Position numbers and translations under genes: made by a program. This document shows, piece after piece, positions 1-64,000 of a stretch of DNA of 64,000 nt. The stretch comes from a virus. Location of the stretch: positions 1 to 64,000 of the IMG/VR virus record IMGVR_UViG_3300037657_000053. One strand, given 5' to 3'. Below the pieces are notes generated by a model, which saw only the letters and a list, made by a program, of their open reading frames with translations, was not told the DNA's origin and searched no databases. The number at the start of each line of letters is the position of its first letter. The first letter of the stretch is position 1.

Positions 1-82
1 CTGCCCCCCCCCCCCCCGCGAGCGGGGGGGGCTCGGTCGTTTGGAAACCCGGGTTTCCAAGGCTCAAGAAAAAAGTTCGCCC

Positions 83-168
83 CCTCGAAAAAAGTTCTTG
101 ACCTTCCTGCCTCGATAGCGCATAACAGAATCATCAGGGCAACGGAGCCCGAAGGAAAGAGAGAGAAC
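83..168 (+). promoter_or_regulatory. Sigma70-type early promoter and leader, copy 1
   Basis: TTGACC (98-103), 17-nt spacer, CATAAC (121-126), A-tracts upstream; block duplicated at 1371-1457. Confidence 0.75.
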
Positions 169-465
169 ATGAAGACCGCGACGGAGCCGACGATCACTTT
201 CACCTCGAACGGTCTCACGATCGAGAATATCGAATCCGAGCGTATTTCTCCTGCTTATGCGCCCTTCGAGACGGTGTTTCGGAAGACGGCCACGATTGCG
301 CCTTCGGCGGGCGATCCCGATCGGCTCAACATTACGATTCGCACGACTCGGAATGCTGTTATTACGGGAGTTCACATCTTCCCCTTCAATTCCTCGAATC
401 GCTCGATCGTGGAGCATTTCTTCGGGGTCGACTTGGCGACAAAGCTCTTCGAGCTCTTTGCTTAG
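169..465 (+). CDS. Hypothetical early protein
   Basis: 98-aa ORF directly after the promoter and a purine-rich RBS. Confidence 0.7.
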   Translation: MKTATEPTITFTSNGLTIENIESERISPAYAPFETVFRKTATIAPSAGDPDRLNITIRTTRNAVITGVHIFPFNSSNRSIVEHFFGVDLATKLFELFA

Positions 466-496
466 ATCGCTTTTCTGTTCAAAGGCGGGTGAGATC

Positions 497-1003
497 ATGG
501 CGCGATTCGTGAACATTGAAACTCGAGAGCTCGAAGGTTTGCTCGAAGAGATCGGCGAAGCCGTGACTCGTTGCGGGGGTTCCTATCGGTGGAGTGTGCA
601 GGGAACCGAACGACTCTTCGTGATCGCGGTTCAACCTCGCCCGGGCTTCGCCCGAGAGGTGAAGGTCTTCACGACACTCTCGGCCGGGGCGAGCGAGGTT
701 CGGGAGTGTGGAGCCGACGCGATTCGAGTGATCCCAGGGGCTCTCATCGACGAAACCTTCAAGCCGCTCTCGGGGGGCGTGAAGGTTCTTCGGACGGCTC
801 CGAGGGGTGAACATCGGGCGCGCGTTGCATTCTTCCTCGGGCGGCTCAAGGGGATCATTCGGCAAGCCTACAAAGAAGCCGGTTCGGCTCGGGCTTGTCC
901 GGTTTGCGGTTCTGTCATGGTCGAGAGGAAGGGGCGGAACGGCGCCTTCCTCGGTTGCTCGGGTTTCCCGGGTTGTCGACATACTCAAACCATCGGGCGG
1001 TAG
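497..1003 (+). CDS. Protein with C-terminal topoisomerase-type C4 zinc ribbon
   Basis: CPVCGSVMVERKGRNGAFLGCSGFPGC; start moved to ATG 497 after GGTGAG. Confidence 0.75.
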   Translation: MARFVNIETRELEGLLEEIGEAVTRCGGSYRWSVQGTERLFVIAVQPRPGFAREVKVFTTLSAGASEVRECGADAIRVIPGALIDETFKPLSGGVKVLRTAPRGEHRARVAFFLGRLKGIIRQAYKEAGSARACPVCGSVMVERKGRNGAFLGCSGFPGCRHTQTIGR

Positions 1004-1060
1004 TTCGGGGCTCTCAGGAGGGCTTCTCGCCCCCGGAAAAAGGGTTCGTGAGGTGAAGCC

Positions 1061-1366
1061 GTGATCAAGCTAGGGGAGATTGAAGGGGCCCGGGAACGCG
1101 ACGATCTCAACTCGACCGATCGAGCTCTCATCGCGACCTTCGACGTTCTTCGCCCGAGGTTCGGTGCGATGATCGCCGAAGAGCGAGCGAGGAACCTCGT
1201 TTGTGGTTTGATTTACTGCGAAGGCGAGCCCCCTCGAGAGCTCGTGATCGAAAGTCTCATGGTGATTCGGCGACATACCTTCGGGCCGATCGAGCTCGCC
1301 GATGAAGAGTTAGAAGAGCTTGCCCGAGAAATCATTGAGAATTTTCGCCCCCTCAAACTTTTTTAG
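1061..1366 (+). CDS. Hypothetical protein
   Basis: GAGGTG RBS before GTG start. Confidence 0.65.
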   Translation: MIKLGEIEGARERDDLNSTDRALIATFDVLRPRFGAMIAEERARNLVCGLIYCEGEPPRELVIESLMVIRRHTFGPIELADEELEELAREIIENFRPLKLF

Positions 1367-1370
1367 CTCA

Positions 1371-1457
1371 CCTCGAAAAAAGTTCTTGATCTTTCTCTCT
1401 CGATAGCGCATAACAGAATCATCAGGGCAACGGAGCCCGAAAGGAAAGAGAGACGAA
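1371..1457 (+). promoter_or_regulatory. Sigma70-type early promoter and leader, copy 2
   Basis: TTGATC (1386-1391), 17-nt spacer, CATAAC (1409-1414); 43-nt block 1399-1441 identical to 111-153. Confidence 0.75.
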
Positions 1458-1904
1458 ATGGAAAACCACGAGAGCCACAAACTGACCGGGATCGACGCAA
1501 TCTTCAACTTCATCCTTGGCGGGATCGCGATCTTCACGATCGTGAACACCCTCACCGGCCGCCGATTCACCTTCAAGGTCACGAAGAAAGATGTCGGCGA
1601 CGGGAAGACCCTCTTCTTCGTCGGCGTTCTTTCCGGCCCCGACAACGGCGCCGATTACAACTTTCTCGGAACCATCTTCGACGACGGTGTCTATCGTCAC
1701 GGGAAGAAGAGCCGAATCGGACAAGACGCAATGAGCGCAAAGGCGTTCGCTTGGCTCATGGGGCGGCTCGAGACTCGCACTGATCTCGGCCCGGTCGAAT
1801 TCTGGCACGAGGGGCGTTGCGCCCGTTGCGGTCGTCGGCTCACGACCGTTGAGAGCATCAAAAGCGGTTTCGGTCCGGTGTGTCTCGAGAAGCTCGCCGC
1901 GTAA
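1458..1904 (+). CDS. DUF6011-like zinc-binding phage protein
   Basis: C-terminal GRCARCGRRLT..ESI..GFGPVC motif. Confidence 0.75.
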   Translation: MENHESHKLTGIDAIFNFILGGIAIFTIVNTLTGRRFTFKVTKKDVGDGKTLFFVGVLSGPDNGADYNFLGTIFDDGVYRHGKKSRIGQDAMSAKAFAWLMGRLETRTDLGPVEFWHEGRCARCGRRLTTVESIKSGFGPVCLEKLAA

Positions 1905-1918
1905 CGGCGACCGGGGGG

Positions 1919-1952
1919 AAAAGGGGGCCCTTCGGGGCCCCCTTTTCTTTTT
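1919..1952 (+). terminator. Rho-independent terminator
   Basis: AAAAGGGGGCCC-TTCG-GGGCCCCCTTTT followed by a T-tract. Confidence 0.9.
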
Positions 1953-1956
1953 CTGT

Positions 1957-1985
1957 TTGACAATTTGATCGGCGGCCCGTATAAC
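1957..1985 (+). promoter_or_regulatory. Sigma70-type promoter
   Basis: TTGACA, 17-nt spacer, TATAAC. Confidence 0.8.
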
Positions 1986-2004
1986 AGAGACAAGCGGTGA
2001 GACA

Positions 2005-2337
2005 ATGCCCCCACGAAAAAAAGTGAAGAATTCCACCCCCGCCCCCGCCCCCGAGGTGAAGTCGTCTCACGGCGGAAGGCGCGAAGGCGCCGGTCGGAAG
2101 CCAACGGGCGGAATGGCGATGAACACCGGGATTTATATTCGTTGTTCAACAGAACAGAAAGAAGCTCTCGGCGCCTTCGTGCGAGAGCTCTCGAAAGCTC
2201 GCGAAGCTCAGGACTTGCCGAAAGTCGATCTCTCGACTTGGCTTCGAGAGCTCGGGTTGAAGCATAGTGGGAACGAGGAGTTCGGGCTTGCCGCGCAAGC
2301 CCGGAAGGCGGCCGAAGATCTCGGCTCGATCGTGTGA
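2005..2337 (+). CDS. Small putative DNA-binding protein
   Basis: HGGRREGAGRK motif followed by a ribbon-helix-helix-like segment (IYIRCS..QKEAL). Confidence 0.65.
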   Translation: MPPRKKVKNSTPAPAPEVKSSHGGRREGAGRKPTGGMAMNTGIYIRCSTEQKEALGAFVRELSKAREAQDLPKVDLSTWLRELGLKHSGNEEFGLAAQARKAAEDLGSIV

Positions 2338-2345
2338 GGTGAATC

Positions 2346-2918
2346 GTGGAAGGAAAGGGGCTTGATTTGTTCGTCGTCGACGACGTTCTCCCCGACCCCC
2401 CGCCCGACCCCCCGGCCGAGAAGTCGAGGGTCGAACGGTCCTTCGGGCCTTGTGTGGTGTGTCACATTCCAGGCGAACTCGTTCATGCCTTCGACGAACG
2501 AGTCTATCGGGACGGCGCTTGTCCCGATTGCTTGCTTCACCGAACGAGCGAGCTCACGACCGAATACCGGCTCGACTCTCGGATCATGGCGCCCATGGTC
2601 TTTGTCGCCCGAGCTCTTCGAGGTGAAGAACCCTTCGCTTCGGTCCTTCGGGCCGCTGACTCTCAGAACCCCGAGAAGGTCGAAGCGACCTTGAAGAAGT
2701 TCGGGGGTGAACTCGTTCGAGATCGTCAAGAGGTTGAGCTCGAACAAGCTCGCTCGATCCTTCGTCGACAGGGGTTTCTCTCGACGGGCGGGGGGAAGCC
2801 GAACAACAAGCAACGGCGAGCGGCGGCGGCGATAGCCCGCCGTGAAGCGAGACGGGCTCTCAGAGCGGAGAAGCGGAAGGCCCGGGGCAACGGGGCCCCG
2901 AAGAAGCGGAAGCCTTAG
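2346..2918 (+). CDS. Hypothetical protein with two CxxC motifs and basic C-terminus
   Basis: CVVC...CPDC; GAGGTG RBS. Confidence 0.6.
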   Translation: MEGKGLDLFVVDDVLPDPPPDPPAEKSRVERSFGPCVVCHIPGELVHAFDERVYRDGACPDCLLHRTSELTTEYRLDSRIMAPMVFVARALRGEEPFASVLRAADSQNPEKVEATLKKFGGELVRDRQEVELEQARSILRRQGFLSTGGGKPNNKQRRAAAAIARREARRALRAEKRKARGNGAPKKRKP

Positions 2919-2952
2919 AGGGGCGTTCTCGCGCAAAGGGGAAGGGGTCACC

Positions 2953-3591
2953 ATGACGAAGAATACGATGAAGTCGGCGACGATCATCATAATCGTTGTC
3001 GCGATCGGGCTCGGGGCGATCGCGGGGGTGATCTATGGGGTGACGACTCACCGAGAGGCGACCTTCGCGGAAGGGGCGGCCGAATGGCCCCTCGAGAGTC
3101 TTCCTCTCGGGGTTACTTGCTCGGGCTACACTCCCGAGCTCGGAGCGCAGTGTCGCACTGTTGAACGAGCCTTCGGCGCCTTCAATGATCGGGTCGGCTT
3201 CAAGCTCTTCCTTTGGGGGGCGCGAGAACCGGTTGTCTTCGTTACGGTTGGGGTTCCGAGGAATGCCGCTTCCGACCCTACGGGCAATGGTCAAGACGGA
3301 GAGGGGGCGCTCTATCACAACGGCGAGAACACCGGGCTCTTCTCTCGAGGGGACGTAGCTCATCGGTGCGAGGTGAGAACCTCGAACACCGGCGACGATT
3401 CAACTCTTTGGGTTGTGAGCTACCATGGCGCCGGTCATTGTGTCGGGCTCGGTCACGATCCGGCCGACTATTCGATCTCGGTCATGAGAGAGGTTCAACC
3501 CGACACGATCGCCGAAGACGGCCCGGCGAAACTTCCTCACCTCACCGATTCCGACCGGGCCGCCGTTCGAGCTCGCTACATGCGACAGTAA
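2953..3591 (+). CDS. Membrane-anchored matrixin/metzincin-like protein lacking the catalytic Glu
   Basis: N-terminal hydrophobic helix; HGAGHCVGLGH followed by SVM (Met-turn position). Confidence 0.65.
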   Translation: MTKNTMKSATIIIIVVAIGLGAIAGVIYGVTTHREATFAEGAAEWPLESLPLGVTCSGYTPELGAQCRTVERAFGAFNDRVGFKLFLWGAREPVVFVTVGVPRNAASDPTGNGQDGEGALYHNGENTGLFSRGDVAHRCEVRTSNTGDDSTLWVVSYHGAGHCVGLGHDPADYSISVMREVQPDTIAEDGPAKLPHLTDSDRAAVRARYMRQ

Positions 3592-3648
3592 ACCCGAGTT
3601 TCCATGGGCTCGGGGATCGTTTATTCTCAGAAACGGAAGGGGTCAATC

Positions 3649-3972
3649 ATGTCGTCGAAAGCAAGATACAACCTTCGGCTTCGGATCTTCGAGCAACCGA
3701 TCGCGAATCCGAAGACGCTCGAAGAATCCGAGCGGAATCGAACCCCGATCGAGCTTACGATCCCTCCGACGGATCGGGTGATTCGCGGACGTAACGTCGA
3801 CGTGGTTCGTCGTCTCGCTCGTGATTACGCCGAGAAGACTTTGAAGCGTCGCGTTCGCTCGGTCTCAATGGGCCCCGAGGGGCTCTCGGTCGTGGTATAT
3901 GGTGAAGGCGTCAACCTTCTTTCGGGTGCTCCGGTTTCAGCAAAGTCACTTACGAAGGGGCTTCCCCGATGA
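3649..3972 (+). CDS. Hypothetical protein
   Basis: AAGGGG RBS; stop overlaps the portal start. Confidence 0.65.
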   Translation: MSSKARYNLRLRIFEQPIANPKTLEESERNRTPIELTIPPTDRVIRGRNVDVVRRLARDYAEKTLKRRVRSVSMGPEGLSVVVYGEGVNLLSGAPVSAKSLTKGLPR

Positions 3973-6068
3973 ATAGCCGAAAGAAGAAGGCGACCCGTCC
4001 GATTCGAGAGCCGTTCCGAGTTTCCAATTTGAGCGACGAGATCGCTAAGGAAGAAGACAAAGAGGGGGCGTTCTTTGGCGACGCTGAGAGAGGATTTGAT
4101 GAACTCACCGAACGCGGTCTCAATGATCGCTTTCCTCTGGTGAAGGCACACTTCCTAGGTTCCGATGGTTCAAACGTCAAGCCGATTGAAGAACGATCCT
4201 ATGACGAGAGGATCTTTTCTCGAGAGGGTGCTCTCTCACCTCCATACTCGCCCGAGGTTCTTTGCAAGATTCATGAACATTCAAACGCCTTGCGGCAAAA
4301 CATCGACGCCTATTGTGTGAATATTGATGGGAATGGACATCGGTTCGATCCGGTGATCGATCTCGAAGCCGACGAAGCCTTTGAGAAGGTTCGCGATGCA
4401 ATGTTCATCGATCGGATCTCCATAAGCGATGACGAGGGGAAGGGCGAGACTCCTGATTTTCCGAGCGACGAGGAAGTTGAAGCCACGATCGATGAGATGG
4501 AAGATGAGATGAGACTCGAGAAGGCTCGTGTTGAGACCTTCTTTCGTTTTTGTTGTCTCGACGAGAGTTTCATCTCTCTTCGCAAGCGGACCCGGCAAGA
4601 TCTAGAGATCATGGGGAATGGATTTTGGGAAGTGATTCGAGATGATTCGGGATCTCTTGTTCAATTTACCTATATTCCCGGTTTCACTTCCCGGCTTATG
4701 CCCCTTGATTCTTCGTTGGTTGAGACGACGACGAGGATCAAGCGAACTCCGATATCGTTTCAAAATCTCAGGGTAAACCGTCGCTTTCGTCGATTTGTTC
4801 AAGTGTTCGAGGGCGCGCGAGTTTTCTTCAAGGAATTCGGCGATCCTCGGATCATGAGTTCTCAAACCGGGGAGTATTACAAAGATGTCGATGCTCTCGA
4901 GAAGGAAGAGGGAAAGGGAATCTCGCAAGCAACCGAGGTGATTCATTTCTCGATACACTCTCCTCGATCGGCTTATGGTATTCCCCGGTGGATTGGAACC
5001 CTTCTTGCGGTTCTCGGCTCGAGACAAGCTGAAGAGGTCAACTTCCTCTATTTCGAGAACAAGTCGGTTCCGCCGCTCGCGATTCTCGTTTCCGGAGGAA
5101 CTCTCTCGAAGGATTCGGCGAGCGGCTTGCAAGATTACATCAAGACACACCTCAAGGGTCGACAGAATTTTCATAAGATCCTGGTGATCGAGGGGGTTTC
5201 TTCGTCTGCCAGTCTTGACGGCCAAGCCGGTCGAATGAGAATCGAAATTGTTCCTCTTACAGGAGCTCAACAAAAGGACGCTCTCTTTCAGAGCTATGAT
5301 GAGCGGAATATCGACAAGATCGGAATGAGTTTTCGGCTTCCTCGACTTCTTCGAGGGGATATCCGTGATTTCAACCGGGGGACGGCAGAAGCCGCTCTTG
5401 AATTCGCAGAAATGCAAGTGTTCGCGCCCGAGCGAGAAGATTTCGATTGGTTCATAAATCGAAAGATCATAGCCGAACTCGGGATCAGATATTGGGAGTT
5501 TCGTTCTAATTCTCCCAATGTGACCAATCCGATTGATCTCGCTGAGATGATTTCGCAACTTGTGCGAGAAGCGATCCTCACCCCCGAGGAAGCTCGCGAA
5601 CTCGCGCAAGGTATTTTCAATCGCGACTTCAAGCGGATTGATGAGATCTGGACAAAGATCCCTCCGAAGCTCTTGATCTCCGGTATCCTGCCTGAGAACG
5701 TGGAAGGCTTCGACCTTCTCGAGCCGGATGAAAAGGAATCCGACGACGAGACAAGCGATAATGAGCTCGAAGATGTCGCCGAGAAGGTAACCATTGGGAA
5801 GCGGCTTCGAGTTCGTTCGCAACGTTTGAAACTCTCGAAGAGGTATCGCAAGGCGAATCGAGCCCGGGGGCTTCGGAAGCTCGCTCAAGATCTCGTCTCA
5901 CTTCGGAACGTTCTAGACGAAGCCGAGCGAATCGAAGCGAAGAAGAGTTTCAACATCTCGAAAGCCGAGCTCAACGAATCGGGCGATATCGCCGATATGA
6001 ACGTTCCTCGAGAGACGATCGAGGTTCCAGAAGCCGAGCTTGCTCGATTCTTCGAGGATCGGTCATGA
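3969..6068 (+). CDS. Portal protein (PBSX-like family)
   Basis: DLEIMGNGFWEVIRD, EVIHF....PRSAYGIPRW, YFENKSVPP, FRLPRLL motifs; first head gene. Confidence 0.9.
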   Translation: MNSRKKKATRPIREPFRVSNLSDEIAKEEDKEGAFFGDAERGFDELTERGLNDRFPLVKAHFLGSDGSNVKPIEERSYDERIFSREGALSPPYSPEVLCKIHEHSNALRQNIDAYCVNIDGNGHRFDPVIDLEADEAFEKVRDAMFIDRISISDDEGKGETPDFPSDEEVEATIDEMEDEMRLEKARVETFFRFCCLDESFISLRKRTRQDLEIMGNGFWEVIRDDSGSLVQFTYIPGFTSRLMPLDSSLVETTTRIKRTPISFQNLRVNRRFRRFVQVFEGARVFFKEFGDPRIMSSQTGEYYKDVDALEKEEGKGISQATEVIHFSIHSPRSAYGIPRWIGTLLAVLGSRQAEEVNFLYFENKSVPPLAILVSGGTLSKDSASGLQDYIKTHLKGRQNFHKILVIEGVSSSASLDGQAGRMRIEIVPLTGAQQKDALFQSYDERNIDKIGMSFRLPRLLRGDIRDFNRGTAEAALEFAEMQVFAPEREDFDWFINRKIIAELGIRYWEFRSNSPNVTNPIDLAEMISQLVREAILTPEEARELAQGIFNRDFKRIDEIWTKIPPKLLISGILPENVEGFDLLEPDEKESDDETSDNELEDVAEKVTIGKRLRVRSQRLKLSKRYRKANRARGLRKLAQDLVSLRNVLDEAERIEAKKSFNISKAELNESGDIADMNVPRETIEVPEAELARFFEDRS

Positions 6069-7132
6069 GCTCGCTTCTTGAAGAGAACGGACTGTGCGAG
6101 TGTGCTCGTCTTACCGAAGACCTTCTCGAGAAAGCCTTTCGTGTGAACGTTCGGAAGGCTCTTGATCCTCTCGATCCCGACGACTTTCTTGTAATATCGG
6201 CTCGTCTCTCGAGAGCTCTTGCGAATGTCTCTCGGGCAGAGCAGGGAGCGGCTCTCAAGGCGGCTCTCAATGTACTTGATGTCGATTGGGAGAACATGAC
6301 TCCTGCCGCACGTCGCGAGGTAATTCGTGCGGCCCGAGAGGTTGTCGCCGGTCTTCCTCAGAGGATCATTCCTCCGATCACGAGAGAGCTCGAGGTGAGG
6401 GGCTCTGCAATTGTGCGAGGGGCTCGTCGATCTGTAAAGGCTCGAACGGGGGCTTCGATCGGCGTGAATATGGCTCTTCAAGATCAACGGATCGTTGATC
6501 ATCTCGCTTCGAGTCAAGGCTTCTTCGTCACCAACCAATATATCGAGCGGGCCGAATTCTTCTCGGCTCGAGCTCGAAACATCGTCGCCGAAGGTCTCTC
6601 TCAGGGGCTCGGTCAAGATGAGATCGCACGAATGCTTCGGGCTGAGATTGGCAATGCTCTCGGTCCGGCTCGTTCGGGTCGCTATTGGAATTTGATCGCG
6701 AACGTCTTCGTGAATCGAGCTCGAACCTACGGGCAACTCGCGAGCTATTCTGAGGCGGGGATCGAGAGGTATCGCTTCGAGGCCATACTCGATGAACGCA
6801 CTACCGAACAATGTCGCATGTTGCACGGGCGAGAGTGGGAGGTTCGGCGTGGACTTCAACAGCATATCGACGTTGCCGGGTCACCCGATCCCCAAGCCGT
6901 GAAAGATATTATGCCGTGGTTCCGAACCGGGCGAGATGAAAACGGAGATCGGGTGATCTTCTCTCAAAACCAAGCCGGCGAGAGAACGATCATGGCAAGA
7001 ATTCTTGAACCTGGGATTGGTGTGAGAGATCGAATCGGTAGGTACGAAACGACGCGAGCACTCAATGAGATATCAGCCGTTCAACCCCCTCTTCACGGAT
7101 TATGTAGGTCCACGATAGTTGCATCTCTCTAA
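6065..7132 (+). CDS. Minor head protein (SPP1 gp7/MuF family)
   Basis: AILDERTTEQCRMLHG and terminal PPLHGLCRS; follows portal. Confidence 0.85.
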   Translation: MSSLLEENGLCECARLTEDLLEKAFRVNVRKALDPLDPDDFLVISARLSRALANVSRAEQGAALKAALNVLDVDWENMTPAARREVIRAAREVVAGLPQRIIPPITRELEVRGSAIVRGARRSVKARTGASIGVNMALQDQRIVDHLASSQGFFVTNQYIERAEFFSARARNIVAEGLSQGLGQDEIARMLRAEIGNALGPARSGRYWNLIANVFVNRARTYGQLASYSEAGIERYRFEAILDERTTEQCRMLHGREWEVRRGLQQHIDVAGSPDPQAVKDIMPWFRTGRDENGDRVIFSQNQAGERTIMARILEPGIGVRDRIGRYETTRALNEISAVQPPLHGLCRSTIVASL

Positions 7133-7196
7133 AGCGTTGGCAGTGTAATAATACGCGGGTTGGAAACCCGGGTTTACAACAAGGGGAAGCGAAGTC

Positions 7197-7613
7197 ATGT
7201 CGCTATCAATCAACCTTGCAAGGTTCACGAAGGGCGAGCTTGTGAAACTCGCCACCGAAGAGTGGCACGGGAGAACCGTATTTGCGATCATTGAAGCGAT
7301 CGATCAATCTTTCGAGAACGATCAAGTAATTCGACCGGTTCGCACGCAATCCGAGATTGAGCGACGGTTCGAGATCTGTATCAGGTGGTTCGTTGAGCTT
7401 CGGCGCGAACTTCATTGGTCGATCCCTCGAATCCTTGATGCTCTTCCGATGGCGCTCCGGTCGGCTCTCGACGGAATCCCGTTCAACCCCGACGAAGAGC
7501 GAGCGGCTTGGCACGGTGCGATCGGCCCCGAACTCGAAGTCGACGGTGAAGATTTGGTCGGTGAGGTTCCCAACGTGGTGGGGGCGATCGAGGCGGAAGA
7601 CTATCTCGATTGA
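7197..7613 (+). CDS. Hypothetical protein
   Basis: AAGGGG RBS; lies just after a palindrome copy. Confidence 0.7.
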   Translation: MSLSINLARFTKGELVKLATEEWHGRTVFAIIEAIDQSFENDQVIRPVRTQSEIERRFEICIRWFVELRRELHWSIPRILDALPMALRSALDGIPFNPDEERAAWHGAIGPELEVDGEDLVGEVPNVVGAIEAEDYLD

Positions 7614-7703
7614 CCCCGAACAACTTTCGTGTGATCTTGAGCTCTCGAGTTTTTTCTGAGAAAGTGGCTTAGGGGCTCGGTTCCCGACAGAGGAGAAGAT
7701 GAA

Positions 7704-8444
7704 ATGTCGATGAGTGACAATCTGGAAAGACTGACGAAGGCGGTCGAGAAACTCACGGACAACGGCGGCGGCTCTGTCGAGATGAGCCCCGAAGACTTCA
7801 TTGCCTACGCGGCCGGGCAGATCGAGAAGATGTCCAGCGACACCCCCGAGGTGAAGACGAGGCGCGTTGCCGCTCTCAAGGCGAACGTCGAAGCGATCAC
7901 GAAGAACTTCGAGGGGCCGACGGCGATCCCCCTAACCGGGCTTCTCTCGGTGATCCAATTCGCCGATCCCGATCAAGTGCAGACCACGATCAAGACGATC
8001 GAGCCGATGGGAGTCGGCGGCGGGCCCGACAATTTCTCGATCAACGGCGAGCAAGCTGCCGTCAACGGCGCGGGCGCGGCCCCGACCGGTCAACTCGTCC
8101 CCGCCCCCATGGCGGCCGGTTCGGGATTCGAGAGCCCGGCGATGGAAACCTTCGCGAAGGCTCTCGAGGGGCTCACGAAGGCTCTCATCGGGATCGCCGA
8201 CGAGACCCCTTCTTCCGAGGGCGAGACGGGCTCTCAGACGGTCGGAACGTCTGAGGGTGACCCGAAGCCCGTCAAGAAGAACGACGGTTCTGAGAAGGCT
8301 TCTGTCGCGAAGGTCGCGTTGTGGCCGATCGACATGAACACTCCCTTCGGGCGTGGCGAGACCGACGACGACGATGATCCGGAATGGGGGCGCGATGGAT
8401 CGGAGGTTCCCGACGACGCTGCGCCGGCTTCCGACGGGAATTGA
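7704..8444 (+). CDS. Acidic head-associated protein, possible second scaffold
   Basis: GAGGAG RBS; shares WPxDMN and AVEKLT with the 10038 ORF. Confidence 0.65.
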   Translation: MSMSDNLERLTKAVEKLTDNGGGSVEMSPEDFIAYAAGQIEKMSSDTPEVKTRRVAALKANVEAITKNFEGPTAIPLTGLLSVIQFADPDQVQTTIKTIEPMGVGGGPDNFSINGEQAAVNGAGAAPTGQLVPAPMAAGSGFESPAMETFAKALEGLTKALIGIADETPSSEGETGSQTVGTSEGDPKPVKKNDGSEKASVAKVALWPIDMNTPFGRGETDDDDDPEWGRDGSEVPDDAAPASDGN

Positions 8445-8452
8445 GGCGAACC

Positions 8453-9970
8453 GTGCGCGCACGCCACCGAGCAACCGGTTGGGGCGATGGTGAAGAGGTT
8501 ACCGTCGATCCCAAAGAAGATATCAATTTTGATCAAGATCTTCCTTCGACGATCTCGAAGCGGAGACGTTTTCCTTCAACTTCCGATCTCGAAAATCCTC
8601 TCGGGGAAGGTAAGTATCGAGGAACCGATCTCGACTTCGACGAAGATCTTCCCGATTGCCGGGCGGTTGTGCAGATTGCGAAAGCGGCTCGAGAAGAAGA
8701 CGATCCCGAAAAGGTTCCTTTCCGCGTTCATCAGGGAGACAAAGTGGAAACCCGGGTTTCCACCCCCTCGCGCTTTCTACCTGTCGTGAAGGAAGCTTCT
8801 CGAGTCGATTTACCCGAGCTTGCGCCGGTCGTCCGTTACAATCGAGCTCTCGCAACGGCGACGATTCCAGTCGAGAAAAAAGCTATCCCCGAGCCGACTC
8901 ACGATCCGATCCCTGTCCCGACGACGGGTGAGGCGGGGGTTCGTATTCGGCAATTCGAGACGACTGTCGACTCGAAGGAAGAGCTTCTTCCATCGGTCCT
9001 CTCATGGGAAGCGGTTCGCAAGGGTGACATGCCCGAGCCGGGAACATCGGGGCTCCCCGAGAGTCTCGAGCAAGATGTTCCGCCAAAGTTCCGATTCTGG
9101 AAGTGTGACGATCCTTTCGATGCGAGAGCCGTTCGCGATGCTCTTGTGGAAGAGGGGTTGTTTGCGACTGAGACGGTTCGGAAGGTGAACGGAGAGTTGC
9201 GGCGTGCCGTCGTTGAGACTGTTCGGAAGTTCTTCCTCTCGCCGTCCTATGACCCCTCAGAGCCCGTTGAAGTTCCGCCCAACGTGAGACCCGTCGAGAA
9301 GGTTGCGAGCCTTCTCGAGCCCCTTCAGGGTCAACGAGACATGGTTCTCTTTGACGAGCAGATCACCGACGTTCTCGGGATTGACACGATTCTCGAGAAG
9401 GCAGGGGGTCTCGTTGCCGATTGGGTTGTCGCCGCTCGTGATTCTGAGCTCGTTCGGAAGGCGATCGGCGGGCCGGCGTTCAAGCTCAAGAGTCGAGCCG
9501 ATCTCGTGTTCGCCACGAACGCAACGATCGTGCGAGACGATCTCATCGAATGGGTTCAACTCGAACGCGCCGATGAGGTTCTCAAGTTCGCCCTTTCGGA
9601 AGGTCGAACGATCCCGATTCTCAAATCCAAGGAAGAGAGGATCGTTTATGGGATCGTTCTTGAGCCCGATGAAGTAGACTCGCAAAAAGACACGGTCTCG
9701 AAAGAGGAGATCGAACAAGCCTGTCACAAGTTCATGGAAGACTTCGGCGGTCTCGGCCGTCAACATCAAGAGCTCGTGAACGGGAAGCTCGTTCTTCTCG
9801 AGAACTTCATCGCCCCCGTTGACTTCGAGGTTGACGGGCAACCGGTGAAGGCGGGATCGTGGCTCATGAAAGAAAGAGTCGTCGATGATCAACTTTGGGA
9901 ATCGGTGAAAAAGGGAAAATACACCGGATTCTCAATCGGCGGTTCTGCCGTTCGGAAACCCGTCAAATAA
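8453..9970 (+). CDS. XkdF-like prohead protease with long N-terminal extension
   Basis: C-terminal EERIVYGIVLEPD..DSQ.D, GSW, LW..VKKG.YTGFSIGG; GTG start after GAGGCGAA. Confidence 0.8.
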   Translation: MRARHRATGWGDGEEVTVDPKEDINFDQDLPSTISKRRRFPSTSDLENPLGEGKYRGTDLDFDEDLPDCRAVVQIAKAAREEDDPEKVPFRVHQGDKVETRVSTPSRFLPVVKEASRVDLPELAPVVRYNRALATATIPVEKKAIPEPTHDPIPVPTTGEAGVRIRQFETTVDSKEELLPSVLSWEAVRKGDMPEPGTSGLPESLEQDVPPKFRFWKCDDPFDARAVRDALVEEGLFATETVRKVNGELRRAVVETVRKFFLSPSYDPSEPVEVPPNVRPVEKVASLLEPLQGQRDMVLFDEQITDVLGIDTILEKAGGLVADWVVAARDSELVRKAIGGPAFKLKSRADLVFATNATIVRDDLIEWVQLERADEVLKFALSEGRTIPILKSKEERIVYGIVLEPDEVDSQKDTVSKEEIEQACHKFMEDFGGLGRQHQELVNGKLVLLENFIAPVDFEVDGQPVKAGSWLMKERVVDDQLWESVKKGKYTGFSIGGSAVRKPVK

Positions 9971-10037
9971 ACCTTTCCTCTTGCGTCCCTATTGATTCTT
10001 TGGCTAGAGTCGAAGAGTCGATTCTTGAGGCGAACAC

Positions 10038-11039
10038 ATGGCGAAACAACAGAACCCGATCACCCGTCTCGAAGATCTCGAGGTGAAGGAAGTTTCGATC
10101 GTCGATCGGCCGGCGAATCAACGTCGGTTTTTGACGGTGAAAAGCGAGGAAGGTATGGCGACAAAAGGCGCGGAGATCGTCACCGACGATCAAGGGAACC
10201 TCATCACGAAGGACGGGGCGAACACCCCCGCCCCTGCACTCACGGTCCCTGTGACCGGACCGACGGCGACCCTTCCCGTCGAGAAGGCCGAACCCCCGGG
10301 GATCGAGGAGATCTTCAAGGCGGCCGGTCATAATCTCGCCGTTCTCGAGAAGAGACTCTCGATCGCCCCCGAGCTCAGAACCGAAGTGTTCCGGTCTCTC
10401 GGCGACGCCATGGGTCGGTTGAATGCCGTCATGGCTTCGGCCGACATGGCTCAGACCGATCGCGGCGACGAGCCTTCGACCCTCACCCCCGTTCTCGCGA
10501 CCGAGCTTCTCGAAGTCTCGAAGGTGATCGGGAAGACGGCGAAGATGCTCTCGGGAGCGGTGAAGAAAAGCGACGGCGGGAACGATCCCGAGCTCTTCGC
10601 AGCGGCCGTCGAGAAGCTCACAACTGAGCTCGATCGGATCGAGAAGGCGGGCGCGAAGATGAGCAAGGGTCGACTCGAACAATTCGAGAAGGCTCTCATT
10701 CTTCTCGGCAAGCTCTTGGACGAGCTCAAGGGCGCAGAACCCGGCACCATCTCCGCTCCGAAGGGGGCGGCGCCCGCTCCTATTCAGAAGGACGATGGTG
10801 AGGTTTTCGAGGGGTTTTTCGAGAAGCTCACGAAGAAGATCGAAGGATTGACTGAGCAAATCGCGAAGAGCGACGGTCGAATCGCTTCCCTCGAGAAGCG
10901 TCGGGGGAACTCGAACACGATCCCGGTCGAGAAGTCTCATCGGGCCCCGGCCGCTGAAGATGTTCATTGGCCGATGGACATGAACGACGAAAAAACTCGC
11001 GAAACTGTTGACAAGGCAACAAACTTTTTCGACAACTAG
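10038..11039 (+). CDS. Scaffold protein with N-terminal protease-like EVSIVDRPAN strand
   Basis: Motif, coiled-coil character, position before the capsid gene. Confidence 0.75.
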   Translation: MAKQQNPITRLEDLEVKEVSIVDRPANQRRFLTVKSEEGMATKGAEIVTDDQGNLITKDGANTPAPALTVPVTGPTATLPVEKAEPPGIEEIFKAAGHNLAVLEKRLSIAPELRTEVFRSLGDAMGRLNAVMASADMAQTDRGDEPSTLTPVLATELLEVSKVIGKTAKMLSGAVKKSDGGNDPELFAAAVEKLTTELDRIEKAGAKMSKGRLEQFEKALILLGKLLDELKGAEPGTISAPKGAAPAPIQKDDGEVFEGFFEKLTKKIEGLTEQIAKSDGRIASLEKRRGNSNTIPVEKSHRAPAAEDVHWPMDMNDEKTRETVDKATNFFDN

Positions 11040-11076
11040 AAAAGAAGCCGGTCGCCCACGAGGAATGGAGAAGAAA

Positions 11077-12021
11077 ATGTCGGACATCATCACAGACAAC
11101 AGAACCCTTCTCGAGAAGGCCGATCTCGCCCTGTCGGATCTCCTGTCGGGCGGCGAGCTCGTCGCGGCGCAGGCGAAGAAGTTCGTTCGCCTGCTGATCA
11201 AGGAATCGGTGATTCTCGGGATCGCGTCGGTGCGACCGATGAAATCGAAGAAGCAGAAGATCGAGAAGGTCCGTTTCGGCTCTCGAATTCTTCGCGCCGG
11301 TTCCTCGAAAGTACCGTTGCCGCTCGGGGATCGATCCAAGCCGACCACGAGTGAGGTTGAGCTTTCGGCGAAGCTCTTCAAGGCCGAAGTTCATCTGGAC
11401 AACGAGGTGCTCGAGGACAACATCGAACAAGGCTCGCTCCGTCAGACCGTCATGGAATTGATGGGCGAAGCGATCGCTCGGGATATGGACGAGGTGATCG
11501 TCCAGGGCGACACCACGAGCACGGATGCGTTTCTTTCCCAATTCGACGGGATGCTCGCCGGGGCAACCTCGAACGTCGTCGCGGGGGGTTCGGCTTCCTT
11601 GAGCTCGACGCAACTCAAGGGAGCGATCAAGGCGATGCCTCAAGAGTTCATTCGGAACAAGAAGAAGCTCCGATTCCTCACGAGTGTCGACGCCGAGACC
11701 GATTTCCGCGACACCCTCGCCGCTCGGGCGACCGTGGTCGGCGATCGCTACCTTCTCGAAGACGTGCCCGTCATGTATTCGGGAATCCCGATTTCCGACG
11801 TTCCTCTCTTCCCTGAGAATCTCGGGATCGCGGGCGACGAGACGGCGGCGATCCTCACCGATCCGAAGAACCTCGCAGTCGGTGTGTGGCGTCGGATCAC
11901 CTTCGAGACGGACAAGGATATTTCTGCGGGTGTGCTCAAGATCGTCGCGTCGCTCCGCTTTGATTTCAAGTACGTCGAAGAGACGGCGGCCGTGAAGATC
12001 GAGGCGATTTCGGTCAGCTAA
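11077..12021 (+). CDS. Major capsid protein
   Basis: About 314 aa; EVLEDNIE, GEAIARDMDE..VQGD; position after scaffold. Confidence 0.88.
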   Translation: MSDIITDNRTLLEKADLALSDLLSGGELVAAQAKKFVRLLIKESVILGIASVRPMKSKKQKIEKVRFGSRILRAGSSKVPLPLGDRSKPTTSEVELSAKLFKAEVHLDNEVLEDNIEQGSLRQTVMELMGEAIARDMDEVIVQGDTTSTDAFLSQFDGMLAGATSNVVAGGSASLSSTQLKGAIKAMPQEFIRNKKKLRFLTSVDAETDFRDTLAARATVVGDRYLLEDVPVMYSGIPISDVPLFPENLGIAGDETAAILTDPKNLAVGVWRRITFETDKDISAGVLKIVASLRFDFKYVEETAAVKIEAISVS

Positions 12022-12069
12022 CCTTCAACGAACCTCGAAATGAAATCTTGGGTTGAAAGGGTTTGAAAA

Positions 12070-12402
12070 ATGGCACTCGGAACCGTGGTTCCTAACACCT
12101 CGAAAAGCACCTTGGGCGGCGAGCCGGTCTATCATGACTATCTCGTGATCCCTGGCGACGCGACCTATACGGCCGGCGGAACGACCGGATTCGATGCGGT
12201 CGTTGCGGCGGCTCTCGGAGATGATCGCGAGGTAATCGCCGTGATCGGTCAAGACTGTGAGGGATACGTTCTCGGCTATCTGCCGGCGAACGGTGGAACT
12301 CTCAGCATGTATGAGGCAGGCGCAGACGGTGCGGCTCTCGATGAGGTCGCGGACGGTGACTATCACGCGACCAATCTGAACATGCTCGTGATCTCGAAGT
12401 AA
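12070..12402 (+). CDS. Probable capsid decoration protein
   Basis: Small Gly/Ala-rich ORF directly after the capsid gene. Confidence 0.55.
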   Translation: MALGTVVPNTSKSTLGGEPVYHDYLVIPGDATYTAGGTTGFDAVVAAALGDDREVIAVIGQDCEGYVLGYLPANGGTLSMYEAGADGAALDEVADGDYHATNLNMLVISK

Positions 12403-12513
12403 CAACTTCGCCTTCCTTGACTCTGTTCTGCTTTTCGTCAATCATGATCAAGTTGAATGACTCGAGAGAGTCGGCGATTCTCGTATAACTAGACGAGAAG
12501 AAAGGTTCGGACG

Positions 12514-12885
12514 ATGAAACTTGTTCGGCTGTATCCGAGGAACCCCGATCGCGGTTGGTTCATTCAAACCTATGTTGATCCGCAACTCGGTTTGAAGTTC
12601 GTCTCCGAACGGGGGTGGTATCAGGTTTCAGATGAAATTGCCGAAGCTCTCAAAGAAGTTCGGCAGAAGCGATACGATCTGAGAAGCGGCCCGGCTTTCG
12701 CGATCGCGAAGGACAAGGAAGAAGCCCGACTGATCGAGCGCACTGAAATCAACCCGCCCGAGAAGGAAGAGGAAGTGGTCGGAACCGCCGAAGCTCCGAT
12801 TCCGATCGTTGCGAAGACGTCCGATAAGCGGCCCGGGGCTCGAAAGACTCCGCAACCTCGCAAGCGTTCCATGACGGCCGGTTGA
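12514..12885 (+). CDS. Hypothetical protein
   Basis: AAAGG RBS, clean ORF. Confidence 0.7.
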   Translation: MKLVRLYPRNPDRGWFIQTYVDPQLGLKFVSERGWYQVSDEIAEALKEVRQKRYDLRSGPAFAIAKDKEEARLIERTEINPPEKEEEVVGTAEAPIPIVAKTSDKRPGARKTPQPRKRSMTAG

Positions 12886-12998
12886 GCTCTCGACTCGCCC
12901 CGAAACTTCTCTCTGTCTTGACCATCGTTACTTTCTAGCTTTAGATTCGTGAGTGACGAGTGACGCCGGTTTTTGTTGACCGGACGGGAGAAAAAGCA

Positions 12999-14513
12999 AT
13001 GACAACCATGTCGACGATCAAGAGCGATCATTTCCGGGGTCACCGGAACATCAACGAGGGTCAACGAGAAGGTAGCGATGCGATCCTGTCCGAGCTTCTC
13101 GCGCAAGCGAAGGCCGATCTTCTCGTTCTCGAGGCTTTCAAGGCAGGGTTGCAAGATCCGAAGGATTCGGTACGGCTAGCCACGGCAGCGGCATTGCCTG
13201 CTTGCGCGGCGGCTGGTTCGGGGGCGACGAAGACTCTCACCGCTGACGTCGTGGGGGCTCTCACTGTCGATGGTGTGGCCGTCGCTCTTGGGGATCGGAT
13301 TCTCGTCAAGGATCAGGTCGTGGGTGCCGACAATGGCATTTACACCGTGACGACTCTCGGGACGGGCGCGGTGAAGTGGGTTCTGACTCGAGCAACCGAC
13401 GCGAACATTTCGGCCGAGATCACGTCGGGTATGAACCTGCATGTCAGTGAAGGTTCGACCTTGCTCGATACTCATTTCGCATTGACGACCGACGACCCGA
13501 TCGTGTTGGATACCACTGCGCTTACCTTCTCGATCATGTTTCCGGTGGCGCATGCGGCGACCCACATTCGAGGCGGCTCTGATGAAGTCGACGGCGACTT
13601 GCTCGATGTTGACTGGAATCCTGCCACATACACGCCGACCGTTGCGGCGCCGGCTACGAATGCCGATCATTTGGCGGCGCACTTGAACGGGATCGATCTT
13701 CTGATCGGTGATCACGATGCCCGTCACATTCTCGGCGGCGGTGATCCGATCGATGGTGATCGGATCGACGTCGACATGACTCCGACTCATTACACTCCCG
13801 ACGCTGGCGTTCCCGAGGCGGGCAACGTTGACCACCTCGCCGCTCATCTCGGCGGGATCGACAACGAGCTCGGAACTCTTCACGCGAAGACGGGGGCCCC
13901 GACCATTCGAGGATTCCGGGCGACGGGTGGAACCCTTTCGGCGAACGGCTCTGAAGATGCGACTGTGCTCGGGGCGAATCTGATCCAAGGTCAGACCTTC
14001 GCTCAAGTCACTCTCGGCGCGTCGCTCGACATCATCGCCGAAGAGCCGGGCGCCCCGGGGAACTCTCTCTCGGTCGAGGTGATCGACTCGGCGGGAGTCG
14101 GAGGTCTTGCGGTGAGCTATGCGGCCAGCAAGCTCACGATCGATCTCGACGGCGACACCCCGACCGAGGATCAGATCGCCGTCGCGATCAACACGACGGG
14201 CGCTTGGGATGGGATCTTCCGCGCCGATTCGGGTGGCGGCGCCGCATTCGGAACGGTAGCGGAAACCCCTCTCACGGGCGGCGGAACCGGTCTCGGATGC
14301 AAGTTCTACGTCGGCGGCGGTCTCTGCACTCCGGCCGGCGAGGCGGGCGGCGGCGCGACGTCGACCGCTTCTCTCTCCGAGACGACTTGTGTGATCGATG
14401 TTCCCGATCTCACCGGGTTGACTCCCGCTCTCGCGGCGACGACTGACGACGCGGCGATTTGGGTCGAGTCGAACGGCAAGACGTCGAATTCGCTCTCGAA
14501 GACGCTCGCCTAA
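12999..14513 (+). CDS. Head/neck fibre-like protein
   Basis: KDSVRLAT..VDGV...GDRILVKDQ...NGIY..TRATDA fibre-type domain; internal HLAAHLxGID repeats. Confidence 0.7.
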   Translation: MTTMSTIKSDHFRGHRNINEGQREGSDAILSELLAQAKADLLVLEAFKAGLQDPKDSVRLATAAALPACAAAGSGATKTLTADVVGALTVDGVAVALGDRILVKDQVVGADNGIYTVTTLGTGAVKWVLTRATDANISAEITSGMNLHVSEGSTLLDTHFALTTDDPIVLDTTALTFSIMFPVAHAATHIRGGSDEVDGDLLDVDWNPATYTPTVAAPATNADHLAAHLNGIDLLIGDHDARHILGGGDPIDGDRIDVDMTPTHYTPDAGVPEAGNVDHLAAHLGGIDNELGTLHAKTGAPTIRGFRATGGTLSANGSEDATVLGANLIQGQTFAQVTLGASLDIIAEEPGAPGNSLSVEVIDSAGVGGLAVSYAASKLTIDLDGDTPTEDQIAVAINTTGAWDGIFRADSGGGAAFGTVAETPLTGGGTGLGCKFYVGGGLCTPAGEAGGGATSTASLSETTCVIDVPDLTGLTPALAATTDDAAIWVESNGKTSNSLSKTLA

Positions 14514-14623
14514 TCTCATCTCTTCCTCGGTTCTGTAAACCCGGGTTTCCAATCTAGTTCGCGTCAAGTGGTAAGTTTGCTTCGACGTTGATAGACTCAA
14601 GACGACGACGGAGGAAGATTCCG

Positions 14624-15073
14624 ATGAGAGTTCTTGCGATCGGTTCCACAATCAAAAAAACCCTCTTCGGTGTGTTTCGAGCGATTCGCACAGACGACGA
14701 TGGAAACCTTGCGGTAGTTGGCGATGTTGCGGTGACGTCGGTTCCCGAGACTGATGTCGATATCGTTAGAATTGCCGGAGTTTCGACTCGAAGATTCGTT
14801 CCTGTCGATGGAGGCGGTCAGGCGATAAATATCGGAGCGGCGGCGACACGATCGGCTGTGCTCACTGTCGGCGAGAACTATCACATTGTGGGGGAGGAAA
14901 ACTGTTACATCGTCGCCGGTAATAGCACCGTTGATGCGACGACGGCAGATTATTTTCTTCCCGCCGGGCTCGTCGTCGAGTATGTGCCAACGGCGGCGGG
15001 CGATCAGTACATCTCATGTATCCGCGACGCCACTGATAGCGTTGCCGGGCTACACATCTCCCGGGCGAGCTAG
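14624..15073 (+). CDS. Hypothetical virion protein
   Basis: GGAGG RBS; beta-rich sequence. Confidence 0.65.
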   Translation: MRVLAIGSTIKKTLFGVFRAIRTDDDGNLAVVGDVAVTSVPETDVDIVRIAGVSTRRFVPVDGGGQAINIGAAATRSAVLTVGENYHIVGEENCYIVAGNSTVDATTADYFLPAGLVVEYVPTAAGDQYISCIRDATDSVAGLHISRAS

Positions 15074-15075
15074 CC

Positions 15076-15552
15076 ATGCGCGGACGTATCTTCCGACCGC
15101 TCCCGGGTCCGCTACATCTTCAGGGGGCCGCTACATCTTCAGGCGGTCTAAGACGGGGTCCGAATCTCGTCACGGATGGGGACATGGAAGCTGTCGGAAC
15201 GACTATTTTTACTGCCGTCTCTGCGAATCTGTCAAAACAATCGGGCGCCGCCGTGTCGGGCGCGCAGATCCTAAGAGTTACGAAAACTGGCGCCGGGTCA
15301 GGGTATGGGTATCGGGTCTGCACGACGATAGGTGCGTCGTATCGAGTGACCGGGTGGGCGCGCGGGAACGGGACGGCGAGGCCGATACTCAGCGACGGGG
15401 CGACGACGCTTTGGACCGGCACAACCAGTGTCGCGTGGCAAGCGTTTGACGTGACATTTGTAGCGACTGCCACGGCGTTTCGCATGTATGCCAGCATGGG
15501 AGCCGCAGGAAACTACTCGGAATGGGATGATGTGTACATCTCGCTAAGTTGA
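15076..15552 (+). CDS. Carbohydrate-binding-module-like protein
   Basis: NLVTDGDME...SYRVTGWARG...WDDVYI pattern resembling CBM4/9-like jelly-rolls. Confidence 0.6.
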   Translation: MRGRIFRPLPGPLHLQGAATSSGGLRRGPNLVTDGDMEAVGTTIFTAVSANLSKQSGAAVSGAQILRVTKTGAGSGYGYRVCTTIGASYRVTGWARGNGTARPILSDGATTLWTGTTSVAWQAFDVTFVATATAFRMYASMGAAGNYSEWDDVYISLS

Positions 15553-16272
15553 CTGCCGGATTGGACGCCGACGGTCGCCGGCACGGAGAGGGTCTGGATA
15601 CTAGCCGGGCAGTCGAATGCTCGAGGGTCCAATCATGTGCCGTCGGAGCTTGTTGTCCCCTACGAACTCCCGATTGCAGCGGTTCCAACGTGGCAGTATG
15701 ACGTCGGGTCAGCTTATGAGTCTGTCGGAGCCGAGGCGCTTCGTGCGCCATACGGGCTCGTGAGTGTCGAGCCCTATGCGATGGTCGATGCGCGAGCAGC
15801 CGGGAAGTCGGTCGCGTTGGCCAAGATCGTCGGGAGTGGCACAAGCCTCGCCGTCGACTGGGCCGCCGGCTCGACGCTGCGGACGAAACTCACAACGCTG
15901 GCGGCGCTGTTGCGGACGATCTGCGGGCCGAACCCGTACGGTGGGCTTATCTGGATTCAGGGCGAGGAAGACGCCGAGTCTGCGGTCTACGCGGCAGCCT
16001 ACGAGGTCAACTTGAACGCATTCATCGCGGCAGTTAGAGTATCACTTTCGTCGGCTATGTTGCCCGTTCTTGTCGTTCGACTGCGAGCCGCAAGCCCGAT
16101 TGCACATGCGGCGACGGTGCGAGCCGCTCAGGACGCGGTGATCGCCGCTGACGCGAATGTCTATTTGATTGATTCTGACGCGGCCGGTGTGCAGGCAGAC
16201 GGTATTCACTATTCCGACGTAGGCTATCAGTCACTCGGTCAGGCGATCGGCGCAGTGATCGCGACCCTATGA
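15553..16272 (+). CDS. SGNH/sialate O-acetylesterase-like domain, in frame after the TGA of the previous ORF
   Basis: ILAGQSN, IWIQGEED and DGIHY motifs; GQSN lies upstream of the first GTG (15637). Confidence 0.75.
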   Translation: MPDWTPTVAGTERVWILAGQSNARGSNHVPSELVVPYELPIAAVPTWQYDVGSAYESVGAEALRAPYGLVSVEPYAMVDARAAGKSVALAKIVGSGTSLAVDWAAGSTLRTKLTTLAALLRTICGPNPYGGLIWIQGEEDAESAVYAAAYEVNLNAFIAAVRVSLSSAMLPVLVVRLRAASPIAHAATVRAAQDAVIAADANVYLIDSDAAGVQADGIHYSDVGYQSLGQAIGAVIATL

Positions 16273-16344
16273 GGTGACACCGTGACCGAGGCACAGATCT
16301 CGCTCCCCGCCCGAAAAGAAGATAAATAAGAAAGGGTCAGTTAC

Positions 16345-16617
16345 ATGAGTATTTCTCACAACACGGTTTCGATCACAGGTGGCGCGAATTGGCATCATGC
16401 AACGATCAGTAACGCAAACAAGCTAGTTGTCGAAGTCGTCGATTCGGATTCCGATGTTCAAGTGGACGTGAGCATTGATCGGGGATCGACGGTTGCGGAT
16501 ATCCTCGGGCCCCTTGCCGATCGGGCGGTTCGGAAAGAGTATCTCGATCTCAACGCATATCGAATCTCTTTCCGCTGTGCCGCGAACGCGACGGTCGAAG
16601 TCACGATCGAGCGATGA
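16345..16617 (+). CDS. Hypothetical protein
   Basis: AAAGGG RBS. Confidence 0.6.
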   Translation: MSISHNTVSITGGANWHHATISNANKLVVEVVDSDSDVQVDVSIDRGSTVADILGPLADRAVRKEYLDLNAYRISFRCAANATVEVTIER

Positions 16618-17147
16618 TCGGCGTCCTTCTCGAAGAGCTCGAAGCTTCCCGAGCTCGCACCGTTGCCAAGCTCGAAGCTCTCGAGAAGGATCGAGAACGT
16701 CTTCTAGGTCGTCTCGAGGGGCTTGACTTGGCGATCGGAGTGGCGCGCCCCCGACTCGTTGAAGAGATGGAAAATAAGCGGCGAGCTCTCGAGGAAGCGC
16801 AAGCTCCGATTGTTCTTGAGGGGGTCGACTTCGGAGCCTTAGAGGAGGAATGTGTCGCACGTTTCGGGCTCTCAGGGGCCCCTCAGACGGCCGGAAGCTT
16901 CCGACGGCTCGACATACGCCCGACGGCTCAGGCGAGCTCTCAGGGGCCGTCTCGCGCAAGCCAGGGCCCATTCTGCCGAAGGGCTCGGGTTCCCGGCCTC
17001 GACGCAAGCGAGCTCCTCACTAGCACCTTCCTTTCTACCGAGTTACACTTGGGTTCATGGGATATTGTTCAGTTTCAGATTTGCGGGATGAGGGAGTTCC
17101 GAGCACGGGGTTCGGGGCGAGAAGCGATGCTTATCTCGCAAAGGTGA
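16614..17147 (+). CDS. Hypothetical coiled-coil protein
   Basis: ATGA coupling with upstream gene; 3' end overlaps the next gene. Confidence 0.5.
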   Translation: MIGVLLEELEASRARTVAKLEALEKDRERLLGRLEGLDLAIGVARPRLVEEMENKRRALEEAQAPIVLEGVDFGALEEECVARFGLSGAPQTAGSFRRLDIRPTAQASSQGPSRASQGPFCRRARVPGLDASELLTSTFLSTELHLGSWDIVQFQICGMREFRARGSGREAMLISQR

Positions 17148-17833
17148 TTGCGCGAGTAACGGCGATGATCGATCGCTACACCGGGCGCTTCTTCGAGCCG
17201 AGGGATCTCACAATCACGATCGACGGAACTGGCTCGAAGACGCTTCTTCTCGGTCACCCGATCATCGCGATTGGCTCAATCAAGATCGGTGACGATTTTT
17301 CGACAACGGAAGAGGTCGATCTCGACGATGTTCGGATTTACAACCGCCATCTGACCGAGAACTTGACTGAGCCCGATGATCGAGAGACCCCGAAGATCGA
17401 AATTTATGAATATGATGCCAGAGAAGAACAAATCCCGATGCTTGGAGAAGATTCGGCTTTTTCAATCTTCGGCATGGGCCGTTGGCCCGAAGGTGATCAG
17501 AACGTTCAAATTGTCGGCACGTTTGGGTATACCGATTATGATCCCGACGAAGAAGTTGAAGAGGGCGAAGCTCCACAAGGCATGACTCCTCTTCTCATTC
17601 AACGGGCGGCCGTTCTCATGTGTCTTCGTGATCTCCGACCGGCCTATTCCGAGGGGTCAATGAGGGAAGACGACATGAACCGTTCGAGAGTCACTTCTTT
17701 TCGGACCCGAGATCAGTCAATCACTCTCGAGAAGCCTTCGATGGTGTTCGGAGCCGGATCGTTTACCGGCGATCCTGAGATCGATCGAATCCTTCTTGAA
17801 TATGTGCGACCGCCGCACTATGGGGCAGTCTGA
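17057..17833 (+). CDS. Head-tail adaptor
   Basis: MGYCSVSDLR...IDRYTGRFF, GTFGY...TPLLIQRA; synteny. Confidence 0.7.
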   Translation: MGYCSVSDLRDEGVPSTGFGARSDAYLAKVIARVTAMIDRYTGRFFEPRDLTITIDGTGSKTLLLGHPIIAIGSIKIGDDFSTTEEVDLDDVRIYNRHLTENLTEPDDRETPKIEIYEYDAREEQIPMLGEDSAFSIFGMGRWPEGDQNVQIVGTFGYTDYDPDEEVEEGEAPQGMTPLLIQRAAVLMCLRDLRPAYSEGSMREDDMNRSRVTSFRTRDQSITLEKPSMVFGAGSFTGDPEIDRILLEYVRPPHYGAV

Positions 17834-18357
17834 TGCGCGGGCGGCTCATATTCCCGTATCTCGTCGGGCTTCGACGACTTAGTACGACTTCGACGGCAGC
17901 CGATCCCGACGGGGCGGGTGAACTCACTTCGGGCTATGACGAGACCTTTCGCGAGTCACACAAGATTCTTTCGGACCCCGACGATCAGATCGGAGTGTCG
18001 GCTCGAATCGAACTCGCAGAGCTTCAGGTTCTCGCGCAAATAGAACCTGAACAGTATGAGAGACTCGAGACGATGATCTCGGGAGACTCGCCGAATTCGA
18101 GGTTCTCAATCGTTCTTCACGCGAGAGAGCTCGAACAAGCGGGATTGCTCGAATCGAGCGGCAGACCGAAGATTCACAAGGGCGATCGCCTTGCGGCGAT
18201 TTACAACCACCGAAGCGGGGCTCTCATCGAAACGATCCCGAATCCCCCGGGGCTCTTCGTGATTCAAGTTCAATCTGGGGGGTGGGGGCTCGGGCCCGAG
18301 CGGAACCTCTTTCTCGTTGTCTTCGAGGAACGAGAAACGTCTACTCGAGAAGTGTGA
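17833..18357 (+). CDS. Head closure/stopper-like protein
   Basis: Synteny; coupled start. Confidence 0.55.
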   Translation: MRGRLIFPYLVGLRRLSTTSTAADPDGAGELTSGYDETFRESHKILSDPDDQIGVSARIELAELQVLAQIEPEQYERLETMISGDSPNSRFSIVLHARELEQAGLLESSGRPKIHKGDRLAAIYNHRSGALIETIPNPPGLFVIQVQSGGWGLGPERNLFLVVFEERETSTREV

Positions 18358-18360
18358 ATC

Positions 18361-19107
18361 GTGGCGGGCGTCGCGATAGGGCTTTCGGGGGATTGGCGAA
18401 AGGCGGCGAGGATTCTTCGAGTTGCGCCGGTCCGAATCCGTGTCGCTCTTGATCGTGCGGTCTTACAGGAAGCGCAATTCTTCCGAACCAAGGTTGTCGA
18501 GGGATTCCGCGAACAAGCTCCGGGCGGGCAACCATTCAAGCCTCTTGCTGAAACGACTCTAGCTCTTCGACGCTTCAAGGGTTTCGGCGGAACGAAGGCT
18601 CTTATGGTTCGAGGTGATCTTCGCAATTCGATCAAGGTTGTGAAGAAGGCAACGGCTTTCGGCGCCGAAGCTTTTATCGGGGTTCATCGTACCGCGAAAA
18701 ATAAAGATGGGAAGTCGCTAGTCAATATTGCAGCGGTTCATGAATTTGGATCTCGGCCGATTGTTCTCGAGGTGACTCCTGCAATGCGTAAGTTTCTTGC
18801 GGTCGTTTTCAATCGAGAGCTCGGGGGTTTCGGCAGTGGAACGGGCGGAACGGGCGGAACAGGGATCATTATCATACAAATTCCGGCCCGACCTTTCCTT
18901 CAACCTGTGATCGACAAGTATTTCAATTCTCTCGATTCTCGGCTCCGGTTTCAAGCTCGGGTTGCGGCGAATCTTGGGGGAATGATGGGAGTCATGGGAG
19001 CGATTCCCGGGATTCCTGGGTTGAATAGTTCTCGAGGGCGGTCTCTCTTCTCATCGGTCGCGCAAGCGATCGCAAGAACTCGGGGCGGGCCCGTGCGCGA
19101 TCCATGA
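18361..19107 (+). CDS. Neck/virion morphogenesis protein
   Basis: GDLRNSI, IAAVHEFG, IPARPFL motifs. Confidence 0.8.
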   Translation: MAGVAIGLSGDWRKAARILRVAPVRIRVALDRAVLQEAQFFRTKVVEGFREQAPGGQPFKPLAETTLALRRFKGFGGTKALMVRGDLRNSIKVVKKATAFGAEAFIGVHRTAKNKDGKSLVNIAAVHEFGSRPIVLEVTPAMRKFLAVVFNRELGGFGSGTGGTGGTGIIIIQIPARPFLQPVIDKYFNSLDSRLRFQARVAANLGGMMGVMGAIPGIPGLNSSRGRSLFSSVAQAIARTRGGPVRDP

Positions 19108-19164
19108 TCGTTTCAAAAACCGGGTGATCTGTAAACCCGGGTTTCCACGCGCTATAGTGGGATC

Positions 19165-20202
19165 ATGTCGATTCCCGTTGTGAACCACGTTATCCCGGTC
19201 GGCTCGAGTGTCGGAGATCCGGCCGAAGGCCCGACGGCTGGACGGTCTCTTGTTGATGTCTGGGGGCGAAACTTTCGCGAACCCCCCGACCCTCCGAGTT
19301 CGGGCCCAACCGGTTCGACTGTCTCGGGGCTCGTTGTCGCGAGCGAGCCTCAATCCGTCTCGGTCAAGTTCGGCGGCTCGGAAGCCGAGCGAGTGATCTT
19401 TCTCTCGCCAATTCATCTTCAAGTGATTACTCCGATCACCCCTCTCGCCGGAACGAAGGCGGGAAATTGGGGTGCGGGATCGGTTGACGTGATTGTCACG
19501 AATCTTGATGACAACGGCGACCCGATTCCCGGTGAGACGGTCACGGTCGAAGACGGCTACACTTATCGGCACGTCAAGCTTGACGCGACCACCCCGAGCG
19601 ACCTTCTTCGCCTTGTCGAGACCTTGATTCAAGAGGTGAAGAAGCAAGTGATCTCCGAGGTGATTCTCACTCAAAGCACCGACTATGATTCGGCGACCGG
19701 CGACGGGTTGAACATCGTCGACATTGCGAAGACCCCCGCAATCGTGATCATCGGACCCGATCTTCCCGAGAATCGTTTTTATTCGAGGAATGATCAACCC
19801 GAGGAAACCATCGGGGACGATGTGTCGATCTATCGCAAACCCCGGACCGTCGATCTTCTCTTCGATGTGATCGGGATTACGAGCGATTCGATCAAAGAGC
19901 TTTTGAACCTCGAAGCTCTCATGAACGAGTTCATGGATCGAAATCTTTTCATTTCGATGATTCGAGATCCCGATGATCTCTCAAAGGGGTTTGTTTTCTA
20001 CGAATTCGACATTCAACCGAACGGTGATTTCAGAACCTCGAAGCGCCCCTCGAATTCTAACATTCGCGTCTTCACCGGCGCGATTCTGATTCGTGGTTTC
20101 GATATCGAGGGATTCGCCGGGTTCTCGCACGACTCTACGATTGGGAAGTCTTCGACTGTGACAGAAGACCCCGATCTTGACGCCAACGTAAAGAATAGGT
20201 AA
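19165..20202 (+). CDS. IPT/TIG-domain tail terminator-like protein
   Basis: GPTAG..V.V.G.NF, V.FGG, GSVDV.VTN; position before sheath. Confidence 0.65.
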   Translation: MSIPVVNHVIPVGSSVGDPAEGPTAGRSLVDVWGRNFREPPDPPSSGPTGSTVSGLVVASEPQSVSVKFGGSEAERVIFLSPIHLQVITPITPLAGTKAGNWGAGSVDVIVTNLDDNGDPIPGETVTVEDGYTYRHVKLDATTPSDLLRLVETLIQEVKKQVISEVILTQSTDYDSATGDGLNIVDIAKTPAIVIIGPDLPENRFYSRNDQPEETIGDDVSIYRKPRTVDLLFDVIGITSDSIKELLNLEALMNEFMDRNLFISMIRDPDDLSKGFVFYEFDIQPNGDFRTSKRPSNSNIRVFTGAILIRGFDIEGFAGFSHDSTIGKSSTVTEDPDLDANVKNR

Positions 20203-20263
20203 TTCTCAAATTGCCGAGCTCGATCGGGATCGAAAGACGGCTCGGGAATCAGGAGATTGAAAC

Positions 20264-20653
20264 ATGGCAAACGTGATCCTCGAAAATCGAACCAAGCGAC
20301 CCTCGAGAATGCTCGTTCTGAATCTCGACGTTGCGATCGCGTCGGTTCGTGTCGAGAACCGAAGCATTGTCGAAACTCCCGACGGCAAGCAACGGGTGAA
20401 GATCTCCACGAAGTCGGTTCCCGACTCGATCCGAATTCCGGCCGGTGGCGAGAGCGTTCCCCTTCCCGAGAAGATCCTTCGGTGTTCCGAGGTGAAGCGA
20501 GCTCTCGACGCTCGAGAGATTCGGGTGAAAGAAGAGAAGCCGGCTGAGAAGGCGGCCCCGAATCCGGCTCTCGTGAAGGCGAGAGATGAGAAGAGGGCGG
20601 CGAAGAGTGTGAAGAAGGCACCGAAGATGAAGATAGAGAAGGCTGCCGAGTAG
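20264..20653 (+). CDS. Hypothetical protein with Lys/Ala-rich tail
   Basis: AGGAG RBS; small gene before sheath. Confidence 0.7.
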   Translation: MANVILENRTKRPSRMLVLNLDVAIASVRVENRSIVETPDGKQRVKISTKSVPDSIRIPAGGESVPLPEKILRCSEVKRALDAREIRVKEEKPAEKAAPNPALVKARDEKRAAKSVKKAPKMKIEKAAE

Positions 20654-20690
20654 CAGGGAACCGAACCTAAAATCGGGAAGGTGAGATATC

Positions 20691-22916
20691 ATGGCAACTC
20701 TACTTTCGAGCAAGGTCGCGATTGAGGAAGAGGAACCGAAGGTTCGGCCGATCACGGCGGTTCAGACGTCGATCGTGTGTGTGGTAGGAGTCACCGAAAG
20801 GGGCCCCCTTTCGACTCCGACCCTCGTTACTTCGTTTGACGAATACGAGGATTATTTCGGCGGCTTCACCACGAATTCGCACGTCGCCCATGCGGCGGCG
20901 GGCTTCTTCGAGAACGGGGGACAATTCCTCTATGTGATCCGCGTTGTTCACTACACCGACATCACGAGCTCTTCGACGTACACATCAGTCAAGGCGACGC
21001 GGAATCTGCAAACGTCGGCGACCGGCCCGACGGCCGGATCTGTCACAGGAACCGAGACCGAGACCTTCTCTCTCGTCAACGGCGATACGATCGTGATCGA
21101 CGTCGACGGGGTTGGGGATGATACTGCGACATTCAACGCGGCGGCGGCCGTCGCCACAAGCTCGAACCCAGAGAACTACGCTCTCGTGAACGGTCAGACC
21201 CTCACCTTCGAGGCGAACGGCGTTGCTCAATCCGTCGTGTTTCTCACGGCGGAATTTGTGGCGATCGGCGCGGCGACGGCTCTCGAAGTTGCGGCTGTGA
21301 TCAATGCAAAGGCGACCGGGATTCAAGCGAACGGGGCGACCGGCTCGATCGTTCTCACGACAGATCTGATCGGTTCGAGCGCGACGATCGACACCTTCGG
21401 AGGAACGGCGGCGGCGGCTCTCGGCTTCGCTTCCCCGGCTCAAGATGCGGTCGGCTCGGGCGACGCTCTCGACGCTTCGGCGGTCACGGTTGCCGAGCTC
21501 AAGACCTTGATCGAGGGAGATATCGCCGGGCTCACTATCTCGAGCGTTGCGGGCGCGGTGAAGATCGCCTCGAACACGACCGGGGTTCTCTCGACGATCG
21601 TCGTCAACGCGACTTCGACCCTCGACACGAAGCTCGGGATCGACAACGCGACGCACACTGGAACCACTGGAGCGGCCGTCGACACCTTGCAGATCGACGG
21701 CAAGACGACGGGCGCCTATGGGAACGCGATCTCAATCGTGATCGCGGCTGCGACCGACGGTGAAAGCGATCACTTCAATCTCACCGTTCTCGTGAGCGGC
21801 GCGATCGCCGAAGAGTTTCCCAATCTGTCGATGATCGACGCTGCCGATCGTTACGTCGAAGAAGTGATCAACGCGACCGACGGAACCGGCTCGAACCTCA
21901 TCGCGGCGACCGATCTCGACGCGGCAACCACGCAACGGCCGGCGAACGGAACGAGCTCGACACTCTCAGGTGGTTCCGACGGTTTGGTCGGTTTGGTCGA
22001 CGCCGACTTTGGAACCTCGGCTTCGGCCGTGATCGGGCTCCAAAGCCTCAACACGGTTCAAGATGTGAACATGCTGATCATGCCTGGTCAAGCGACTTCG
22101 GCCGTTCAGAACGGGATGATCACCTATTGCGAGTCGACTCGTAAGGGGTCGATGTTCGCGATCCTCGACGCCCCTCAGAGCTCGACTTACACCTCGGTCG
22201 TGACCTACTTCGAGACGACGGCAGCCCTTCTCGGGCTCTCGGAATTCGGGGCGGCTTACTGGCCTTGGGTCAAGGTTCAGAACCCTTCGACCGCGATCTT
22301 CGGTACGGATGAGACGATCACGGTTTCGCCGGTCGGTCATATTGCGGGGGTCTTCGCCCGAACCGATGCGAGCACAGAAGGTGGGGTGTACAAGCCCCCG
22401 GCCGGGATCGAAGATGGGATTCTCAAGGGGGTTCTCGGTTTCGAGACAGATGAGGTCTTCGATGAATCGAAGCGAGACTTCGTCTTCCCGAAGCGGATCA
22501 ACATTCTCACGAGCTTTCCCGGGGCGCCCCGTCATATCGACGGCTCGAGAACGCTCAAGGCGAACGGGAACTTCCCCTTCGTCGCGCAACGGCGCGGGGC
22601 GATCTTCATCGAACAGTCGATCAAGAACGGGATCGAATTCGCCCGGAACAAGAACAACACGCCGGCCCTTCGTCGCTCGGTCGAGAGAACGGTTCGCGCC
22701 TTCCTCTTGTCTCAAATGAGAGCGGGCGCCTTCGCGAGTGAAGACCCCGATACCGCATTCTTCGTCGACTTCTCCGACAAGCTCAACACGGCGGCGGTCG
22801 TCAACGCAGGGAAGCTCATCGGGCGAGTCGGTCTCGCCTTCAACACGCCGGCCGAATTCGTAATCGTCCGGTTCTCCAAAGACACCCGAGCTCTCGTCGA
22901 AGCTGCTTCGGCATAG
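20691..22916 (+). CDS. Contractile tail sheath protein
   Basis: GVTERGP..PTLVTSF, GFFENGG, YWPW, G.FARTD...GVYKPPAG, PAEFVIVRF. Confidence 0.93.
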   Translation: MATLLSSKVAIEEEEPKVRPITAVQTSIVCVVGVTERGPLSTPTLVTSFDEYEDYFGGFTTNSHVAHAAAGFFENGGQFLYVIRVVHYTDITSSSTYTSVKATRNLQTSATGPTAGSVTGTETETFSLVNGDTIVIDVDGVGDDTATFNAAAAVATSSNPENYALVNGQTLTFEANGVAQSVVFLTAEFVAIGAATALEVAAVINAKATGIQANGATGSIVLTTDLIGSSATIDTFGGTAAAALGFASPAQDAVGSGDALDASAVTVAELKTLIEGDIAGLTISSVAGAVKIASNTTGVLSTIVVNATSTLDTKLGIDNATHTGTTGAAVDTLQIDGKTTGAYGNAISIVIAAATDGESDHFNLTVLVSGAIAEEFPNLSMIDAADRYVEEVINATDGTGSNLIAATDLDAATTQRPANGTSSTLSGGSDGLVGLVDADFGTSASAVIGLQSLNTVQDVNMLIMPGQATSAVQNGMITYCESTRKGSMFAILDAPQSSTYTSVVTYFETTAALLGLSEFGAAYWPWVKVQNPSTAIFGTDETITVSPVGHIAGVFARTDASTEGGVYKPPAGIEDGILKGVLGFETDEVFDESKRDFVFPKRINILTSFPGAPRHIDGSRTLKANGNFPFVAQRRGAIFIEQSIKNGIEFARNKNNTPALRRSVERTVRAFLLSQMRAGAFASEDPDTAFFVDFSDKLNTAAVVNAGKLIGRVGLAFNTPAEFVIVRFSKDTRALVEAASA

Positions 22917-22944
22917 TAAGGTGAAGGGGAAGAGAGGTTAGACA

Positions 22945-23412
22945 ATGGCCGTCAAGGGAACACCCCGTTCATTTCATAAGAAATTCGCCTTCGTCGTCGA
23001 GATCGAGGGCGTCGCCGTGGCCGCCTTCACCAAATGTTCCGAGCTTTCGGCCGAAGTGGCGGTTGTTACTCAGAACGAAGGCGGTCGGCTCATTCCGTAC
23101 AAGTCTCCGGGTCGAGTTACCGTTTCCGATGTGACCCTCGAACGGGGCGTCGCGAACGGCGATTCGGATCTATACGATTGGTTTCTTGAAGTCGTGACGA
23201 TGAGCGCGAACAGCGGTCTCGTCGATGATGAGTACAAGAGATCGGTCGAGGTTATTCAACTCGATCGGAATGGGAACGTTCTTCGCCGATGGGTTCTTGA
23301 CGGCGCGTGGCCCACAAAGATGGTCGTTGGCGAGTGGGATAACGACGCCGATGAGAACGTCGTCGAGTCGGTGACTCTCGCAATCGACACCTTCGACAAG
23401 CTCGCCGGATAA
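22945..23412 (+). CDS. Tail tube protein (T4 gp19-like)
   Basis: F.VEIEG, EGG, VTLERG, WPTK...G.WD. Confidence 0.9.
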   Translation: MAVKGTPRSFHKKFAFVVEIEGVAVAAFTKCSELSAEVAVVTQNEGGRLIPYKSPGRVTVSDVTLERGVANGDSDLYDWFLEVVTMSANSGLVDDEYKRSVEVIQLDRNGNVLRRWVLDGAWPTKMVVGEWDNDADENVVESVTLAIDTFDKLAG

Positions 23413-23466
23413 CCCGCCGAGCTCACCTTTTGACGTGAGATCGAGAGATCTCAAGGGGCGTCAACT

Positions 23467-24273
23467 ATGCACATCAAGTGTCCATCTGGTTTTGCTGGAG
23501 AGGTGCGAAAACTCAAAGGCAAAGAAGCGAACAACTTGGCCGATCGTCGGCTCGCCCGCACTGGCGAAACCTATGATCGAATTCTTCGGGGTTGCTGGCT
23601 CAACACCGAAGATCCGGGCCCCTATTCGGGAATCGTTCAATCCGGTGAGAGTTCGGTTCCTTGGGGCTCAATCCTCGTGTGTGATCGCTTCTACATTCTC
23701 GCGGCGATTCGGGTCGCTACCTACGGACCCGAATACATTTTCCCAACGAAATGCGGCGAAGACGGACGTGGGGGTTGCGGTCATAAGTTCGAGTGGACGG
23801 TGAACATCGAAACCGATCTTGACGTCTTCGATCTGCCCGATGCGAGCCGGGCGAAGATTGCGGCTCGCGACAATCGCTTCTCTGTGACGCTACAAGGGGT
23901 CTCCTACGTCTTCAAGCTTCTCACGGGCGACGATGAGCGTCGGAGCGGTCAACGGCTTCAGAAGGCCCGCGAGGCCCTTGTAACCACCGCTCTTGCTTCC
24001 CGTATCCTCGAAGTCGGGGGTCTCGAAGGCGGTCGGTCGGCGATTCCTTCCTATCTCGAAGAGCTCGATCTCGATGTTCAATTAGAACTTCTCGAAAAGT
24101 TCGAGGAAGTCGACGGTGGGATTGATACCGATTTCGAGGTTGAGTGTCCACGGTGTGAAAACGTCTATCGGGCCGCTGTCCCTTTCGAGGGATCGGAATT
24201 CTGGACACCGCTTACGCAGAAGCGGCGCTTGGGGAAGAGCTCGAGAAAGACTCGGAAGATGGGGGATTCTTAG
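23467..24273 (+). CDS. Tail assembly chaperone
   Basis: Between tube and tape measure; CPRC near C-terminus; slippery CCCTTTC. Confidence 0.7.
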   Translation: MHIKCPSGFAGEVRKLKGKEANNLADRRLARTGETYDRILRGCWLNTEDPGPYSGIVQSGESSVPWGSILVCDRFYILAAIRVATYGPEYIFPTKCGEDGRGGCGHKFEWTVNIETDLDVFDLPDASRAKIAARDNRFSVTLQGVSYVFKLLTGDDERRSGQRLQKAREALVTTALASRILEVGGLEGGRSAIPSYLEELDLDVQLELLEKFEEVDGGIDTDFEVECPRCENVYRAAVPFEGSEFWTPLTQKRRLGKSSRKTRKMGDS

Positions 24274-24281
24274 TCGCGGGG

Positions 24282-24479
24282 ATGTTTCCCCCATACGAAG
24301 CAAATTGGTTCAATAAAGCAACGGCCGAGCTCTGCTATCATCAACACGGCGGCTCGGGGTTCTCTTTCACCCCTGCCGATGTTGCGCGATTCGACCTTGA
24401 CGAGATAGACTTCTATCTAGATTGGTTGGACGCGCGACGATCGGACGAAGCCGATCGAATCAAACGAGCCAACCGATAA
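24282..24479 (+). CDS. Chaperone extension, probable -1 frameshift product
   Basis: -1 frame is open from 24159 to 24479. Confidence 0.6.
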   Translation: MFPPYEANWFNKATAELCYHQHGGSGFSFTPADVARFDLDEIDFYLDWLDARRSDEADRIKRANR

Positions 24480-24521
24480 ACCGGTTCCCTGGTTTGGAAA
24501 CCCGGGTTTACAGGTGACACC

Positions 24522-27179
24522 ATGGCTCTAAATAATATGGGGCTTGGGTTCGTTTTCACGGCACAAAATCTCGCGTCGGGGACAATCAATCGGTTGCGAG
24601 GTCAACTTGGGGGGTTGGCCGGTCAAAGCCGAATGGCCGGGGTTGCGATGAAGGCGGGATTCGCAATTGCTGCGGGGGGCGTGGCGAACCTTCTCGTCGG
24701 GCTCGGAATACTCGGAGGGGCTTTTGCCCTTGCAGGAGCGGCCGGAAATTTTGAGCAACAAATGAGTCTTGTCGGTCAACTTGCCGATGCTTCTGGCGAA
24801 CGATTGGAACGCCTCAGAAGCGCGGCGATAGAAGCGGGACTAGCGACGAGATTTAGTCCCGATGAAGCTGTAGAGGGTCTAAGGAACCTCATCACGGCTG
24901 GTTTACACGCCGAATTGGCGGCAGAAGCTCTCACTCCAGCTTTGCAAGTTGCGACGTTTGGAATGATCGAAGTTGCCGATGCCGGTGCGGCAATTGTTGG
25001 TTCGATGAACGCTTTCCGTCGTCAAGGTTTGGGGGCGCAACAAATTGCCGATCGTCTCGCAACGGCAATGGCAAGAACGAATTTTCAAGCGACTGATTTT
25101 GCCGTCGGTCTTTCGATGGTTTCGGGTACGGCCGGACTTTTCAATCAGACTCTCGATACGACTCTCGTAGGAATGGGCCTTCTGCGAAATATGAATCTGG
25201 GCGCGTCGACATCAGCAACCGCTCTCCGAGAAGCGATTCGTCGACTCGGTTCGGATCAACGGGCCCAAGCCGAAGCTTCCCGATTGATCGGGATTGAAGG
25301 TATCTTTTCTGAGAACGGTCAAGGTGAAATGAGAAATATCATTGATATCATGGCCGATCTTGATACCGCGATGCAAGATCTTACGGTTGTTCAGAGGCAG
25401 CAACATCTCGCTACAATTCTTGGAGCGAGAGGTTTGAATTTTTTCGCCGCCGTTTCGGGTGCTGAGTTCCGTCAAACGCTAGCCGACGGAACTACTCAAA
25501 TTCTTCGTGGCGTCGATGCGGCCCGAGAGCTCGAGCGGCAAATGGCGAGTTCGGCAGGAATGGCAGATCGCCTCCAACGAGCAGTGAGTGAAGGTAACTA
25601 TGCCGGCGTGGTTACTGTTTTGCAGGGGGTTGGACAAACTCTGCTCATCGAATTCGGGCGTCCTATTGGCGAAGTTCTTGTTCCGATTCTTGTAGTTTTT
25701 CGAGACGTTCTTACTGCAATCACTCGGTTCACGAGTCAGCTTCCTAATCCGTTGAAACGGGCGGGGGCGGCGATCATGCTTCTCTCGGGTCTTCTTTTCA
25801 CCGGGTCCGGAATTGCCGGGCTATTCGTCGCTGCTCTAATTCTGATCATTCCGGTTCTCGATACGATCTTGATCGCGATTGGGGTTCTTGCGGCGGCGAT
25901 GCTTCCATTCATTGCCGCTGTAGGAGCGACCGGAGCGGCGATTGTCGGTTTCGTTCAACTTGTTCGTTTGAACGTCGGAGGAATTGCCGACTTTTTTACT
26001 CGTATTTGGTCGAAGGTTCGTCTCATCTTCAATGGGATCACGCAACTATTTTCTCGAGGTGGATTCTCGGGAGCGGTTCGCGAAGAGATGAATGGGGCTG
26101 AGAACGGGGGAATTCGACAATTTGCGATTTCGATCTTCCGAATCGGATCTCGAATCATGCAATTCTTCCGAGCGATCCAAACCGGGTTCTCGGCAGCGGC
26201 TCGGGCCATGGGTCCGAGGGTGCAAGGGATGCTTCGATCCTTCCGAGAGCTATTTGAAGCTCTCGGCTTTGTGAGCGCGGGGGTGAGCGGTCTCGCAGAT
26301 ACAGATATGAACGCTTGGGCGGAAGGTGGAGCTCGAGTCGGCGCGATCCTTGCCGATGTTCTCGGCTATATTGTTGACGGGATTCGACGAACGACGATGG
26401 TAGCGACGCACATGATAAAATTTTTTGGCGAAGGGTGGGCGCAACTCGCCCCATTCTTCGAGATTCTTGGCGGTCAAATTTCCATGCTGGCGACCGAATT
26501 TCAAGCACTATTCACCGAGTTGAATGTTCACACGGGCGACAACGCTCAAGGAATGATGAGTCTCGGAGAAGTCGCGGCTTTTGTTCTTCGAGGAATCGTC
26601 GGTTCGATCGTTTCGGTGGTAACAGCTATGGTTTGGCTTACTCGTCAAATTGTTGCTGTTATGCGGTTCTTCACGTCGGCGGGGGCGACGATCGGGGATG
26701 GTTTTGCGATCATGTCGATTCGAGTGAGAACAGTTTTCGCGAACATGGTTGATCATATCCGGAATGCACTCGATCAAATTCTCGTCTTCATCGGACAACT
26801 CATCGGTCGCATTCCAGCCGGTTTCCGTCCCCAAGGTCTTGATGACGTCGTCCGATCGGGAATGGAGGCGGAAACGCGAATCAACCAACGGAATGAGAAT
26901 ATCGCCGCTCGAACGGCGGCCGGTCGCCGAGAAGAGGCGACTCGGGGAATTTCTCGAACTCGAGCTTTCGAGGCAATATCACAAGTTCAAGGCCAAGCTC
27001 GGGATCGACAAATGGAAGCGGTCGTGAGAGCACTCGAAACTGAGCGAGCTCGTGATCGAGCAGAAGCGCAACGGCCGATCGAGGTTCATATCGACGGCGA
27101 GCGAGTAGCGTCGGCGGTAGCCGGGGCGAATCGTCGAGAGGGAGCTCGGGGCTTCGTTCCGGTTCCTACCGACGGTTGA
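24522..27179 (+). CDS. Tape measure protein
   Basis: 885 aa, Ala/Gly-rich helical, T.FSPDEA motif, central hydrophobic segments. Confidence 0.92.
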   Translation: MALNNMGLGFVFTAQNLASGTINRLRGQLGGLAGQSRMAGVAMKAGFAIAAGGVANLLVGLGILGGAFALAGAAGNFEQQMSLVGQLADASGERLERLRSAAIEAGLATRFSPDEAVEGLRNLITAGLHAELAAEALTPALQVATFGMIEVADAGAAIVGSMNAFRRQGLGAQQIADRLATAMARTNFQATDFAVGLSMVSGTAGLFNQTLDTTLVGMGLLRNMNLGASTSATALREAIRRLGSDQRAQAEASRLIGIEGIFSENGQGEMRNIIDIMADLDTAMQDLTVVQRQQHLATILGARGLNFFAAVSGAEFRQTLADGTTQILRGVDAARELERQMASSAGMADRLQRAVSEGNYAGVVTVLQGVGQTLLIEFGRPIGEVLVPILVVFRDVLTAITRFTSQLPNPLKRAGAAIMLLSGLLFTGSGIAGLFVAALILIIPVLDTILIAIGVLAAAMLPFIAAVGATGAAIVGFVQLVRLNVGGIADFFTRIWSKVRLIFNGITQLFSRGGFSGAVREEMNGAENGGIRQFAISIFRIGSRIMQFFRAIQTGFSAAARAMGPRVQGMLRSFRELFEALGFVSAGVSGLADTDMNAWAEGGARVGAILADVLGYIVDGIRRTTMVATHMIKFFGEGWAQLAPFFEILGGQISMLATEFQALFTELNVHTGDNAQGMMSLGEVAAFVLRGIVGSIVSVVTAMVWLTRQIVAVMRFFTSAGATIGDGFAIMSIRVRTVFANMVDHIRNALDQILVFIGQLIGRIPAGFRPQGLDDVVRSGMEAETRINQRNENIAARTAAGRREEATRGISRTRAFEAISQVQGQARDRQMEAVVRALETERARDRAEAQRPIEVHIDGERVASAVAGANRREGARGFVPVPTDG

Positions 27180-27190
27180 GGTGACGAGAG

Positions 27191-27793
27191 ATGAGCTTCG
27201 CGGGCGACGCGGGGGCCAGACCCCCTCAAGTGAGCTTCACTGCTCTTCGGACCGGTGAGACCTATTACATGCCTTATGTTCCCGAGACGTTCACCGAGAA
27301 GGTCGAGGCGAAGTATTCGAGCCAAACAATTCTTGGAATGAGTCACGAGAACGACCAATTCTCAAACACGACGAATCATTCCTTCGAGAAGCTCTCTTTC
27401 TATTTCAAGGGTGAGAGAGAAGACGACACTGCTCGGATTCATGAGGGACGGAAATTTCTTCTTTCGCTCTGCTATCCTCCGGCCGGGGCGGGCTCGGTTC
27501 GGGACGGGGGCCCGACTCGGGTTCTCTTCATTTGGCCCCTTATGGTGACCATGACTTGTAAGGTCGAGTCAGTCACGATCAGTCATGAGAAGTTCAATCG
27601 GCAGGGGTTGACCACGCAATTCAGAGCAGAGATCGAGCTCAGTGAGATTAGAGATCAACGGTTGACCGCAGAAGAGGTTCGCGAAAATGGAACCCTTCGA
27701 TCGCCCGACGTCGGTTCTCAGCTTCGAGATTTGCCGACTTTTCTCGATGGATCGCTAGAGTTGAGAGATCTTCCCGACGACTTCGGAGGTTGA
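27191..27793 (+). CDS. Tail tube initiator/baseplate protein
   Basis: P.RVLF.W, V.ISHEKF...G...RA...L.E; follows tape measure. Confidence 0.65.
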   Translation: MSFAGDAGARPPQVSFTALRTGETYYMPYVPETFTEKVEAKYSSQTILGMSHENDQFSNTTNHSFEKLSFYFKGEREDDTARIHEGRKFLLSLCYPPAGAGSVRDGGPTRVLFIWPLMVTMTCKVESVTISHEKFNRQGLTTQFRAEIELSEIRDQRLTAEEVRENGTLRSPDVGSQLRDLPTFLDGSLELRDLPDDFGG

Positions 27794-27794
27794 C

Positions 27795-28130
27795 ATGCCC
27801 CCTCGACAGAATAGTCGCTACAGTTTTTCTCGAGGTTACACCGACGAGAGCGGCGCCTTCGTTTTGACCGATCCGGTTCCTTTTCGCTTTCATCCTTACA
27901 CCGACAACCGATTTCACACCATCACAAGTGAAGATTCTCTCTTCACTCTCGCGGCGAAATACTTCAAGCGATTTCCCCGCCCCAATGGCTTATGGTGGAT
28001 CATCGCCGACTTTCAACCTGACCCGATTCACGATCCGACTCGGCGGCTCGGGGTGGGAACGGTTCTCGTGATTCCTTCCGATCGGACCGTCCAAGAGAAC
28101 ATCTTCGCGTCGAAGCGTTATGACGAATAA
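27795..28130 (+). CDS. LysM/tail-X-like baseplate protein
   Basis: DSLFTLAAKY...LWWIIADF...G.VLVIP. Confidence 0.75.
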   Translation: MPPRQNSRYSFSRGYTDESGAFVLTDPVPFRFHPYTDNRFHTITSEDSLFTLAAKYFKRFPRPNGLWWIIADFQPDPIHDPTRRLGVGTVLVIPSDRTVQENIFASKRYDE

Positions 28131-28160
28131 GCTGGAAACCCGGGTTTACAAGGTGAAGTC

Positions 28161-29720
28161 ATGACCGTTCGTGACCGTTCGGCGCCCATGCTTCTCGTGC
28201 GCCTTCAAGATCAGAACAATGAATACCGGGTCGTGACCGACTCGGTTCTCTCGTTTTCGTACACCGACGCGGAACGCAAAACCGACACGGTGAAGATCAC
28301 CGTTGATAACTCGAACCTTGAACAATTCGACGATCCGGTTTGGAGGAAGGGGGGGCGAATTCGGGTTTCGTGGGGTTATCCCGGCGCTATGGCGCCCGAG
28401 CGAACGTGTGTGATCACTTCTGTGAAGGGGTTTCGTGAGCTCTCGATCGAGGCGAACGGTGAAGACGTGACGATGAACACTATTCAACGTCAACGATCTT
28501 TCGAGTCAATGACGATCTCTCAGATTGCCGAACAGATCGCCGACGAGTATGGTTTCGGGCCCGATGTTCGGTTCATCGACGACACAGGTGAGCGGCGTTT
28601 GATCGTCGCACAAGCGAATCTGACAGATGCTCAATTCTTGCGGCAACGTGCGAGCGAAGAAGGTTTTGAATTTTACGTCGATTTTGACGGCTTCCACTTC
28701 CACGAGCGGCGGCTTGGGGAACCCCCGGTTCGAGTTCTTCGATACTTCATCGATCAAGGCGCGGGCGACTTTATCGGCGATCCGTCAATTGAGAACGATC
28801 TCACGGCTCGCCCGGGGCGCGTTCGAGCTCGGGGGCGCAATCCCCGAACCCGAACCGATATTGACGTTGCGGCTGATAACGCGAGCGATAACCATCGAGA
28901 CACTCTCGCAGAGACGGTCGAGTTGATCGATCCCGATACAGGTGACGCTTCGACTGTCGAGCATCGCGTCGCTTCCGAGTCGACGATCAGAACACCGGCA
29001 AGCAATGACGAACGAGCGAGCCGTGGGGCTCGGGGTCGATTCAGGCGAGCTCAACAAGTAGCGGTCAAGATGACTTGTTCGATCATCGGCGATCCGACTC
29101 TTTTAGCGAAGACGATCGTCCAAGTCGAGGGAATGGGCCGTCGGCTCTCGGTGAAATACTACATAACCGAGGTGACACACGATCTCGCCCCTTCGGGCTA
29201 TGAATGTAAGTTGAAGATGGTTTCGGATGGTCACGGTGGACACTCGACGGTGAGCCGGCAAGCAGAGGGGCTTTCGATGATCGGTGTTCAACAGCAACGC
29301 TCGAATCGCTCTCGAGGGGGTGGTTCCTCGGGAGACGTCGCGGGAAGGCTCTCACGGGCTCTCAGCGCGGCGAGAGCGGCGGGCGATACAGACTCCGTTC
29401 GAGCTCTTGAACGCGCTCAGAGGGCCTATCAGGGCGGCGGAAACGCCAACCGGGCGGAAGTGTCTCGAGCTCTCGATCAAGTCGCTCGGAATCCGAACGC
29501 TTCGAGCGAGGTTCGGGGCGAAGCGGCGGCGGCTCGAGGCGAACTCAATCAACGGGGAGCCGAGACGGCTTCAGGTGGGCGCCCGAATCGGAACGTGGCA
29601 AATGATCGAGAGAATGATTCTCTCGAGCCGGTCGAGGTGATTGATCCTGACTCGGGAGCTTCGATGATTCGTTATAACCAGACGCCCGGCCGGGGCTCAA
29701 CTCCTCGGTCTTCGAGGTGA
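28161..29720 (+). CDS. Baseplate hub (gpD/gp27-like)
   Basis: WGY, Q.N.TD..FL, GF.FYV, GDP.L, Y.IT.V.H motifs. Confidence 0.8.
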   Translation: MTVRDRSAPMLLVRLQDQNNEYRVVTDSVLSFSYTDAERKTDTVKITVDNSNLEQFDDPVWRKGGRIRVSWGYPGAMAPERTCVITSVKGFRELSIEANGEDVTMNTIQRQRSFESMTISQIAEQIADEYGFGPDVRFIDDTGERRLIVAQANLTDAQFLRQRASEEGFEFYVDFDGFHFHERRLGEPPVRVLRYFIDQGAGDFIGDPSIENDLTARPGRVRARGRNPRTRTDIDVAADNASDNHRDTLAETVELIDPDTGDASTVEHRVASESTIRTPASNDERASRGARGRFRRAQQVAVKMTCSIIGDPTLLAKTIVQVEGMGRRLSVKYYITEVTHDLAPSGYECKLKMVSDGHGGHSTVSRQAEGLSMIGVQQQRSNRSRGGGSSGDVAGRLSRALSAARAAGDTDSVRALERAQRAYQGGGNANRAEVSRALDQVARNPNASSEVRGEAAAARGELNQRGAETASGGRPNRNVANDRENDSLEPVEVIDPDSGASMIRYNQTPGRGSTPRSSR

Positions 29721-30274
29721 TTGTGCGACCGAACTATGACGATCCAATTCCCCCTATTCTCGGGCTCGAGATCGGTGAGGTGATCGATCGAGACGATCCA
29801 GAGGGGCTCGGTCGAGTGAGAATCCGAATCCCCGGATTGATCGATCGCTCTAATTGGGCTTGGCCCCTCGGGGTCTCAGGTGGCGGGTCAAGAGATGAGG
29901 GCTTCTTCAATGTTCCCCCGCTTCACTCAGAAGTCGGGGTTCTCTTCAAGCAAGGGCATCCCGATCACCCCTATTACATGCCGGCGAATTGGGGAACCGG
30001 CGAGCCCCCCGAAGCGAGTAGTGAGGGCGATCCCGACGTGAAGGTGATCGCCTTGAAAGATTATGATGTGATCGTCGATACGCGCCCGGCGTCGAAGAGC
30101 TTCAAGATCGTCGACAAGTCGAGTTCTCGAGACGTGATCGAGTTCAATGGAATCACTCGAGCTCTCACTCTCAAGGCGACTTCTGGGATCACGATCGAGG
30201 CGACCGGCGAGGTTCGGATCAACGGGTTACAAGTCATAATCAACGGAATCCCGGCCGGGCTCGGTCGGTTGTGA
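29717..30274 (+). CDS. Baseplate spike (gpV/gp5 OB-fold)
   Basis: DPEGLGRVR.RIP, WA.P, P...SEV.V.F..G.PD.P. Confidence 0.85.
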   Translation: MIVRPNYDDPIPPILGLEIGEVIDRDDPEGLGRVRIRIPGLIDRSNWAWPLGVSGGGSRDEGFFNVPPLHSEVGVLFKQGHPDHPYYMPANWGTGEPPEASSEGDPDVKVIALKDYDVIVDTRPASKSFKIVDKSSSRDVIEFNGITRALTLKATSGITIEATGEVRINGLQVIINGIPAGLGRL

Positions 30275-30281
30275 GGCGAAT

Positions 30282-30974
30282 ATGGTTTGCGTTATGGCTA
30301 CGGTGGGCGATCAGTCGGTCACGGTGAGACTTCCTGGGGGTGCGACGCTTCAACCCATGATCTCGGTTCCCTTTCCGACGAACCTTCAAATCGTGAAGAA
30401 CCTCCTCTCTCAGGCTTCGTCGGCTCTCGCCCCTCTCTTACCGGTCTTCAACATAATTGACGCGATCATCGCGATCAAAGACTTCGCGAGCTCGGTTCCC
30501 GAGTTGATCGTGAATCCCCCGGCCGTTGTGGAAGCGATTACGAATCTTGTTGAGAAGGTCGCCGCTCTCGCGAGCTTGATTCCGCAACTATCGGTTCCCC
30601 TTCTCATCGTCGATCTCGTCGGTGTGGTGATCCTCGCTCTTCAAGGTCTTGTGACTGAGCTTCAAGCGATCGTCGAACAACTCGAGAGGATCGAGGCGGC
30701 TCGTCAGATTGCACAAGACGAAGGAAACGTGGCTCTTCTCGAGATGACGATTTGCGCCGATGATCTGCTCGCGTCGGTTCAGGAGAATCTCTCGAATTCC
30801 CTCGGGCCGCTCAACTCGCTCTTCTCGGTGATCAACATCTTTCTCGAGTTGATCGGTCAAGATCCGATTCCGACTCTTGACGATCTTCCCGATGATCCGA
30901 ATGAGGCGATCGACACCTTGAACGCGCTCGTCGAGACCCTCACAATCATTCGACAGGCAATCCCGATTCCGTAG
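30282..30974 (+). CDS. Hypothetical helical protein
   Basis: GAGGCGAA RBS. Confidence 0.7.
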   Translation: MVCVMATVGDQSVTVRLPGGATLQPMISVPFPTNLQIVKNLLSQASSALAPLLPVFNIIDAIIAIKDFASSVPELIVNPPAVVEAITNLVEKVAALASLIPQLSVPLLIVDLVGVVILALQGLVTELQAIVEQLERIEAARQIAQDEGNVALLEMTICADDLLASVQENLSNSLGPLNSLFSVINIFLELIGQDPIPTLDDLPDDPNEAIDTLNALVETLTIIRQAIPIP

Positions 30975-31018
30975 CGGGGCGGTTCCTGGTACACTCAACC
31001 GAGAGGTGAGGCGATCTC

Positions 31019-32017
31019 ATGGCTTGGACCTTCGACGTGAATAATTCTTGTCTCGTTGCCGGAGATATCGGTAAGTCTTTTCTTATTTGGAAGGACAAGG
31101 GGGTCGCGAGTTCCATTCTCGAGGTTCTCGGATCGGGCGATGGAAGAACGGCATTTGAGAATTCAGGTCAAACGGCCGGTCCGAACTATGATGTTCTTAC
31201 AGGCGGGTCTTCCGTTTGGAACTCTGGAGTCGATAATGAATGGTCGAACACGAACGCTTGGCTCCGTGTTCGTGTGATCGGAACGACATTAGAGTTCATC
31301 ATTCAAAGACAATCTTCATCTTCCGCTTCTTACGAATCGGCGTTCAAGATTCTTGTTTCTCCAACCGGTTTCACGAGCGGCGGGGCTTCCGCTACTGTTC
31401 GACCCACCGGAACCGATCAACAATACCTTTTGGGTTCCGCCGTGGCTTTTGGAACTTTCGCTTCTTACAATACCGATATGCACATTCACGTTGGCTTCAA
31501 TGAAACGGCCAACGCAAACGGATTTCATTCTTTTTACCTTGCTTTGAACTATACGGCCTCGAAGCAACTCTATGCGGTTTGGCTTTTCGATTGCGTCGAT
31601 CAAGCAAAGACGGGCGATGCTCAAGATTGGGTCACTTATATTTATACGGGCTCAACTCCATTGTCATATGCTTACCTGGGATATATTAGCGCGACTTACG
31701 GTCAATCATATTACGATTATGGTGGAGCTTCGGAAGCTTTTTATAGGACCGAAGCCCAGCATTTGGTCAATGGATCAAATAACGCTTTTTTTCCGAGCTA
31801 TGTTGGAATTCAACCGGAAGATTCTAAAACTCGATCGTTCCCAATCGTTTGGGGATGCGTGGCTTATACTTTTTATAAGGGTGTGAGCTCGTTTATCGAG
31901 TGGAAAGGAATCGCGGCGAGAAACTATCCCGATACGGTGGATCTGGCGTCGACGGATGCGAAGGTCTACTTTGACGATGTGCTTCTTCCTTGGGAACAGG
32001 GAACGGCTCCGTTGTAG
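31019..32017 (+). CDS. Hypothetical virion protein, lower GC
   Basis: GAGGTGAGG RBS; aromatic- and Ser-rich. Confidence 0.7.
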   Translation: MAWTFDVNNSCLVAGDIGKSFLIWKDKGVASSILEVLGSGDGRTAFENSGQTAGPNYDVLTGGSSVWNSGVDNEWSNTNAWLRVRVIGTTLEFIIQRQSSSSASYESAFKILVSPTGFTSGGASATVRPTGTDQQYLLGSAVAFGTFASYNTDMHIHVGFNETANANGFHSFYLALNYTASKQLYAVWLFDCVDQAKTGDAQDWVTYIYTGSTPLSYAYLGYISATYGQSYYDYGGASEAFYRTEAQHLVNGSNNAFFPSYVGIQPEDSKTRSFPIVWGCVAYTFYKGVSSFIEWKGIAARNYPDTVDLASTDAKVYFDDVLLPWEQGTAPL

Positions 32018-32037
32018 TTGTAGGTAGAAGGTGAATC

Positions 32038-32829
32038 GTGGCCGATTACACCGATAGCGCAGAGCTTTCAATCGATCTTCCCCTTCAAGGACAGATTGAT
32101 TCGTTGTATGCCGGGCGAGTTCTTGCGGCGGCGGCAGCGGCCGACATCACACCTCCGACAATCAACTCATTCACGCCTTCGGCCGGAACGATCGACCCTA
32201 GTCAATCAATTGTGATTGAAATGGGCGACGATGAAGAGCTCAACACGGGTCGAAAGGTCTTCGTTTTTGCGAGCTATCCTCTTCTCGGTCTGATCGAACT
32301 CGCTTATGACGGCTCGGCTTTCGTCGGCGATTACACCGGATCTGAGATTCAAACTTCCGCGCCCCCGGCAGAGCTCGTTGAGTTGACGATCTCGAGAACC
32401 GGGGGATGGTATGCCTCGCCCCTACACCTCATCGTTTACGTCTTCGACGAAGCAGGGAATCAAGCGACAGATACCGAGATTTATACGGTGAGCCCCGATC
32501 CGACCGTTCTTCCCGACTCGACCGCGCCGGTCGTATTGAACTACTCACCGGCTCCGGGCTCGACGATCAGCACGGGTGATTCAATCGCCTTTGACGTGAC
32601 CGACAACTCGGGAAGTTTCACGCGAATCATGGTGGTCGCGTGGTATCGTGCGACGGGCGTTCAAGAGGTGATTCACGACGGCGATGGATTTACCGGATAC
32701 TTCAATTCGACGAGTTCTCGAGTGATCATCTCGGGGGGCTACCGTTACACCGTCGCACGGTTCGGTGGTTGGGAACATTCGCCAACGATTCGAGTGTTCC
32801 CCATTGATGCGGCCGGGAACGAGGCTTAG
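32038..32829 (+). CDS. Tandem Ig-like domain virion protein
   Basis: Two related halves, each starting D.T.P and ending D.AGN.A. Confidence 0.65.
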   Translation: MADYTDSAELSIDLPLQGQIDSLYAGRVLAAAAAADITPPTINSFTPSAGTIDPSQSIVIEMGDDEELNTGRKVFVFASYPLLGLIELAYDGSAFVGDYTGSEIQTSAPPAELVELTISRTGGWYASPLHLIVYVFDEAGNQATDTEIYTVSPDPTVLPDSTAPVVLNYSPAPGSTISTGDSIAFDVTDNSGSFTRIMVVAWYRATGVQEVIHDGDGFTGYFNSTSSRVIISGGYRYTVARFGGWEHSPTIRVFPIDAAGNEA

Positions 32830-32831
32830 AC

Positions 32832-33350
32832 GTGCCTTCGAGCGCAACCTATACCCTAACCACTCCCGGGGCTCCCGCGCCTTCAGGGGGCGTTACCGGG
32901 GCAGGAATCGCCCCTTCCTCCGGTCCCGACTTCCTCGGCTTCGGATTGCTCGCTCCGTTCCAACGAACGGCGGCCGACTTCGCGAACGCGGGGGGAATGG
33001 AACACCTTCAATCTATGATCGGACAGGTTCTCGGCACCATGGCGGGGTCGGACTATACGGAAGGTGAGATTCCTTGGAGATCCGACTTTGGTTCGCTGCT
33101 TCATTTACTCCGTCATCGAAACAACGATCCGGTCACGGCAGAGCTTGCCCGAGTCTACATTGGCGAAGCTCTCGCTCGTTGGATTCCTCAGATTCGTTTG
33201 ATCGACGTGCGAACCGAAAAGCGCAAGGGCCCCGAGGGCGAAGAGAACGTTCTCGAGGTGAGGATCAAGTATCGAATCGTTGGGATTCAACAAGCCGGGA
33301 ACGAGGTTCTCGGTCAACCGATTTCACAATCCGTCTACCTTCCCGCATAA
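32832..33350 (+). CDS. Baseplate wedge protein (gp25/gpW-like)
   Basis: QVLGT..GE..WRSDFGS.L, ALARW.P. Confidence 0.82.
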   Translation: MPSSATYTLTTPGAPAPSGGVTGAGIAPSSGPDFLGFGLLAPFQRTAADFANAGGMEHLQSMIGQVLGTMAGSDYTEGEIPWRSDFGSLLHLLRHRNNDPVTAELARVYIGEALARWIPQIRLIDVRTEKRKGPEGEENVLEVRIKYRIVGIQQAGNEVLGQPISQSVYLPA

Positions 33351-33438
33351 TAGAACCTCGACATTGTAAACCCGGGTTTCCGCGCGAGTGACGCCGAAGA
33401 CGACTCGGGTTATAGTCGTTTGAAGGAAGGGGCTTCAA

Positions 33439-34941
33439 ATGGCCGTTCTCGGATCACAGCTTGACTATAGCGACAAGGACTTTGACGCGATCCGTGCGAG
33501 ACTCTTCAACCTCGTCGCGGGTGTCTTTCCGACTTGGACGGCGCGTCAAGTGGCTTCATTCGGAACCCTCTTGATCGAGCTCTATTCCTTCGTCGGCGAT
33601 GTGTTACACAAGTATCAAGACAACCAAGCCGGCGATTCTCGTTGGTCTACTGCGACGCAACGTAAGAATTTGATCGCCATGGCGAAGCTGATCGGCTTCG
33701 AGCCGGCGACGGCGACGGCTTCACAAGTCGATCTCGTGATCTCAATGCCAAGCGCACAAGCAACCGACGTCGATATTCCGGCCGGCTCGATCTGCCGAAC
33801 GAATTCGAGATCGAATCAGGTCAAGTTCCCGACTCTTGTTGACGCGGTGATCACGGCAGGCTCGCTCTCGACAACAGTCACGGGGGAAAACTCGGAAGAG
33901 GAAGAAGACATCTTCACTTCTTCCGAGACTCCGAACTATTCGTTCGTTCTCGAGTCGGCCCCCTATCTCGATGGCTCGATCATTCTCACGGCTGGAAACG
34001 GTGTCTATTCCGAAGTTGACGACTTCCTCGACTCGACTTCGATCGACCTTCACTTCACGATCACGGTCGATCAGAACGACAAGGCGACGGTGAGATTCGG
34101 CGATGGGAACAACGGGGCGATCCCGACCGGTACGATCACCGCGTCTTACAAGACGGGCGGGGGCGCGATCGGGGTGGTTGAATCCGGTGCGGTTTCGGTA
34201 ATCGAGGGGAACTATCAAGCCGACGACGGGACGATTGTTCAACTCTCAGTCACCAATCCGACCGCTTCGACCGAAGCAACCGACCGGAACACGATCGAGC
34301 AGATCCGACAACTCGCGCCTCTCTCGCTTCGGGTTCTCAATCGAACCGTCTCGAGGGAAGATTACGAGGTGAACGCGAAGAGGGTCGCAGGCGTGGTTCG
34401 GGCTTGTATGCTCACCTCGAACGAGAACGGGGCGATCGCTGAGAACGCGGGAATCCTCTTCATTGTTCCAACGGGCGGCGGAACCCCGACGGCGGCTCTT
34501 CTCTCGGCCGTCGAGACCATGGTAACGATCACCTATCCGAACACCCTTACATTCTCTCTTGTCGTTTCGGCGCCGTCTTACAAAGCGGTCAATGTCTATG
34601 CGAAGGTGTATCCCCGAGCCGGTCAAGATGCGGCGACCCTTCGATCTCGAATTGTGGCGAACCTCACGGACTTCTTCGCCGTTGAGAATGACGATGGAAC
34701 GCCGAATGAGAGCATCGGCTTCGGTTATGACTATGCGGAAACGGGCGACACTAGCGGCGACTTCCCATGGTCAGATGTCTTCAACGTGGTCCGTGACACG
34801 ATCGGAGTAAAAAAGGTCGACGCGGGGGTTGACGGCTTTCTTCTCAACGGCGAACGTGACGACGTGAGTCTTCTACTATGGGAATTCCCTCAAGTGGGTA
34901 CGATCACGTTGATCAACGGTAATACGGGGGCCGCGCTCTAA
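33439..34941 (+). CDS. Baseplate J/gp6-like wedge protein
   Basis: DY.DKDF, FGDG..G.IP, R.VS.EDY motifs. Confidence 0.88.
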   Translation: MAVLGSQLDYSDKDFDAIRARLFNLVAGVFPTWTARQVASFGTLLIELYSFVGDVLHKYQDNQAGDSRWSTATQRKNLIAMAKLIGFEPATATASQVDLVISMPSAQATDVDIPAGSICRTNSRSNQVKFPTLVDAVITAGSLSTTVTGENSEEEEDIFTSSETPNYSFVLESAPYLDGSIILTAGNGVYSEVDDFLDSTSIDLHFTITVDQNDKATVRFGDGNNGAIPTGTITASYKTGGGAIGVVESGAVSVIEGNYQADDGTIVQLSVTNPTASTEATDRNTIEQIRQLAPLSLRVLNRTVSREDYEVNAKRVAGVVRACMLTSNENGAIAENAGILFIVPTGGGTPTAALLSAVETMVTITYPNTLTFSLVVSAPSYKAVNVYAKVYPRAGQDAATLRSRIVANLTDFFAVENDDGTPNESIGFGYDYAETGDTSGDFPWSDVFNVVRDTIGVKKVDAGVDGFLLNGERDDVSLLLWEFPQVGTITLINGNTGAAL

Positions 34942-34942
34942 C

Positions 34943-35818
34943 ATGGCATTCAATAACCTCGGTTTTGAAGATGAACATGCGACGGATACCGGGCTTCCCG
35001 ATGTTTGGATCGTTGCTCTTACGAGCTCGGGAATGAGCACAGCGGCATTCGGTTCCTCGACTCCCGATCGCCTTCCCTTCGAGGCTTTCGAGAGTGAGTG
35101 GTCGACGAACGAAGACTTCCTCTTCGACTTCGCCGATCCGGTCGATCCCCTCGAGAGGGAACAAGCAGTCTATGACACGGCTGGAACTTATGAGGGGGTC
35201 GAAGACTTCGAGGAATTGTGGGATTCAAACGAGAGCTTCCTCTTCTCGAGGGGCTCGGTTTCGGCGGCGAGTTATGATACATCGGCTCCCGAGACGGTCG
35301 AAGACTTCGAGGAAGAGTGGTCGTCAAATGAAGATTTCCTGTTTGATTGGGTTGATGTTGTAGCCGGTCTCGGGGAAGATGCGGCCGACTTCGATTCCTC
35401 AACTCCCGAGACGGTCGAAGACTTCGAGGAAGAGTGGTCGTCAAATGAGAGTTTCCATTTTGATCGAACGACCGTCTCTCTAGGAGTGGCGAGTTTTGAT
35501 GGAGATACAGTCGAAGATTTCGAGGAAGTGAACGTTCCCTTCGTTGTGATCGCCGACACTGTGGCCGATACGCTCACGAAGACGGCTCACGGGTTGAGCA
35601 ACGGCGAGACGGTTACTCTCTCGAACGTCGGCGGCGAGCTTCCCGGGGGCTTGAACGAGGGTTATAAATACTTCGTCGTCAACAAGACTGCGAACGATTT
35701 TCAACTCTCGGCGACGAGTGGCGGTTCGGCAATCGACCTAACGACGGTTGGGGTCGGAACCCATACCGTGACTCCCGATCCAGCGGTGTTCTGGGTTCTT
35801 CAAATGACGACGGTTTGA
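34943..35818 (+). CDS. Acidic repeat-containing baseplate accessory protein
   Basis: Repeated EDFEEEWSSNE units; C-terminal HGLSNGE.V...Y.V...F.LS domain. Confidence 0.7.
   Translation: MAFNNLGFEDEHATDTGLPDVWIVALTSSGMSTAAFGSSTPDRLPFEAFESEWSTNEDFLFDFADPVDPLEREQAVYDTAGTYEGVEDFEELWDSNESFLFSRGSVSAASYDTSAPETVEDFEEEWSSNEDFLFDWVDVVAGLGEDAADFDSSTPETVEDFEEEWSSNESFHFDRTTVSLGVASFDGDTVEDFEEVNVPFVVIADTVADTLTKTAHGLSNGETVTLSNVGGELPGGLNEGYKYFVVNKTANDFQLSATSGGSAIDLTTVGVGTHTVTPDPAVFWVLQMTTV
35286..35448 (+). repeat. 46-bp exact direct repeat inside a CDS (35286-35331 and 35403-35448)
   Basis: CTCCCGAGACGGTCGAAGACTTCGAGGAAGAGTGGTCGTCAAATGA occurs twice. Confidence 0.9.
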
Positions 35819-35831
35819 CAGGAGCAGGACT

Positions 35832-36536
35832 TTGGCAAGCATAGATTGGACGGAATGTAACGATTCTCTCGCGATCGGCGTGATCGATCGAGGGGTGACG
35901 ACCGGAATCGCCCGACCGAACGGCGGCGGGAATTTCGTTTTCGGGTTCAACTCGTTGACGACGGCCGAAGGCGCGGTTGGCTTCTTCACGAACCAAGTGA
36001 ATTTTGCCCCTATGGCAAAGGGAATGACGGTTCAAGCGGCGATCCAACGAGGGGTGAGCGGCGGGCTTACCAACTTCGCACCTTTCCTCATCGCCGGCTT
36101 GCAGGGTCCGAGCGTCAACGACAACGCCTATCTGCTCGGGCTCGCCGACGACGATCCTCACCATATCGTCTTGAAGAAGGGCGCCCCGAGTTCAAACCTC
36201 GAAGATCTCGAGCCCGACGCGCCGAACAACGGGATTCTTCTTCGTTCGGTCTCGAGTCACTCGCCAGGCGATTGGCTTCATCTCCGACTCGACATGATCG
36301 TCAATCTCAACGGCGACGTTTTGCTTCAATGCTTCGAGAACGATCTGAGCTCGAACGCGGTCACGTCCCCGGTTTGGTCTGCGATCTCCGGCATGGAAGA
36401 ATTCATTGACGACGCTCTCGCGATCAACTCGGGAAGCGCCCCCTACACGAGCGGTCGGGGCGGCTTCGGGTTCTTCTCGAAAGACGTCACTCGCCGGGGC
36501 TATCTAGACCATGTGGCAATATATCGCCAGCTTTGA
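35832..36536 (+). CDS. Hypothetical virion protein
   Basis: AGGAG RBS, TTG start; beta-rich. Confidence 0.7.
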   Translation: MASIDWTECNDSLAIGVIDRGVTTGIARPNGGGNFVFGFNSLTTAEGAVGFFTNQVNFAPMAKGMTVQAAIQRGVSGGLTNFAPFLIAGLQGPSVNDNAYLLGLADDDPHHIVLKKGAPSSNLEDLEPDAPNNGILLRSVSSHSPGDWLHLRLDMIVNLNGDVLLQCFENDLSSNAVTSPVWSAISGMEEFIDDALAINSGSAPYTSGRGGFGFFSKDVTRRGYLDHVAIYRQL

Positions 36537-36576
36537 TAATTGTCTCGTGTAAACCCGGGTTTCCAAGAGGTATGTC

Positions 36577-37281
36577 ATGGCGGGCGAGCGAGAAAGCTTC
36601 ATCACAAACCTTCCCGGGATCGAACAATGTCGCGTTGACTCGATCAACTTCGAGCCTCCCGAGGGAAGCCATACTTTCGTTCTCGGGAGCGATCCGACCG
36701 GCCGCTTCGGATGGTTCAAGAAAGGCGATATCTTCGACGTCTATCAGAGCGACTCACCGACCGCCGCCGCGAAGATCCTTCGCTTCTCGGGGAAGTGGCG
36801 CGGCCCGACGCTCGCTCTTCCCGCCGTCTCGGCCGAAGTCGGGCCGCCGAATTTCTTCGTTCTTGCCGACGGCCAAACCCTCATTCTCGCGATCGATGAG
36901 GGGGCGAATCAGACGATCATCTTCGCGGCGGCGGCCTTCGCCGATATCGCGAAGGCGACTCCCTCGGAAGTGGTCGCCGCTATCAATGCCCAATTGACGG
37001 GCGCAACGGCCGCTCTCACGGGCCGGGGCGCCTTGAAGGTGTCGACCCATAGCACCGGGCGGCGGGCCCGTGTGGCGGTCGTGGGGGGCACGGCGGCGGC
37101 TCTTGTGATGGAAGAGCTCGCGTGGAAGGCGAGCCTTCGAGTCGGGGGTGATGAGCTCGCTTCACGGTTTCTTCTTCCCGGCGAGGAACAAGACCTTTCC
37201 GACATGGCGGCGAATCTGATCGAATACATGGCGGCGGCGCCGTTCGATGTTCGCTTCCGTCTTGAGGTGATCGCGAGATGA
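36577..37281 (+). CDS. Hypothetical virion protein sharing a segment with the sheath insertion
   Basis: GAGG RBS; L.DGQTL..F..AT..EV.A.INA. Confidence 0.7.
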   Translation: MAGERESFITNLPGIEQCRVDSINFEPPEGSHTFVLGSDPTGRFGWFKKGDIFDVYQSDSPTAAAKILRFSGKWRGPTLALPAVSAEVGPPNFFVLADGQTLILAIDEGANQTIIFAAAAFADIAKATPSEVVAAINAQLTGATAALTGRGALKVSTHSTGRRARVAVVGGTAAALVMEELAWKASLRVGGDELASRFLLPGEEQDLSDMAANLIEYMAAAPFDVRFRLEVIAR

Positions 37282-38690
37282 CAGTTTTCATCGAACTTCC
37301 CGCGCTATACGTTGACGAGGTTCTCTTCGATGAGCTCTCACTCGGCGCCGGGGCGGTCTATCTTCAAATCATCAACCGAGACCCCGAGCCCGATCAAGTC
37401 GAGGTTCTCGCCGACGCTCTCATCTCATTCGACGTCGCCGGCTCACTTGCGAATCCTCCGACCCTTGCTTCGACGGTGATTCGGATTCAAATGACGGCGG
37501 CCGATGGAACGGTCGGGCCCCTCGTCACGGTTTACGACGGATCGGCGGGCGGCTTCCAAGCCGGTTGGAATGGTCCGTCTTCGGCCGTTTCTGCGATCGA
37601 TCCGTCGACGACTCGCTTCGTGATCGATTCTACTCTCGCGTTCGATTCTCTTGAGATGGTCGCAGTCTTTCTCTTGACCGACTCACCGGGCTATGTCGGA
37701 ACCTATGAAGTTGATTGGTCCTTCCGAATCGAGGATCTCACCGCGCCCCGAGTCGTCTCGGCGCAGTCAAGAGAACCGAAGATCGTTCGACTCACCTTCG
37801 ATGAACCGATCGACTCGACGACGGCTCTCGTCGCGGCGAACTACATCTTCACTCGTCTCGAGGTTCCGGCCGTCTCGGTCGTGGCTTCATCGGTTTCGTT
37901 CGTCTCGTCCTATTCCGTCGACGTTGAGCTCGATATCGAGATCAGCCCAGGGAAGAGTTACCTTGTTACGGTCGAGAACGTCGAAGATCTTCTTGAGAAC
38001 GCGATCGCCGCTCCTTTCAACTCTGCCGTCTTTGAGGGATACACACCGACGAACATTCCCTTCGATCGATACTTTGAACTTTGGCATATGCTTCCGAGGA
38101 AGAATCGCGACGAAGACAACGGTGATTTGTGGAAGTTCATCGCTTGCCTTCAAGAGATGACAGATCTTCTTCTTGCAGAGATCGATGCTTGGACCGACAT
38201 CATCGATCCCGACTTGGCCCCTGAGATTTTTCTCGATGCGATGCTTCAAGATCTCGGGAACCCCTTCGATTTCGATCTCGACGAGACGGGAAAGAGGAAG
38301 CTCATTCGGGTTCTCGTTTCGATCTATCGACAGAAGGGAACCGGGATCGGGATCATCAACGTCGTTCGATTTTTCCTTGGGATCGAGATTACGATCAATG
38401 CATATTCTGACGAGGGGTGGGATCTCGGGATCGACGAGCTCGGGGATTCCTTGATCGACGGAACGGCAATTCTAGGACCGGGTACGATATATGCCCGCTT
38501 CTCATTTGAGATCGAGAGCCCGATCGCATTGACTGACGAGCAACGCGAACAGATCGTCTCTATCGCGAACTACATGAAACCGGGGCATACTCATCTTATC
38601 AGGATCGTCGAACCAGAGATTCCGATTGTGATCGATCATCTCGAACTCGGTCTCTCGGTTCTCGGCGACGGTGAATGGTTGCTTCACTAG
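37278..38690 (+). CDS. Baseplate tail protein I-like with N-terminal Ig-like domains
   Basis: DPDLAP..FLD.ML, YRQKGT..GI, KP.HT. Confidence 0.78.
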   Translation: MTVFIELPALYVDEVLFDELSLGAGAVYLQIINRDPEPDQVEVLADALISFDVAGSLANPPTLASTVIRIQMTAADGTVGPLVTVYDGSAGGFQAGWNGPSSAVSAIDPSTTRFVIDSTLAFDSLEMVAVFLLTDSPGYVGTYEVDWSFRIEDLTAPRVVSAQSREPKIVRLTFDEPIDSTTALVAANYIFTRLEVPAVSVVASSVSFVSSYSVDVELDIEISPGKSYLVTVENVEDLLENAIAAPFNSAVFEGYTPTNIPFDRYFELWHMLPRKNRDEDNGDLWKFIACLQEMTDLLLAEIDAWTDIIDPDLAPEIFLDAMLQDLGNPFDFDLDETGKRKLIRVLVSIYRQKGTGIGIINVVRFFLGIEITINAYSDEGWDLGIDELGDSLIDGTAILGPGTIYARFSFEIESPIALTDEQREQIVSIANYMKPGHTHLIRIVEPEIPIVIDHLELGLSVLGDGEWLLH

Positions 38691-38702
38691 AGAGGTTCCG
38701 AC

Positions 38703-40778
38703 ATGGCTTCAAGAAGAGATTACTATTTTCGTCAAAAGGTAACTGAAGCCGAGCTCGATGCGGGCTTCAATGGTCTTGAGCAAGCCGATTTCAATTTGGC
38801 GATCGATCATGAGCTTACGGGGATCACGACCGGGCTCACGGTCTCCGAGGCGGCGGCTCCCGATTTGACTGTTGATGTAGCACTCGGAACGGCTTACTCC
38901 AAGCAAGGCGAGAGGATTCGAGTCTCGGGAACTCAGAATGTTGATTGTTCTCAAGATGATTCGGGGACACCGACGACCGTTGCGGTTCCAGGGAACACGA
39001 AAGTCGTCTCGGTTTTCATCGAATTCGACCGGTCGCTTTCCGATCCGAGGATCGATGGAAACTCTCTTACCGTTTACTTTCAACGAGATGAGAGTTACAA
39101 TTTTTCGGTCATTCAGGGAGCCGAAGCTCTCATAGGAACCGAGGTTCCACCTTCGCTCGATTCGGGGAAGTTGCTTCTTGCCGATATTCGTATCGAGAAC
39201 GGAACGGCGCAAATCCTCAACGCGCATGCAGTCGGAGCTTACGATCAGATCGACACGACTCGCCGTGAAGATGCTTTCAAATTTACCGGCGGCGCGGTCG
39301 AAATCGTCGAAGGTTCGGCTCATGATGCGTTCGACGCTCTTCTCACAGGCTTGAATAACCACATTGACGGGCTGGCAAACGTTCATCCTGCCGATGAGGT
39401 CTCGTTTGTCGATTCGGCCACATGGCGCGATGGAACGACTCTCGGCGGGGCGACGGTTGTCGATGATGTGCAGGAGGCGATCGACGCGGTTGTTACGGAT
39501 CTTGCTCTACAAGGTTCGGGGAATGACGGCGGGCTGAAGGTCGGGAAGTATCAGTCGGGAACGTGGCACGACGGAACCCGACTCGCGACTGGATCGTTGA
39601 GTTCTCAGATCGACGCGATCGTCTCGGGGCTTGCGGCGATCGCTGGGAATGGTGGCGGTGATAAGGTTGGTCTTCCCGCTCGATCTTCGGGAAGTGAGAC
39701 TCTCACGGCAGGTTCGATTTACGATCAAGTCGGCGAGTTGCTCGGGAAGATTGCGGTGAATTCTGGCTTCAATCAACTTGTTCGATGTTCCAATTTCTTT
39801 CGAGGTCAACCCTTCAACGATACATCGGGACCATACGGAGACTATCACGCGGTTGCTTTCGACAACGAGGATCGTTGGGTCGCAGTCGGAGAACGTAGCG
39901 GGGTCGGGCTCATTTCGTCGATCGACAATCCTCTTGCAGCCGTTGCCGGCGATTGGAACGATGAGGCTCCGGACGGAACGTCGGATTATCTATTTGACGT
40001 GATCTGGGCCGAGGGTCTTTTTGTTGCTGTCGGGAGGATTTCGGCGGCCGGCGGTGCGGCGGTTGAGACGTCTCCCGATGGTGATACATGGACGGCTCGC
40101 ACAGCAACGGGAATGACGACCGCCGGCGATTTGATAAGTTCGGTCGCTTACGATCCCGAGACCGAATATTTCGTTGCGGTCGGCGGAACGAAAATCATTC
40201 GATCGGCCGATGGGATCACATGGGCGGCGGCGAGTAACTATCCGGCCGTTACGAACTTTCAAATGGTTGCCTCGGATGGGAGTAAGTATCTCCTCGCGGT
40301 CGGAACAAGTCTCGGCGGGAATAACATCGCGATCTTCTCATCCGACGGCGGCGATAATTGGTCGACTGTGTTCGCGCCGGGAACCGGGACAACCCTTTAC
40401 GGAGCGGCATACGATGCGAAGTCTCGAAGGTGGTTTATCTCTGGTTCGTCGTCGAGTGAATACTTCCGAAGCAATGTCGGAGGAACGACCTTCGAGAATA
40501 TCCCTTGCACGATCACTTGGGGATTCGGACCGCAAGTGGCATGCGACGGATACGGAACGATCCTTTACGCTTCTCTTGGAGATGGAATAGCGGTCTCAAT
40601 TGACGGAGGCGAAACTTTCCATTCTGTCAAAATTGGAGACGGAACATCACAAATGGTTTGTGCCGGGGTGAAGTATGTCGCGGGGGCATTCTGGCTTTTT
40701 GACAACGACGACGCCCCGTTCGCGTGGCAATCTTTGGTTTCATTTGGCCACGCTGAAGAAAATATCACTTATCCATAA
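38703..40778 (+). CDS. Tail fibre with C-terminal BNR/Asp-box beta-propeller
   Basis: Follows gpI-like gene; repeated S.DG.TW and FVAVG motifs. Confidence 0.78.
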   Translation: MASRRDYYFRQKVTEAELDAGFNGLEQADFNLAIDHELTGITTGLTVSEAAAPDLTVDVALGTAYSKQGERIRVSGTQNVDCSQDDSGTPTTVAVPGNTKVVSVFIEFDRSLSDPRIDGNSLTVYFQRDESYNFSVIQGAEALIGTEVPPSLDSGKLLLADIRIENGTAQILNAHAVGAYDQIDTTRREDAFKFTGGAVEIVEGSAHDAFDALLTGLNNHIDGLANVHPADEVSFVDSATWRDGTTLGGATVVDDVQEAIDAVVTDLALQGSGNDGGLKVGKYQSGTWHDGTRLATGSLSSQIDAIVSGLAAIAGNGGGDKVGLPARSSGSETLTAGSIYDQVGELLGKIAVNSGFNQLVRCSNFFRGQPFNDTSGPYGDYHAVAFDNEDRWVAVGERSGVGLISSIDNPLAAVAGDWNDEAPDGTSDYLFDVIWAEGLFVAVGRISAAGGAAVETSPDGDTWTARTATGMTTAGDLISSVAYDPETEYFVAVGGTKIIRSADGITWAAASNYPAVTNFQMVASDGSKYLLAVGTSLGGNNIAIFSSDGGDNWSTVFAPGTGTTLYGAAYDAKSRRWFISGSSSSEYFRSNVGGTTFENIPCTITWGFGPQVACDGYGTILYASLGDGIAVSIDGGETFHSVKIGDGTSQMVCAGVKYVAGAFWLFDNDDAPFAWQSLVSFGHAEENITYP

Positions 40779-40807
40779 ATCAAAGTCGAGCGAGAGAACG
40801 GAGTCGA

Positions 40808-41377
40808 ATGGTGGAGCGACGTGAAGGGCGTGGTAACGGGACTGAGAGATACATGATATTCGGTCTTGAGCCCACGGGACCGAATGAAGATGAAAAAGAG
40901 AAGGGTTCGTCTGAGATCGATTGCACCGACGAAGTCAACGAAGCGAAGAGCGAGACGAAGAAGCGGTTACAGTGGCGATGGTGGTTGATTACGGTCGTGG
41001 TAGCACTCATCGGCGCGGGTTTCTATGCGTCACAGCATTTGACAGGTTCCTACGTTCGACGCGATGACTATCAACTGGCTCAGACGACACACCGCGAATC
41101 TCACAAAGAGATCACGTCGAAGATGGTCGACTTTGAAAGAACTCTCAACGAGGTCCGGATCGAACAAGCTCAACAAACCGAACGATCGAAACTGATCGAT
41201 GCGCGTCTCGAGTTGCTCATAGAAAGATCGAATCGTTCTGTACCTGTCAATTGGAGAGAAGAAGCCGATCTTCGTGAGACGATCGAACGACAAGAACGAC
41301 GCCTCAAACGTCTTGAGAACGATCCTCGATCCAAGCAATATCCTTCCGATGATCCTCTTTCCGACTTGTCTCATTAG
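40808..41377 (+). CDS. Single-pass membrane coiled-coil protein
   Basis: WWLITVVVALIGAGFYA hydrophobic segment. Confidence 0.65.
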   Translation: MVERREGRGNGTERYMIFGLEPTGPNEDEKEKGSSEIDCTDEVNEAKSETKKRLQWRWWLITVVVALIGAGFYASQHLTGSYVRRDDYQLAQTTHRESHKEITSKMVDFERTLNEVRIEQAQQTERSKLIDARLELLIERSNRSVPVNWREEADLRETIERQERRLKRLENDPRSKQYPSDDPLSDLSH

Positions 41378-41435
41378 CTTCATTCCTCGATAATGTCTTC
41401 GGCGCGAACAATGGCGCCAGAAAGAAAGGGAACCG

Positions 41436-41822
41436 ATGGATTCGTTCATGGAAGCTCACGTCTATTCGATCGTTCACTGGCCATTCTTCGCATTTGCTTT
41501 CGTGGCGATGCTTTTCAATCAAGTCATGAAGAGCGCGATCTTCACGAAGGCAAGGGCAATCACGAAGGGTAAAGGTCAATGGTTTTTTTGGTGGGCGCGG
41601 AAGACTCTTCCGCTTCATCCGGTTCTTGTCGGTGCGCTCGTCGGTTTCATATGGAGGAATCCAGAACAAGCCGATCCGACTTGGCCATGGATTGCGCCGG
41701 TCTTCTATTTTGCTCTTGCCGGAACGCTTTCGGTTTGGATTTACCAAATCATCAAGGGAATAGCGAAGAAGAAGGGGATCGAACTCGAACCGCTTCCCGG
41801 GTACGAGGAAACGAACCTATGA
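41436..41822 (+). CDS. Putative holin
   Basis: 128 aa, three hydrophobic segments, charged C-terminus. Confidence 0.6.
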   Translation: MDSFMEAHVYSIVHWPFFAFAFVAMLFNQVMKSAIFTKARAITKGKGQWFFWWARKTLPLHPVLVGALVGFIWRNPEQADPTWPWIAPVFYFALAGTLSVWIYQIIKGIAKKKGIELEPLPGYEETNL

Positions 41823-42148
41823 AGTTTTTTAGGTGGCTCAAGAGGAACGCATGGGCGGTTGCGGTGGCTTTCGTTACCGCTCTCGGTGCCGGGATCTTTT
41901 GGGCATACCATCGGGGTCGGGTTCGTTCGCTCGAGGTCCAAGTTGCCGTCGAGAAGGCTCACGCGAGAGTTGCGGCTCTTGACGCCGAACGCAGTTCTCT
42001 CGAGGAACGACGAGAAGCGAACGCGGCTCGTATTGAAGCTCTCGAGGAAGAGAAGCGAGCAATCCGAGCGGAAGCCGTCGCTCTCGAGGAAGATGTGGAG
42101 GGAAAGACCGATGACGAGATCGAACGTGCATTCGGGGCTCTGTACTGA
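41819..42148 (+). CDS. Putative inner-membrane spanin-like protein
   Basis: N-terminal TM plus coiled coil; ATGA coupling with the holin-like gene. Confidence 0.5.
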   Translation: MKFFRWLKRNAWAVAVAFVTALGAGIFWAYHRGRVRSLEVQVAVEKAHARVAALDAERSSLEERREANAARIEALEEEKRAIRAEAVALEEDVEGKTDDEIERAFGALY

Positions 42149-42149
42149 C

Positions 42150-42683
42150 ATGCCTTTTCCTGCCGCTGGAAGGCCCCTCAGAGCCCGTCTAGTTGGGGGG
42201 GCCCTATCACTCGTTCTCGTGGCTATCGGGCCTTCTAGGCCCCTTCTCGCGGAAGAGGAGGGCATCTCTGGCGACTCTCAGTGTCAAGAGCTCGAGACGG
42301 CCGCCGACGGGGCTCCCGATCCCGAGCAGATCGAGCATGATGGGATCGCCGGAATGTTCTTTCCCATGGTCACGTCTCGGTTGATCTTGTGCGAGGTGAG
42401 AGAGCTTCGTCTTCGTCGTCGAGAAGCGGGGGTTGAATCTCGGTTGATTCATGCTTGGCGTCTTCAAGTCGATTTTACCGAACGCCAACGTGATCTTGCC
42501 GTTCAAGCTCGGGATCAACTTGCCGAAGTGATCGACGTTGCGGAACGGCGAGCTCGCGAAGCCGAAGATCGTGCGGTGGCATGGTATCGGTCTCCGTTCC
42601 TATGGCTCTCGGTAGGGGTGGTTCTCACGGTGGGTCTATACTTTGCCGCTTCATACGGGATCAGATCGCTTGCCCCCGACTAA
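42150..42683 (+). CDS. Signal peptide, coiled coil and C-terminal TM protein (spanin-like)
   Basis: Hydrophobic N- and C-termini. Confidence 0.5.
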   Translation: MPFPAAGRPLRARLVGGALSLVLVAIGPSRPLLAEEEGISGDSQCQELETAADGAPDPEQIEHDGIAGMFFPMVTSRLILCEVRELRLRRREAGVESRLIHAWRLQVDFTERQRDLAVQARDQLAEVIDVAERRAREAEDRAVAWYRSPFLWLSVGVVLTVGLYFAASYGIRSLAPD

Positions 42684-42848
42684 GGGGGCTCGCTCAAGTC
42701 GCCCCACCCTTCCTCGATTCTCGAAGAGAACCGACTCGATACGATTCCATCGCACGAAGACGGCGCCGCAATGACGACAACGGGCCGCTTTCGTCGTGGT
42801 CATTGCGCCGCATTCCCCGCATATAGCGGGGCGTTTCGGTTGGGCCAT
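42651..42848 (-). CDS. Small zinc-ribbon protein
   Basis: CGEC...CRHC; downstream of the MazG-like gene. Confidence 0.5.
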   Translation of the reverse strand: MAQPKRPAICGECGAMTTTKAARCRHCGAVFVRWNRIESVLFENRGRVGRLERAPLVGGKRSDPV

Positions 42849-42859
42849 TCATGGTCGCC

Positions 42860-43405
42860 TCACGCCTTCTCGTTGTCTTTCCCGTGACGCAAGCCACGGG
42901 CCCGGTTTTTCTCGTTTTTTACGAGGATTGCTCCGAACAGATCGATCTCGAGGAGGTCGGCGAGATCGAAGGTCTCTTTCAGGCCGAGCTCAATGTGAGA
43001 GATGAAGTCTCGCTCGTTGTTCTTGCGCCAACATTCGAGAGCTTTTGCACAGTGAGAGAAGATCGGAAGGAGCAAGCTCTCGATTTTCTGGAATGGGATC
43101 TGTCGAGTGTATGGCTTGCGACCGGTTACTCGATCGCACCAATTCTCGCCAGCGATTCCGGATAACAACGAGAGAAGTCGGATTGCGATATCTGCAATCT
43201 CTTCTTCGAGCGGGTCGTGGCCCGAGCCGTTCACAGCGTCGATCGCCTCATCGATCTCGGTGAAGATGTAGGCAACTTTCCGAACGGCGGTTTCCCAATT
43301 TGCCGGCTCGAAACCATTTGCGAGAACAATCGTTTCACATTCCGTCGCAAGTTTGTGAAGGTCGGCGGTTGATTTCTTATACATGAACGGCTCGATCAAA
43401 ATCAT
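42860..43405 (-). CDS. MazG-like all-alpha NTP pyrophosphohydrolase
   Basis: TEIDEA...EEEIADIAIR; C-terminal K...N..R..RHGK. Confidence 0.75.
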   Translation of the reverse strand: MILIEPFMYKKSTADLHKLATECETIVLANGFEPANWETAVRKVAYIFTEIDEAIDAVNGSGHDPLEEEIADIAIRLLSLLSGIAGENWCDRVTGRKPYTRQIPFQKIESLLLPIFSHCAKALECWRKNNERDFISHIELGLKETFDLADLLEIDLFGAILVKNEKNRARGLRHGKDNEKA

Positions 43406-43534
43406 GAGTCGATCCTTTCGTGGTTGTCCCGATTATCGGACGGTTGATCAACTTCTCGAGTGGTGGAAACCCGGGTTTACACTTGAAATGGTTTGACGAT
43501 GTGACATGCCTCGCCCATGTGATATGATTCAAGC

Positions 43535-44251
43535 ATGAAACATTTCAAACGATTTTTCGTGTTCTATGCGTCGGCTCTCGTCGACTTGACGATCGCCTTT
43601 CCCATGGTCTTGCTCGTTCGAGCATTCTGGGGGCGTGATCTGAGATGGGCTCGGGGGGTTCTCTCTTGTGAGCTCCGTCCCGAGTCGTGGGCTCTCGGTG
43701 GGAAGATCGATCCTTCGACGGGGCTCTTGAAGAATCGGTTCCCCCTGTGGTGGCCGGCCGGATGGTATCTTTACAACCGACGGGCGGCCGTCGCCCGTGA
43801 GGAGAAGCCGAGATCGTGGGGCGGAACCTCGATCGGACATGGTCAGATCTTCGGGCCCGGGAACCGGGGCTCGATCGAAGAACCGAGCTCTGTTGAGGTT
43901 CACGAGGATCATCACACCGCACAAGCCGAAGCCGCTCAAATGGGAGCTTGCCTTCTCGCTCATCTCTTCTTCATCGTTGCGACGGCTTGGGGCCATTGGA
44001 TCGCCGGGCTCATCTTCCTCTTCGTGGTTTGGGGGCTTGGTGGCAACGTCTTGAACGCTTGCGGGGGGTGGTCGGTTGCTTGGCTCAATGGACACCCCGA
44101 CGGCTTCTATCGAGGGTCGGCTCATGAGATCGGAGCATGGGCGGTCGGTCGAATGTATGCTGAGAGCTTGAAGTCGAAGAATGATAAACAAGCTCGTCGA
44201 GTTCTTGCCATGAAGACTCTTATTCAACCGAAGAGCGGGGGCGGTCTATGA
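43535..44251 (+). CDS. Membrane protein with HExxH motif
   Basis: VHEDHH, hydrophobic helices, downstream Y....E..A. Confidence 0.65.
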   Translation: MKHFKRFFVFYASALVDLTIAFPMVLLVRAFWGRDLRWARGVLSCELRPESWALGGKIDPSTGLLKNRFPLWWPAGWYLYNRRAAVAREEKPRSWGGTSIGHGQIFGPGNRGSIEEPSSVEVHEDHHTAQAEAAQMGACLLAHLFFIVATAWGHWIAGLIFLFVVWGLGGNVLNACGGWSVAWLNGHPDGFYRGSAHEIGAWAVGRMYAESLKSKNDKQARRVLAMKTLIQPKSGGGL

Positions 44252-44547
44252 TGATCAAGCCCGGTTCAACTTCCGAAGACTTCGAGGAAGAGCTCGAATC
44301 TGAATTCGAGGCACCTCGAATTGGTTCGGCTTCTGAAGATCCCGAGCCCATCATCCTTTCTGATACCTCGAGGGTCGGGCGGGCTCACTATGAGGGAATG
44401 AGCGAGGTCGAAGCGGTGAAGACCTTCCACGAAGAGAGTCTTTGCGGCTCTTGTTTCATGTCGGCAATGTGCCGGGTTGCGGTCGGCGTCGATAGCTCGC
44501 TCACCGTAGTTTCACGGTGTCTGGCCTATCTACCGCCAGAGGGTTAG
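44248..44547 (+). CDS. Hypothetical Cys-cluster protein
   Basis: CGSC....C...C; coupled start. Confidence 0.6.
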   Translation: MMIKPGSTSEDFEEELESEFEAPRIGSASEDPEPIILSDTSRVGRAHYEGMSEVEAVKTFHEESLCGSCFMSAMCRVAVGVDSSLTVVSRCLAYLPPEG

Positions 44548-44549
44548 AC

Positions 44550-44925
44550 TCTAGAATCGGGCCGCCGGTCCGCTTCTTCTCGAAGGCGTCCCCCTTGCGT
44601 CTTCGGTGTGGAAGTGAAATTTCCGGCGGCCCGATTGGTCTCCCCCCTAACAACCCCCCTCTATTCTCTTTCTAAGTTATAAACAACAGATTCTTAGATC
44701 TAAGAATCTAAGAGAATAATCAAATGTATAACTAAGAGGGTGTGACTCACGGTTGTCCTCGCTCAAAGAACCCTTCGGGTTCTTTTCGCTGCGGAAACCG
44801 AGTCACACCCTACGCGCACGCGCGCGAGGCGCGGCGGGGTGCCTCGAGACGAGAGAACACCGGAAAGTTGGAAACCCGGGTTTCCAAGACGATTCGCCTT
44901 GTGAGTTCGTGTCCGATAATCAGGT
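44550..44925. other. Structured non-coding region, candidate replication origin/regulatory hub
   Basis: 14-bp inverted repeat 44555-44636, AT-rich tract with 22-bp palindrome 44688-44709, hairpin 44765-44786, one dispersed palindrome copy, one promoter motif. Confidence 0.55.
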
Positions 44926-46437
44926 ATGGTCAAGATGAAGCTACCTGACCCGCTCGTCGCCGTGATCGATTCACGAATATGGCTTCCGCCCGGGTTGCCC
45001 CGTCCGTTCGAGAACGCGGTGAAGAATCGGTTCACGCACAAGAACCCCGACTTCTTCCGAGCTCGGAATATGGGTTTCGCGACTTGGGGGATCGACTCGA
45101 AGATCTCGACGTGGGAGATGAGAACCGATCGGCTAGGCGAACGACTAACGATTCCGAGGGGTGGAACGAGAGCTCTTCGGGAATTGTGTGAGTCGTTTGG
45201 GATTAGATTGAAGTGGTTGGATCGGCGGACTATCGCCCCGACCGACTTTCCCTTCTTCAAGGTTCACCCCGATCGCCCGTATGAGCTTCGGGACTATCAA
45301 GCCGAGGGGGTGGCGGTCTCCCTCGAGAAGCAGCAAGGGATCGTGAGAAGTCCGACCGGCTCGGGAAAGACGACTTCGGCTCTCGCTCTCATCTTCGAGG
45401 CGCAAGAACGAGCTCTCGTGATCATGCGAGACCGAAACCTTCTCAAACAATGGCGAGCCGACGTGAAGAGCTCGCTCGGTCTCACGAACAAAGAGATCGG
45501 GCATATCATGAGCGGGCGTAAATACTTCCCCGGTCGGAAGATCGTTCTTGCGCTTCAACAGACCCTCTTCGCTCGGATCGATGAATGTCTCGAGATCTTT
45601 CGAGACGACCCCTTCGGCATCGTCGTGATCGACGAGGTTCAACTTCTCGCGGCGAAGACTTTCATCACGGTCGTTGACGCGATCCCGGCGAAGATGCGAA
45701 TCGGCTTCTCGGCCGATGAGCGGCGGAAGGATGGGAAGGAATTTCTGATCTATGACTACATGGGCGAGGTGATTCACGAGACCGAGCGGAAGAAGCTCGA
45801 ATCTCTTCAAGTGATCCATCCCGTGACGATTCGCGTCGTTGAGAGCGACTTTCGCGCCGATTGGTATCGCGATGCGGAAGCGAACGAGCGAGACTTCGGG
45901 AAGCTTCTCGAAGAAATGACCGACAATCACCAGAGGAACTTCTTGATTCTCGAGACTATTCGGGGAATGTTCCTCGCTGGTGAGGTTCCCGTTCTCGTCT
46001 TCACTTCTCGGCGGGAACATGCTCACGAGCTCGCTGTAGACTACCTCACGCCGAACGGGCTCGAGACAGGGATTCTCATCGGGGGAACCGGGAAGGACGC
46101 GGAACGCTTCGAGCTCGACAAGGCGGCTCTTCTCTCAGAGAAGCTTCACGTCGGAATCGGCACCTTCCAAGCGATTGGAGTGGGCCACAATATTCCGGTT
46201 CTGAGAGCCGGCCTTTGTTCGACGCCGGTCTCGAAGCATAACCCACAATTTTTCGGCCAAGTGAGGGGAAGGTTTTGCCGAACCTCGAAGGCTACCGGGA
46301 AAACAGAGGCTTTTTTGTATTATATCTGGGATCGCGAGATCTTTCCCGATCATCTCCGTTTTCTCGAACGGCACAATAGAGGGCGAGTGCAACTCTTTCG
46401 GGGCGGCGAGTGGATTTCGCTCTCTTCCGTCCGATAA
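44926..46437 (+). CDS. Superfamily 2 DExD/H helicase
   Basis: LRDYQ, PTGSGKT, DEVQ, SA, QVRGR. Confidence 0.88.
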   Translation: MVKMKLPDPLVAVIDSRIWLPPGLPRPFENAVKNRFTHKNPDFFRARNMGFATWGIDSKISTWEMRTDRLGERLTIPRGGTRALRELCESFGIRLKWLDRRTIAPTDFPFFKVHPDRPYELRDYQAEGVAVSLEKQQGIVRSPTGSGKTTSALALIFEAQERALVIMRDRNLLKQWRADVKSSLGLTNKEIGHIMSGRKYFPGRKIVLALQQTLFARIDECLEIFRDDPFGIVVIDEVQLLAAKTFITVVDAIPAKMRIGFSADERRKDGKEFLIYDYMGEVIHETERKKLESLQVIHPVTIRVVESDFRADWYRDAEANERDFGKLLEEMTDNHQRNFLILETIRGMFLAGEVPVLVFTSRREHAHELAVDYLTPNGLETGILIGGTGKDAERFELDKAALLSEKLHVGIGTFQAIGVGHNIPVLRAGLCSTPVSKHNPQFFGQVRGRFCRTSKATGKTEAFLYYIWDREIFPDHLRFLERHNRGRVQLFRGGEWISLSSVR

Positions 46438-46464
46438 TCATGACAAGAGTCGAAACGAGGCAAC

Positions 46465-46851
46465 GTGCGACAACGTAAGGTGACAACAGGAACTCCTCTT
46501 CTTGGCTCTCAGACGGCCGGGGCGGAGCCTCGAGTTACGACAACATCTTCGGTCATGACCGGCCGTGAGATCGATTCTAGGCCCCTTCCTGACTTCGAGG
46601 TTCGGGAAGGCGATCGGCTCACCGTGCTATACAACGGAGCAAAGTTACAAGTCGCCCCGTTCTCGTTGGTTGAGCTTGATGCGGGGATCTATTCCCGAAG
46701 TCTTCAACCGGGCGACGACGCGGCCGAACAATGGGATCGCGTTCATGGCTTCCTCGAAAGGAAGTGTCTCGAGAGAGCTCGTGCGAAGCTTCAGGCTTAC
46801 GCGGAAGAGCTCGCCGAAGCAAAGGCTATTGCTGCCGGTAAGCACCGATGA
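46465..46851 (+). CDS. Hypothetical protein
   Basis: GAGG RBS; follows a promoter motif. Confidence 0.65.
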   Translation: MRQRKVTTGTPLLGSQTAGAEPRVTTTSSVMTGREIDSRPLPDFEVREGDRLTVLYNGAKLQVAPFSLVELDAGIYSRSLQPGDDAAEQWDRVHGFLERKCLERARAKLQAYAEELAEAKAIAAGKHR

Positions 46852-47435
46852 TCTCGAGGAAGAAAATCAAACCGGGAACCGCGTCGGTCGTTGCGGTAGT
46901 CTTGGAAACCCGGGTTTCCAAACCATTACAACTCGGTTTTCAACTCGACGATCTCAGAGAGAACAGGAAGAAGGCGGCGTTTGTTGATGCCTTCTTGAAC
47001 CACGGGCAGGGGAAGAGACCGACGAAGGGTAAGGTCGGGAGGGCGAAGGCGACCCCAATCGAGCTCGCCGTCGCCGAAGCGAAGAGGCGATCTCGTGAGG
47101 GCGATTGGTCGGGAGCGAAGGGGAAGGTATTTGTTGGTTTGTATGCTCTTTGCCATGAGATAGTTTATGGCGACGTTCCTCTTGAGCTCACCGAGAATCA
47201 AGAGCTCACGATCGGGGCCCGTATGGTGAACCGAGTTCTTCACGACTTCTTCGATGATGATCCCGACGCTCTTGTCGAGTTCATAAAATGGTCGTGGGAA
47301 GCCGAGAAGAGGAAAGAGTCGTGGGCTCTTCGCAACGGGATTAGTCGTCAACGAATGAGAGTGAGACTTCAATTCTCTGCTCGCTTGGTTCAAGATTATC
47401 GGACCGAAAAACAGAGAAGTGGACGTCGAAGGTGA
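46848..47435 (+). CDS. Hypothetical protein, possible initiator/helicase loader
   Basis: Directly upstream of the DnaB-like gene; contains a palindrome copy. Confidence 0.6.
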   Translation: MISRKKIKPGTASVVAVVLETRVSKPLQLGFQLDDLRENRKKAAFVDAFLNHGQGKRPTKGKVGRAKATPIELAVAEAKRRSREGDWSGAKGKVFVGLYALCHEIVYGDVPLELTENQELTIGARMVNRVLHDFFDDDPDALVEFIKWSWEAEKRKESWALRNGISRQRMRVRLQFSARLVQDYRTEKQRSGRRR

Positions 47436-47474
47436 ACTCAATCGTAAGAGTAAAGAGCGGAAAAGGTTGGTCTC

Positions 47475-48890
47475 ATGTCCGATAAAGATATCAAGGCTGA
47501 GTTCATATATGATAGTGCAAATGAGATAATTGTGATCCAAGCCGCGAAGGGCGACGCGAAGAAGCGGAAAGAGCTCGTTCATCGAATCGCCGCCGACGAG
47601 TTTTTTGTTCCGAACCACGGGCCGATCTGGCGAGCTCTTCGGGCGATGAGCGATCGAAACCTTGAGCTCACTCCCGACGTCGCGCGTCAACTTATTCTCA
47701 AAGAAGGTGGAACCGAAGAAGTCGTAAGCTACTTCGACGCGATCGCGGCTCGAGAGGTTCCGAACCTCGATTTTCATCTCTCGACTCTCCAGTGGGATGC
47801 CACGAGAGCTCGGGTGCTCAAGTCGGGTGCTCCTAAGCTTCTCGCGTCGCTTCAAGACCCTCACGCTTCGCAGGGCGATGTGATGTGTTTCGCTCGTTCT
47901 CTCGCTCGTTCTCTCGAGGGCGGCGACCGTCGATTTATGCACCGGCCTCCTGAGCTTTATCGCAGCTATCGAGCCGAGCGATCGGCCCGTAGAGTGAAGC
48001 GGAACGTCTTCCCTCTTGGGCATGAAGATTTCGATCGGAATCTCTCAGAGGGGTTCATGCCCGGGAGAACGACCGTCTCAGCGGGGCTTTCGGGGGCTGG
48101 GAAGTCGACGGTTTGGATCGCCTTTGCGGTCATGCTCGCGAAGCTCGGGCGGCGCGTTCTGTGGTGCTGTTGGGAGATGGACGCTCACTCTGTTCTCGAC
48201 GTTGCGACTTCGCACATGACCGGAATTGATCTCACTGCCAATATTCAGGGTAATACGACCGATGAGGAAGAAACGAGACTTGACAAGGCGACGGCTTGGA
48301 TTCTTCGTCGAATCGTTTTCATGGCGAATCCCTTCTATGCAATCGAAGAGAGCGCGAAACCGTCAAATGCTCGGAACCTTGACGTTCTTGAGGGATATAT
48401 CACCGAGTCGGGTTGTGATGTGGCGATCTATGATCTTTGGGAAAGGATGCTCGCCTATTCCAAGCCTGACGACGTGACGAAGGCTCTCTATAGAATGCAA
48501 GCGATGCACCGGGAATATTCGGTTCACGGTGTGATCATTCAACAATTGCATTTGAAGGACGTCGAGAACCGAGCCGACAAGCGACCGACGAGAGCGGCGA
48601 TCAAGGGTGTCGGTTCATATGTCGAGGTTGCGGATCTGATCATCGGCATTCATAGAGAAGGTCAATTCAAGAACGTTCAAGATAACACGATCGAAACCAT
48701 TTGTTTGAAGCAACGTAAGGGGCGCCCAAATTGGGCGGTCAGGTGGGATTGGGATGGGCCGACTTGTTTCGTTGGTAACCCAAGAGAAGTGTCTTATGAT
48801 CCAGGTCTCGAAAATTCGGCCGAGATCGGAGATATCGGGAGCATTCAAACGAAGAAGAGTCGTCAACAAGTCGGGAGAAGAGATCAATGA
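47475..48890 (+). CDS. dnaB: Replicative DnaB-like helicase
   Basis: FF.P.H..IW N-terminus, GLSGAGKS, WEM, QL, ADLII.IHR, KQR.G. Confidence 0.85.
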   Translation: MSDKDIKAEFIYDSANEIIVIQAAKGDAKKRKELVHRIAADEFFVPNHGPIWRALRAMSDRNLELTPDVARQLILKEGGTEEVVSYFDAIAAREVPNLDFHLSTLQWDATRARVLKSGAPKLLASLQDPHASQGDVMCFARSLARSLEGGDRRFMHRPPELYRSYRAERSARRVKRNVFPLGHEDFDRNLSEGFMPGRTTVSAGLSGAGKSTVWIAFAVMLAKLGRRVLWCCWEMDAHSVLDVATSHMTGIDLTANIQGNTTDEEETRLDKATAWILRRIVFMANPFYAIEESAKPSNARNLDVLEGYITESGCDVAIYDLWERMLAYSKPDDVTKALYRMQAMHREYSVHGVIIQQLHLKDVENRADKRPTRAAIKGVGSYVEVADLIIGIHREGQFKNVQDNTIETICLKQRKGRPNWAVRWDWDGPTCFVGNPREVSYDPGLENSAEIGDIGSIQTKKSRQQVGRRDQ

Positions 48891-49051
48891 GCGATTTTCA
48901 AAAGAGGATCGTGAGGAATAGTTACAATCGGCTTGAATTGTTATTGAAAGCGGTTCGAGACAAGAATGAAAGAGCCCGCCTTCTCGAACAACTCAAAGAG
49001 GAACGAGCGATTGTCGATGCGAGCTTGAAAGTCGATGTTCCCTCAAATTGA
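48887..49051 (+). CDS. 54-aa hypothetical protein
   Basis: ATGA coupled to dnaB; fills the gap to the primase. Confidence 0.5.
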   Translation: MSDFQKRIVRNSYNRLELLLKAVRDKNERARLLEQLKEERAIVDASLKVDVPSN

Positions 49052-50018
49052 TATCGAGACTTTCCTTCGGAACCTCGGGCTCGTTGCCCGATACGTTCCT
49101 TCGGCGCGAAAGTGGATCGCGGCTTGTCCGAATCCGGCTCATCGGGGCGACACCCCGAAAGACAAATGGGAGCAATGGATATTTCGGCAAGGTGTGATCG
49201 CTTCGTGGTCGATCAACGATCGGCCGGGCGAGCGGGGGCACGGCTCGCACCATTGCCATAGCTGCAAGTTCGGCGGTGGCCCGTGGGAATTGGCGGCGAT
49301 GGTTTGGGGTTGCACTCTTGAGGAAGCCGGGAAGAAGATCGGCGAGTTCTTTCGTCGCCCGATGTCTCTCGAGGTTCCTCGGGTCACGATCCGAACCTCT
49401 CAAGAGAAGAAGGTCTTCGAGCTTCCTTCGGGGGTTGTGATCCCCGGGCCCGGGGGTCGGTGGTTCGGGCCTGCTCTTCGTTATCTCGAGAGCCGGGGGA
49501 TTACTCGTGAACAAGCCGACAGATGGGGGCTTGGCTACGCGGTAAAGGGGCGACTCGTGAATCGAGTCATTTTCCCCGTTTGGACGGAAGGCGAACTCAG
49601 AACCTACTCGGCTCGGGCGATCGCCCCTGGGATGAAGCGGTATGATGCCGGGCTCGAGAAGCTCGGGGCGCAACCGAAGCGGGCTCTCTTCGGTGAGCAT
49701 CTTTTCGACCGGTCGATCGGGATCGTCACGGTTGCGGAAGGTTGCCCCTCGACTCTCGCTCTCGAACGGGCCGGGGCTCCGAATCCGGCCGGTATGCTCG
49801 GGAGCTACCTCACCCCCGACCGAGCTCGAATGTTGTCGTCCTTCCCGGCCGTTCTCATCGCGACCGATCCCGACGCGGCCGGCGAGAAGGTCGCTCAATG
49901 GATAGACGTTCTTTCGCGGCGCGCGGAGGTCCGTCGGATTTCGCTCGAGCTCGCCCCCGACGATACGCCCCCGGCAGAGCTCTATCGTAAAGTGCAATCC
50001 GTTCTTGACACTTTGTAA
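49035..50018 (+). CDS. DnaG-like primase
   Basis: CP...H..CHSC zinc finger, YL.SRG, RVIFP, Toprim EG and DPD.AG. Confidence 0.85.
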   Translation: MFPQIDIETFLRNLGLVARYVPSARKWIAACPNPAHRGDTPKDKWEQWIFRQGVIASWSINDRPGERGHGSHHCHSCKFGGGPWELAAMVWGCTLEEAGKKIGEFFRRPMSLEVPRVTIRTSQEKKVFELPSGVVIPGPGGRWFGPALRYLESRGITREQADRWGLGYAVKGRLVNRVIFPVWTEGELRTYSARAIAPGMKRYDAGLEKLGAQPKRALFGEHLFDRSIGIVTVAEGCPSTLALERAGAPNPAGMLGSYLTPDRARMLSSFPAVLIATDPDAAGEKVAQWIDVLSRRAEVRRISLELAPDDTPPAELYRKVQSVLDTL

Positions 50019-50039
50019 GTTACGAGAGATTCTTTTTTC

Positions 50040-50480
50040 ATGAAAACTTTAGAAGAGCGGTTTTGGTCATATGTTGCGAAGGGGAACGAAGAAGAATGTT
50101 GGGAGTGGCGAGGGGCTTTGAAAAAAAACGGATATGGTGTGTTGACTGTAAATCATCGTCAAGTGTTGGTTCATCGTCTTTCTTATGAGTTACATAACGG
50201 CGATATTGGCGATTTGTGCGTATGTCATTCTTGCGACAATCCGAAATGTGTGAATCCGAATCATCTCTTTCTCGGCACTCATCAAGAGAATATGGACGAT
50301 AAGGTTGAAAAGGGTAGGGTTTCAAGGGGCGAAGATTTGCCTCAGACGAAGCTAACCGTTGAAGATGTTCTTTTTATTCGCGAATCGGCAGAATCACTTC
50401 GGGCTCTTTCAAAGCGATTTGGAGTTTCGTATCAGGCGATCTCGCTCATACGGAATCGAAAGACGTGGAATCATGTATGA
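50040..50480 (+). CDS. Free-standing HNH homing endonuclease
   Basis: CWEW, HRLSY, VCHSCDNPKCVNPNHL; C-terminal HTH; AT-richer than flanks. Confidence 0.9.
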   Translation: MKTLEERFWSYVAKGNEEECWEWRGALKKNGYGVLTVNHRQVLVHRLSYELHNGDIGDLCVCHSCDNPKCVNPNHLFLGTHQENMDDKVEKGRVSRGEDLPQTKLTVEDVLFIRESAESLRALSKRFGVSYQAISLIRNRKTWNHV

Positions 50481-50502
50481 TTTCCGCCCCATGCAACTTT
50501 TT

Positions 50503-50555
50503 TCAAAAAGCTCTTGACTCTTTGTGAGGGCACCCCGTATAACTGAATCATCGGG
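50503..50555 (+). promoter_or_regulatory. Sigma70-type early promoter, third member of the 83/1371 family
   Basis: AAAAAGCTC-TTGACT, 18-nt spacer, TATAAC-TGAATCATC. Confidence 0.7.
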
Positions 50556-50610
50556 TCGGCGATCGGCTCGAAGGGTCAAACCCTCAAGGCTCGGAACGAA
50601 AGGTGAAACC

Positions 50611-52632
50611 ATGTCAACTGTCCCCGCTACTGCTGAAGATCTTCTCGCCGGTCTCAATGCCGAGCAGAGAGAAGTCGTCGAGTTTTTCACAGGGGCCGCT
50701 CTCGTCGTCGCGGTTGCGGGTTCGGGCAAGACCCGCGCTCTCGTTCATCGGATCGCTTATCTGATTAGAGAGCGCAATGTGAATCCCGGCGAGATTCTTG
50801 CGGTCACCTTCTCGAAGAAGGCGGCCGAAGAGATGAACGAGCGGCTCCGGTCGCTCGGGGTCTACGATTGCCGAGTTGGAACGTGGCATTCGTTGTGCTG
50901 GGAGATCATTCGGAAAGAATGCCCGGAGTATCAAACTGAATGGGAGCTCGACACGAAGGATCGATTCCGCGTCGTCGTCAAGACCGCTATCGGTTGGCAG
51001 GGGATGAAGTGGCAGGGTGCCGATCTGCAAACGATTCTTTCCTTCATCGGGATTTGTAAGAGTCGGCTCGCCGAACCGGGAACCCCCGAAGCCTTCGCGA
51101 TCGCTCAAGAGCTCTTCGACTCGAACCCGTGCGGGAAGAACGATCCGCACCTTCTGAGCGAAGCCTATTTCAGATCTCAAGAGGGGGCCGAGCAACGTCG
51201 GATCTTGACCTTCGACGATATGCTCGTGATCGCCTATCGCCTTCTGTGCGACGAAGATGTGAGGCTTCGTTGGTCCGGTCGCTTCAATTTCATGCTTCAA
51301 GACGAGGCGCAAGACGAGAACATGGCTCAGGTCGCGATTGCTGAGAAGCTCGCTCGCGATCACGGGAACTATATGTGCGTTGGCGATCCGGCTCAGTCGA
51401 TCTATGGGTTCCGTGGTTCCGTTCCCTCGAAGCTTCTCGCCTTCGAGATCGAATGGAACGCTCGCGTGATCCGAATGAGTAAAAATTACCGTTCGGTGGA
51501 CGCGATTCTCGGCGCGGCGAATGGGGTGATCCGGGCGATGGACCCGACGACTCATCTCGGGGTCATGATGGAGGGCTGTAGGGGCGACACGACTGAGATC
51601 AACGTGATCGAGCTCGAAGATATGGACGAAGAGGGGCGGGCGATTGTTGACGAAATGAAGGCTCGTCATGAGTCGGGCGCCGAGTGGTGCGATATGGCCG
51701 TTCTCTATCGCACGAACGCACAATCTCGTGGTCCGGAAGAATTTCTCATTGCTAACCGCGTTCCCTATGTGGTGATCGGCGGGACGAATTTCTACAACCG
51801 GAAAGAGGTCAAAGACCTTCTTTCTTATCTTCGCGTCGCGGCCGACCGTGCGAATGAAGCCGACTTCAAGCGGTGCATCAATACTCCCTTCAGATATCTC
51901 GGGAAAGCCACCGTCGATCATTTCGTTGGGGATCGTCGTCCCCGCGAGAATTGGACGGCTTCGGTTCGCCGCGTCGCCGATTCGGGTCGTGGGATTCAGT
52001 ACCGACAGAAGACGGCCGCCTATGAGTGGGCCGGTCTCATTGACTCGATCGCTCAGTCGATGATGATCCGTGAAAAGGCGCGTCTCGACTTCGAGACCCG
52101 TCTCATTCTCGAAGACTCCGAACCCGATGCGGTTCGCCCACGCATCCGAGATCACCTTCCCGCCGCGATTCTTGAGAGGGTGATCAAAGAGACTGACTTC
52201 GTGAAGTATCTCACTCGAGACGAGGGCGCCGAGACGGTCGAGAATAACCGCGTGAGTAACGTTCGCGAGCTCGTGCGGGCCGCCGAACGGTTCACGACGG
52301 TACATGAGCTTCTCGACTATATCGACGAGACCGTTCGGGCGGCAGAAGAGGCGTCGAAGGATCACGACGCGAACCGCGTAACGCTCTGCTCGCTTCATAG
52401 GTCGAAGGGTCTCGAGTGGAAGTCGGTTTGGATCGTCGGTGCGAACGAGAAGATTCTGCCTCACGGTCGCGCGACTGATATCGAGGAAGAGCGCCGCCTT
52501 TTTTATGTTGGCGTGACTCGCGCTATGAATGAACTTACCATCTCTCGGGTAAGAATTGCGGCATTCGGTGCGCGAGTGATCGGGCTCGAACCGTCTCGCT
52601 TCCTTGCCGAAGCCGGTCTCGAGGTGCTTTAG
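50611..52632 (+). CDS. UvrD/PcrA-like SF1 helicase
   Basis: LN.EQ, AGSGKT, DEAQD, GD..QSIYGFRG, NYRS, LYRTNAQS, H.SKGLE, EERRLFYV..TRA. Confidence 0.95.
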   Translation: MSTVPATAEDLLAGLNAEQREVVEFFTGAALVVAVAGSGKTRALVHRIAYLIRERNVNPGEILAVTFSKKAAEEMNERLRSLGVYDCRVGTWHSLCWEIIRKECPEYQTEWELDTKDRFRVVVKTAIGWQGMKWQGADLQTILSFIGICKSRLAEPGTPEAFAIAQELFDSNPCGKNDPHLLSEAYFRSQEGAEQRRILTFDDMLVIAYRLLCDEDVRLRWSGRFNFMLQDEAQDENMAQVAIAEKLARDHGNYMCVGDPAQSIYGFRGSVPSKLLAFEIEWNARVIRMSKNYRSVDAILGAANGVIRAMDPTTHLGVMMEGCRGDTTEINVIELEDMDEEGRAIVDEMKARHESGAEWCDMAVLYRTNAQSRGPEEFLIANRVPYVVIGGTNFYNRKEVKDLLSYLRVAADRANEADFKRCINTPFRYLGKATVDHFVGDRRPRENWTASVRRVADSGRGIQYRQKTAAYEWAGLIDSIAQSMMIREKARLDFETRLILEDSEPDAVRPRIRDHLPAAILERVIKETDFVKYLTRDEGAETVENNRVSNVRELVRAAERFTTVHELLDYIDETVRAAEEASKDHDANRVTLCSLHRSKGLEWKSVWIVGANEKILPHGRATDIEEERRLFYVGVTRAMNELTISRVRIAAFGARVIGLEPSRFLAEAGLEVL

Positions 52633-53228
52633 TGGGTCGCTTTGAATCCGACCTTCTCGGGCTCCGTTCTGGTGAGCTCTCTTTCGAGATCTTCACCAGG
52701 CGGAACCGGGAACGGTTCGCGAAGTGGGCATCCTATTTCATTGACCGTTACCGTCCACATGGGCTCGATATCGACGATCTCGTTCAAGACGGGTTGATCG
52801 AGGCATGGCGAGCCGTCGACGGTTGGGAAGAAAGACTCGGAGTTTCGATTCAACGCCGAGTCGAATACAAGGTCGGTGAGCGTATGGATCGAGAGGTGAA
52901 GCGAGCTCTCGGGTGGCCGCGACGCGACCGAGACAAGCCGGCTCAACAAGTTTTCGCTCCTATGGCGATCGAATGTGCTGTTTCGTCAGCGATAGGAGTC
53001 GAGAAGAGGATCGAGCTCGCCGCCGTCGTTTCAACGCTTTCGTGTCCTCTTGAACGCGACGTAACGATCGGGATTGGGATGGGGGCTTCGATTCGGGCGG
53101 TTGCTGCGTATCTCTATTCTGACCCCAGAAAACGACTGTGGTACGAATTCGATTCGGGAGATCATGCCGTTCGATGCGTTCGGGCGGCCGTCAAAAAGGT
53201 AACGAAAACGTTGGAGAAAGCACCATAG
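52632..53228 (+). CDS. Sigma70-family-like factor
   Basis: Region-2-like DIDDLVQDGLIEAWRAV; coupled to the UvrD gene. Confidence 0.65.
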   Translation: MGRFESDLLGLRSGELSFEIFTRRNRERFAKWASYFIDRYRPHGLDIDDLVQDGLIEAWRAVDGWEERLGVSIQRRVEYKVGERMDREVKRALGWPRRDRDKPAQQVFAPMAIECAVSSAIGVEKRIELAAVVSTLSCPLERDVTIGIGMGASIRAVAAYLYSDPRKRLWYEFDSGDHAVRCVRAAVKKVTKTLEKAP

Positions 53229-53359
53229 GCCGATCGATCTGGTTTGGAAACCCGGGTTTCCAAGAAGAAAAAAGTTGACGGTCTCATAAAAAAGTTGAAA
53301 GCTAGTCCGATAATCATAAGGAAGCCGAAAGGGCGAAAGCCCGGGGAGAGAGAAAAAAA

Positions 53360-54700
53360 ATGCCTCTGAAGAATGAAGACGTCGAAATCAACGCCGATGC
53401 GATCATGTCGGTCGCCGGAACCCTCGAGATCGAGCTTTCGAGCAACGATCCCGACACCATCGTCGACGAGATGAGGGCGGCCTTTGCCATTCGTCTCGAG
53501 GGGATTCCAGAGGATCAATGGGTCAAGTGCGAAGTGTGCGGCGAGGTGACGGACAACGATCCTCGGATCACCTTCTGTCCCTTCTGCGGCGATGAGGGCG
53601 AAGAGGAGCTCGAGGTGGAGGGCGAGGAAGACGAGGAAGATGAGGGAGACGAAGTGATCGACGGTGCCGATTACGATGATTCCCCCGACCCCGAGGAAGC
53701 TCCGACCGTGGATCTCGACGCCGATGATCCGATCCAGGTCGAGATTCCCGAGGCGCCCACCGAGAAGGCGTCTTCCGAGCCCGAGAAGGCCACGAGTGGT
53801 GGCAAGGGTGGCAAGGGTGGCAAGGGTGGCAAGGGTGGCAAGGGTGGCAAGGCCACGGCGAAGGGCAAGAACGAACTCCCTGCCGACAAGCCTCCGACGA
53901 AGCAGGGTGCTCCTGCGAAGAAGCGGGGTGCTCCGAAGAAGGACGCTGAGAACGAGACGGCGATCATCCCTGACGAGAAGCGGGCCGAAATGCTCGCCGA
54001 GCTCACGACCGAGAAAAAGAAGATCGAGGAGGGGCAAAAGTCGATGCTCACCTCGGGCTATGATCTCGGCGAGAGCTTGCGACGGGTATATACGGGAGAA
54101 CTCTGGAGAGCGGAGGGCCATAAGGACTGGCGGGTTTTCTGCGCGTCGATCGGGATCTCCCATACGCTCGCCTACAACCTCATGAAGATTGTCGATCAAT
54201 TCTCGAGAGACGACTTCATGAAGGTCGGACAGAAGAAGCTTTCGCTCATCGCTCGAGCCGAGCCCGAGGATCAGCCGGCTCTGCTCGAAGAGGCGAAGAA
54301 GGGGAAGTCTGCTCGACAGATCGACGCCGAGGTGAAGGCGGGCAAGGGCAAGGGCAAGGGCAAGGGCAAGGGCAAGGGCAAGGGTGAGGCGCCGAATCCG
54401 AAGGGAGTCGAGGGCGGTAGCGTCGGACGCCCGAAGATCGAGGATCAGACGATCACTCTTCTCGGCAAGGTCGGAGGCAAGGCGAAGACCTATGCTTTCC
54501 GGTCGCGGAAGGATTCTTCGGAAGTGGCCGAGTGGGCCCCCGACACCTACGTCGAGATCCCGATTTCCGAGACGGTCGTTCAATATATCGTGTTGAAGAC
54601 CGACAAGACCGGAAAGCCGGTCGGGCTAACGACCGCATTCCGCAAGGTCGAGCCGGGCGAGAAGTCGACCGAGAACCCCGCCGAAGATTCCGTCGAGTAG
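53360..54700 (+). CDS. Zinc-ribbon, acidic, Gly-Lys-repeat protein with HTH-like segment
   Basis: CEVC..CPFC; (GGK)6; IGISHTLAYNLMKI; (GK)7. Confidence 0.7.
   Translation: MPLKNEDVEINADAIMSVAGTLEIELSSNDPDTIVDEMRAAFAIRLEGIPEDQWVKCEVCGEVTDNDPRITFCPFCGDEGEEELEVEGEEDEEDEGDEVIDGADYDDSPDPEEAPTVDLDADDPIQVEIPEAPTEKASSEPEKATSGGKGGKGGKGGKGGKGGKATAKGKNELPADKPPTKQGAPAKKRGAPKKDAENETAIIPDEKRAEMLAELTTEKKKIEEGQKSMLTSGYDLGESLRRVYTGELWRAEGHKDWRVFCASIGISHTLAYNLMKIVDQFSRDDFMKVGQKKLSLIARAEPEDQPALLEEAKKGKSARQIDAEVKAGKGKGKGKGKGKGKGEAPNPKGVEGGSVGRPKIEDQTITLLGKVGGKAKTYAFRSRKDSSEVAEWAPDTYVEIPISETVVQYIVLKTDKTGKPVGLTTAFRKVEPGEKSTENPAEDSVE
53798..53851 (+). repeat. Tandem repeat (GGTGGCAAG)x6
   Basis: Read directly; encodes (GGK)6. 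Confidence 0.9.
54341..54382 (+). repeat. Tandem repeat (GGCAAG)x7
   Basis: Read directly; encodes (GK)7. Confidence 0.9.
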
Positions 54701-54777
54701 TCTCTTCTCTTCTCTTCACTTCTCTTCTGAAATCTTCACACTTTGACCGATAATCAAAGGGAACGAAAGGTTTTCCT

Positions 54778-57465
54778 TTGACGACTAAATTCGTTTCCGC
54801 TTGGACGGAAAAAAACAAGACATATCTCGTTGAAAGAATCAATGAAGACACTGTGAAGATTCGAGCGGTTCCCGCTCGCTTCTCGTTCTTCGTGACAGGT
54901 CTCGACGAATATGATCGGATGGCTCTCGGGCGTGATCCGGGGGTGATCGGCGTGATCGATCAAGGTCGATACACTCGGGTCAATTGTCGAAATCATTGGA
55001 CGAGGAAGGAACTTGTAGAAGTTCTCGAAGAAGCGATTGTTCGGAACGAGTCGGGGGCGAAGATTCTCGAGGCCGACGTGTCACCTCTTCGACGGCTCTT
55101 GAGCGATGTTCCGAATCTCGAGATCGATCCCGAACCGAATGTTGTTTTCCTCGATCTTGAGACTGACTCGCGGGCGACATTTTCCGAAGCGACACGGGGC
55201 GAAGCTCGTCTTCTCTCGTTCGCGGTTTGTGACGCGGCCGGGCGGGCTTCCTCGGGCCTTCTCGCTGCCGATACTGACGAAGCCGAGCGTTCCCTTTGGG
55301 GCGAGTTTTTCGATGTTCTGAGGGGCTATGACTGCGTTCTCGCGTGGTATGGATCGGGCTTCGATTTTCTCGTGATACAGAATCGATCCGTTCGGCTTGG
55401 AGTGACTCTCAACGGCCGAGAGATTCAATGGCACAGATGGACGTGGTTGGATCATCTTGAGCTCTTCATGAAATATAACAAGCTCGGAACGGGAGAGGAA
55501 AAGACTTCATACGCTCTCGATCACGTCGCGCAATATCTACTTGGTGAAGGGAAGGGGAAGCTCGCCTTCGATAGCTCGAAGACATGGGAAGCTTGGGCGG
55601 CGGGCGGCGAGGAACGCGAGAGACTTCTTCGATACAATGAGCAGGATGCCGCTCTTCTTCCGAGAATCGAAGAGAAGACCGGCTTCCTCGCTCTTCACTT
55701 GGCGGTCTGTCAGATTTGCCGAGTTTTTCCAGATACCGAATCGCTCAATGCGACTATTCAGGGCGACGGATTTCTTTTACGACTAGGGGAGGAACACGGC
55801 ATTCGTTGGCCGACTAAGAAGCCGGTCGACGATGAAGCGGTTTATGAGAAATTCAAGGGCGCTTATGTAATGGAACCCGGGCGTTATGGTGCGATTCCGA
55901 CCGTTCATGTTGCTGATTTCGCCGGTCTATATCCATCGATCATGCGAACGTGGAATATGAGTCTTGAGACGAAGGTGAATCTTCGGGGTGTTTATGACGA
56001 CATTCCCGAAGATGTAGAACTCGAACCCCGAGTCAAATCGGGTTTGTGCCAACTCCCGAACCGGGCGACGTGGTTCAAGACGACCGAAGAGGGGATGTTC
56101 AAGATTGCTCTCGATCGATTGGTTTACAAGAGGGCCGAGTATACGGCTCTTATGAAGAAGGAAACCCCCGGCTCGAAACAACACGAGAAGTTCAAGCGTC
56201 TCTCGCAAGCTTTCAAGACGGTCGCGAATAGTTTCTATGGGATCGTCGGCTCGCCGTTCTCGAGGTTCTTCGACGTCGAGATCGCGGAAGGTGTCACTCA
56301 AACCGGGAAGTGGCTTCTTCAAAACGTGATTCGCGAGTCACAAGCGGTCGGCTTCGATCCATTCTATGGTGACACCGATTCGGTGTTCGTTGCCGGCTGC
56401 ACGCCCGAAGAGTTTCGAGCTCTCGTTGATGCTCTCAACGAGTCATGGTCGAAGCGGCTCGAACCGTGGGGGATCGGTAGTCACTTCATCGATCTCGACT
56501 TCGAGAAGACTTTCTCTCGAATTATCATGATCACGGCGAAGCGATATGTCGGGAAGTTCCTCATGTACAAGGGCAAGGCGGCCCCCGACGACGCGCCCCC
56601 CGAGGTGAAGGGACTGGAATTCAACCGGGGCGATTCGATCCGTCTTGCCCGGGATTTCCAACGTCAAGTGATTGATCGGTTACTTGAAAGGGACTTGCCT
56701 TCGGCGGCCGATATGCGAGATCTCGTTCTCGATTGGAAGAACCGAGTCTATCGGGGTGAGCTCTCGCTTGAAGATGTTGTGATGAGTCAATCTCTCTCGA
56801 AGTCTCTTAGAGAATACTCTGTGCAGAGCGCGCCGCCTCATGTGCGGGTTGCTCGTCTCATGGTCGAGAGAGGGGAACAGATCGGCGAAGGGGCTCGAGT
56901 TCGATTTCTCGTGATTCCCGGCGATGGCTCAAAGCTCAATCCAATTCCGGCTTCTGATCCAGGCGCTCTCGAGAGGATCGATCGGATCTATTATTGGGGG
57001 AGGAAGGTCTATCCGCCCGTTCAACGTGTTCTGGAGAAGGTCTATCCGAAAGAGCAGTGGGCCGAGACGACCAAAGAGAAAAGAAGCCGCGAATTTGAAG
57101 CCAAGGGTCAAGGCACTCTCTTTGATACGATAGGGAGCCATTCCACCGTGACACCACGAAGGAGGAAGAAGAGGCGAGTCGATGGGCTCGAGATCACGAT
57201 TGTTGAAGGATCGCCTTTTACAGATGGGGGCGCCGAGAAGGTTCGTCGAGAGCGTCTTCTCAAGGCGATTCACACGGCGATCGATGCGAACCCCGGTGAG
57301 GTTCCTGTGACCGTCGTTGTCGCGTTCAAGAGCTATACCGAAGGCAAGGAAGAGACGGTGAAGGTTTACATCGACACGAAGACGACGATCGCCGATACAC
57401 CCGCGAGTCGGGCCGCTCTCATGAGAATTCTCTCGAAGCCCGATCGGTTCGAGTTTTTGTCATAG
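54778..57465 (+). CDS. Family B DNA polymerase
   Basis: Exonuclease DLETD; DFAGLYPSI, K...NSFYG, YGDTDS, KRY, KGLE. Confidence 0.95.
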   Translation: MTTKFVSAWTEKNKTYLVERINEDTVKIRAVPARFSFFVTGLDEYDRMALGRDPGVIGVIDQGRYTRVNCRNHWTRKELVEVLEEAIVRNESGAKILEADVSPLRRLLSDVPNLEIDPEPNVVFLDLETDSRATFSEATRGEARLLSFAVCDAAGRASSGLLAADTDEAERSLWGEFFDVLRGYDCVLAWYGSGFDFLVIQNRSVRLGVTLNGREIQWHRWTWLDHLELFMKYNKLGTGEEKTSYALDHVAQYLLGEGKGKLAFDSSKTWEAWAAGGEERERLLRYNEQDAALLPRIEEKTGFLALHLAVCQICRVFPDTESLNATIQGDGFLLRLGEEHGIRWPTKKPVDDEAVYEKFKGAYVMEPGRYGAIPTVHVADFAGLYPSIMRTWNMSLETKVNLRGVYDDIPEDVELEPRVKSGLCQLPNRATWFKTTEEGMFKIALDRLVYKRAEYTALMKKETPGSKQHEKFKRLSQAFKTVANSFYGIVGSPFSRFFDVEIAEGVTQTGKWLLQNVIRESQAVGFDPFYGDTDSVFVAGCTPEEFRALVDALNESWSKRLEPWGIGSHFIDLDFEKTFSRIIMITAKRYVGKFLMYKGKAAPDDAPPEVKGLEFNRGDSIRLARDFQRQVIDRLLERDLPSAADMRDLVLDWKNRVYRGELSLEDVVMSQSLSKSLREYSVQSAPPHVRVARLMVERGEQIGEGARVRFLVIPGDGSKLNPIPASDPGALERIDRIYYWGRKVYPPVQRVLEKVYPKEQWAETTKEKRSREFEAKGQGTLFDTIGSHSTVTPRRRKKRRVDGLEITIVEGSPFTDGGAEKVRRERLLKAIHTAIDANPGEVPVTVVVAFKSYTEGKEETVKVYIDTKTTIADTPASRAALMRILSKPDRFEFLS

Positions 57466-57510
57466 AAATGTGTTCGTCCGTCCGATAATCGAGACAAGGG
57501 AGAAAAGTTC

Positions 57511-58107
57511 ATGGCAACGAGACGCAAAATCGGTTCCGGTGAAGAGAAGGACGTGCTCGAGACGAAGCCGTTTCAGGGTTCAAGCGAGCAGGACAATAAC
57601 TCGGTTTCCTACGCTGAACCGGGGATCGCTTGGGGCAATGTGATTCGAGACGTTCTCAGGATCGATAATCCGGCTTGGCTCGCGAAGCGATTGCGAGGCG
57701 AGCTTACGTTGAGCGACGAGGGGCGTTCTTCCTACGGCTCCCTTCTCGCTGCTCTCGACAGGTCGGCGAGGAATTACGACGACGCTTACATGCTCTATCG
57801 CGGGGCGAAGGTCGAGGAATCTCGATTCGCTCTCGAGCTCCGAGAGCGATTCGAGGTCATGAAGGAACACGCATCGTCTGAGTTGATGGACGAATACAAG
57901 GAGAAGAAGCGGCGGTCTCCGACGACCGAGGACATAGAAGATCGAATGATGTCGAGTTGGCCCGATGAATACAGGCACCTCAGAACAAAGGAAGCCGAAC
58001 TCCATGCGGCGGTGAGAAGTTTGGAAACGCTTGCGAAGGCGTGGTCGTCCAGGTGCGCCGATCTTCGAGCAATGGCCGATATGTTCACGGCCAGAAAGAA
58101 CGGGTGA
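57511..58107 (+). CDS. Helical protein, possible UvsY-like recombination mediator
   Basis: Coiled coil; position near RecA and SSB-like genes (inference). Confidence 0.5.
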   Translation: MATRRKIGSGEEKDVLETKPFQGSSEQDNNSVSYAEPGIAWGNVIRDVLRIDNPAWLAKRLRGELTLSDEGRSSYGSLLAALDRSARNYDDAYMLYRGAKVEESRFALELRERFEVMKEHASSELMDEYKEKKRRSPTTEDIEDRMMSSWPDEYRHLRTKEAELHAAVRSLETLAKAWSSRCADLRAMADMFTARKNG

Positions 58108-58111
58108 AGAC

Positions 58112-59461
58112 ATGGGTCTCGGATTGGCGAGCTTTCTCAACCACAACGAAGGGTCTGCTCGAAAATTTCTCAAGGACTGGAAGAAGAAGGGATCGATCGT
58201 GGTGTGGCTCTATACCCGAGCAGATATCGCTTGGGCTTCGTGGAATCATTCCTTTGTAGCATATGGAACCTATAAGAACGACAAGGACGAAGAGGTCGAG
58301 TGTCTCAAGTATCCCCGCTTTGTCTCGCCCGATCCCGAGGTGGTCCATCAGAATCAATACTTCCGCAACGAGGGTGACGATTCGATGCAAATACCACCGT
58401 CGCTCGATCCATTCCTTCGCCTTCGGGAATGGCTCCGACTCGATTGCGATTTGCCTCTCGATACCGTCATCTTCCGTTGGGAGAACCCCCACCCGAAGCC
58501 CGGGAAGAGCCCGATCATCGAATGGCAACGTGGGCACCTTGCCCGGTTGGTCGATCGTGGGCGGTACAACTTCGGTGCGTCGCTCGACACGAAACTTGAG
58601 TATTTCTTCGTCGTTGTCGACAACGAGAAACCACAAGATGGGGCCCAGATCGTTCGGGGAACCAAGCTTCTCGGAGACGTGATGAAGAAGGAGATCGGAC
58701 ATCAGATCGAGAGCGATGGTGAGAAGGGCAATCCGCTGATCCATCCGTATGCGTTCAAGTGGGTCTATGACGATTCGGCCGGTTCTCCGATGGATTCATA
58801 CCGCGCGTTTCGCTATAACGCGGCGGAACTCACACCGCAGATCCGCGAAGCGATCACGAGCTCCGAGTATCCCGATCCGTCGCAAGATTGCAAACCTCGG
58901 GCGGGCGACAAGGCGAAGATCCGGGCTGCCATGGAAGCTGCCGCACAAGTCGATCTCCCATGGGATCGACTCTTCGTTCCCGAGTGGGAAGACGAAGAAC
59001 CCGGCGATTTCAACTATGGTGCGAATGCGGGCTCTCAGGTGGTCTCTCAGGGCTCGGGAACCTCGGGGGGTGCCACGGGGCGGCCGGCTTCTCAGACGGG
59101 CTCTCAGGGGCCGTCTCGCGAACGGGAGAGCCATGCGGTGAGCGGCGCGCAATCTGCCCGTCGGAAGAAGGTCAACAAGCCCGAGCCCCCGCCTCCGAAT
59201 GTCGAGATGATCAAGTGCGATGACTGCGACACGATGCTTCGACCGGATCAAGCGAAGTGTCCGAATTGTGGAGCGGAATACGAGGTCGATTCTGAACCCA
59301 CCGTTTCCTCCAATTCGGTGCAACAGGAAACCCGGGTTTCCAACGGAACGACCGGAACGACCGGAACGACCGACGTCACATGCTGGTCTTGTGGTGGTCC
59401 CGTCGTGAAGGGAAGTTGCACGAATTGCGGGCTCGAAGCAGGAGACGAAATTCCGTTCTAG
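58112..59461 (+). CDS. Putative ssDNA-binding/recombination protein with C-terminal zinc ribbons
   Basis: SSB-like acidic end DEIPF; four CxxC motifs. Confidence 0.6.
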   Translation: MGLGLASFLNHNEGSARKFLKDWKKKGSIVVWLYTRADIAWASWNHSFVAYGTYKNDKDEEVECLKYPRFVSPDPEVVHQNQYFRNEGDDSMQIPPSLDPFLRLREWLRLDCDLPLDTVIFRWENPHPKPGKSPIIEWQRGHLARLVDRGRYNFGASLDTKLEYFFVVVDNEKPQDGAQIVRGTKLLGDVMKKEIGHQIESDGEKGNPLIHPYAFKWVYDDSAGSPMDSYRAFRYNAAELTPQIREAITSSEYPDPSQDCKPRAGDKAKIRAAMEAAAQVDLPWDRLFVPEWEDEEPGDFNYGANAGSQVVSQGSGTSGGATGRPASQTGSQGPSRERESHAVSGAQSARRKKVNKPEPPPPNVEMIKCDDCDTMLRPDQAKCPNCGAEYEVDSEPTVSSNSVQQETRVSNGTTGTTGTTDVTCWSCGGPVVKGSCTNCGLEAGDEIPF

Positions 59462-59564
59462 ATGCCGTTACGTCTTACTCTCCTACTTTTCTTTCTTTGA
59501 TTCTTCCTTGATTCTTCCTCACAAAACACGTTCCTCTCGTCCGATAATCAATCGAGAGGTGACA

Positions 59565-60809
59565 ATGGCAACGCGACGGAAGAAAGTCGTGAAATCCGAA
59601 GAAGAGAATGGTAATCACTTCGTCGAGTCGGCGTCGTGCGATGAAGAAGGGGATGAGGCTTTCTTCGATTCCTTGACCCCGTGTAGCGAAGAGGTTCTAG
59701 ATCGAATTCCGGCCGGTTGGTCAGGAGACTACATTGAAGCGGCCGGCAAACTTGAAGGTTGGGGTCAAGCTGGAGATGTTCTCGACGAGATCATTTCTGT
59801 TCGGACGGTTTTTCCCGATTTCAATCGAGCGACTCATGTAGGCGGGATTCCCGTTCGTCGAATTCATACGGTTCACGGTCCGACTCACGGCGGGAAGACT
59901 GCGTTTGTTCTAGGGCTCGTGAAGAGTTTCGTCGACGTGGGATATCTCGGCGGCTTCGTTGATGCGGAATTCTCGCTAGGGAAGGAATTCGGCGAAGAGA
60001 TCGTTTGCGACTTGCGGAAGAAGCCGAACTTTCTTGCTGTTCGTCCGGAGAACTATGAGGAGACGATCGAGAAGGTCGATACTTTCTTGGTTCGTGCTGG
60101 GAAGGTTCGAGACAAGTTTCCCGATGCGAAATCAATTCTTGTTGTCGATTCGATCAACAAGCTAGTTCCGAAGCGAGAGCTCGACAAGTTCCTGAAGGAA
60201 GGACAGATCAACGAGAAAGGAGCGGTCGAGCTCACGAAGGGGCATCATGGGAGATATCGTGCGGCTCTCAATCAAGCGTGGCTGGATCATCTCACCCCGC
60301 TCGTTGCCCGAGCGGATTGTGCGCTCATTCTGATCGCGCAAGAACGCGACGATCAAGACACTACCGACTTCTTCAAACAAGAATTCAAGGTGAAGGGCGG
60401 CGCGGCTCTTCTCTTCGACGCTTCGCTCGTGATTCGTGTGATGAAGAGTTCGCCCGTCTTCATCAAACCGAGTGACGAGAAGAAGAACGAGAACATTTGC
60501 GGATTCGGACATCGGGTGAGGATCTGGAAAAGCAAAGTCTCTCATATGGAGGGTCGTTATACCGATTGCATCTTTCATCTATCGAACGGGCGACTCACAC
60601 CGAAGGGGCTCGACATGGCGCGCGACGCGATGATCGTCGCGATCAAGGTCGGTGTGCTCTCGCAGTCGGGGGCGTGGTATTCGTATCGTGGTCGCCGAAC
60701 TCAAGGATTCAACAATATGCTTAGTCGTCTCGTCGAACGACCGGCTCTTCTGCAAGATTTGCTTGTCGATGTCAATTTCAAGATGGATCGAGAAGCGGGG
60801 AGAATCTAG
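59565..60809 (+). CDS. recA: RecA/UvsX-like recombinase
   Basis: GGIP, GPTHGGKT, DAE, VVDSI, GG.AL.F.AS, GAWYSY. Confidence 0.9.
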   Translation: MATRRKKVVKSEEENGNHFVESASCDEEGDEAFFDSLTPCSEEVLDRIPAGWSGDYIEAAGKLEGWGQAGDVLDEIISVRTVFPDFNRATHVGGIPVRRIHTVHGPTHGGKTAFVLGLVKSFVDVGYLGGFVDAEFSLGKEFGEEIVCDLRKKPNFLAVRPENYEETIEKVDTFLVRAGKVRDKFPDAKSILVVDSINKLVPKRELDKFLKEGQINEKGAVELTKGHHGRYRAALNQAWLDHLTPLVARADCALILIAQERDDQDTTDFFKQEFKVKGGAALLFDASLVIRVMKSSPVFIKPSDEKKNENICGFGHRVRIWKSKVSHMEGRYTDCIFHLSNGRLTPKGLDMARDAMIVAIKVGVLSQSGAWYSYRGRRTQGFNNMLSRLVERPALLQDLLVDVNFKMDREAGRI

Positions 60810-60811
60810 AT

Positions 60812-61081
60812 ATGTTCAACTATATCAAGCCGCGACCGTGGGGGGCTCTTGACTTCCTCGGTTCCATTCTTCTCGGGTTCTTGCTCTTTGTGCTCTTCAT
60901 TGCGGGGGGCTTGCGTCTTCTCAACGTGATCAGCGAGCTCGAAGAGGGCGCGTCCGAGTTCGCCTATCAAGCGGCCGTTCTGATCGTATGGTGTCTCGTC
61001 TTCAGAGGAATCTCGAATTCCTTCGTCCGTGGATTCAGACGACGTTGGCGAGAGACTCATGAGGAAGGGTGGTTCAGATGA
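60812..61081 (+). CDS. Small two-TM membrane protein
   Basis: Two hydrophobic helices. Confidence 0.6.
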   Translation: MFNYIKPRPWGALDFLGSILLGFLLFVLFIAGGLRLLNVISELEEGASEFAYQAAVLIVWCLVFRGISNSFVRGFRRRWRETHEEGWFR

Positions 61082-61830
61082 CAAGGATACTTCTAACGGC
61101 CGATTGGCACATCGACGCGGTAACGGGCGGTCTTCCTCGAGTTGATGAGATCGATCCCTTCGTAGAAGAGCTCAAGGAAGCGGTCATTCGGGAGAAAGTT
61201 TCTCATTTGATTCACATGGGAGATTTTTTTGACCCGGGCGGTATGCTCTGCTCGTTCTATACCGAGAAGGTGATCATGATTGTGAGCGACCTTCTCGCCG
61301 TCGATCGGCTCGACACGATCACCCTTCTCGCCGGCAACCACGACGTGATCGAGAGCTCTCGAGGAACCACAACGATCAGCCCGGTTGCCGCCGCATTCTC
61401 GGGCGAGCCGAGGGTCCAAGTCTTCGAGCAACCTTCGAGGTTCGTTCTCACGACTCAACCCGATCAGATCATTCGGGGGCTCGCCCTTCCCTACGTTGCC
61501 CGTGCGGCCTATCGAGAGGAAGCCTTTCCCGAAGCCGTGAAGGGGCTCTCAGAGCTTGGAGACTACCCCCTGATAGTCGTCGGTCACATGACCGTTCCGG
61601 GGGCTGTGCTCGGGTCTGAGAGCTCGGATATGCCACGGGGACGAGAGATCGATCTTCCGGTCTTCGAGCTCTCGAAGCTTCGTCCGGTTTTCATCGCGAA
61701 CGGTCACTATCATCGAGCACAAGTCACCGAATCGAACGTCGTGATTCCGGGCTCGCCTTTCCGCTTCACCTTCGGCGAAAGGAACGACAAGAAAAAGGGA
61801 TTCACGATTGTCGAGATCGTTCACAAGTAA
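61078..61830 (+). CDS. SbcD/Mre11-like metallophosphoesterase nuclease
   Basis: ADWH, GDFFD, GNHD, GHYH, PGSP. Confidence 0.88.
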   Translation: MTRILLTADWHIDAVTGGLPRVDEIDPFVEELKEAVIREKVSHLIHMGDFFDPGGMLCSFYTEKVIMIVSDLLAVDRLDTITLLAGNHDVIESSRGTTTISPVAAAFSGEPRVQVFEQPSRFVLTTQPDQIIRGLALPYVARAAYREEAFPEAVKGLSELGDYPLIVVGHMTVPGAVLGSESSDMPRGREIDLPVFELSKLRPVFIANGHYHRAQVTESNVVIPGSPFRFTFGERNDKKKGFTIVEIVHK

Positions 61831-61861
61831 ACCCGGGTTTCCAAGCTCGAAAGGGGAACAT

Positions 61862-62512
61862 ATGAACATCGTTCAACCGTCCTATGAGATCGTTGAGTGC
61901 CCCGAAGATCCGCTCAAGCGGATCGAGAAAGCCGCTCGAACGTGCTACAAAACTGAGGATCGGATCGATGAGGGTTCGGCCGAGCGACTCGTTCGTCACC
62001 TCGTTTCGAGACGTCACTTCGCTATGCTCGAATTCGGCGGGGTTCTTTGGGTTCGGTTTATCTCGAACCGTGGCTTCTCTCATGAGCAAGTGAGACACCG
62101 GCTCGCGAGCTATGCTCAAGAGTCAACTCGATATTGCAATTATGGGCAAGATAAGTTCGGAAGTGAGGTGAGCTTCATCGATCCTCAAACCATCGTTCCG
62201 AAGCGATGGACCGGTGAACAGATCGAGACGTGGCTTCTCGGGTGCGATGAGTGTTTCCGCTTTGCCGAAGAGTGGTATCTCAAGATGATCGATATGGGGA
62301 TTCCGGCGCAGTATGCTCGAGAGATTCTTCCAATCGGCTTGAAGACCGAGATCAACGTTCAAGCGAACTTTGTCGAGTGGCGACATATCTTCGAGCAACG
62401 AACCTCATTAGCCGCTCATCCCCGAATGAGAGAGCTCATGATCCCTCTTCTTCGCGACGTTGCCGATCGTGTTCCAATCATCTTCGATGATCTTCTCGGG
62501 GGGCTCTCATGA
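61862..62512 (+). CDS. thyX: Flavin-dependent thymidylate synthase
   Basis: H..MLE, RHR..SY.QES.RY, AR.ILP, AHP. Confidence 0.93.
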   Translation: MNIVQPSYEIVECPEDPLKRIEKAARTCYKTEDRIDEGSAERLVRHLVSRRHFAMLEFGGVLWVRFISNRGFSHEQVRHRLASYAQESTRYCNYGQDKFGSEVSFIDPQTIVPKRWTGEQIETWLLGCDECFRFAEEWYLKMIDMGIPAQYAREILPIGLKTEINVQANFVEWRHIFEQRTSLAAHPRMRELMIPLLRDVADRVPIIFDDLLGGLS

Positions 62513-62982
62513 AGTCGCGGAAGAAGGGGAAGACGGAGCCGAAGACGGAGCCGAAGGAACAACTAGTTCCCTATGCCGAGAGGGGCGGTATGGTCGGGAT
62601 CTCGAATCCGGGGGCTTTGCCGGTTCGAGTGAGCTTTCATGAGGTGAAGACTTCCGAGCTCGTTGAGATCGCCGATCTCAACGCCGCCTATCCCGAGGTG
62701 AAGGATCGATTCGTCAAGGTCTGCCCGAGACTTCGGGCGAGCAAGCGACAGACTTTCGACGGGGCGACGGTCGCGGCCGAGCTTCGTGAGCTCGGGGCCC
62801 GTTCGGTCGTTCTCGCGCCGATCATCGCCCCTGACGCGGTGAAGGTGAAGTCGAAGGTCTCGCTCTCTCAGACCCCTCGAGAAGCCGTGAAGACATGGTG
62901 TGACGAGCAACGAATCACGGCGGAAGAGCGGGCCGCTATGGCCGATCTGATCTTCGGCTTCATGACGGAAGAGGGTTTGTGA
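62509..62982 (+). CDS. Hypothetical protein, possibly the detached C-terminal part of the SbcD-like nuclease
   Basis: ATGA coupling; position between the SbcD-like and SbcC-like genes. Confidence 0.55.
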   Translation: MKSRKKGKTEPKTEPKEQLVPYAERGGMVGISNPGALPVRVSFHEVKTSELVEIADLNAAYPEVKDRFVKVCPRLRASKRQTFDGATVAAELRELGARSVVLAPIIAPDAVKVKSKVSLSQTPREAVKTWCDEQRITAEERAAMADLIFGFMTEEGL

Positions 62983-63917
62983 TGATCAAATTGTGTAGTT
63001 ATTTAGAGTTATCATTATATGAGAAATTAGAGATAACCCGTAGGGTTTTGCGGGAATATACAAAGGGAAAAAATAATATTGTTATTTCTTTTAGTGGGGG
63101 GTTAGATTCAACCGTTTTGTTACATTTGGTTAGATCGCTTGTCGGTAATATTCCAGCGATGTTTTTGAATTCTGGAAATGAATATCCTGAAATAAGAAAG
63201 TTTGCATTAGGTGTTGATAATGTTCAAATGGTGAAGCCAAAAGTTAGCTTTTTGCAAGTCATATCTGAGTATGGTTATCCAGTCATTTCAAAAGAAGTTT
63301 CTCAACGATTGTTTGAGTTTAGAACGTCTCGAAGTCAGTATATGAAAGATAGACTTCTGGCAGTAGAAGGTTATGATTTCAAATATCGAAATTCTATACC
63401 GAAGAAGTATCGTCATTTGTTATATTCTCATTTGAAGATAAGTCATAAATGTTGCACATTTATAAAAAAACGGCCGATGAATTTAGCTATGAAAGGGGTC
63501 GATTGTAATATTCAAGGATGCACGGCTTTAGAGTCTATGTTGAGGCAACAACGGTTTTCTAAGTATGGGTTTGAAAAAAACAAAAGGGAGATGTCCGTTC
63601 TTTGGCCGATTGCCCATTGGACAAAAGAAGATTGTTTTCAATATTTGAGAGAGAGAGAGATACCGTATTGTGAATTGTATGATTTGGGATATCAAAGAAC
63701 GGGTTGTATGTTTTGTTTGTATGGTGTGCATAGAGAAGAGTATCCTAACAAGATTCAACTTATGAGTGCGACGCATCCTCAATTTCATCGTTATATGATA
63801 CGCAAGTTGAATTTGTTAGAGTGGTCAGAATTATTAGGGTTTGATTGTTTTATTGAATGTAGCCGGGATCAGAAAACAGAATGTTTGAGAGAATTATTTG
63901 AGGAGAACGATCGATGA
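62979..63917 (+). CDS. PAPS-reductase family protein, AT-rich insertion
   Basis: SFSGGLDS PP-loop, CC...KK.P, PI..W, RTGCMFC. Confidence 0.88.
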   Translation: MMIKLCSYLELSLYEKLEITRRVLREYTKGKNNIVISFSGGLDSTVLLHLVRSLVGNIPAMFLNSGNEYPEIRKFALGVDNVQMVKPKVSFLQVISEYGYPVISKEVSQRLFEFRTSRSQYMKDRLLAVEGYDFKYRNSIPKKYRHLLYSHLKISHKCCTFIKKRPMNLAMKGVDCNIQGCTALESMLRQQRFSKYGFEKNKREMSVLWPIAHWTKEDCFQYLREREIPYCELYDLGYQRTGCMFCLYGVHREEYPNKIQLMSATHPQFHRYMIRKLNLLEWSELLGFDCFIECSRDQKTECLRELFEENDR

Positions 63918-64000
63918 TCATCGAACGCATTGAGATCAAGAATTGGCTCGCCTTCCGAGGTGAGCATATCCTCGATCCCGTTCCGACCGGCGCGATCTCC
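63914..64000 (+). CDS. N-terminus of an SbcC/Rad50-like ATPase, cut by the window end
   Basis: MIIERIEIKNWLAFRGEH, typical SMC-family start; GAGGAG RBS. Confidence 0.65.
   Translation, partial: MIIERIEIKNWLAFRGEHILDPVPTGAIS

Follow-up and report, generated by a model that had tools for sequence, protein, structure and literature searches.

A dispersed palindrome in an uncultured tailed phage, most likely a landing pad for a ParB-like DNA-binding protein that the phage encodes

The IncP-1 plasmid RK2 carries 12 OB sites for the protein KorB. KorB is described as a global regulator whose OB sites lie near to and far from promoters, and as a CTP-dependent sliding clamp, with the N-terminal domain of ParB, that acts together with KorA and is at the same time the partition protein (PMC11790492). 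The Cluster O mycobacteriophages (Corndog) are reported to repeat an unvarying 17-bp palindrome, TGTTCGGNNNCCGAACA, more than 30 times over a genome of about 70 kb, mostly in short intergenic gaps or at the 5' ends of genes; the host does not have these repeats, for which a dimeric binding protein was predicted, and the phages encode gp90, a protein with a ParB-like domain, although that account leaves the function of the repeat unexplained (PMC4351075). At the stoperators of Cluster A mycobacteriophages, bound repressor of the L5 gp71 type is described as stopping transcription elongation (PMC9283540), and the linear plasmid-prophage N15 is reported to have four dispersed SopB centromere sites, IR1-IR4, with a full SopA/SopB partition system (PMC7205306). 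ParB and Noc act as dimers on 14-16-bp palindromic sites, those of Noc being dispersed over the chromosome.

The phage considered here is uncultured, tailed and about 89 kb long (contig of 89,023 bp, referred to as G000), and its first 64 kb constitute the window, the whole stretch of DNA analysed. The sequence-only reading had described a 16-bp palindrome in 16 window copies, and 15 of the 16 starts that it listed match the form G[GT]AAACCCGGGTTT[CA]C without a mismatch (0.00 expected from 100 dinucleotide-preserving shuffles); the remaining site (start 3588) has one mismatch within the 12-bp core, and the 12-mer at no more than one mismatch gives 16 matches against 0.15 expected (Table 1). 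Further particulars were borne out as well: intervals of 1405-6916 bp (mean 4119 bp, by arithmetic on the coordinates), usual T...A flanks (T at -1 in 13/16, A at +1 in 15/16), and two copies whose GTAA supplies the stop of an ORF. Written as a 20-mer, the consensus site is TTGGAAACCCGGGTTTCCAA. The whole contig holds 23 sites at up to two mismatches, besides a degenerate copy at 88992. Half-sites vary independently of each other: the GTAAAC form accounts for 15 of the 46 half-sites, and 9 sites have no variant half, 11 have one and 3 have two, against 9.1, 10.7 and 3.1 expected (P=0.90). The corresponding numbers in a relative, G016, are 6, 5 and 0, and across nine genomes the halves are unlike in 30 of the 37 sites that have a variant half.

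Table 1. Palindrome copies in the window, with the candidate binder and its neighbour. G-numbers denote related genomes.
Feature	Position	Strand	Sequence and setting	Relatives
Copy 1	43..58		GGAAACCCGGGTTTCC; after C14/G8 hairpin at contig start, before early-type promoter TTGACC-N17-CATAAC	
Copy 2	3588..3603		GTAAACCCGAGTTTCC, 2 mismatches; TAA is stop of ORF 2842-3591; abuts ATG 3604	
Copy 3	7162..7177		GGAAACCCGGGTTTAC; 64-nt gap 7133-7196; ATG 7197 19 nt on	G014: own palindrome at orthologous junction
Copy 4	8746..8761		Consensus; within ORF 8384-9970 as called (prohead-protease gene; ETRVS), or 24 nt 5' of in-frame GTG	
Copy 5	14535..14550		GTAAACCCGGGTTTCC; gap 14514-14587; 21 nt past a stop	
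Copy 6	19131..19146		GTAAAC variant; gap 19108-19164; ATG 19165 18 nt on	
Copy 7	24496..24511		GTTTAC variant; 10 nt 5' of tape-measure gene ATG (24522)	G016, G018: own palindromes at this junction
Copy 8	28134..28149		GTTTAC variant; 11 nt 5' of ATG 28161 (tail protein)	
Copy 9	33366..33381		GTAAAC variant; gap 33351-33438, upstream of baseplate-wedge gene 33439	G016: own palindrome 20 nt before orthologue of this gene
Copy 10	36549..36564		GTAAAC variant; 40-nt gap 36537-36576	G018: palindrome 5 nt past orthologue of gene 35832
Copy 11	43465..43480		Between divergent genes 42860-43405 (-) and 43535-44251 (+); minus-strand GTCCGATAATC motif 23 nt away	
Copy 12	44870..44885		25 nt upstream of GTCCGATAATC (44911) and helicase gene 44926; head of replication module	Palindrome also in G002, G011, G014 (two copies), G016 (two copies)
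Copy 13	46904..46919		In first 72 nt of gene 46848-47435 (ETRVS)	G001, G003, G018: palindrome just upstream of homologue of this gene
Copy 14	53246..53261		Between sigma-like stop (53228) and ParB-fold start (53360); 43 nt upstream of GTCCGATAATC 53305	
Copy 15	59326..59341		Within gene 58031-59461, 120 nt ahead of stop (ETRVS)	
Copy 16	61827..61842		GTAAAC variant; TAA is stop of 61069-61830; in-frame ThyX-like ATG 19 nt on	
P0002	52632..53228	+	Sigma-70-family (region 2) protein, 198 aa	
P0001	53360..54700	+	Candidate binder, 446 aa; fold model, predicted dimer, co-occurrence	

The sites occupy short gaps directly after stop codons, 2-29 nt downstream, and shortly ahead of ribosome sites or promoters. 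By our own gene calls only 5 of the 23 lie deep inside genes, in a genome that is 82% coding (binomial P=4.7e-10), and a palindrome always precedes the replication module. Since their positions are stop-codon, promoter and ribosome-site junctions together with module boundaries, the sites do not really ignore module boundaries, as had been thought. Only 4 of the 23 are found 18-43 nt from a GTCCGATAATC motif, at a variable distance. When set against random models, the spacing proved more even than chance (CV 0.45, null mean 0.94; P<5e-5 under uniform placement and P=1e-4 under placement at random gene junctions), and by CV spacing is more even than random in 8/8 genomes, significantly in 5. 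Three copies (8746, 46904 and 59326) had been placed inside coding sequences, all reading E-T-R-V-S, and this frame was confirmed, the protein of gene 46848 containing ...LETRVS...; the shared frame is probably due to chance (1 in 9), because a fourth in-gene copy, at 78726 beyond the window, uses another. The site at 8746, however, may lie upstream of the true gene start, since there is an in-frame GTG shortly after it and orthologous proteins have 246-395 aa, against 528 aa as called.

Among related loci and genomes, 22 of the 34 that encode the DNA-binding domain of P0001 carry a perfect 14-bp palindrome in repeated copies, against 0 of the 7 that do not encode it (Fisher P=0.0022, from lineages that are not independent; L185, L188 and L204, for example, look like one). 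The 12 domain-positive loci without a repeated 14-mer include many that are only 9-23 kb long or have variable half-sites. The complete 106-kb genome of a whole-genome relative, G017, in which 53 G000 ORFs find matches, lacks the dispersed palindrome, and its homologue of P0001 consists only of the N-terminal and Zn-ribbon part (227 aa). In related phages the motif is either conserved or replaced by lineage-specific palindromes. Four genomes (G001, G002, G003 and G011) have the same 16-bp core as G000, and the closest homologue locus, L148, has nearly the same half-sites (GGAAAACC, GGAAACCC, GTAAACCC); G014, G016 and G018, related over the whole genome at 27-59% amino-acid identity, each have a palindrome of another sequence, in 21, 11 and 14 copies respectively, some of which lie at junctions orthologous to those of G000. 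The 22 positive genomes or loci hold 19 distinct 14-bp cores with flanks that also differ by lineage (TT..AA, GTT..AAC, GATT..AATC, AAT..ATT, GTC..GAC), and the repeat of each lineage is a perfect palindrome of even length, self-complementary through its centre (CCGG, TCGA and GTAC-free cores such as CCCGGG, CTCGAG, GTCGAC, CACGTG, GATC and GCGC). All sites have changed in concert, so that orthologous gene junctions hold each lineage's own palindrome, and a co-evolving trans factor is therefore implied. The motif is not a bacterial host repeat, a possibility raised by the sequence-only reading: a search of the genomes of 185,579 bacterial and archaeal species for the exact 18-mer gives 14 stretches, where by our arithmetic about 9 are expected; 13 of the 14 hold a single exact site, and five genomes searched again have it once or twice each.

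P0001 begins with helices and a Zn ribbon (residues 1-85; CPFCGDEG), followed by acidic and Gly-Lys linkers, a predicted helix-turn-helix DNA-binding domain of the ParB/Noc/KorB type (residues ~205-332; block-mean pLDDT 87-95 in the AlphaFold model) and a beta-rich C-terminal domain (residues ~362-432). The ParB N-terminal CTPase domain was not found in it, nor was any Pfam family at E<=0.01 or any sequence-level match to solved ParB proteins. The top 12 structural matches of the DNA-binding domain are all ParB or Noc (6t1f, 4umk, 6y93 and 7ol9 at Z 11.0-11.5), residues 207-332 aligning to ParB 6t1f (Z 11.5, rmsd 2.4 A, 109 residues), Spo0J 1vz0 (Z 11.4), Noc DBD-NBS 6y93 (Z 11.2, 110/116 residues) and the KorB DBD 1r71 (Z 6.8), with SopB aligning weakly to the model (Z 4.6-4.7); the model was built from 11 sequences, and helical proteins can give Z scores below ~13 among themselves. 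For residues 200-446 a homodimer was predicted with a score of 0.71, against 0.00 for the best control, a mark reached by 20/30 proteins solved as same-chain pairs and by 1/23 solved as single chains; the runs agreed in at least 73% of contacts, with pLDDT of at least 73. P0001 is also one of about 13 proteins common to all palindrome-bearing genomes. A phage-encoded dimeric binder of the ParB/Noc kind had been proposed, with which the computed results agree, and a predicted dimer with that fold does exist and co-occurs with the palindromes, but covariation between putative recognition helix and half-site, with the rest of the domain controlled, is weak and short of significance in a partial Mantel test over 22 lineages (r=0.09, P=0.17). 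The helix of L148 (ISHTMAYNL) is close to that of G000 (ISHTLAYNL), whereas the same-core genomes have divergent helices (FSRTYAER in G001, MTPTNAYQ in G002, VDPKHGYR in G003 and LLPNQAFD in G011, against ISHTLAYN).

ParB-parS and Noc-NBS are thus the systems whose DNA-binding domains P0001 is predicted to resemble most. The centre of the Noc site is CCCGGG, as in the G000 palindrome, and the GAAAC/GTTTC arms of the G000 site are in the opposite order to those of parS; the likeness appears to lie in that centre, the site sequences being otherwise different. Unlike ParB and Noc, P0001 is without a CTPase, spreading or membrane-binding module, and its sites are hosted by a lytic-looking phage, not a chromosome. 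Since the CTPase domain defines ParB and Noc, neither clamp-like spreading nor partition, one of the functions suggested earlier, is supported. The same domain is missing by comparison with KorB and N15. As with KorB and OB, a ParB-family helix-turn-helix dimer (here predicted) is paired with a short perfect palindrome scattered over a mobile genome of 60-100 kb (PMC11790492), but P0001 has a Zn-ribbon N-terminus, lies beside a sigma-like gene and has no ParA partner that we could see. Similarly, N15 is described as a phage genome with several separate inverted repeats and a ParB-family binder (PMC7205306), the binder in G000 being a candidate, the sites numbering about 23 and no ParA being seen. 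The Cluster O repeat is a 7-N3-7 arrangement with an asymmetric spacer, whereas the palindromes of the G000 clade have no spacer; those phages are unrelated siphoviruses of Mycobacterium, and the account of them does not appear to propose a binder by comparison (PMC4351075).

It seems unlikely to us that the sites, though duplex-DNA operators, are read by another factor, be it P0002 alone or with P0001, some small regulator of the phage that evolves fast, or a protein of the host. The covariation result and the divergent helices fit such a factor, and a P0002 homologue lies immediately 5' of the ParB-fold gene in 31/34 domain-positive loci, whereas 0/9 domain-negative ones have the sigma-like gene; its distribution is so close to that of the DNA-binding domain that P0001 is not singled out by co-occurrence. 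GGAAAC of the sites is presumably similar to the -35 box of sigma factors of the ECF type, many sites in G001, G011 and G014 are followed 6-20 nt downstream by a conserved GGCATGA(T/C)-type element ahead of start codons, and the family scan covered only some 47 window proteins. However, sigma factors read asymmetric -35/-10 boxes as monomers, not perfect palindromes of 16-26 bp, and L180 and L186 have the DNA-binding domain and palindromes with no detectable sigma-like gene within 10 kb. Profile searches gave no further DNA-binding candidate common to all palindrome genomes, and the model of P0003, the other universal unknown, is a helical bundle without a meaningful match in the PDB. The lack of multi-copy bacterial genomes in the searches, the lineage-specific flanks and the difference in palindrome from the closest relatives make a host factor unlikely.

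The position of the sites would also suit RNA hairpins in polycistronic transcripts, acting as processing sites, 3'-end or stability elements, or factor-dependent terminators between cistrons. Late-region copies must be transcribed, because they are placed between stop codon and ribosome site; sites often precede promoters, a classic terminator position; and the consensus 20-mer of G000 folds at -7.7 kcal/mol, the forms in G002, G014, G016 and G018 at -10.5 to -11.9 kcal/mol. We nevertheless regard this as improbable. A 4-nt loop need not be self-complementary, yet it is so in 19/19 cores, 30/37 variant sites break pairing rather than compensate, and the GTAAAC form weakens the fold to -0.8 kcal/mol. 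A T-rich tail is present at 0/23 G000 sites, no Rfam family was found in the window, the copy at 43465 is upstream of two divergent promoter-like motifs, and a mere hairpin does not need identity among copies. With centres always self-complementary and half-sites independent, the symmetry suits a duplex DNA site, not a hairpin. Least probable of all, and very doubtful in our opinion, are short mobile palindromes, or nuclease, methyltransferase or recombinase targets, spread and homogenised by copying and not kept for regulation. The central CCCGGG is a well-known target of type II restriction enzymes, copies are strikingly identical (18/18 as a 24-mer in G002, 21/21 as a 16-mer in G014), and a possible enzyme, the HNH gene at 50040-50480, occupies a junction that has a palindrome in G011, G014 and G018. 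Against this, the site persists at orthologous junctions though its sequence differs by lineage, spacing is even, the presence of palindromes follows that of the ParB-fold domain, the proteins scanned showed no transposase or RAYT-like gene, and the sites are too short to code for anything.

We therefore favour, with moderate confidence, the palindromes as duplex operators of a phage-encoded homodimer that may control transcription genome-wide, with P0001 as the best candidate. From the sites, their placement and concerted change, the co-occurrence of the DNA-binding domain and the predicted fold and dimer, we infer P0001 to be the binder. A two-fold symmetric homodimer would dock on the duplex palindrome, each subunit reading one half-site, (T)G[G/T]AAACCC; the N-terminal helical and zinc-ribbon module would replace the CTP-binding clamp, and the C-terminal beta domain would dimerise. 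With ~23 sites in gaps between genes, roughly every 4 kb, P0001 would decorate the whole phage chromosome at gene-block junctions. It is from their position only that a transcriptional role is suggested: read-through between gene blocks may be blocked or insulated, or the neighbouring sigma-like factor helped, a mode that would be that of KorB and the OB sites on RK2 rather than partition. Stoperators, too, are many copies of one short site in short intergenic gaps across a phage genome, but they are described as asymmetric, aligned with the direction of transcription and recognised by the immunity repressor of a temperate phage, which binds as a monomer (PMC9283540), whereas the G000 sites are perfect palindromes and neither an integrase nor an immunity repressor was seen among the G000 proteins scanned. 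A stop to elongation of the stoperator type is nonetheless the kind of role we infer for the G000 sites, and the 19 specificities across one clade permit comparative tests.

The palindrome G[GT]AAACCCGGGTTT[CA]C (as a 20-mer, TTGGAAACCCGGGTTTCCAA), which a sequence-only reading had placed at 16 starts across the window, is exact at 15 of them, against 0.00 expected from 100 shuffles, and the sixteenth, at 3588, is kept as a near copy with one core base different. The gaps of 1.4-6.9 kb claimed between copies were confirmed, as were the TAA stops supplied by two of them (at 3588 and 61827). Over the whole of G000, a single virus contig of 89,023 bp and 55.5% G+C that begins with the 64 kb of the window, 23 copies are found at up to two mismatches. 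These sites occupy short intergenic gaps, typically 2-29 nt past a stop and 10-57 nt ahead of the next start, and although coding sequence makes up 82% of the contig, only 5 of the 23 lie well within a called gene (P=4.7e-10). Three copies said to read ETRVS within coding sequences do fall in called ORFs and in that frame, but the one at 8746 may precede the true start, and because a fourth in-gene copy, at 78726, is in another frame, the shared reading carries no weight. The sites are also more evenly spaced than a random model predicts (CV 0.45, null 0.94; P<5e-5 for uniform placement, P=1e-4 for random gene junctions), and the CV also falls below the null mean in each of seven further genomes of the clade, significantly so in G001, G002, G011 and G014 and short of significance in G003, G016 and G018. 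A degenerate copy lies in the last 32 bases of the contig, in a region that resembles the first 75; at both ends (1-75 and 88950-89023) a C14...G8 hairpin is followed by the palindrome (degenerate on the right) and an A-tract, an arrangement suggestive of a terminal repeat that has diverged or of an assembly that is circularly permuted.

G000 is a myovirus by PHROG and Pfam scans, with 90 of the 91 genes called by a custom codon-usage gene caller on the plus strand. Against a phage collection of 50,697 records, window positions 1-20000 gave no megablast match, the sheath gave only tblastn matches of at most 34% identity, and P0001, a protein of 446 aa considered below as the candidate binder, gave no tblastn match. 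The DNA polymerase had only two tblastn matches there, both resembling Pol II (family B), with identities of about 30%, so that it is taken as family-B-like and a PolA identity is ruled out. As judged by these comparisons, none of the cultured phages in the collection appears close to this clade of uncultured 77-114 kb myoviruses. No RNA run was listed as containing the window stretch, the single matching run, which may be the source, being DNA labelled groundwater metagenome.

Three other classes of intergenic signal occur in G000, namely early cassettes, the GTCCGATAATC motif and canonical hairpin-plus-T terminators, and the palindrome is none of these. The early cassettes are near-identical, wrap round the contig ends, and consist of an A-tract, (AAAAAAGTT)CTTGACC-N17-CATAAC, a conserved leader (agaatcatcagggcaacggagccc) and a ribosome site, with a different small gene behind each. 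The -10-like GTCCGATAATC motif has 13 exact copies between 43 and 86 kb (11 on the plus strand, 2 on the minus), which precede ribosome sites or start codons by 5-45 nt in the part of the contig that serves replication and nucleotide metabolism; it is a probable middle-class -10-like promoter element and is also present in the relative L148. An AT-rich island in the 60-64 kb bin, where G+C goes down to 0.50, encodes a PAPS-reductase/QueC-like protein whose gene may be a laterally acquired DNA-modification gene. An HNH endonuclease gene lies in the primase/helicase junction, at which G000 has no palindrome and G011, G014 and G018 have one.

Positions of genes and sequence features on the contig G000
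Feature	Position	Region or type	Basis
Portal	3969		PHROG/Pfam
Prohead protease; baseplate		structural genes	PHROG/Pfam
Sheath	20691		PHROG/Pfam
Tape measure	24522		PHROG/Pfam
Helicase	44926	replication module	PHROG/Pfam
P0003	46848-47435		
DnaB	47475	replication module	PHROG/Pfam
Toprim primase	49035	replication module	PHROG/Pfam
HNH endonuclease gene	50040-50480	primase/helicase junction	
Second helicase	50524	replication module	PHROG/Pfam
P0002	52632-53228	sigma-like	
P0001	53360-54700 (+)	candidate binder	
DNA polymerase	54778-57465	replication module	PHROG/Pfam
UvsX	59508	replication module	PHROG/Pfam
Phosphoesterase	61069	replication module	PHROG/Pfam
PAPS-reductase/QueC-like gene	62979-63917		
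AT-rich island	62983-63913		
Early cassettes	59-168; 1367-1457; 82.5-88.3 kb	intergenic signal	
GTCCGATAATC motif	43441(-); 44911; 46429; 47404(-); 53305; 57480; 59539; six more at 67-86 kb	intergenic signal	
Canonical terminator (example)	1905-1950	intergenic signal	

The search of related phages that had been proposed as a check recovered the 16-bp core of the window, in 7 to 21 copies, from G001, G002, G010 and G011 (exact-pattern scan of the viral collection), and G003 carries this core mixed with GGAATCCCGGGATTCC. The contigs of these five relatives are 63-72% G+C. Blastn finds no nucleotide similarity to the window in G001-G003, and G001-G003 and G011 have only the syntenic replication module in common with it, at 25-45% amino-acid identity. 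The flanks of the core differ and stay palindromic (TT..AA in G000, and GTT..AAC, GATT..AATC, AAT..ATT and GTC..GAC), the GATT..AATC form giving identical 24-mers in 18 of 18. Relatives over the whole genome (structural and replication modules, 27-59% identity) have other palindromes: GTTCACCCGGGTGAAC in G014 (21 copies), TGTGGCCCCGGGGCCACA in G016 (11 copies) and TTGTAACCTCGAGGTTACAA in G018 (14 copies). Taking 38 polymerase-anchored loci and 5 others, 19 distinct 14-bp cores are found. Several orthologous junctions bear each lineage's own palindrome: upstream of the tape-measure gene in G000, G016 and G018, upstream of the baseplate-wedge gene in G000 and G016, between the 6065 and 7197 orthologues in G000 and G014, and after the 35832 orthologue in G000 and G018, while the head of the replication module has one in nearly all. 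That all sites of one genome change together points to a co-evolving trans-acting reader. The sheath relatives (L001-L034) show neither the canonical motif nor a repeated 12-bp palindrome, and the trait therefore does not follow the structural module. Many palindromes of G001 (L064-L068), G011 (L118-L121) and G014 (L127-L132) are followed after 6-20 nt by a conserved element, GGCATGATGGG or GGCATGAC, which stands 5-7 nt ahead of an ATG and looks like a -10 element driving leaderless mRNAs.

About 13 proteins are common to all palindrome-bearing genomes by profile searches; besides replication enzymes they include P0001, P0002, which is a sigma-70 region-2 protein, and P0003, a protein of 195 aa. 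Pfam assigns no family to P0001, P0003, the 57511 protein or six further small proteins. P0003 was discarded as binder, its model being a helical bundle whose best PDB rows, to Bcl-xL (prob at most 0.14), are taken as no match. P0001 has no Pfam HTH_ParB match at E<=0.01 and no sequence match to solved ParBs, and its profile finds only Zn-ribbon look-alikes among solved-structure sequences. In its AlphaFold model (alignment of 11 sequences, mean pLDDT 70, block means 87-95 over residues 211-330), all of the top 12 structural matches to a helical domain at about residues 205-332 are ParB or Noc, from the ParB/Spo0J/Noc DNA-binding domains. Scores are Z 11.5 for 6t1f (rmsd 2.4 A, 109 residues), 11.4 for 1vz0, 11.2 for the Noc-NBS structure 6y93 (110 of 116 residues), 11.0 for 4umk and 6.8 for KorB 1r71, the first unrelated row being at Z 7.9. 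Foldseek gave probabilities of 0.94-1.00 but E values of 0.09-0.6, and the Atlas look-up offered as leads DUF3102 (0.89) and a ParB/RepB/Spo0J cluster (TM 0.43 by query, 0.37 by that row). A ParB-type HTH DNA-binding domain is thus present in P0001 in predicted structure only (residues 207-332). The alignments span just the DNA-binding domain of the ParB chains (residues 123-236 of 6t1f, for example), and the N-terminal CTP-binding clamp domain of the ParB/Srx type is absent from P0001 (no ParBc by Pfam). In the model, a pair of helices and a zinc ribbon (CxxC...CPFC) make up residues 1-85, disordered linkers of acidic and Gly-Lys type come next, and the C-terminal domain is beta-rich. Residues 200-446 are predicted as a homodimer (score 0.71 against 0.00 for the best control; run contacts agreeing at at least 73%, pLDDT at least 73), at a mark that 20 of 30 proteins solved as one-chain pairs attained, and 1 of 23 solved as single chains; the modelling supports dimerisation of P0001.

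Co-occurrence was scored from non-low-complexity perfect 14-bp palindromes with at least two copies in the available sequence, leaving out two loci in which the polymerase is at the contig start and the upstream gene falls beyond the contig. Such palindromes are present in 22 of 34 loci or genomes with the P0001-type DNA-binding domain and in 0 of 7 without it (Fisher P=0.0022, for lineages that are related; L185, L188 and L204 look like one lineage). Most of the 12 domain-positive cases without a palindrome either come from short loci or, as in L148 and L180, have cores of 12 bp or of variable sequence that fall outside the criterion. The sigma-like gene is distributed nearly identically (31 of 34 domain-positive and 0 of 9 domain-negative), and the two distributions part only at L180 and L186. 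Among the negatives G017 carries the most weight: in this relative, complete at 106 kb and with matches to 53 G000 ORFs, the P0001 homologue, of 227 aa, consists of the N-terminal, Zn-ribbon and acidic part only and no palindrome of 10, 12 or 14 bp is over-represented. Pentapeptide-repeat genes, with a TTACACTATAGGTGTAA unit after each within a repeated cassette, lie at 100-6000 and 92-106 kb of G017 (L160, L164-L165); its repeats were rejected as dispersed sites, being pentapeptide-repeat coding sequence and the TTACACTATAGGTGTAA unit, which is confined to the terminal early cassettes. G019, a complete 140-kb genome related in the structural module only, is without P0001 and without a palindrome.

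Within the subclade closest to the window, the presumed recognition helix, guessed from the model, changes along with the palindrome: ISHTLAYN goes with GGAAACCC, ISHTMAYN (L148) with almost the same sites, IGRTLAYR with GTTCACCC, MKRESALH with TGTGGCCCC and FARESALS with TTGTAACCTC. The similar helices MTPTNAYQ, MTPANAYS and MSPTNART go with the similar outer half-sites GATTGGAAA, GATTCGAAAA and GA.CGAAAG. G001, G002, G003 and G011 have the window's core and dissimilar helices, and over 22 lineages half-site similarity was not significantly related to that of the guessed helix when the rest of the domain was controlled for (partial Mantel r=0.09, P=0.17). The phage-encoded dimeric ParB/Noc-like binder proposed from the sequence is partly supported: the predicted fold of the DNA-binding domain, the predicted homodimer and the co-occurrence speak for P0001, and the covariation is weak and short of significance (P=0.17). 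On balance, we lean towards P0001 as the reader of the palindromes. In G000 a palindrome lies directly ahead of the P0001 gene, and in G011 one lies ahead of the sigma-P0001 pair; G001, G002, G014 and G016 have none in such a position, so autoregulation as a general rule was rejected.

The palindromes could also act in RNA as hairpins, a reading to which we give some weight since the late-region copies are necessarily transcribed and are located where processing or stabilising hairpins would be. A hairpin loop needs no self-complementarity, yet all cores are even-length palindromes through the centre. The two halves also vary independently: G000 sites with 0, 1 and 2 variant halves number 9, 11 and 3, against 9.1, 10.7 and 3.1 expected, with no compensating pairing; the corresponding counts in G016 are 6, 5 and 0; and overall 30 of 37 variant sites have unlike halves, G003 showing a mild excess of like halves that is short of significance (P=0.21). 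As RNA, the common half-site variant GTAAAC folds weakly, at -0.8 kcal/mol. A T tract (6 or more T within the following 12 nt) comes after none of the 23 G000 sites, and no Rfam family matches; the missing T tract and the weak variant fold rule out intrinsic (Rho-independent) terminators. The self-complementary centres, independently varying halves and weak RNA fold of the variant favour two-fold symmetric recognition of the duplex, and we consider it probable that the palindromes are duplex-DNA sites of a phage-encoded symmetric reader.

An abundant host repeat, the alternative named in the sequence-only reading, would be expected to recur in bacterial genomes, and REP/BIME-like abundance was absent among 185,579 bacterial and archaeal species genomes, a set in which the actual host may be unsampled. 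The exact 18-mer TGGAAACCCGGGTTTCCA occurs there in 14 stretches, with about 9 expected on a uniform background, and 1-2 copies were found in each of five whole MAGs of 3.4-9.4 Mb that were searched again. One of these matches is in G005, a 9.4-Mb MAG titled 'uncultured delta proteobacterium', which has exactly two copies of the 16-mer, flanked by CAT..ATG and 3 kb apart, bracketing a phage-type DnaB gene (L096; contig 7, 11765-14775). Pfam found only DnaB and a SIR2-like domain in the eight ORFs around them, and the region is probably a prophage remnant. Further 18-mer matches lie in one Myxococcales and three Planctomycetota MAGs; these and G005 are weak host clues.

With P0001 as reader, its dimer would bind each palindrome on duplex DNA, and the bound dimers would mark the phage DNA about every 4 kb at gene-block junctions, acting as a roadblock or insulator between blocks or as an anchor assisting the phage sigma. 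Such a transcriptional role is suggested tentatively, on the grounds that the sites come after stops, before promoters or ribosome sites and at the head of the replication module, and that the binder gene is paired with a sigma-like gene. In G001 and G014 the distance from palindrome to the downstream GGCATGATGGG-type element is 6-20 nt, and four G000 sites are 18-43 nt upstream of GTCCGATAATC; as a fixed promoter element of G000 the palindrome was rejected, because the distance to GTCCGATAATC varies and only 4 of the 23 sites are near one. The role may instead be compaction or another physical one that requires even spacing. Partition is unlikely given the lack of a CTPase domain, a lytic-looking gene set, and no ParA-type family among the roughly 47 window proteins scanned, small ORFs aside.

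Among known systems, the OB operators of KorB in RK2 are the closest working analogue (PMC11790492), and the dyad repeats of Cluster O mycobacteriophages are the closest phage precedent (PMC4351075). The authors inferred that a dimer binds this 17-bp repeat and drew attention to a ParB-like protein, leaving the repeat unexplained (PMC4351075). It consists of 7-bp inverted repeats, TGTTCGG/CCGAACA, around a 3-bp spacer, whereas the G000 palindrome has no spacer and another sequence, and the likeness is functional and positional only. The Cluster A stoperators (PMC9283540) and the N15 IR sites (PMC7205306) are more distant systems; the stoperators are asymmetric and oriented with transcription, whereas the G000 sites are perfect palindromes, whose single-half variants fall on either side (7 left, 4 right). 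Because the window's system lacks the CTPase feature that defines the ParB family, it is filed as working like KorB or Noc and not as a member. A search for the palindrome 12-mer found nothing relevant by title or abstract, and in the literature searched, supplements excluded, neither this clade nor a ParB-fold protein that lacks the clamp and goes together with dispersed palindromes and a sigma factor is described.

A more speculative and rather unlikely reading joins the evenly spaced palindromes, the ParB-fold protein without a clamp and the sigma-like factor into one system, not described before, by which a large phage genome is run: a dimer anchored to the DNA at gene-block junctions, once every 4-5 kb, would hand the phage sigma-RNA polymerase to the next block or stop read-through, with functional likeness to T4 clamp-activated late transcription and to KorB silencing. 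If so, specificity would have changed no fewer than 19 times within a single clade, giving a natural library of orthogonal protein-operator pairs. The clade offers material for tests, with 19 different palindromes in related genomes, natural knock-outs in which the DNA-binding domain and the sites are both missing, and one strong candidate binder of well-understood fold. If the pairing of P0001 with the palindromes holds, it would provide many orthogonal operator-protein pairs for synthetic biology and open the purpose of dispersed repeats to direct testing by gel shifts and reporter assays; it would also extend ParB/KorB-style marking of whole replicons to a clamp-less protein in lytic-type phages, and tie a clamp-less ParB-fold protein to a phage sigma factor.

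Follow-up and report, generated by a model that had tools for sequence, protein, structure and literature searches.

A phage-encoded sigma factor and a recurrent single-element, promoter-like motif in the non-structural half of an uncultured phage genome

Phage sigma cascades are textbook material. The sigma-like protein gp55 of phage T4 has a sigma-2 domain only, needs gp33 and the sliding clamp, and drives late genes from promoters of the form TATAAATA. In phiEco32 the early genes are described as read by host sigma-70 (PMC8948821; PMC12276001), and the phage sigma gp36 as recognizing the lone element tAATGTAtA and starting transcription 6-8 bp beyond it; for the related phage 7-11, the same source gives the sigma gp47 and the promoter GTAAtg-N16-aCTA (PMC8948821). 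Sigma-28 is described as having the "long -10" consensus GCCGATAA, whose -12G is contacted by R80 (PMC12784957).

We analyzed a window of 64,000 nt from an uncultured tailed phage with a genome of ~89 kb, covering positions 1-64000 of a virus record that is 89,023 bases long. Sequencing runs that contain this stretch included no RNA dataset and just one DNA run, a groundwater metagenome that may be its source. It contains repeated copies of the motif GTCCGATAATC and a gene for a 198-aa sigma-like protein (Table 1). By functional analogy, phiEco32 gp36 is the closest counterpart of this putative system, closer than T4 gp55. The likeness to gp36 consists of a phage-encoded sigma-70-family protein, a conserved -10-type element without a -35, and a motif that differs among related phages with diverged sigmas (PMC8948821; PMC12276001); here a lone element, at its distance from start codons, is consistent with a promoter that would start transcription a few bp beyond it. 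In a profile comparison, gp36 (9m7y_F, from the gp36/gp79 complex) matched region 2.2 only, at profile positions 42-68 with an E value of 0.019. There are also differences: gp36 is reported in PMC8948821 to be without region-4 homology, whereas the sigma here has a sigma-4-like domain; we identified no gp79-like partner; and the motif here would serve replication genes only. The analogy to T4 gp55 drawn in the original prediction holds in that a -10-only promoter would be read by a sigma-like phage factor bound to the host's core polymerase, but it is a looser fit than phiEco32 gp36 or sigma-28, with a two-domain sigma and a putative replication-gene regulon here and no sequence relation found.

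Two bacterial sigma groups offer further comparisons. The motif contains TCCGATAA (-12 G, -11 A), which matches seven of the eight bases of the sigma-28 consensus as given in PMC12784957, and a basic residue of the phage sigma aligns with R80 of FliA (sigma-28). The protein differs from FliA in having no sigma-3 domain (198 aa with a 17-residue linker), the TAAA(GTTT) -35 box at fixed spacing is absent from the motif sites, and the motif has an unvarying T-7 and C-6, while the sigma-28 promoters described in PMC12784957 show no conservation at -7. With ECF (group 4) sigmas the phage protein shares the sigma-2/sigma-4 layout, and its structural matches include sigma-E, AlgU, SigW, CnrH and SigK; unlike in that group, however, the motif sites have no AAC-type -35, the promoter is not bipartite, and no anti-sigma gene adjoins the sigma gene.

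Table 1. Window coordinates of the motif sites, the host-style promoters and the sigma operon.
Feature	Position	Strand	Context
Host-style cassette promoter TTGACC-N17-CATAAC	98..126	+	others in window at 1386-1414 and 1957-1985
Motif GTCCGATAATC	43431..43441	-	ATG of MazG-like pyrophosphatase gene (43405 down to 42860) 25 nt on
Motif GTCCGATAATC	44911..44921	+	SF2 helicase (44926-46437), ATG 4 nt on
Motif GTCCGATAATC	46429..46439	+	GTG at 46465, 25 nt on
Exact GTCCGATAATC	47394..47404	-	antisense within conserved + strand gene
Sigma-70-style promoter TTGACT-N18-TATAAC	50514..50543	+	A-tract before, TGAATCATCGGG after
UvrD-type helicase	50611..52632	+	true ATG 50611
Phage sigma factor (predicted), 198 aa	52632..53228	+	Pfam, profile, structure model
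Motif GTCCGATAATC	53305..53315	+	ATG at 53360, 44 nt on
Variant GACCGATAATC	54745..54755	+	family-B DNA polymerase (PolB, 54778-57465), TTG start 22 nt on
Motif GTCCGATAATC	57480..57490	+	ATG at 57511, 20 nt on; Shine-Dalgarno-like GGGAG between
Motif GTCCGATAATC	59539..59549	+	RecA/UvsX-like recombinase ATG at 59565, 15 nt on

The original prediction counted seven copies of the motif, and the window does hold seven exact copies, against 0.06 expected from shuffles; none of 100 shuffles reached this number. Six of the sites it listed are exact copies, while the one ahead of PolB has one mismatch; the true seventh exact copy, at 47394 on the minus strand, had been omitted. When up to two mismatches are allowed, the 26 matches are at the chance level (28.5 expected), so it is the exact and near-exact form alone that is special. 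The whole genome has 13 exact copies and two GACCGATAATC (GACC) variants. These 15 sites (13 on the plus strand and two on the minus) lie between 43.4 and 85.7 kb, in the non-structural half, and the whole-genome count found none in the structural half.

The motif sites are closely associated with gene starts, which lie 4-44 nt beyond the motif at 14 of the 15. Taking the first possible start codon of ORFs of at least 56 aa, we found one within 0-45 nt at 12 of the 15 sites, against a background of 12.7% (binomial tail 5.8e-9). The start codon follows by 4-5 nt at the SF2 helicase and at 75675, which fits leaderless mRNAs; for the helicase, whose spacing is identical in the relative L001 (2897 to 2912), it suggests a leaderless or nearly leaderless message. 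We find no upstream k-mer common to the motif sites, apart from a weak A-rich signal 12-15 nt upstream. The best k-mer, TTTC between -34 and -6, occurs in 11 of 21 sites where the 95% null maximum is 12, in agreement with the earlier remark that there is no shared -35, and a promoter scan gave a weak -35-like hexamer at just two motif sites. Position -12 is G in 15/15 sites, and the motif does not contain a TGn extended -10. These features suggest a gene-oriented, -10-type, single-element promoter. Its GATAAT core would be the -10 element (G-12, A-11, T-7), with GTCC as a 5' extension and C as a 3' flank, and transcription would be expected to start ~4-7 nt past the motif. Searches of open-access papers and bioRxiv with the motif strings matched unrelated primers only.

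On the plus strand the next motif after 46429 is 53305, and the unit from 46429 probably runs through the gene at 46995-47435, DnaB (47475-48890), a primase (49035-50018) and an HNH gene (50040-50480). The 47394 copy lies within a gene that has 59% identity over 125 aa in L001; it is spelled by the codons for Q-D-Y-R-T, and L001 shows GATTATCGAGT at the same place. It is probably a coding coincidence, though it may be an antisense promoter. Between the 53305 motif and its ATG there is a small GNRA-type hairpin (53331-53342).

The ORF at 52632 had been called sigma region-2-like, and Pfam bears this out (Sigma70_r2, PF04542, 30.3 bits against a cutoff of 24). The sigma family comprises ~320 cluster representatives, and Sigma70_r2 matches 69 of 70 members. 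The profile matches only sigma factors in the PDB. The structure model (pLDDT 92) has two domains, sigma-2 at residues 1-92 and a sigma-4-like domain at 110-196, joined by a basic 17-residue linker of low confidence. Its top structural matches are all sigma factors, including full-length sigma-E, AlgU, SigB and FliA; the fold of residues 1-198 aligns to full-length sigma-E, AlgU and SigB, with no match to Pfam r4. The profile alignment to sigma-H spans both domains and places an 8-residue insertion in the turn of the region 4 helix-turn-helix. On profile and model evidence this is a genuine sigma-70-family protein whose second domain is sigma-4-like, with predicted core-binding and initiation activity. 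Its subgroup is less clear. With the 70-sequence profile the best solved-structure match is FliA (E 3.7e-8), but with a 10-sequence profile FliA comes fourth, behind sigma-H and ECF sigmas, so the sequence affinity to FliA is not robust. NCBIfam assigned it to no subfamily (no match to TIGR02479 FliA_WhiG at E up to 0.01; a weak 18.5 bits to the ECF model TIGR02937, far below the cutoff of 42.9), and PHROG gave no family match.

The sigma gene itself is behind a bipartite promoter, not behind the motif. The TTGACT/TATAAC promoter proposed earlier was found upstream of UvrD, and so was the proposed coupling, with TAG, the stop of UvrD, running into GTG, the start of the sigma gene, as TAGTG; we predict that this promoter drives both genes. 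It is kept ahead of the sigma operon in L001, at 7861. Genome-wide there are ~13 host-style promoters, and in all of them the -10 element ends in an atypical C (-7). Promoters of a primary sigma seldom have C there, which leaves some doubt as to the promoter class read by the host and weighs against the cascade proposed below.

Both sigma and motif are conserved in L001, whose sigma is 62% identical and whose 20.6 kb contain, at genes in synteny, five exact motif copies and one of the GACC form. Its orthologue of the MazG-like gene is preceded by the same motif, and its PolB by an exact copy (matches to PolB in the cultured-phage database were distant only, at <30% identity). Across five orthologous pairs, a sixth being left out, 53/55 positions are identical within the motif but just 78/200 in the 40 nt upstream. 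The sigma of L002 is 42% identical, and at the site following its sigma gene, syntenic with 53305, L002 has GGCTGATAATC; L001 has GACCGATAATC there. The sigma gene also occurs, without GTCCGATAATC, in four relatives at a greater distance. G001 has its own motif, CGGCATGATG, in 17 copies, mostly followed by N6 and then ATG, with the element CGGCATGATGG, which we count among the hints of specificity; k-mer counts revealed no repeated alternative motif in G002, G003 or G005. That such a motif is clear in one of the four counts against pairing the motif with the sigma. Searches for the sigma in the cultured-phage database, and in IMG/VR when seeded with the single protein, returned no relatives, and a genome collection gave one weak match, to a Planctomycetia MAG (L009), too distant for use. 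L003, L004, L007 and L008 were rejected as relatives, with generic region-2 matches only; the TCCGACATTC repeats of L007 are iterons, clustered within 300 bp and facing both ways, not gene-start signals.

One sigma residue varies with the -12 base. At the residue aligned to FliA R80, sigmas from genomes with -12 G have K, H or R, and those from genomes with -12 C or T have T, N, S or M. Like the resemblance of the motif to the sigma-28 -10, this is a hint in favor of the pairing, but the co-variation comes down to a single change, from one clade to the other, which we count against it. By our reading of the alignment, the sigma studied here (P0001) has R in place of the tyrosine that stacks on A-11 in FliA; this and the unsteady affinity to FliA also weigh against the pairing.

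Taking these observations together, we consider it fairly probable that host RNA polymerase makes the phage sigma, which then drives a replication regulon. After infection, host polymerase with its primary sigma would first read bipartite TTGAC(C/T)-N17/18-(C/T)ATAAC promoters, one of which would yield UvrD and, through translational coupling, the 198-aa sigma. This would displace the host sigma on core polymerase and direct it to roughly 14 motif sites, the single-element promoters of middle genes for DNA replication, recombination and nucleotide metabolism. The cascade originally predicted thus keeps its promoter-like motif, its genuine sigma and the conserved bipartite promoter ahead of it; we infer the pairing of sigma and motif. 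A sigma-4 domain accompanies a -35 element in other sigmas, and the presence of a sigma-4-like domain here, though the motif has no shared -35, weighs against this reading.

A possible objection, which we think unlikely, is that the motif is read by host polymerase with a host sigma, and that the phage sigma serves other promoters, for instance late ones. Many characterized phage sigmas are late factors, which counts against our reading; T4 AsiA/MotA and Thermus phage P23-45 provide precedents for switching the host holoenzyme to -35-independent promoters. Gp47 of phage 7-11 is a further late-factor example (PMC8948821). One candidate reader is the primary sigma, acting at a promoter that needs no -35, perhaps once -35 recognition is blocked by a phage factor (genome 81738-82313, a region 4.2 look-alike), and GATAAT does match TATAAT at 5/6 positions, A-11 and T-7 included. 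Alternatively the host's own sigma-28 could read the motif, which is akin to its -10 consensus; the sigma-28 -35 box, TAAA at N15, is missing, however. Against a primary sigma, there is no TGn extended -10, -12 is G at 15/15 sites, and the invariant GTCC and C exceed its known needs. Moreover, the structural half offers the phage sigma no other repeated non-host motif, having just a palindrome and the sigma-70-like promoters at 1957 and 12918.

It is still less likely that the roles are swapped, with the 11-mer marking early host-read promoters and the phage sigma reading the bipartite class. It would then act on its own operon (autoregulation), and the promoter at 1957, which heads the structural genes, would be another of its targets. 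ECF sigmas often autoregulate, and C occupies -7 in about 13/13 bipartite promoters, which is atypical for a primary sigma. A bipartite-class promoter does head the structural module, right after a strong terminator, and sigma-2 plus sigma-4 architecture usually pairs with bipartite promoters in the account of PMC8948821. Against this, TTGACC, a spacing of 17 bp and an UP-like A-tract together make the textbook primary-sigma layout, and ten nearly identical copies stand before small ORFs at the end of the genome, ORFs that resemble early host-takeover genes. The sigma-4 helix-turn-helix contains the 8-residue insertion, and among distant relatives the sigma is kept with a single-element motif (G001), with no repeated bipartite cassette seen.

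That the motif is no promoter at all, and instead a DNA-binding regulator site or a 5' untranslated RNA element (a translational operator or processing site), is very improbable: its position 4-44 nt before start codons, and at 57480 just 14 nt past the PolB stop, could place it in read-through transcripts, and the local fold at 59539 is unusually good (z -3.55), but the other three sites tested gave -1.06, -0.76 and +1.36 with no fold common to the four, Rfam had 0 matches within the window, the 11-mer is asymmetric with a canonical A-11/T-7 core and strictly co-oriented with genes, and in two genes the gap from motif to ATG is too short for a ribosome-binding site, so that a 5' end is needed there.

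The protein at genome positions 81738-82313 comes from another sigma-related gene and carries a helix-turn-helix of the region 4.2 type (Pfam Sigma70_r4, 3.7e-12); it complicates the cascade. We entertain, as a doubtful proposal in which all parts would have to hold jointly, that this phage has a three-part switch not described as such before. First, the two-domain sigma would read an 11-bp sigma-28-like long -10 alone, its insertion-altered sigma-4-like domain serving polymerase docking only. Second, the region-4.2 protein would occupy TTGACC -35 boxes or the polymerase flap and silence roughly 13 host-type promoters. Third, a 16-bp palindrome would be the site of a third regulator gating the structural genes.

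Our findings overturn nothing, and the cascade is probably of a known kind. If the pairing of sigma and motif is true, this uncultured groundwater phage clade has a compact pair, a 198-aa sigma and an 11-bp element without a -35; sigma/promoter pairs of this kind are used as orthogonal expression parts. The parallel shifts of sigma residues and -10 bases within the clade (GATAAT vs CATGAT) would then form a natural series for testing the rules of -12 recognition. For annotation of the clade, early cassette promoters, the middle motif class and the palindrome provide a transcription map.

The palindrome, GGAAACCCGGGTTTCC, is clade-wide, with about 16-24 copies per genome in G000-G003; an IMG/VR scan with the L001-type palindrome found single chance-level matches only. 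We rejected it as an intrinsic terminator, as it lacks a T-run and folds into an RNA hairpin no more stably than shuffles do (z +0.39, +0.33), and as the -35 of the motif, because the distance between the two ranges over 28-59 nt. Of the five relatives that share the palindrome, four have the sigma gene, and the fifth is a 30%-complete fragment.

The repeated 11-mer GTCCGATAATC occurs in seven exact copies in the window against 0.06 expected, a count reached by none of 100 shuffles; at up to two mismatches the window holds 26 matches against 28.5 expected, that is, chance level. The seven copies of the original prediction stand as a count of exact copies in the window but not as a list: the copy before PolB is a one-mismatch variant, and 47394(-) makes up the seven exact ones. 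The window covers bases 1-64000 of one virus record of 89,023 bases (G+C 55.5%), with nearly every gene on the + strand, and its structural gene set at 2-43 kb marks it as a contractile-tailed phage. Genome-wide there are 13 exact motif copies plus two GACCGATAATC variants, at 54745 (before PolB) and 78969. All 15 sites lie within 43.4-85.7 kb, 13 on the + strand and two on the - strand, and a whole-genome scan found no copy in the structural half.

Gene modules, motif copies in the related contig L001, and sites of the two other repeated elements
Feature	Location	Remark
Portal, Mu-F-like protein, protease, capsid, T4-gp19-like tail tube, tape measure, baseplate proteins	2-43 kb
MazG-like pyrophosphatase, SF2 helicase, DnaB, primase, HNH endonuclease, UvrD, sigma-like ORF	within 43-82 kb
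Family-B polymerase, RecA/UvsX, SbcCD, ThyX, PAPS-reductase-like protein, pyrimidine-dimer glycosylase, dCTP deaminase	within 43-82 kb
Small ORFs	82-89 kb and 0-2 kb	function mostly unknown
Motif copies, L001	before orthologues of MazG, helicase, 46465 gene, 53360 gene, PolB, 57511 gene
Bipartite promoter sites, window	98-126, 1386-1414, 1957-1985, 50514-50543	by pattern (n = 12 with next row)
Bipartite promoter sites, beyond window	genome 76568, 82574, 84584, 85171, 86057, 86842, 87582, 88162	by pattern
Thirteenth bipartite site	before 81738 gene	spotted by eye
16-bp palindrome, window	43-58, 7162, 8746, 14535, 19131, 24496, 28134, 33366, 36549, 43465, 44870, 46904, 53246, 59326, 61827

Downstream of each of the 14 sites other than 47394(-) comes a start codon at a distance of 4-44 nt, in most cases past a GGAG-like ribosome site; counting ORFs of 56 aa or longer, 12 of the 15 sites have the earliest possible start within 0-45 nt on their 3' side, against a background of 12.7% (binomial tail 5.8e-9). 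The helicase ATG lies 4 nt past the motif, a distance unchanged in the relative L001, and at 75675 the ATG is 5 nt downstream; since such gaps leave no room for a ribosome site, both sites would fit leaderless mRNAs starting at the motif. The 47394(-) copy is antisense within a + strand gene conserved in L001 (59% identity over 125 aa), where the codons Q-D-Y-R-T spell it and L001 has GATTATCGAGT; it is probably a coincidence helped by conserved codons. As originally noted, the sites share no -35 element: the best k-mer, TTTC at positions -34 to -6, occurs in 11 of 21 sites, inside the null range, and only a weak A-rich signal is seen 12-15 nt 5' of the motif. Diverging from the MazG motif site is a sigma-70-like extended -10 promoter at 43501-43528 (GTGACA-N16-TATGAT with TG), directly 5' of an ATG at 43535.

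The motif pattern is real and stronger than the original prediction knew. L001, a metagenome contig (G+C 51%) whose sigma is 62% identical to ORF 52632 and whose synteny runs from MazG to RecA, carries the motif six times in 20.6 kb, five times exactly and once as the GACC form, with no copy before its RecA. Across five pairs of sites anchored on the motif, a sixth with a mis-set coordinate being excluded, the two phages are identical at 78 of 200 positions in the 40 nt 5' of it and at 53 of 55 inside it, making the motif, by this comparison, a conservation island. In a shorter contig, L002 (sigma 42%, UvrD 64% and 53360 orthologue 36% identical), the position that corresponds by synteny, downstream of the sigma gene, reads GGCTGATAATC, which leaves GATAATC as the stable core. 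The HNH endonuclease gene between primase and UvrD (50040-50480) is missing from the same place in syntenic L001, and is thus likely a mobile insertion.

ORF 52632 is a real sigma-70-family protein, unplaced as to subfamily, as its Pfam, profile and structural matches show. The sigma-like character originally read from the sequence holds, with 52632-53228 matching Pfam Sigma70_r2 above cutoff, as does the coupling to UvrD, whose stop overlaps the sigma GTG as TAGTG. Searched with a profile, 1.84 billion representatives yielded 321 proteins of ~200 aa, and 69 of 70 aligned family members match region 2; no PHROGs family was found for it. In the AlphaFold model (pLDDT 92) residues 1-92 and 110-196 form two helical domains, and the top structural matches are all sigma factors, several alignments covering both domains of sigma-E, AlgU, SigB and FliA at Z 8-9, a score in itself modest for helical proteins that agrees with the sequence matches. 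Among solved structures a broad profile matches P. aeruginosa FliA best (E 3.7e-8); with a narrower one sigma-H ranks first, aligned over both domains, with an 8-residue insertion in the region-4 helix-turn-helix. Curated models place the protein in neither the FliA nor the ECF family.

A second promoter class comprises ~13 sites with an A-tract, TTGAC(C/T/A), 17-18 bp and (C/T)ATAAC. Three matches to the loosest pattern, 29700(-), 33438(-) and 46215(+), were dropped, as they are without the TTGAC core and conserved flanks. Ten copies are near-identical ~75 bp cassettes with a 5' hairpin and ribosome site, preceding small ORFs at 82-89 kb and 0-1.4 kb, a region that looks like an early host-takeover region. 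UvrD and the sigma gene lie behind the promoter at 50514; the original reading of it as host-type is borne out, and L001 keeps it, including the 20 bases CGTATAACTGAATCATCGGG. Primary sigma prefers T at -7 of the -10 element, where C is unusual; the -10 hexamer of every bipartite copy ends in C at this position, so that assignment of the class to the host is not fully certain. A strong canonical intrinsic terminator (GGGGGCCC-TTCG-GGGCCCCC, then a T-run) at 1915-1955 lies directly 5' of the TTGACA-N17-TATAAC promoter heading the structural module.

In the cascade originally proposed, host RNA polymerase makes the phage sigma, which then drives a replication regulon through the motif. This is plausible, with some specific support, and we lean toward it with moderate confidence, the sigma-motif pairing being a candidate one. 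Arguing for the phage sigma are that ORF 52632 is the only complete sigma of the genome, that its gene stands behind the bipartite class and not behind the motif, that the motif does not follow the rules of primary-sigma promoters (all 15 of 15 sites have G at -12, TGn and a -35 are absent, and further bases are invariant), and that no further repeated motif of non-host type is available to the sigma as a target in the structural half. The same departures speak against the rival reading that a host sigma recognizes the motif, possibly once a phage factor disables -35 recognition; in favor of this rival is a phage-encoded protein whose region 4.2 helix-turn-helix is near-canonical and which also has zinc ribbons (genome 81738-82313). 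A further rival swaps the roles of the two promoter classes; a point for it is the C at -7 of the bipartite copies. That the motif is an RNA site or a regulator site is disfavored by the lack of a shared RNA fold or Rfam match. The product of the 81738-82313 gene (L006:5738-6313, in a piece of the genome beyond the window), 191 aa long, combines a zinc knuckle and a C-terminal zinc ribbon with the sigma-70 region 4.2 helix-turn-helix (Pfam r4, 3.7e-12), and might act on -35 boxes as a decoy or repressor; a ribbon-helix-helix protein (genome 82310-82504) follows next.

The known system most like the proposed one in its working is phiEco32, and T4 gp55, the analogy first drawn, is looser. According to PMC8948821 and PMC12276001, phiEco32 has its early genes transcribed with host sigma-70, and gp36 recognizes one element only, tAATGTAtA, transcription starts lying 6-8 bp downstream of it; in its relative 7-11 the sigma has diverged and the promoter is different and bipartite. 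By sequence the ORF 52632 sigma is no clear member of the gp36 family, nor a member of the FliA or ECF families, and in the literature searched the exact motif strings returned only unrelated primer matches. The candidate sigma/promoter pair would add to a known kind of phage transcription cascade.

A scan of IMG/VR with the palindrome GGAAACCCGGGTTTCC, a second repeat of the genome, turned up four large virus records that are syntenic (G001, G002, G003 and G005; G+C 63-69%, replication proteins 25-45% identical), all four with a sigma-family member (E 3e-13 to 4e-27); a fifth palindrome-sharing record, 30% complete, had no sigma match. CCGATAATC is in none of the five. In its place G001 has 17 copies of CGGCATGATG, most of them separated from an ATG by six bases, ahead of genes for replication and nucleotide metabolism; no clearly repeated motif was found in the other three. 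The elements before PolB, GGCATGATGG (G001), GGTATGCTGG (G002) and GTCATCATGG (G003), each lie 4-5 nt 5' of GTG. The pattern nATnnT is invariant across lineages, which supports GATAAT as the putative -10 register. As a further argument for the phage sigma, the motif contains TCCGATAA, seven of the eight bases of the sigma-28 'long -10' GCCGATAA; according to PMC12784957, the open complex of sigma-28 has A-11 flipped out and G-12 in contact with arginine R80. By profile alignment position 80 of the ORF 52632 protein is K; it is K, H or R in GATAAT lineages and T, N, S or M in lineages with C or T at -12, an apparent co-variation that fits the sigma-28 precedent and represents one change between two clades. 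Directly 5' of the G001 sigma gene (L076, 4279-5055) are 11 direct repeats of ~35 bp with unique spacers of ~37 bp, a CRISPR-like geometry, and G002 has arrays at both record ends with a period of ~37 bp (TCGTCCACTC ... CTCTTCGTTC). In L007, an unrelated viral contig, ~12 copies of TCCGACATTC, facing either way and packed into 300 bp (18231-18523) like iterons, were rejected, their likeness to the motif being superficial.

The 16-bp palindrome, G(G/T)AAACCCGGGTTT(C/A)C, has 16 window sites at up to two mismatches against 0.03 expected, and 24 genome-wide at up to three. It is mostly intergenic, structural-half copies often lying just 10-20 nt 5' of start codons; it has no T-run, and as an RNA hairpin it is no better than shuffles. 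Kept at ~16-19 sites each in G001, G002 and G003, and with symmetric variants in L001 (GGAAAACCGGTTTTCC), L002 (GTCCACCCGGGTGGAC) and G005 (GGAATCCCGGGATTCC), it is probably a site in DNA at which a conserved phage protein binds as a dimer. The record ends (window 1-45; genome 88945-89023) are similar, not identical, each with a run of ~14 C, a short spacer, a G run, the palindrome and an A-tract, and may be the sign of a repeat, not of a clean circular overlap; a third copy resembling them is at genome 76510. The genome's sole tRNA gene, tRNA-Gln (anticodon TTG), lies at 71904-71974 (L005:9904-9974, in another piece beyond the window), and in the same piece tandem GAGCCCCT-like units occupy genome 75490-75600, after a palindrome at 75472.
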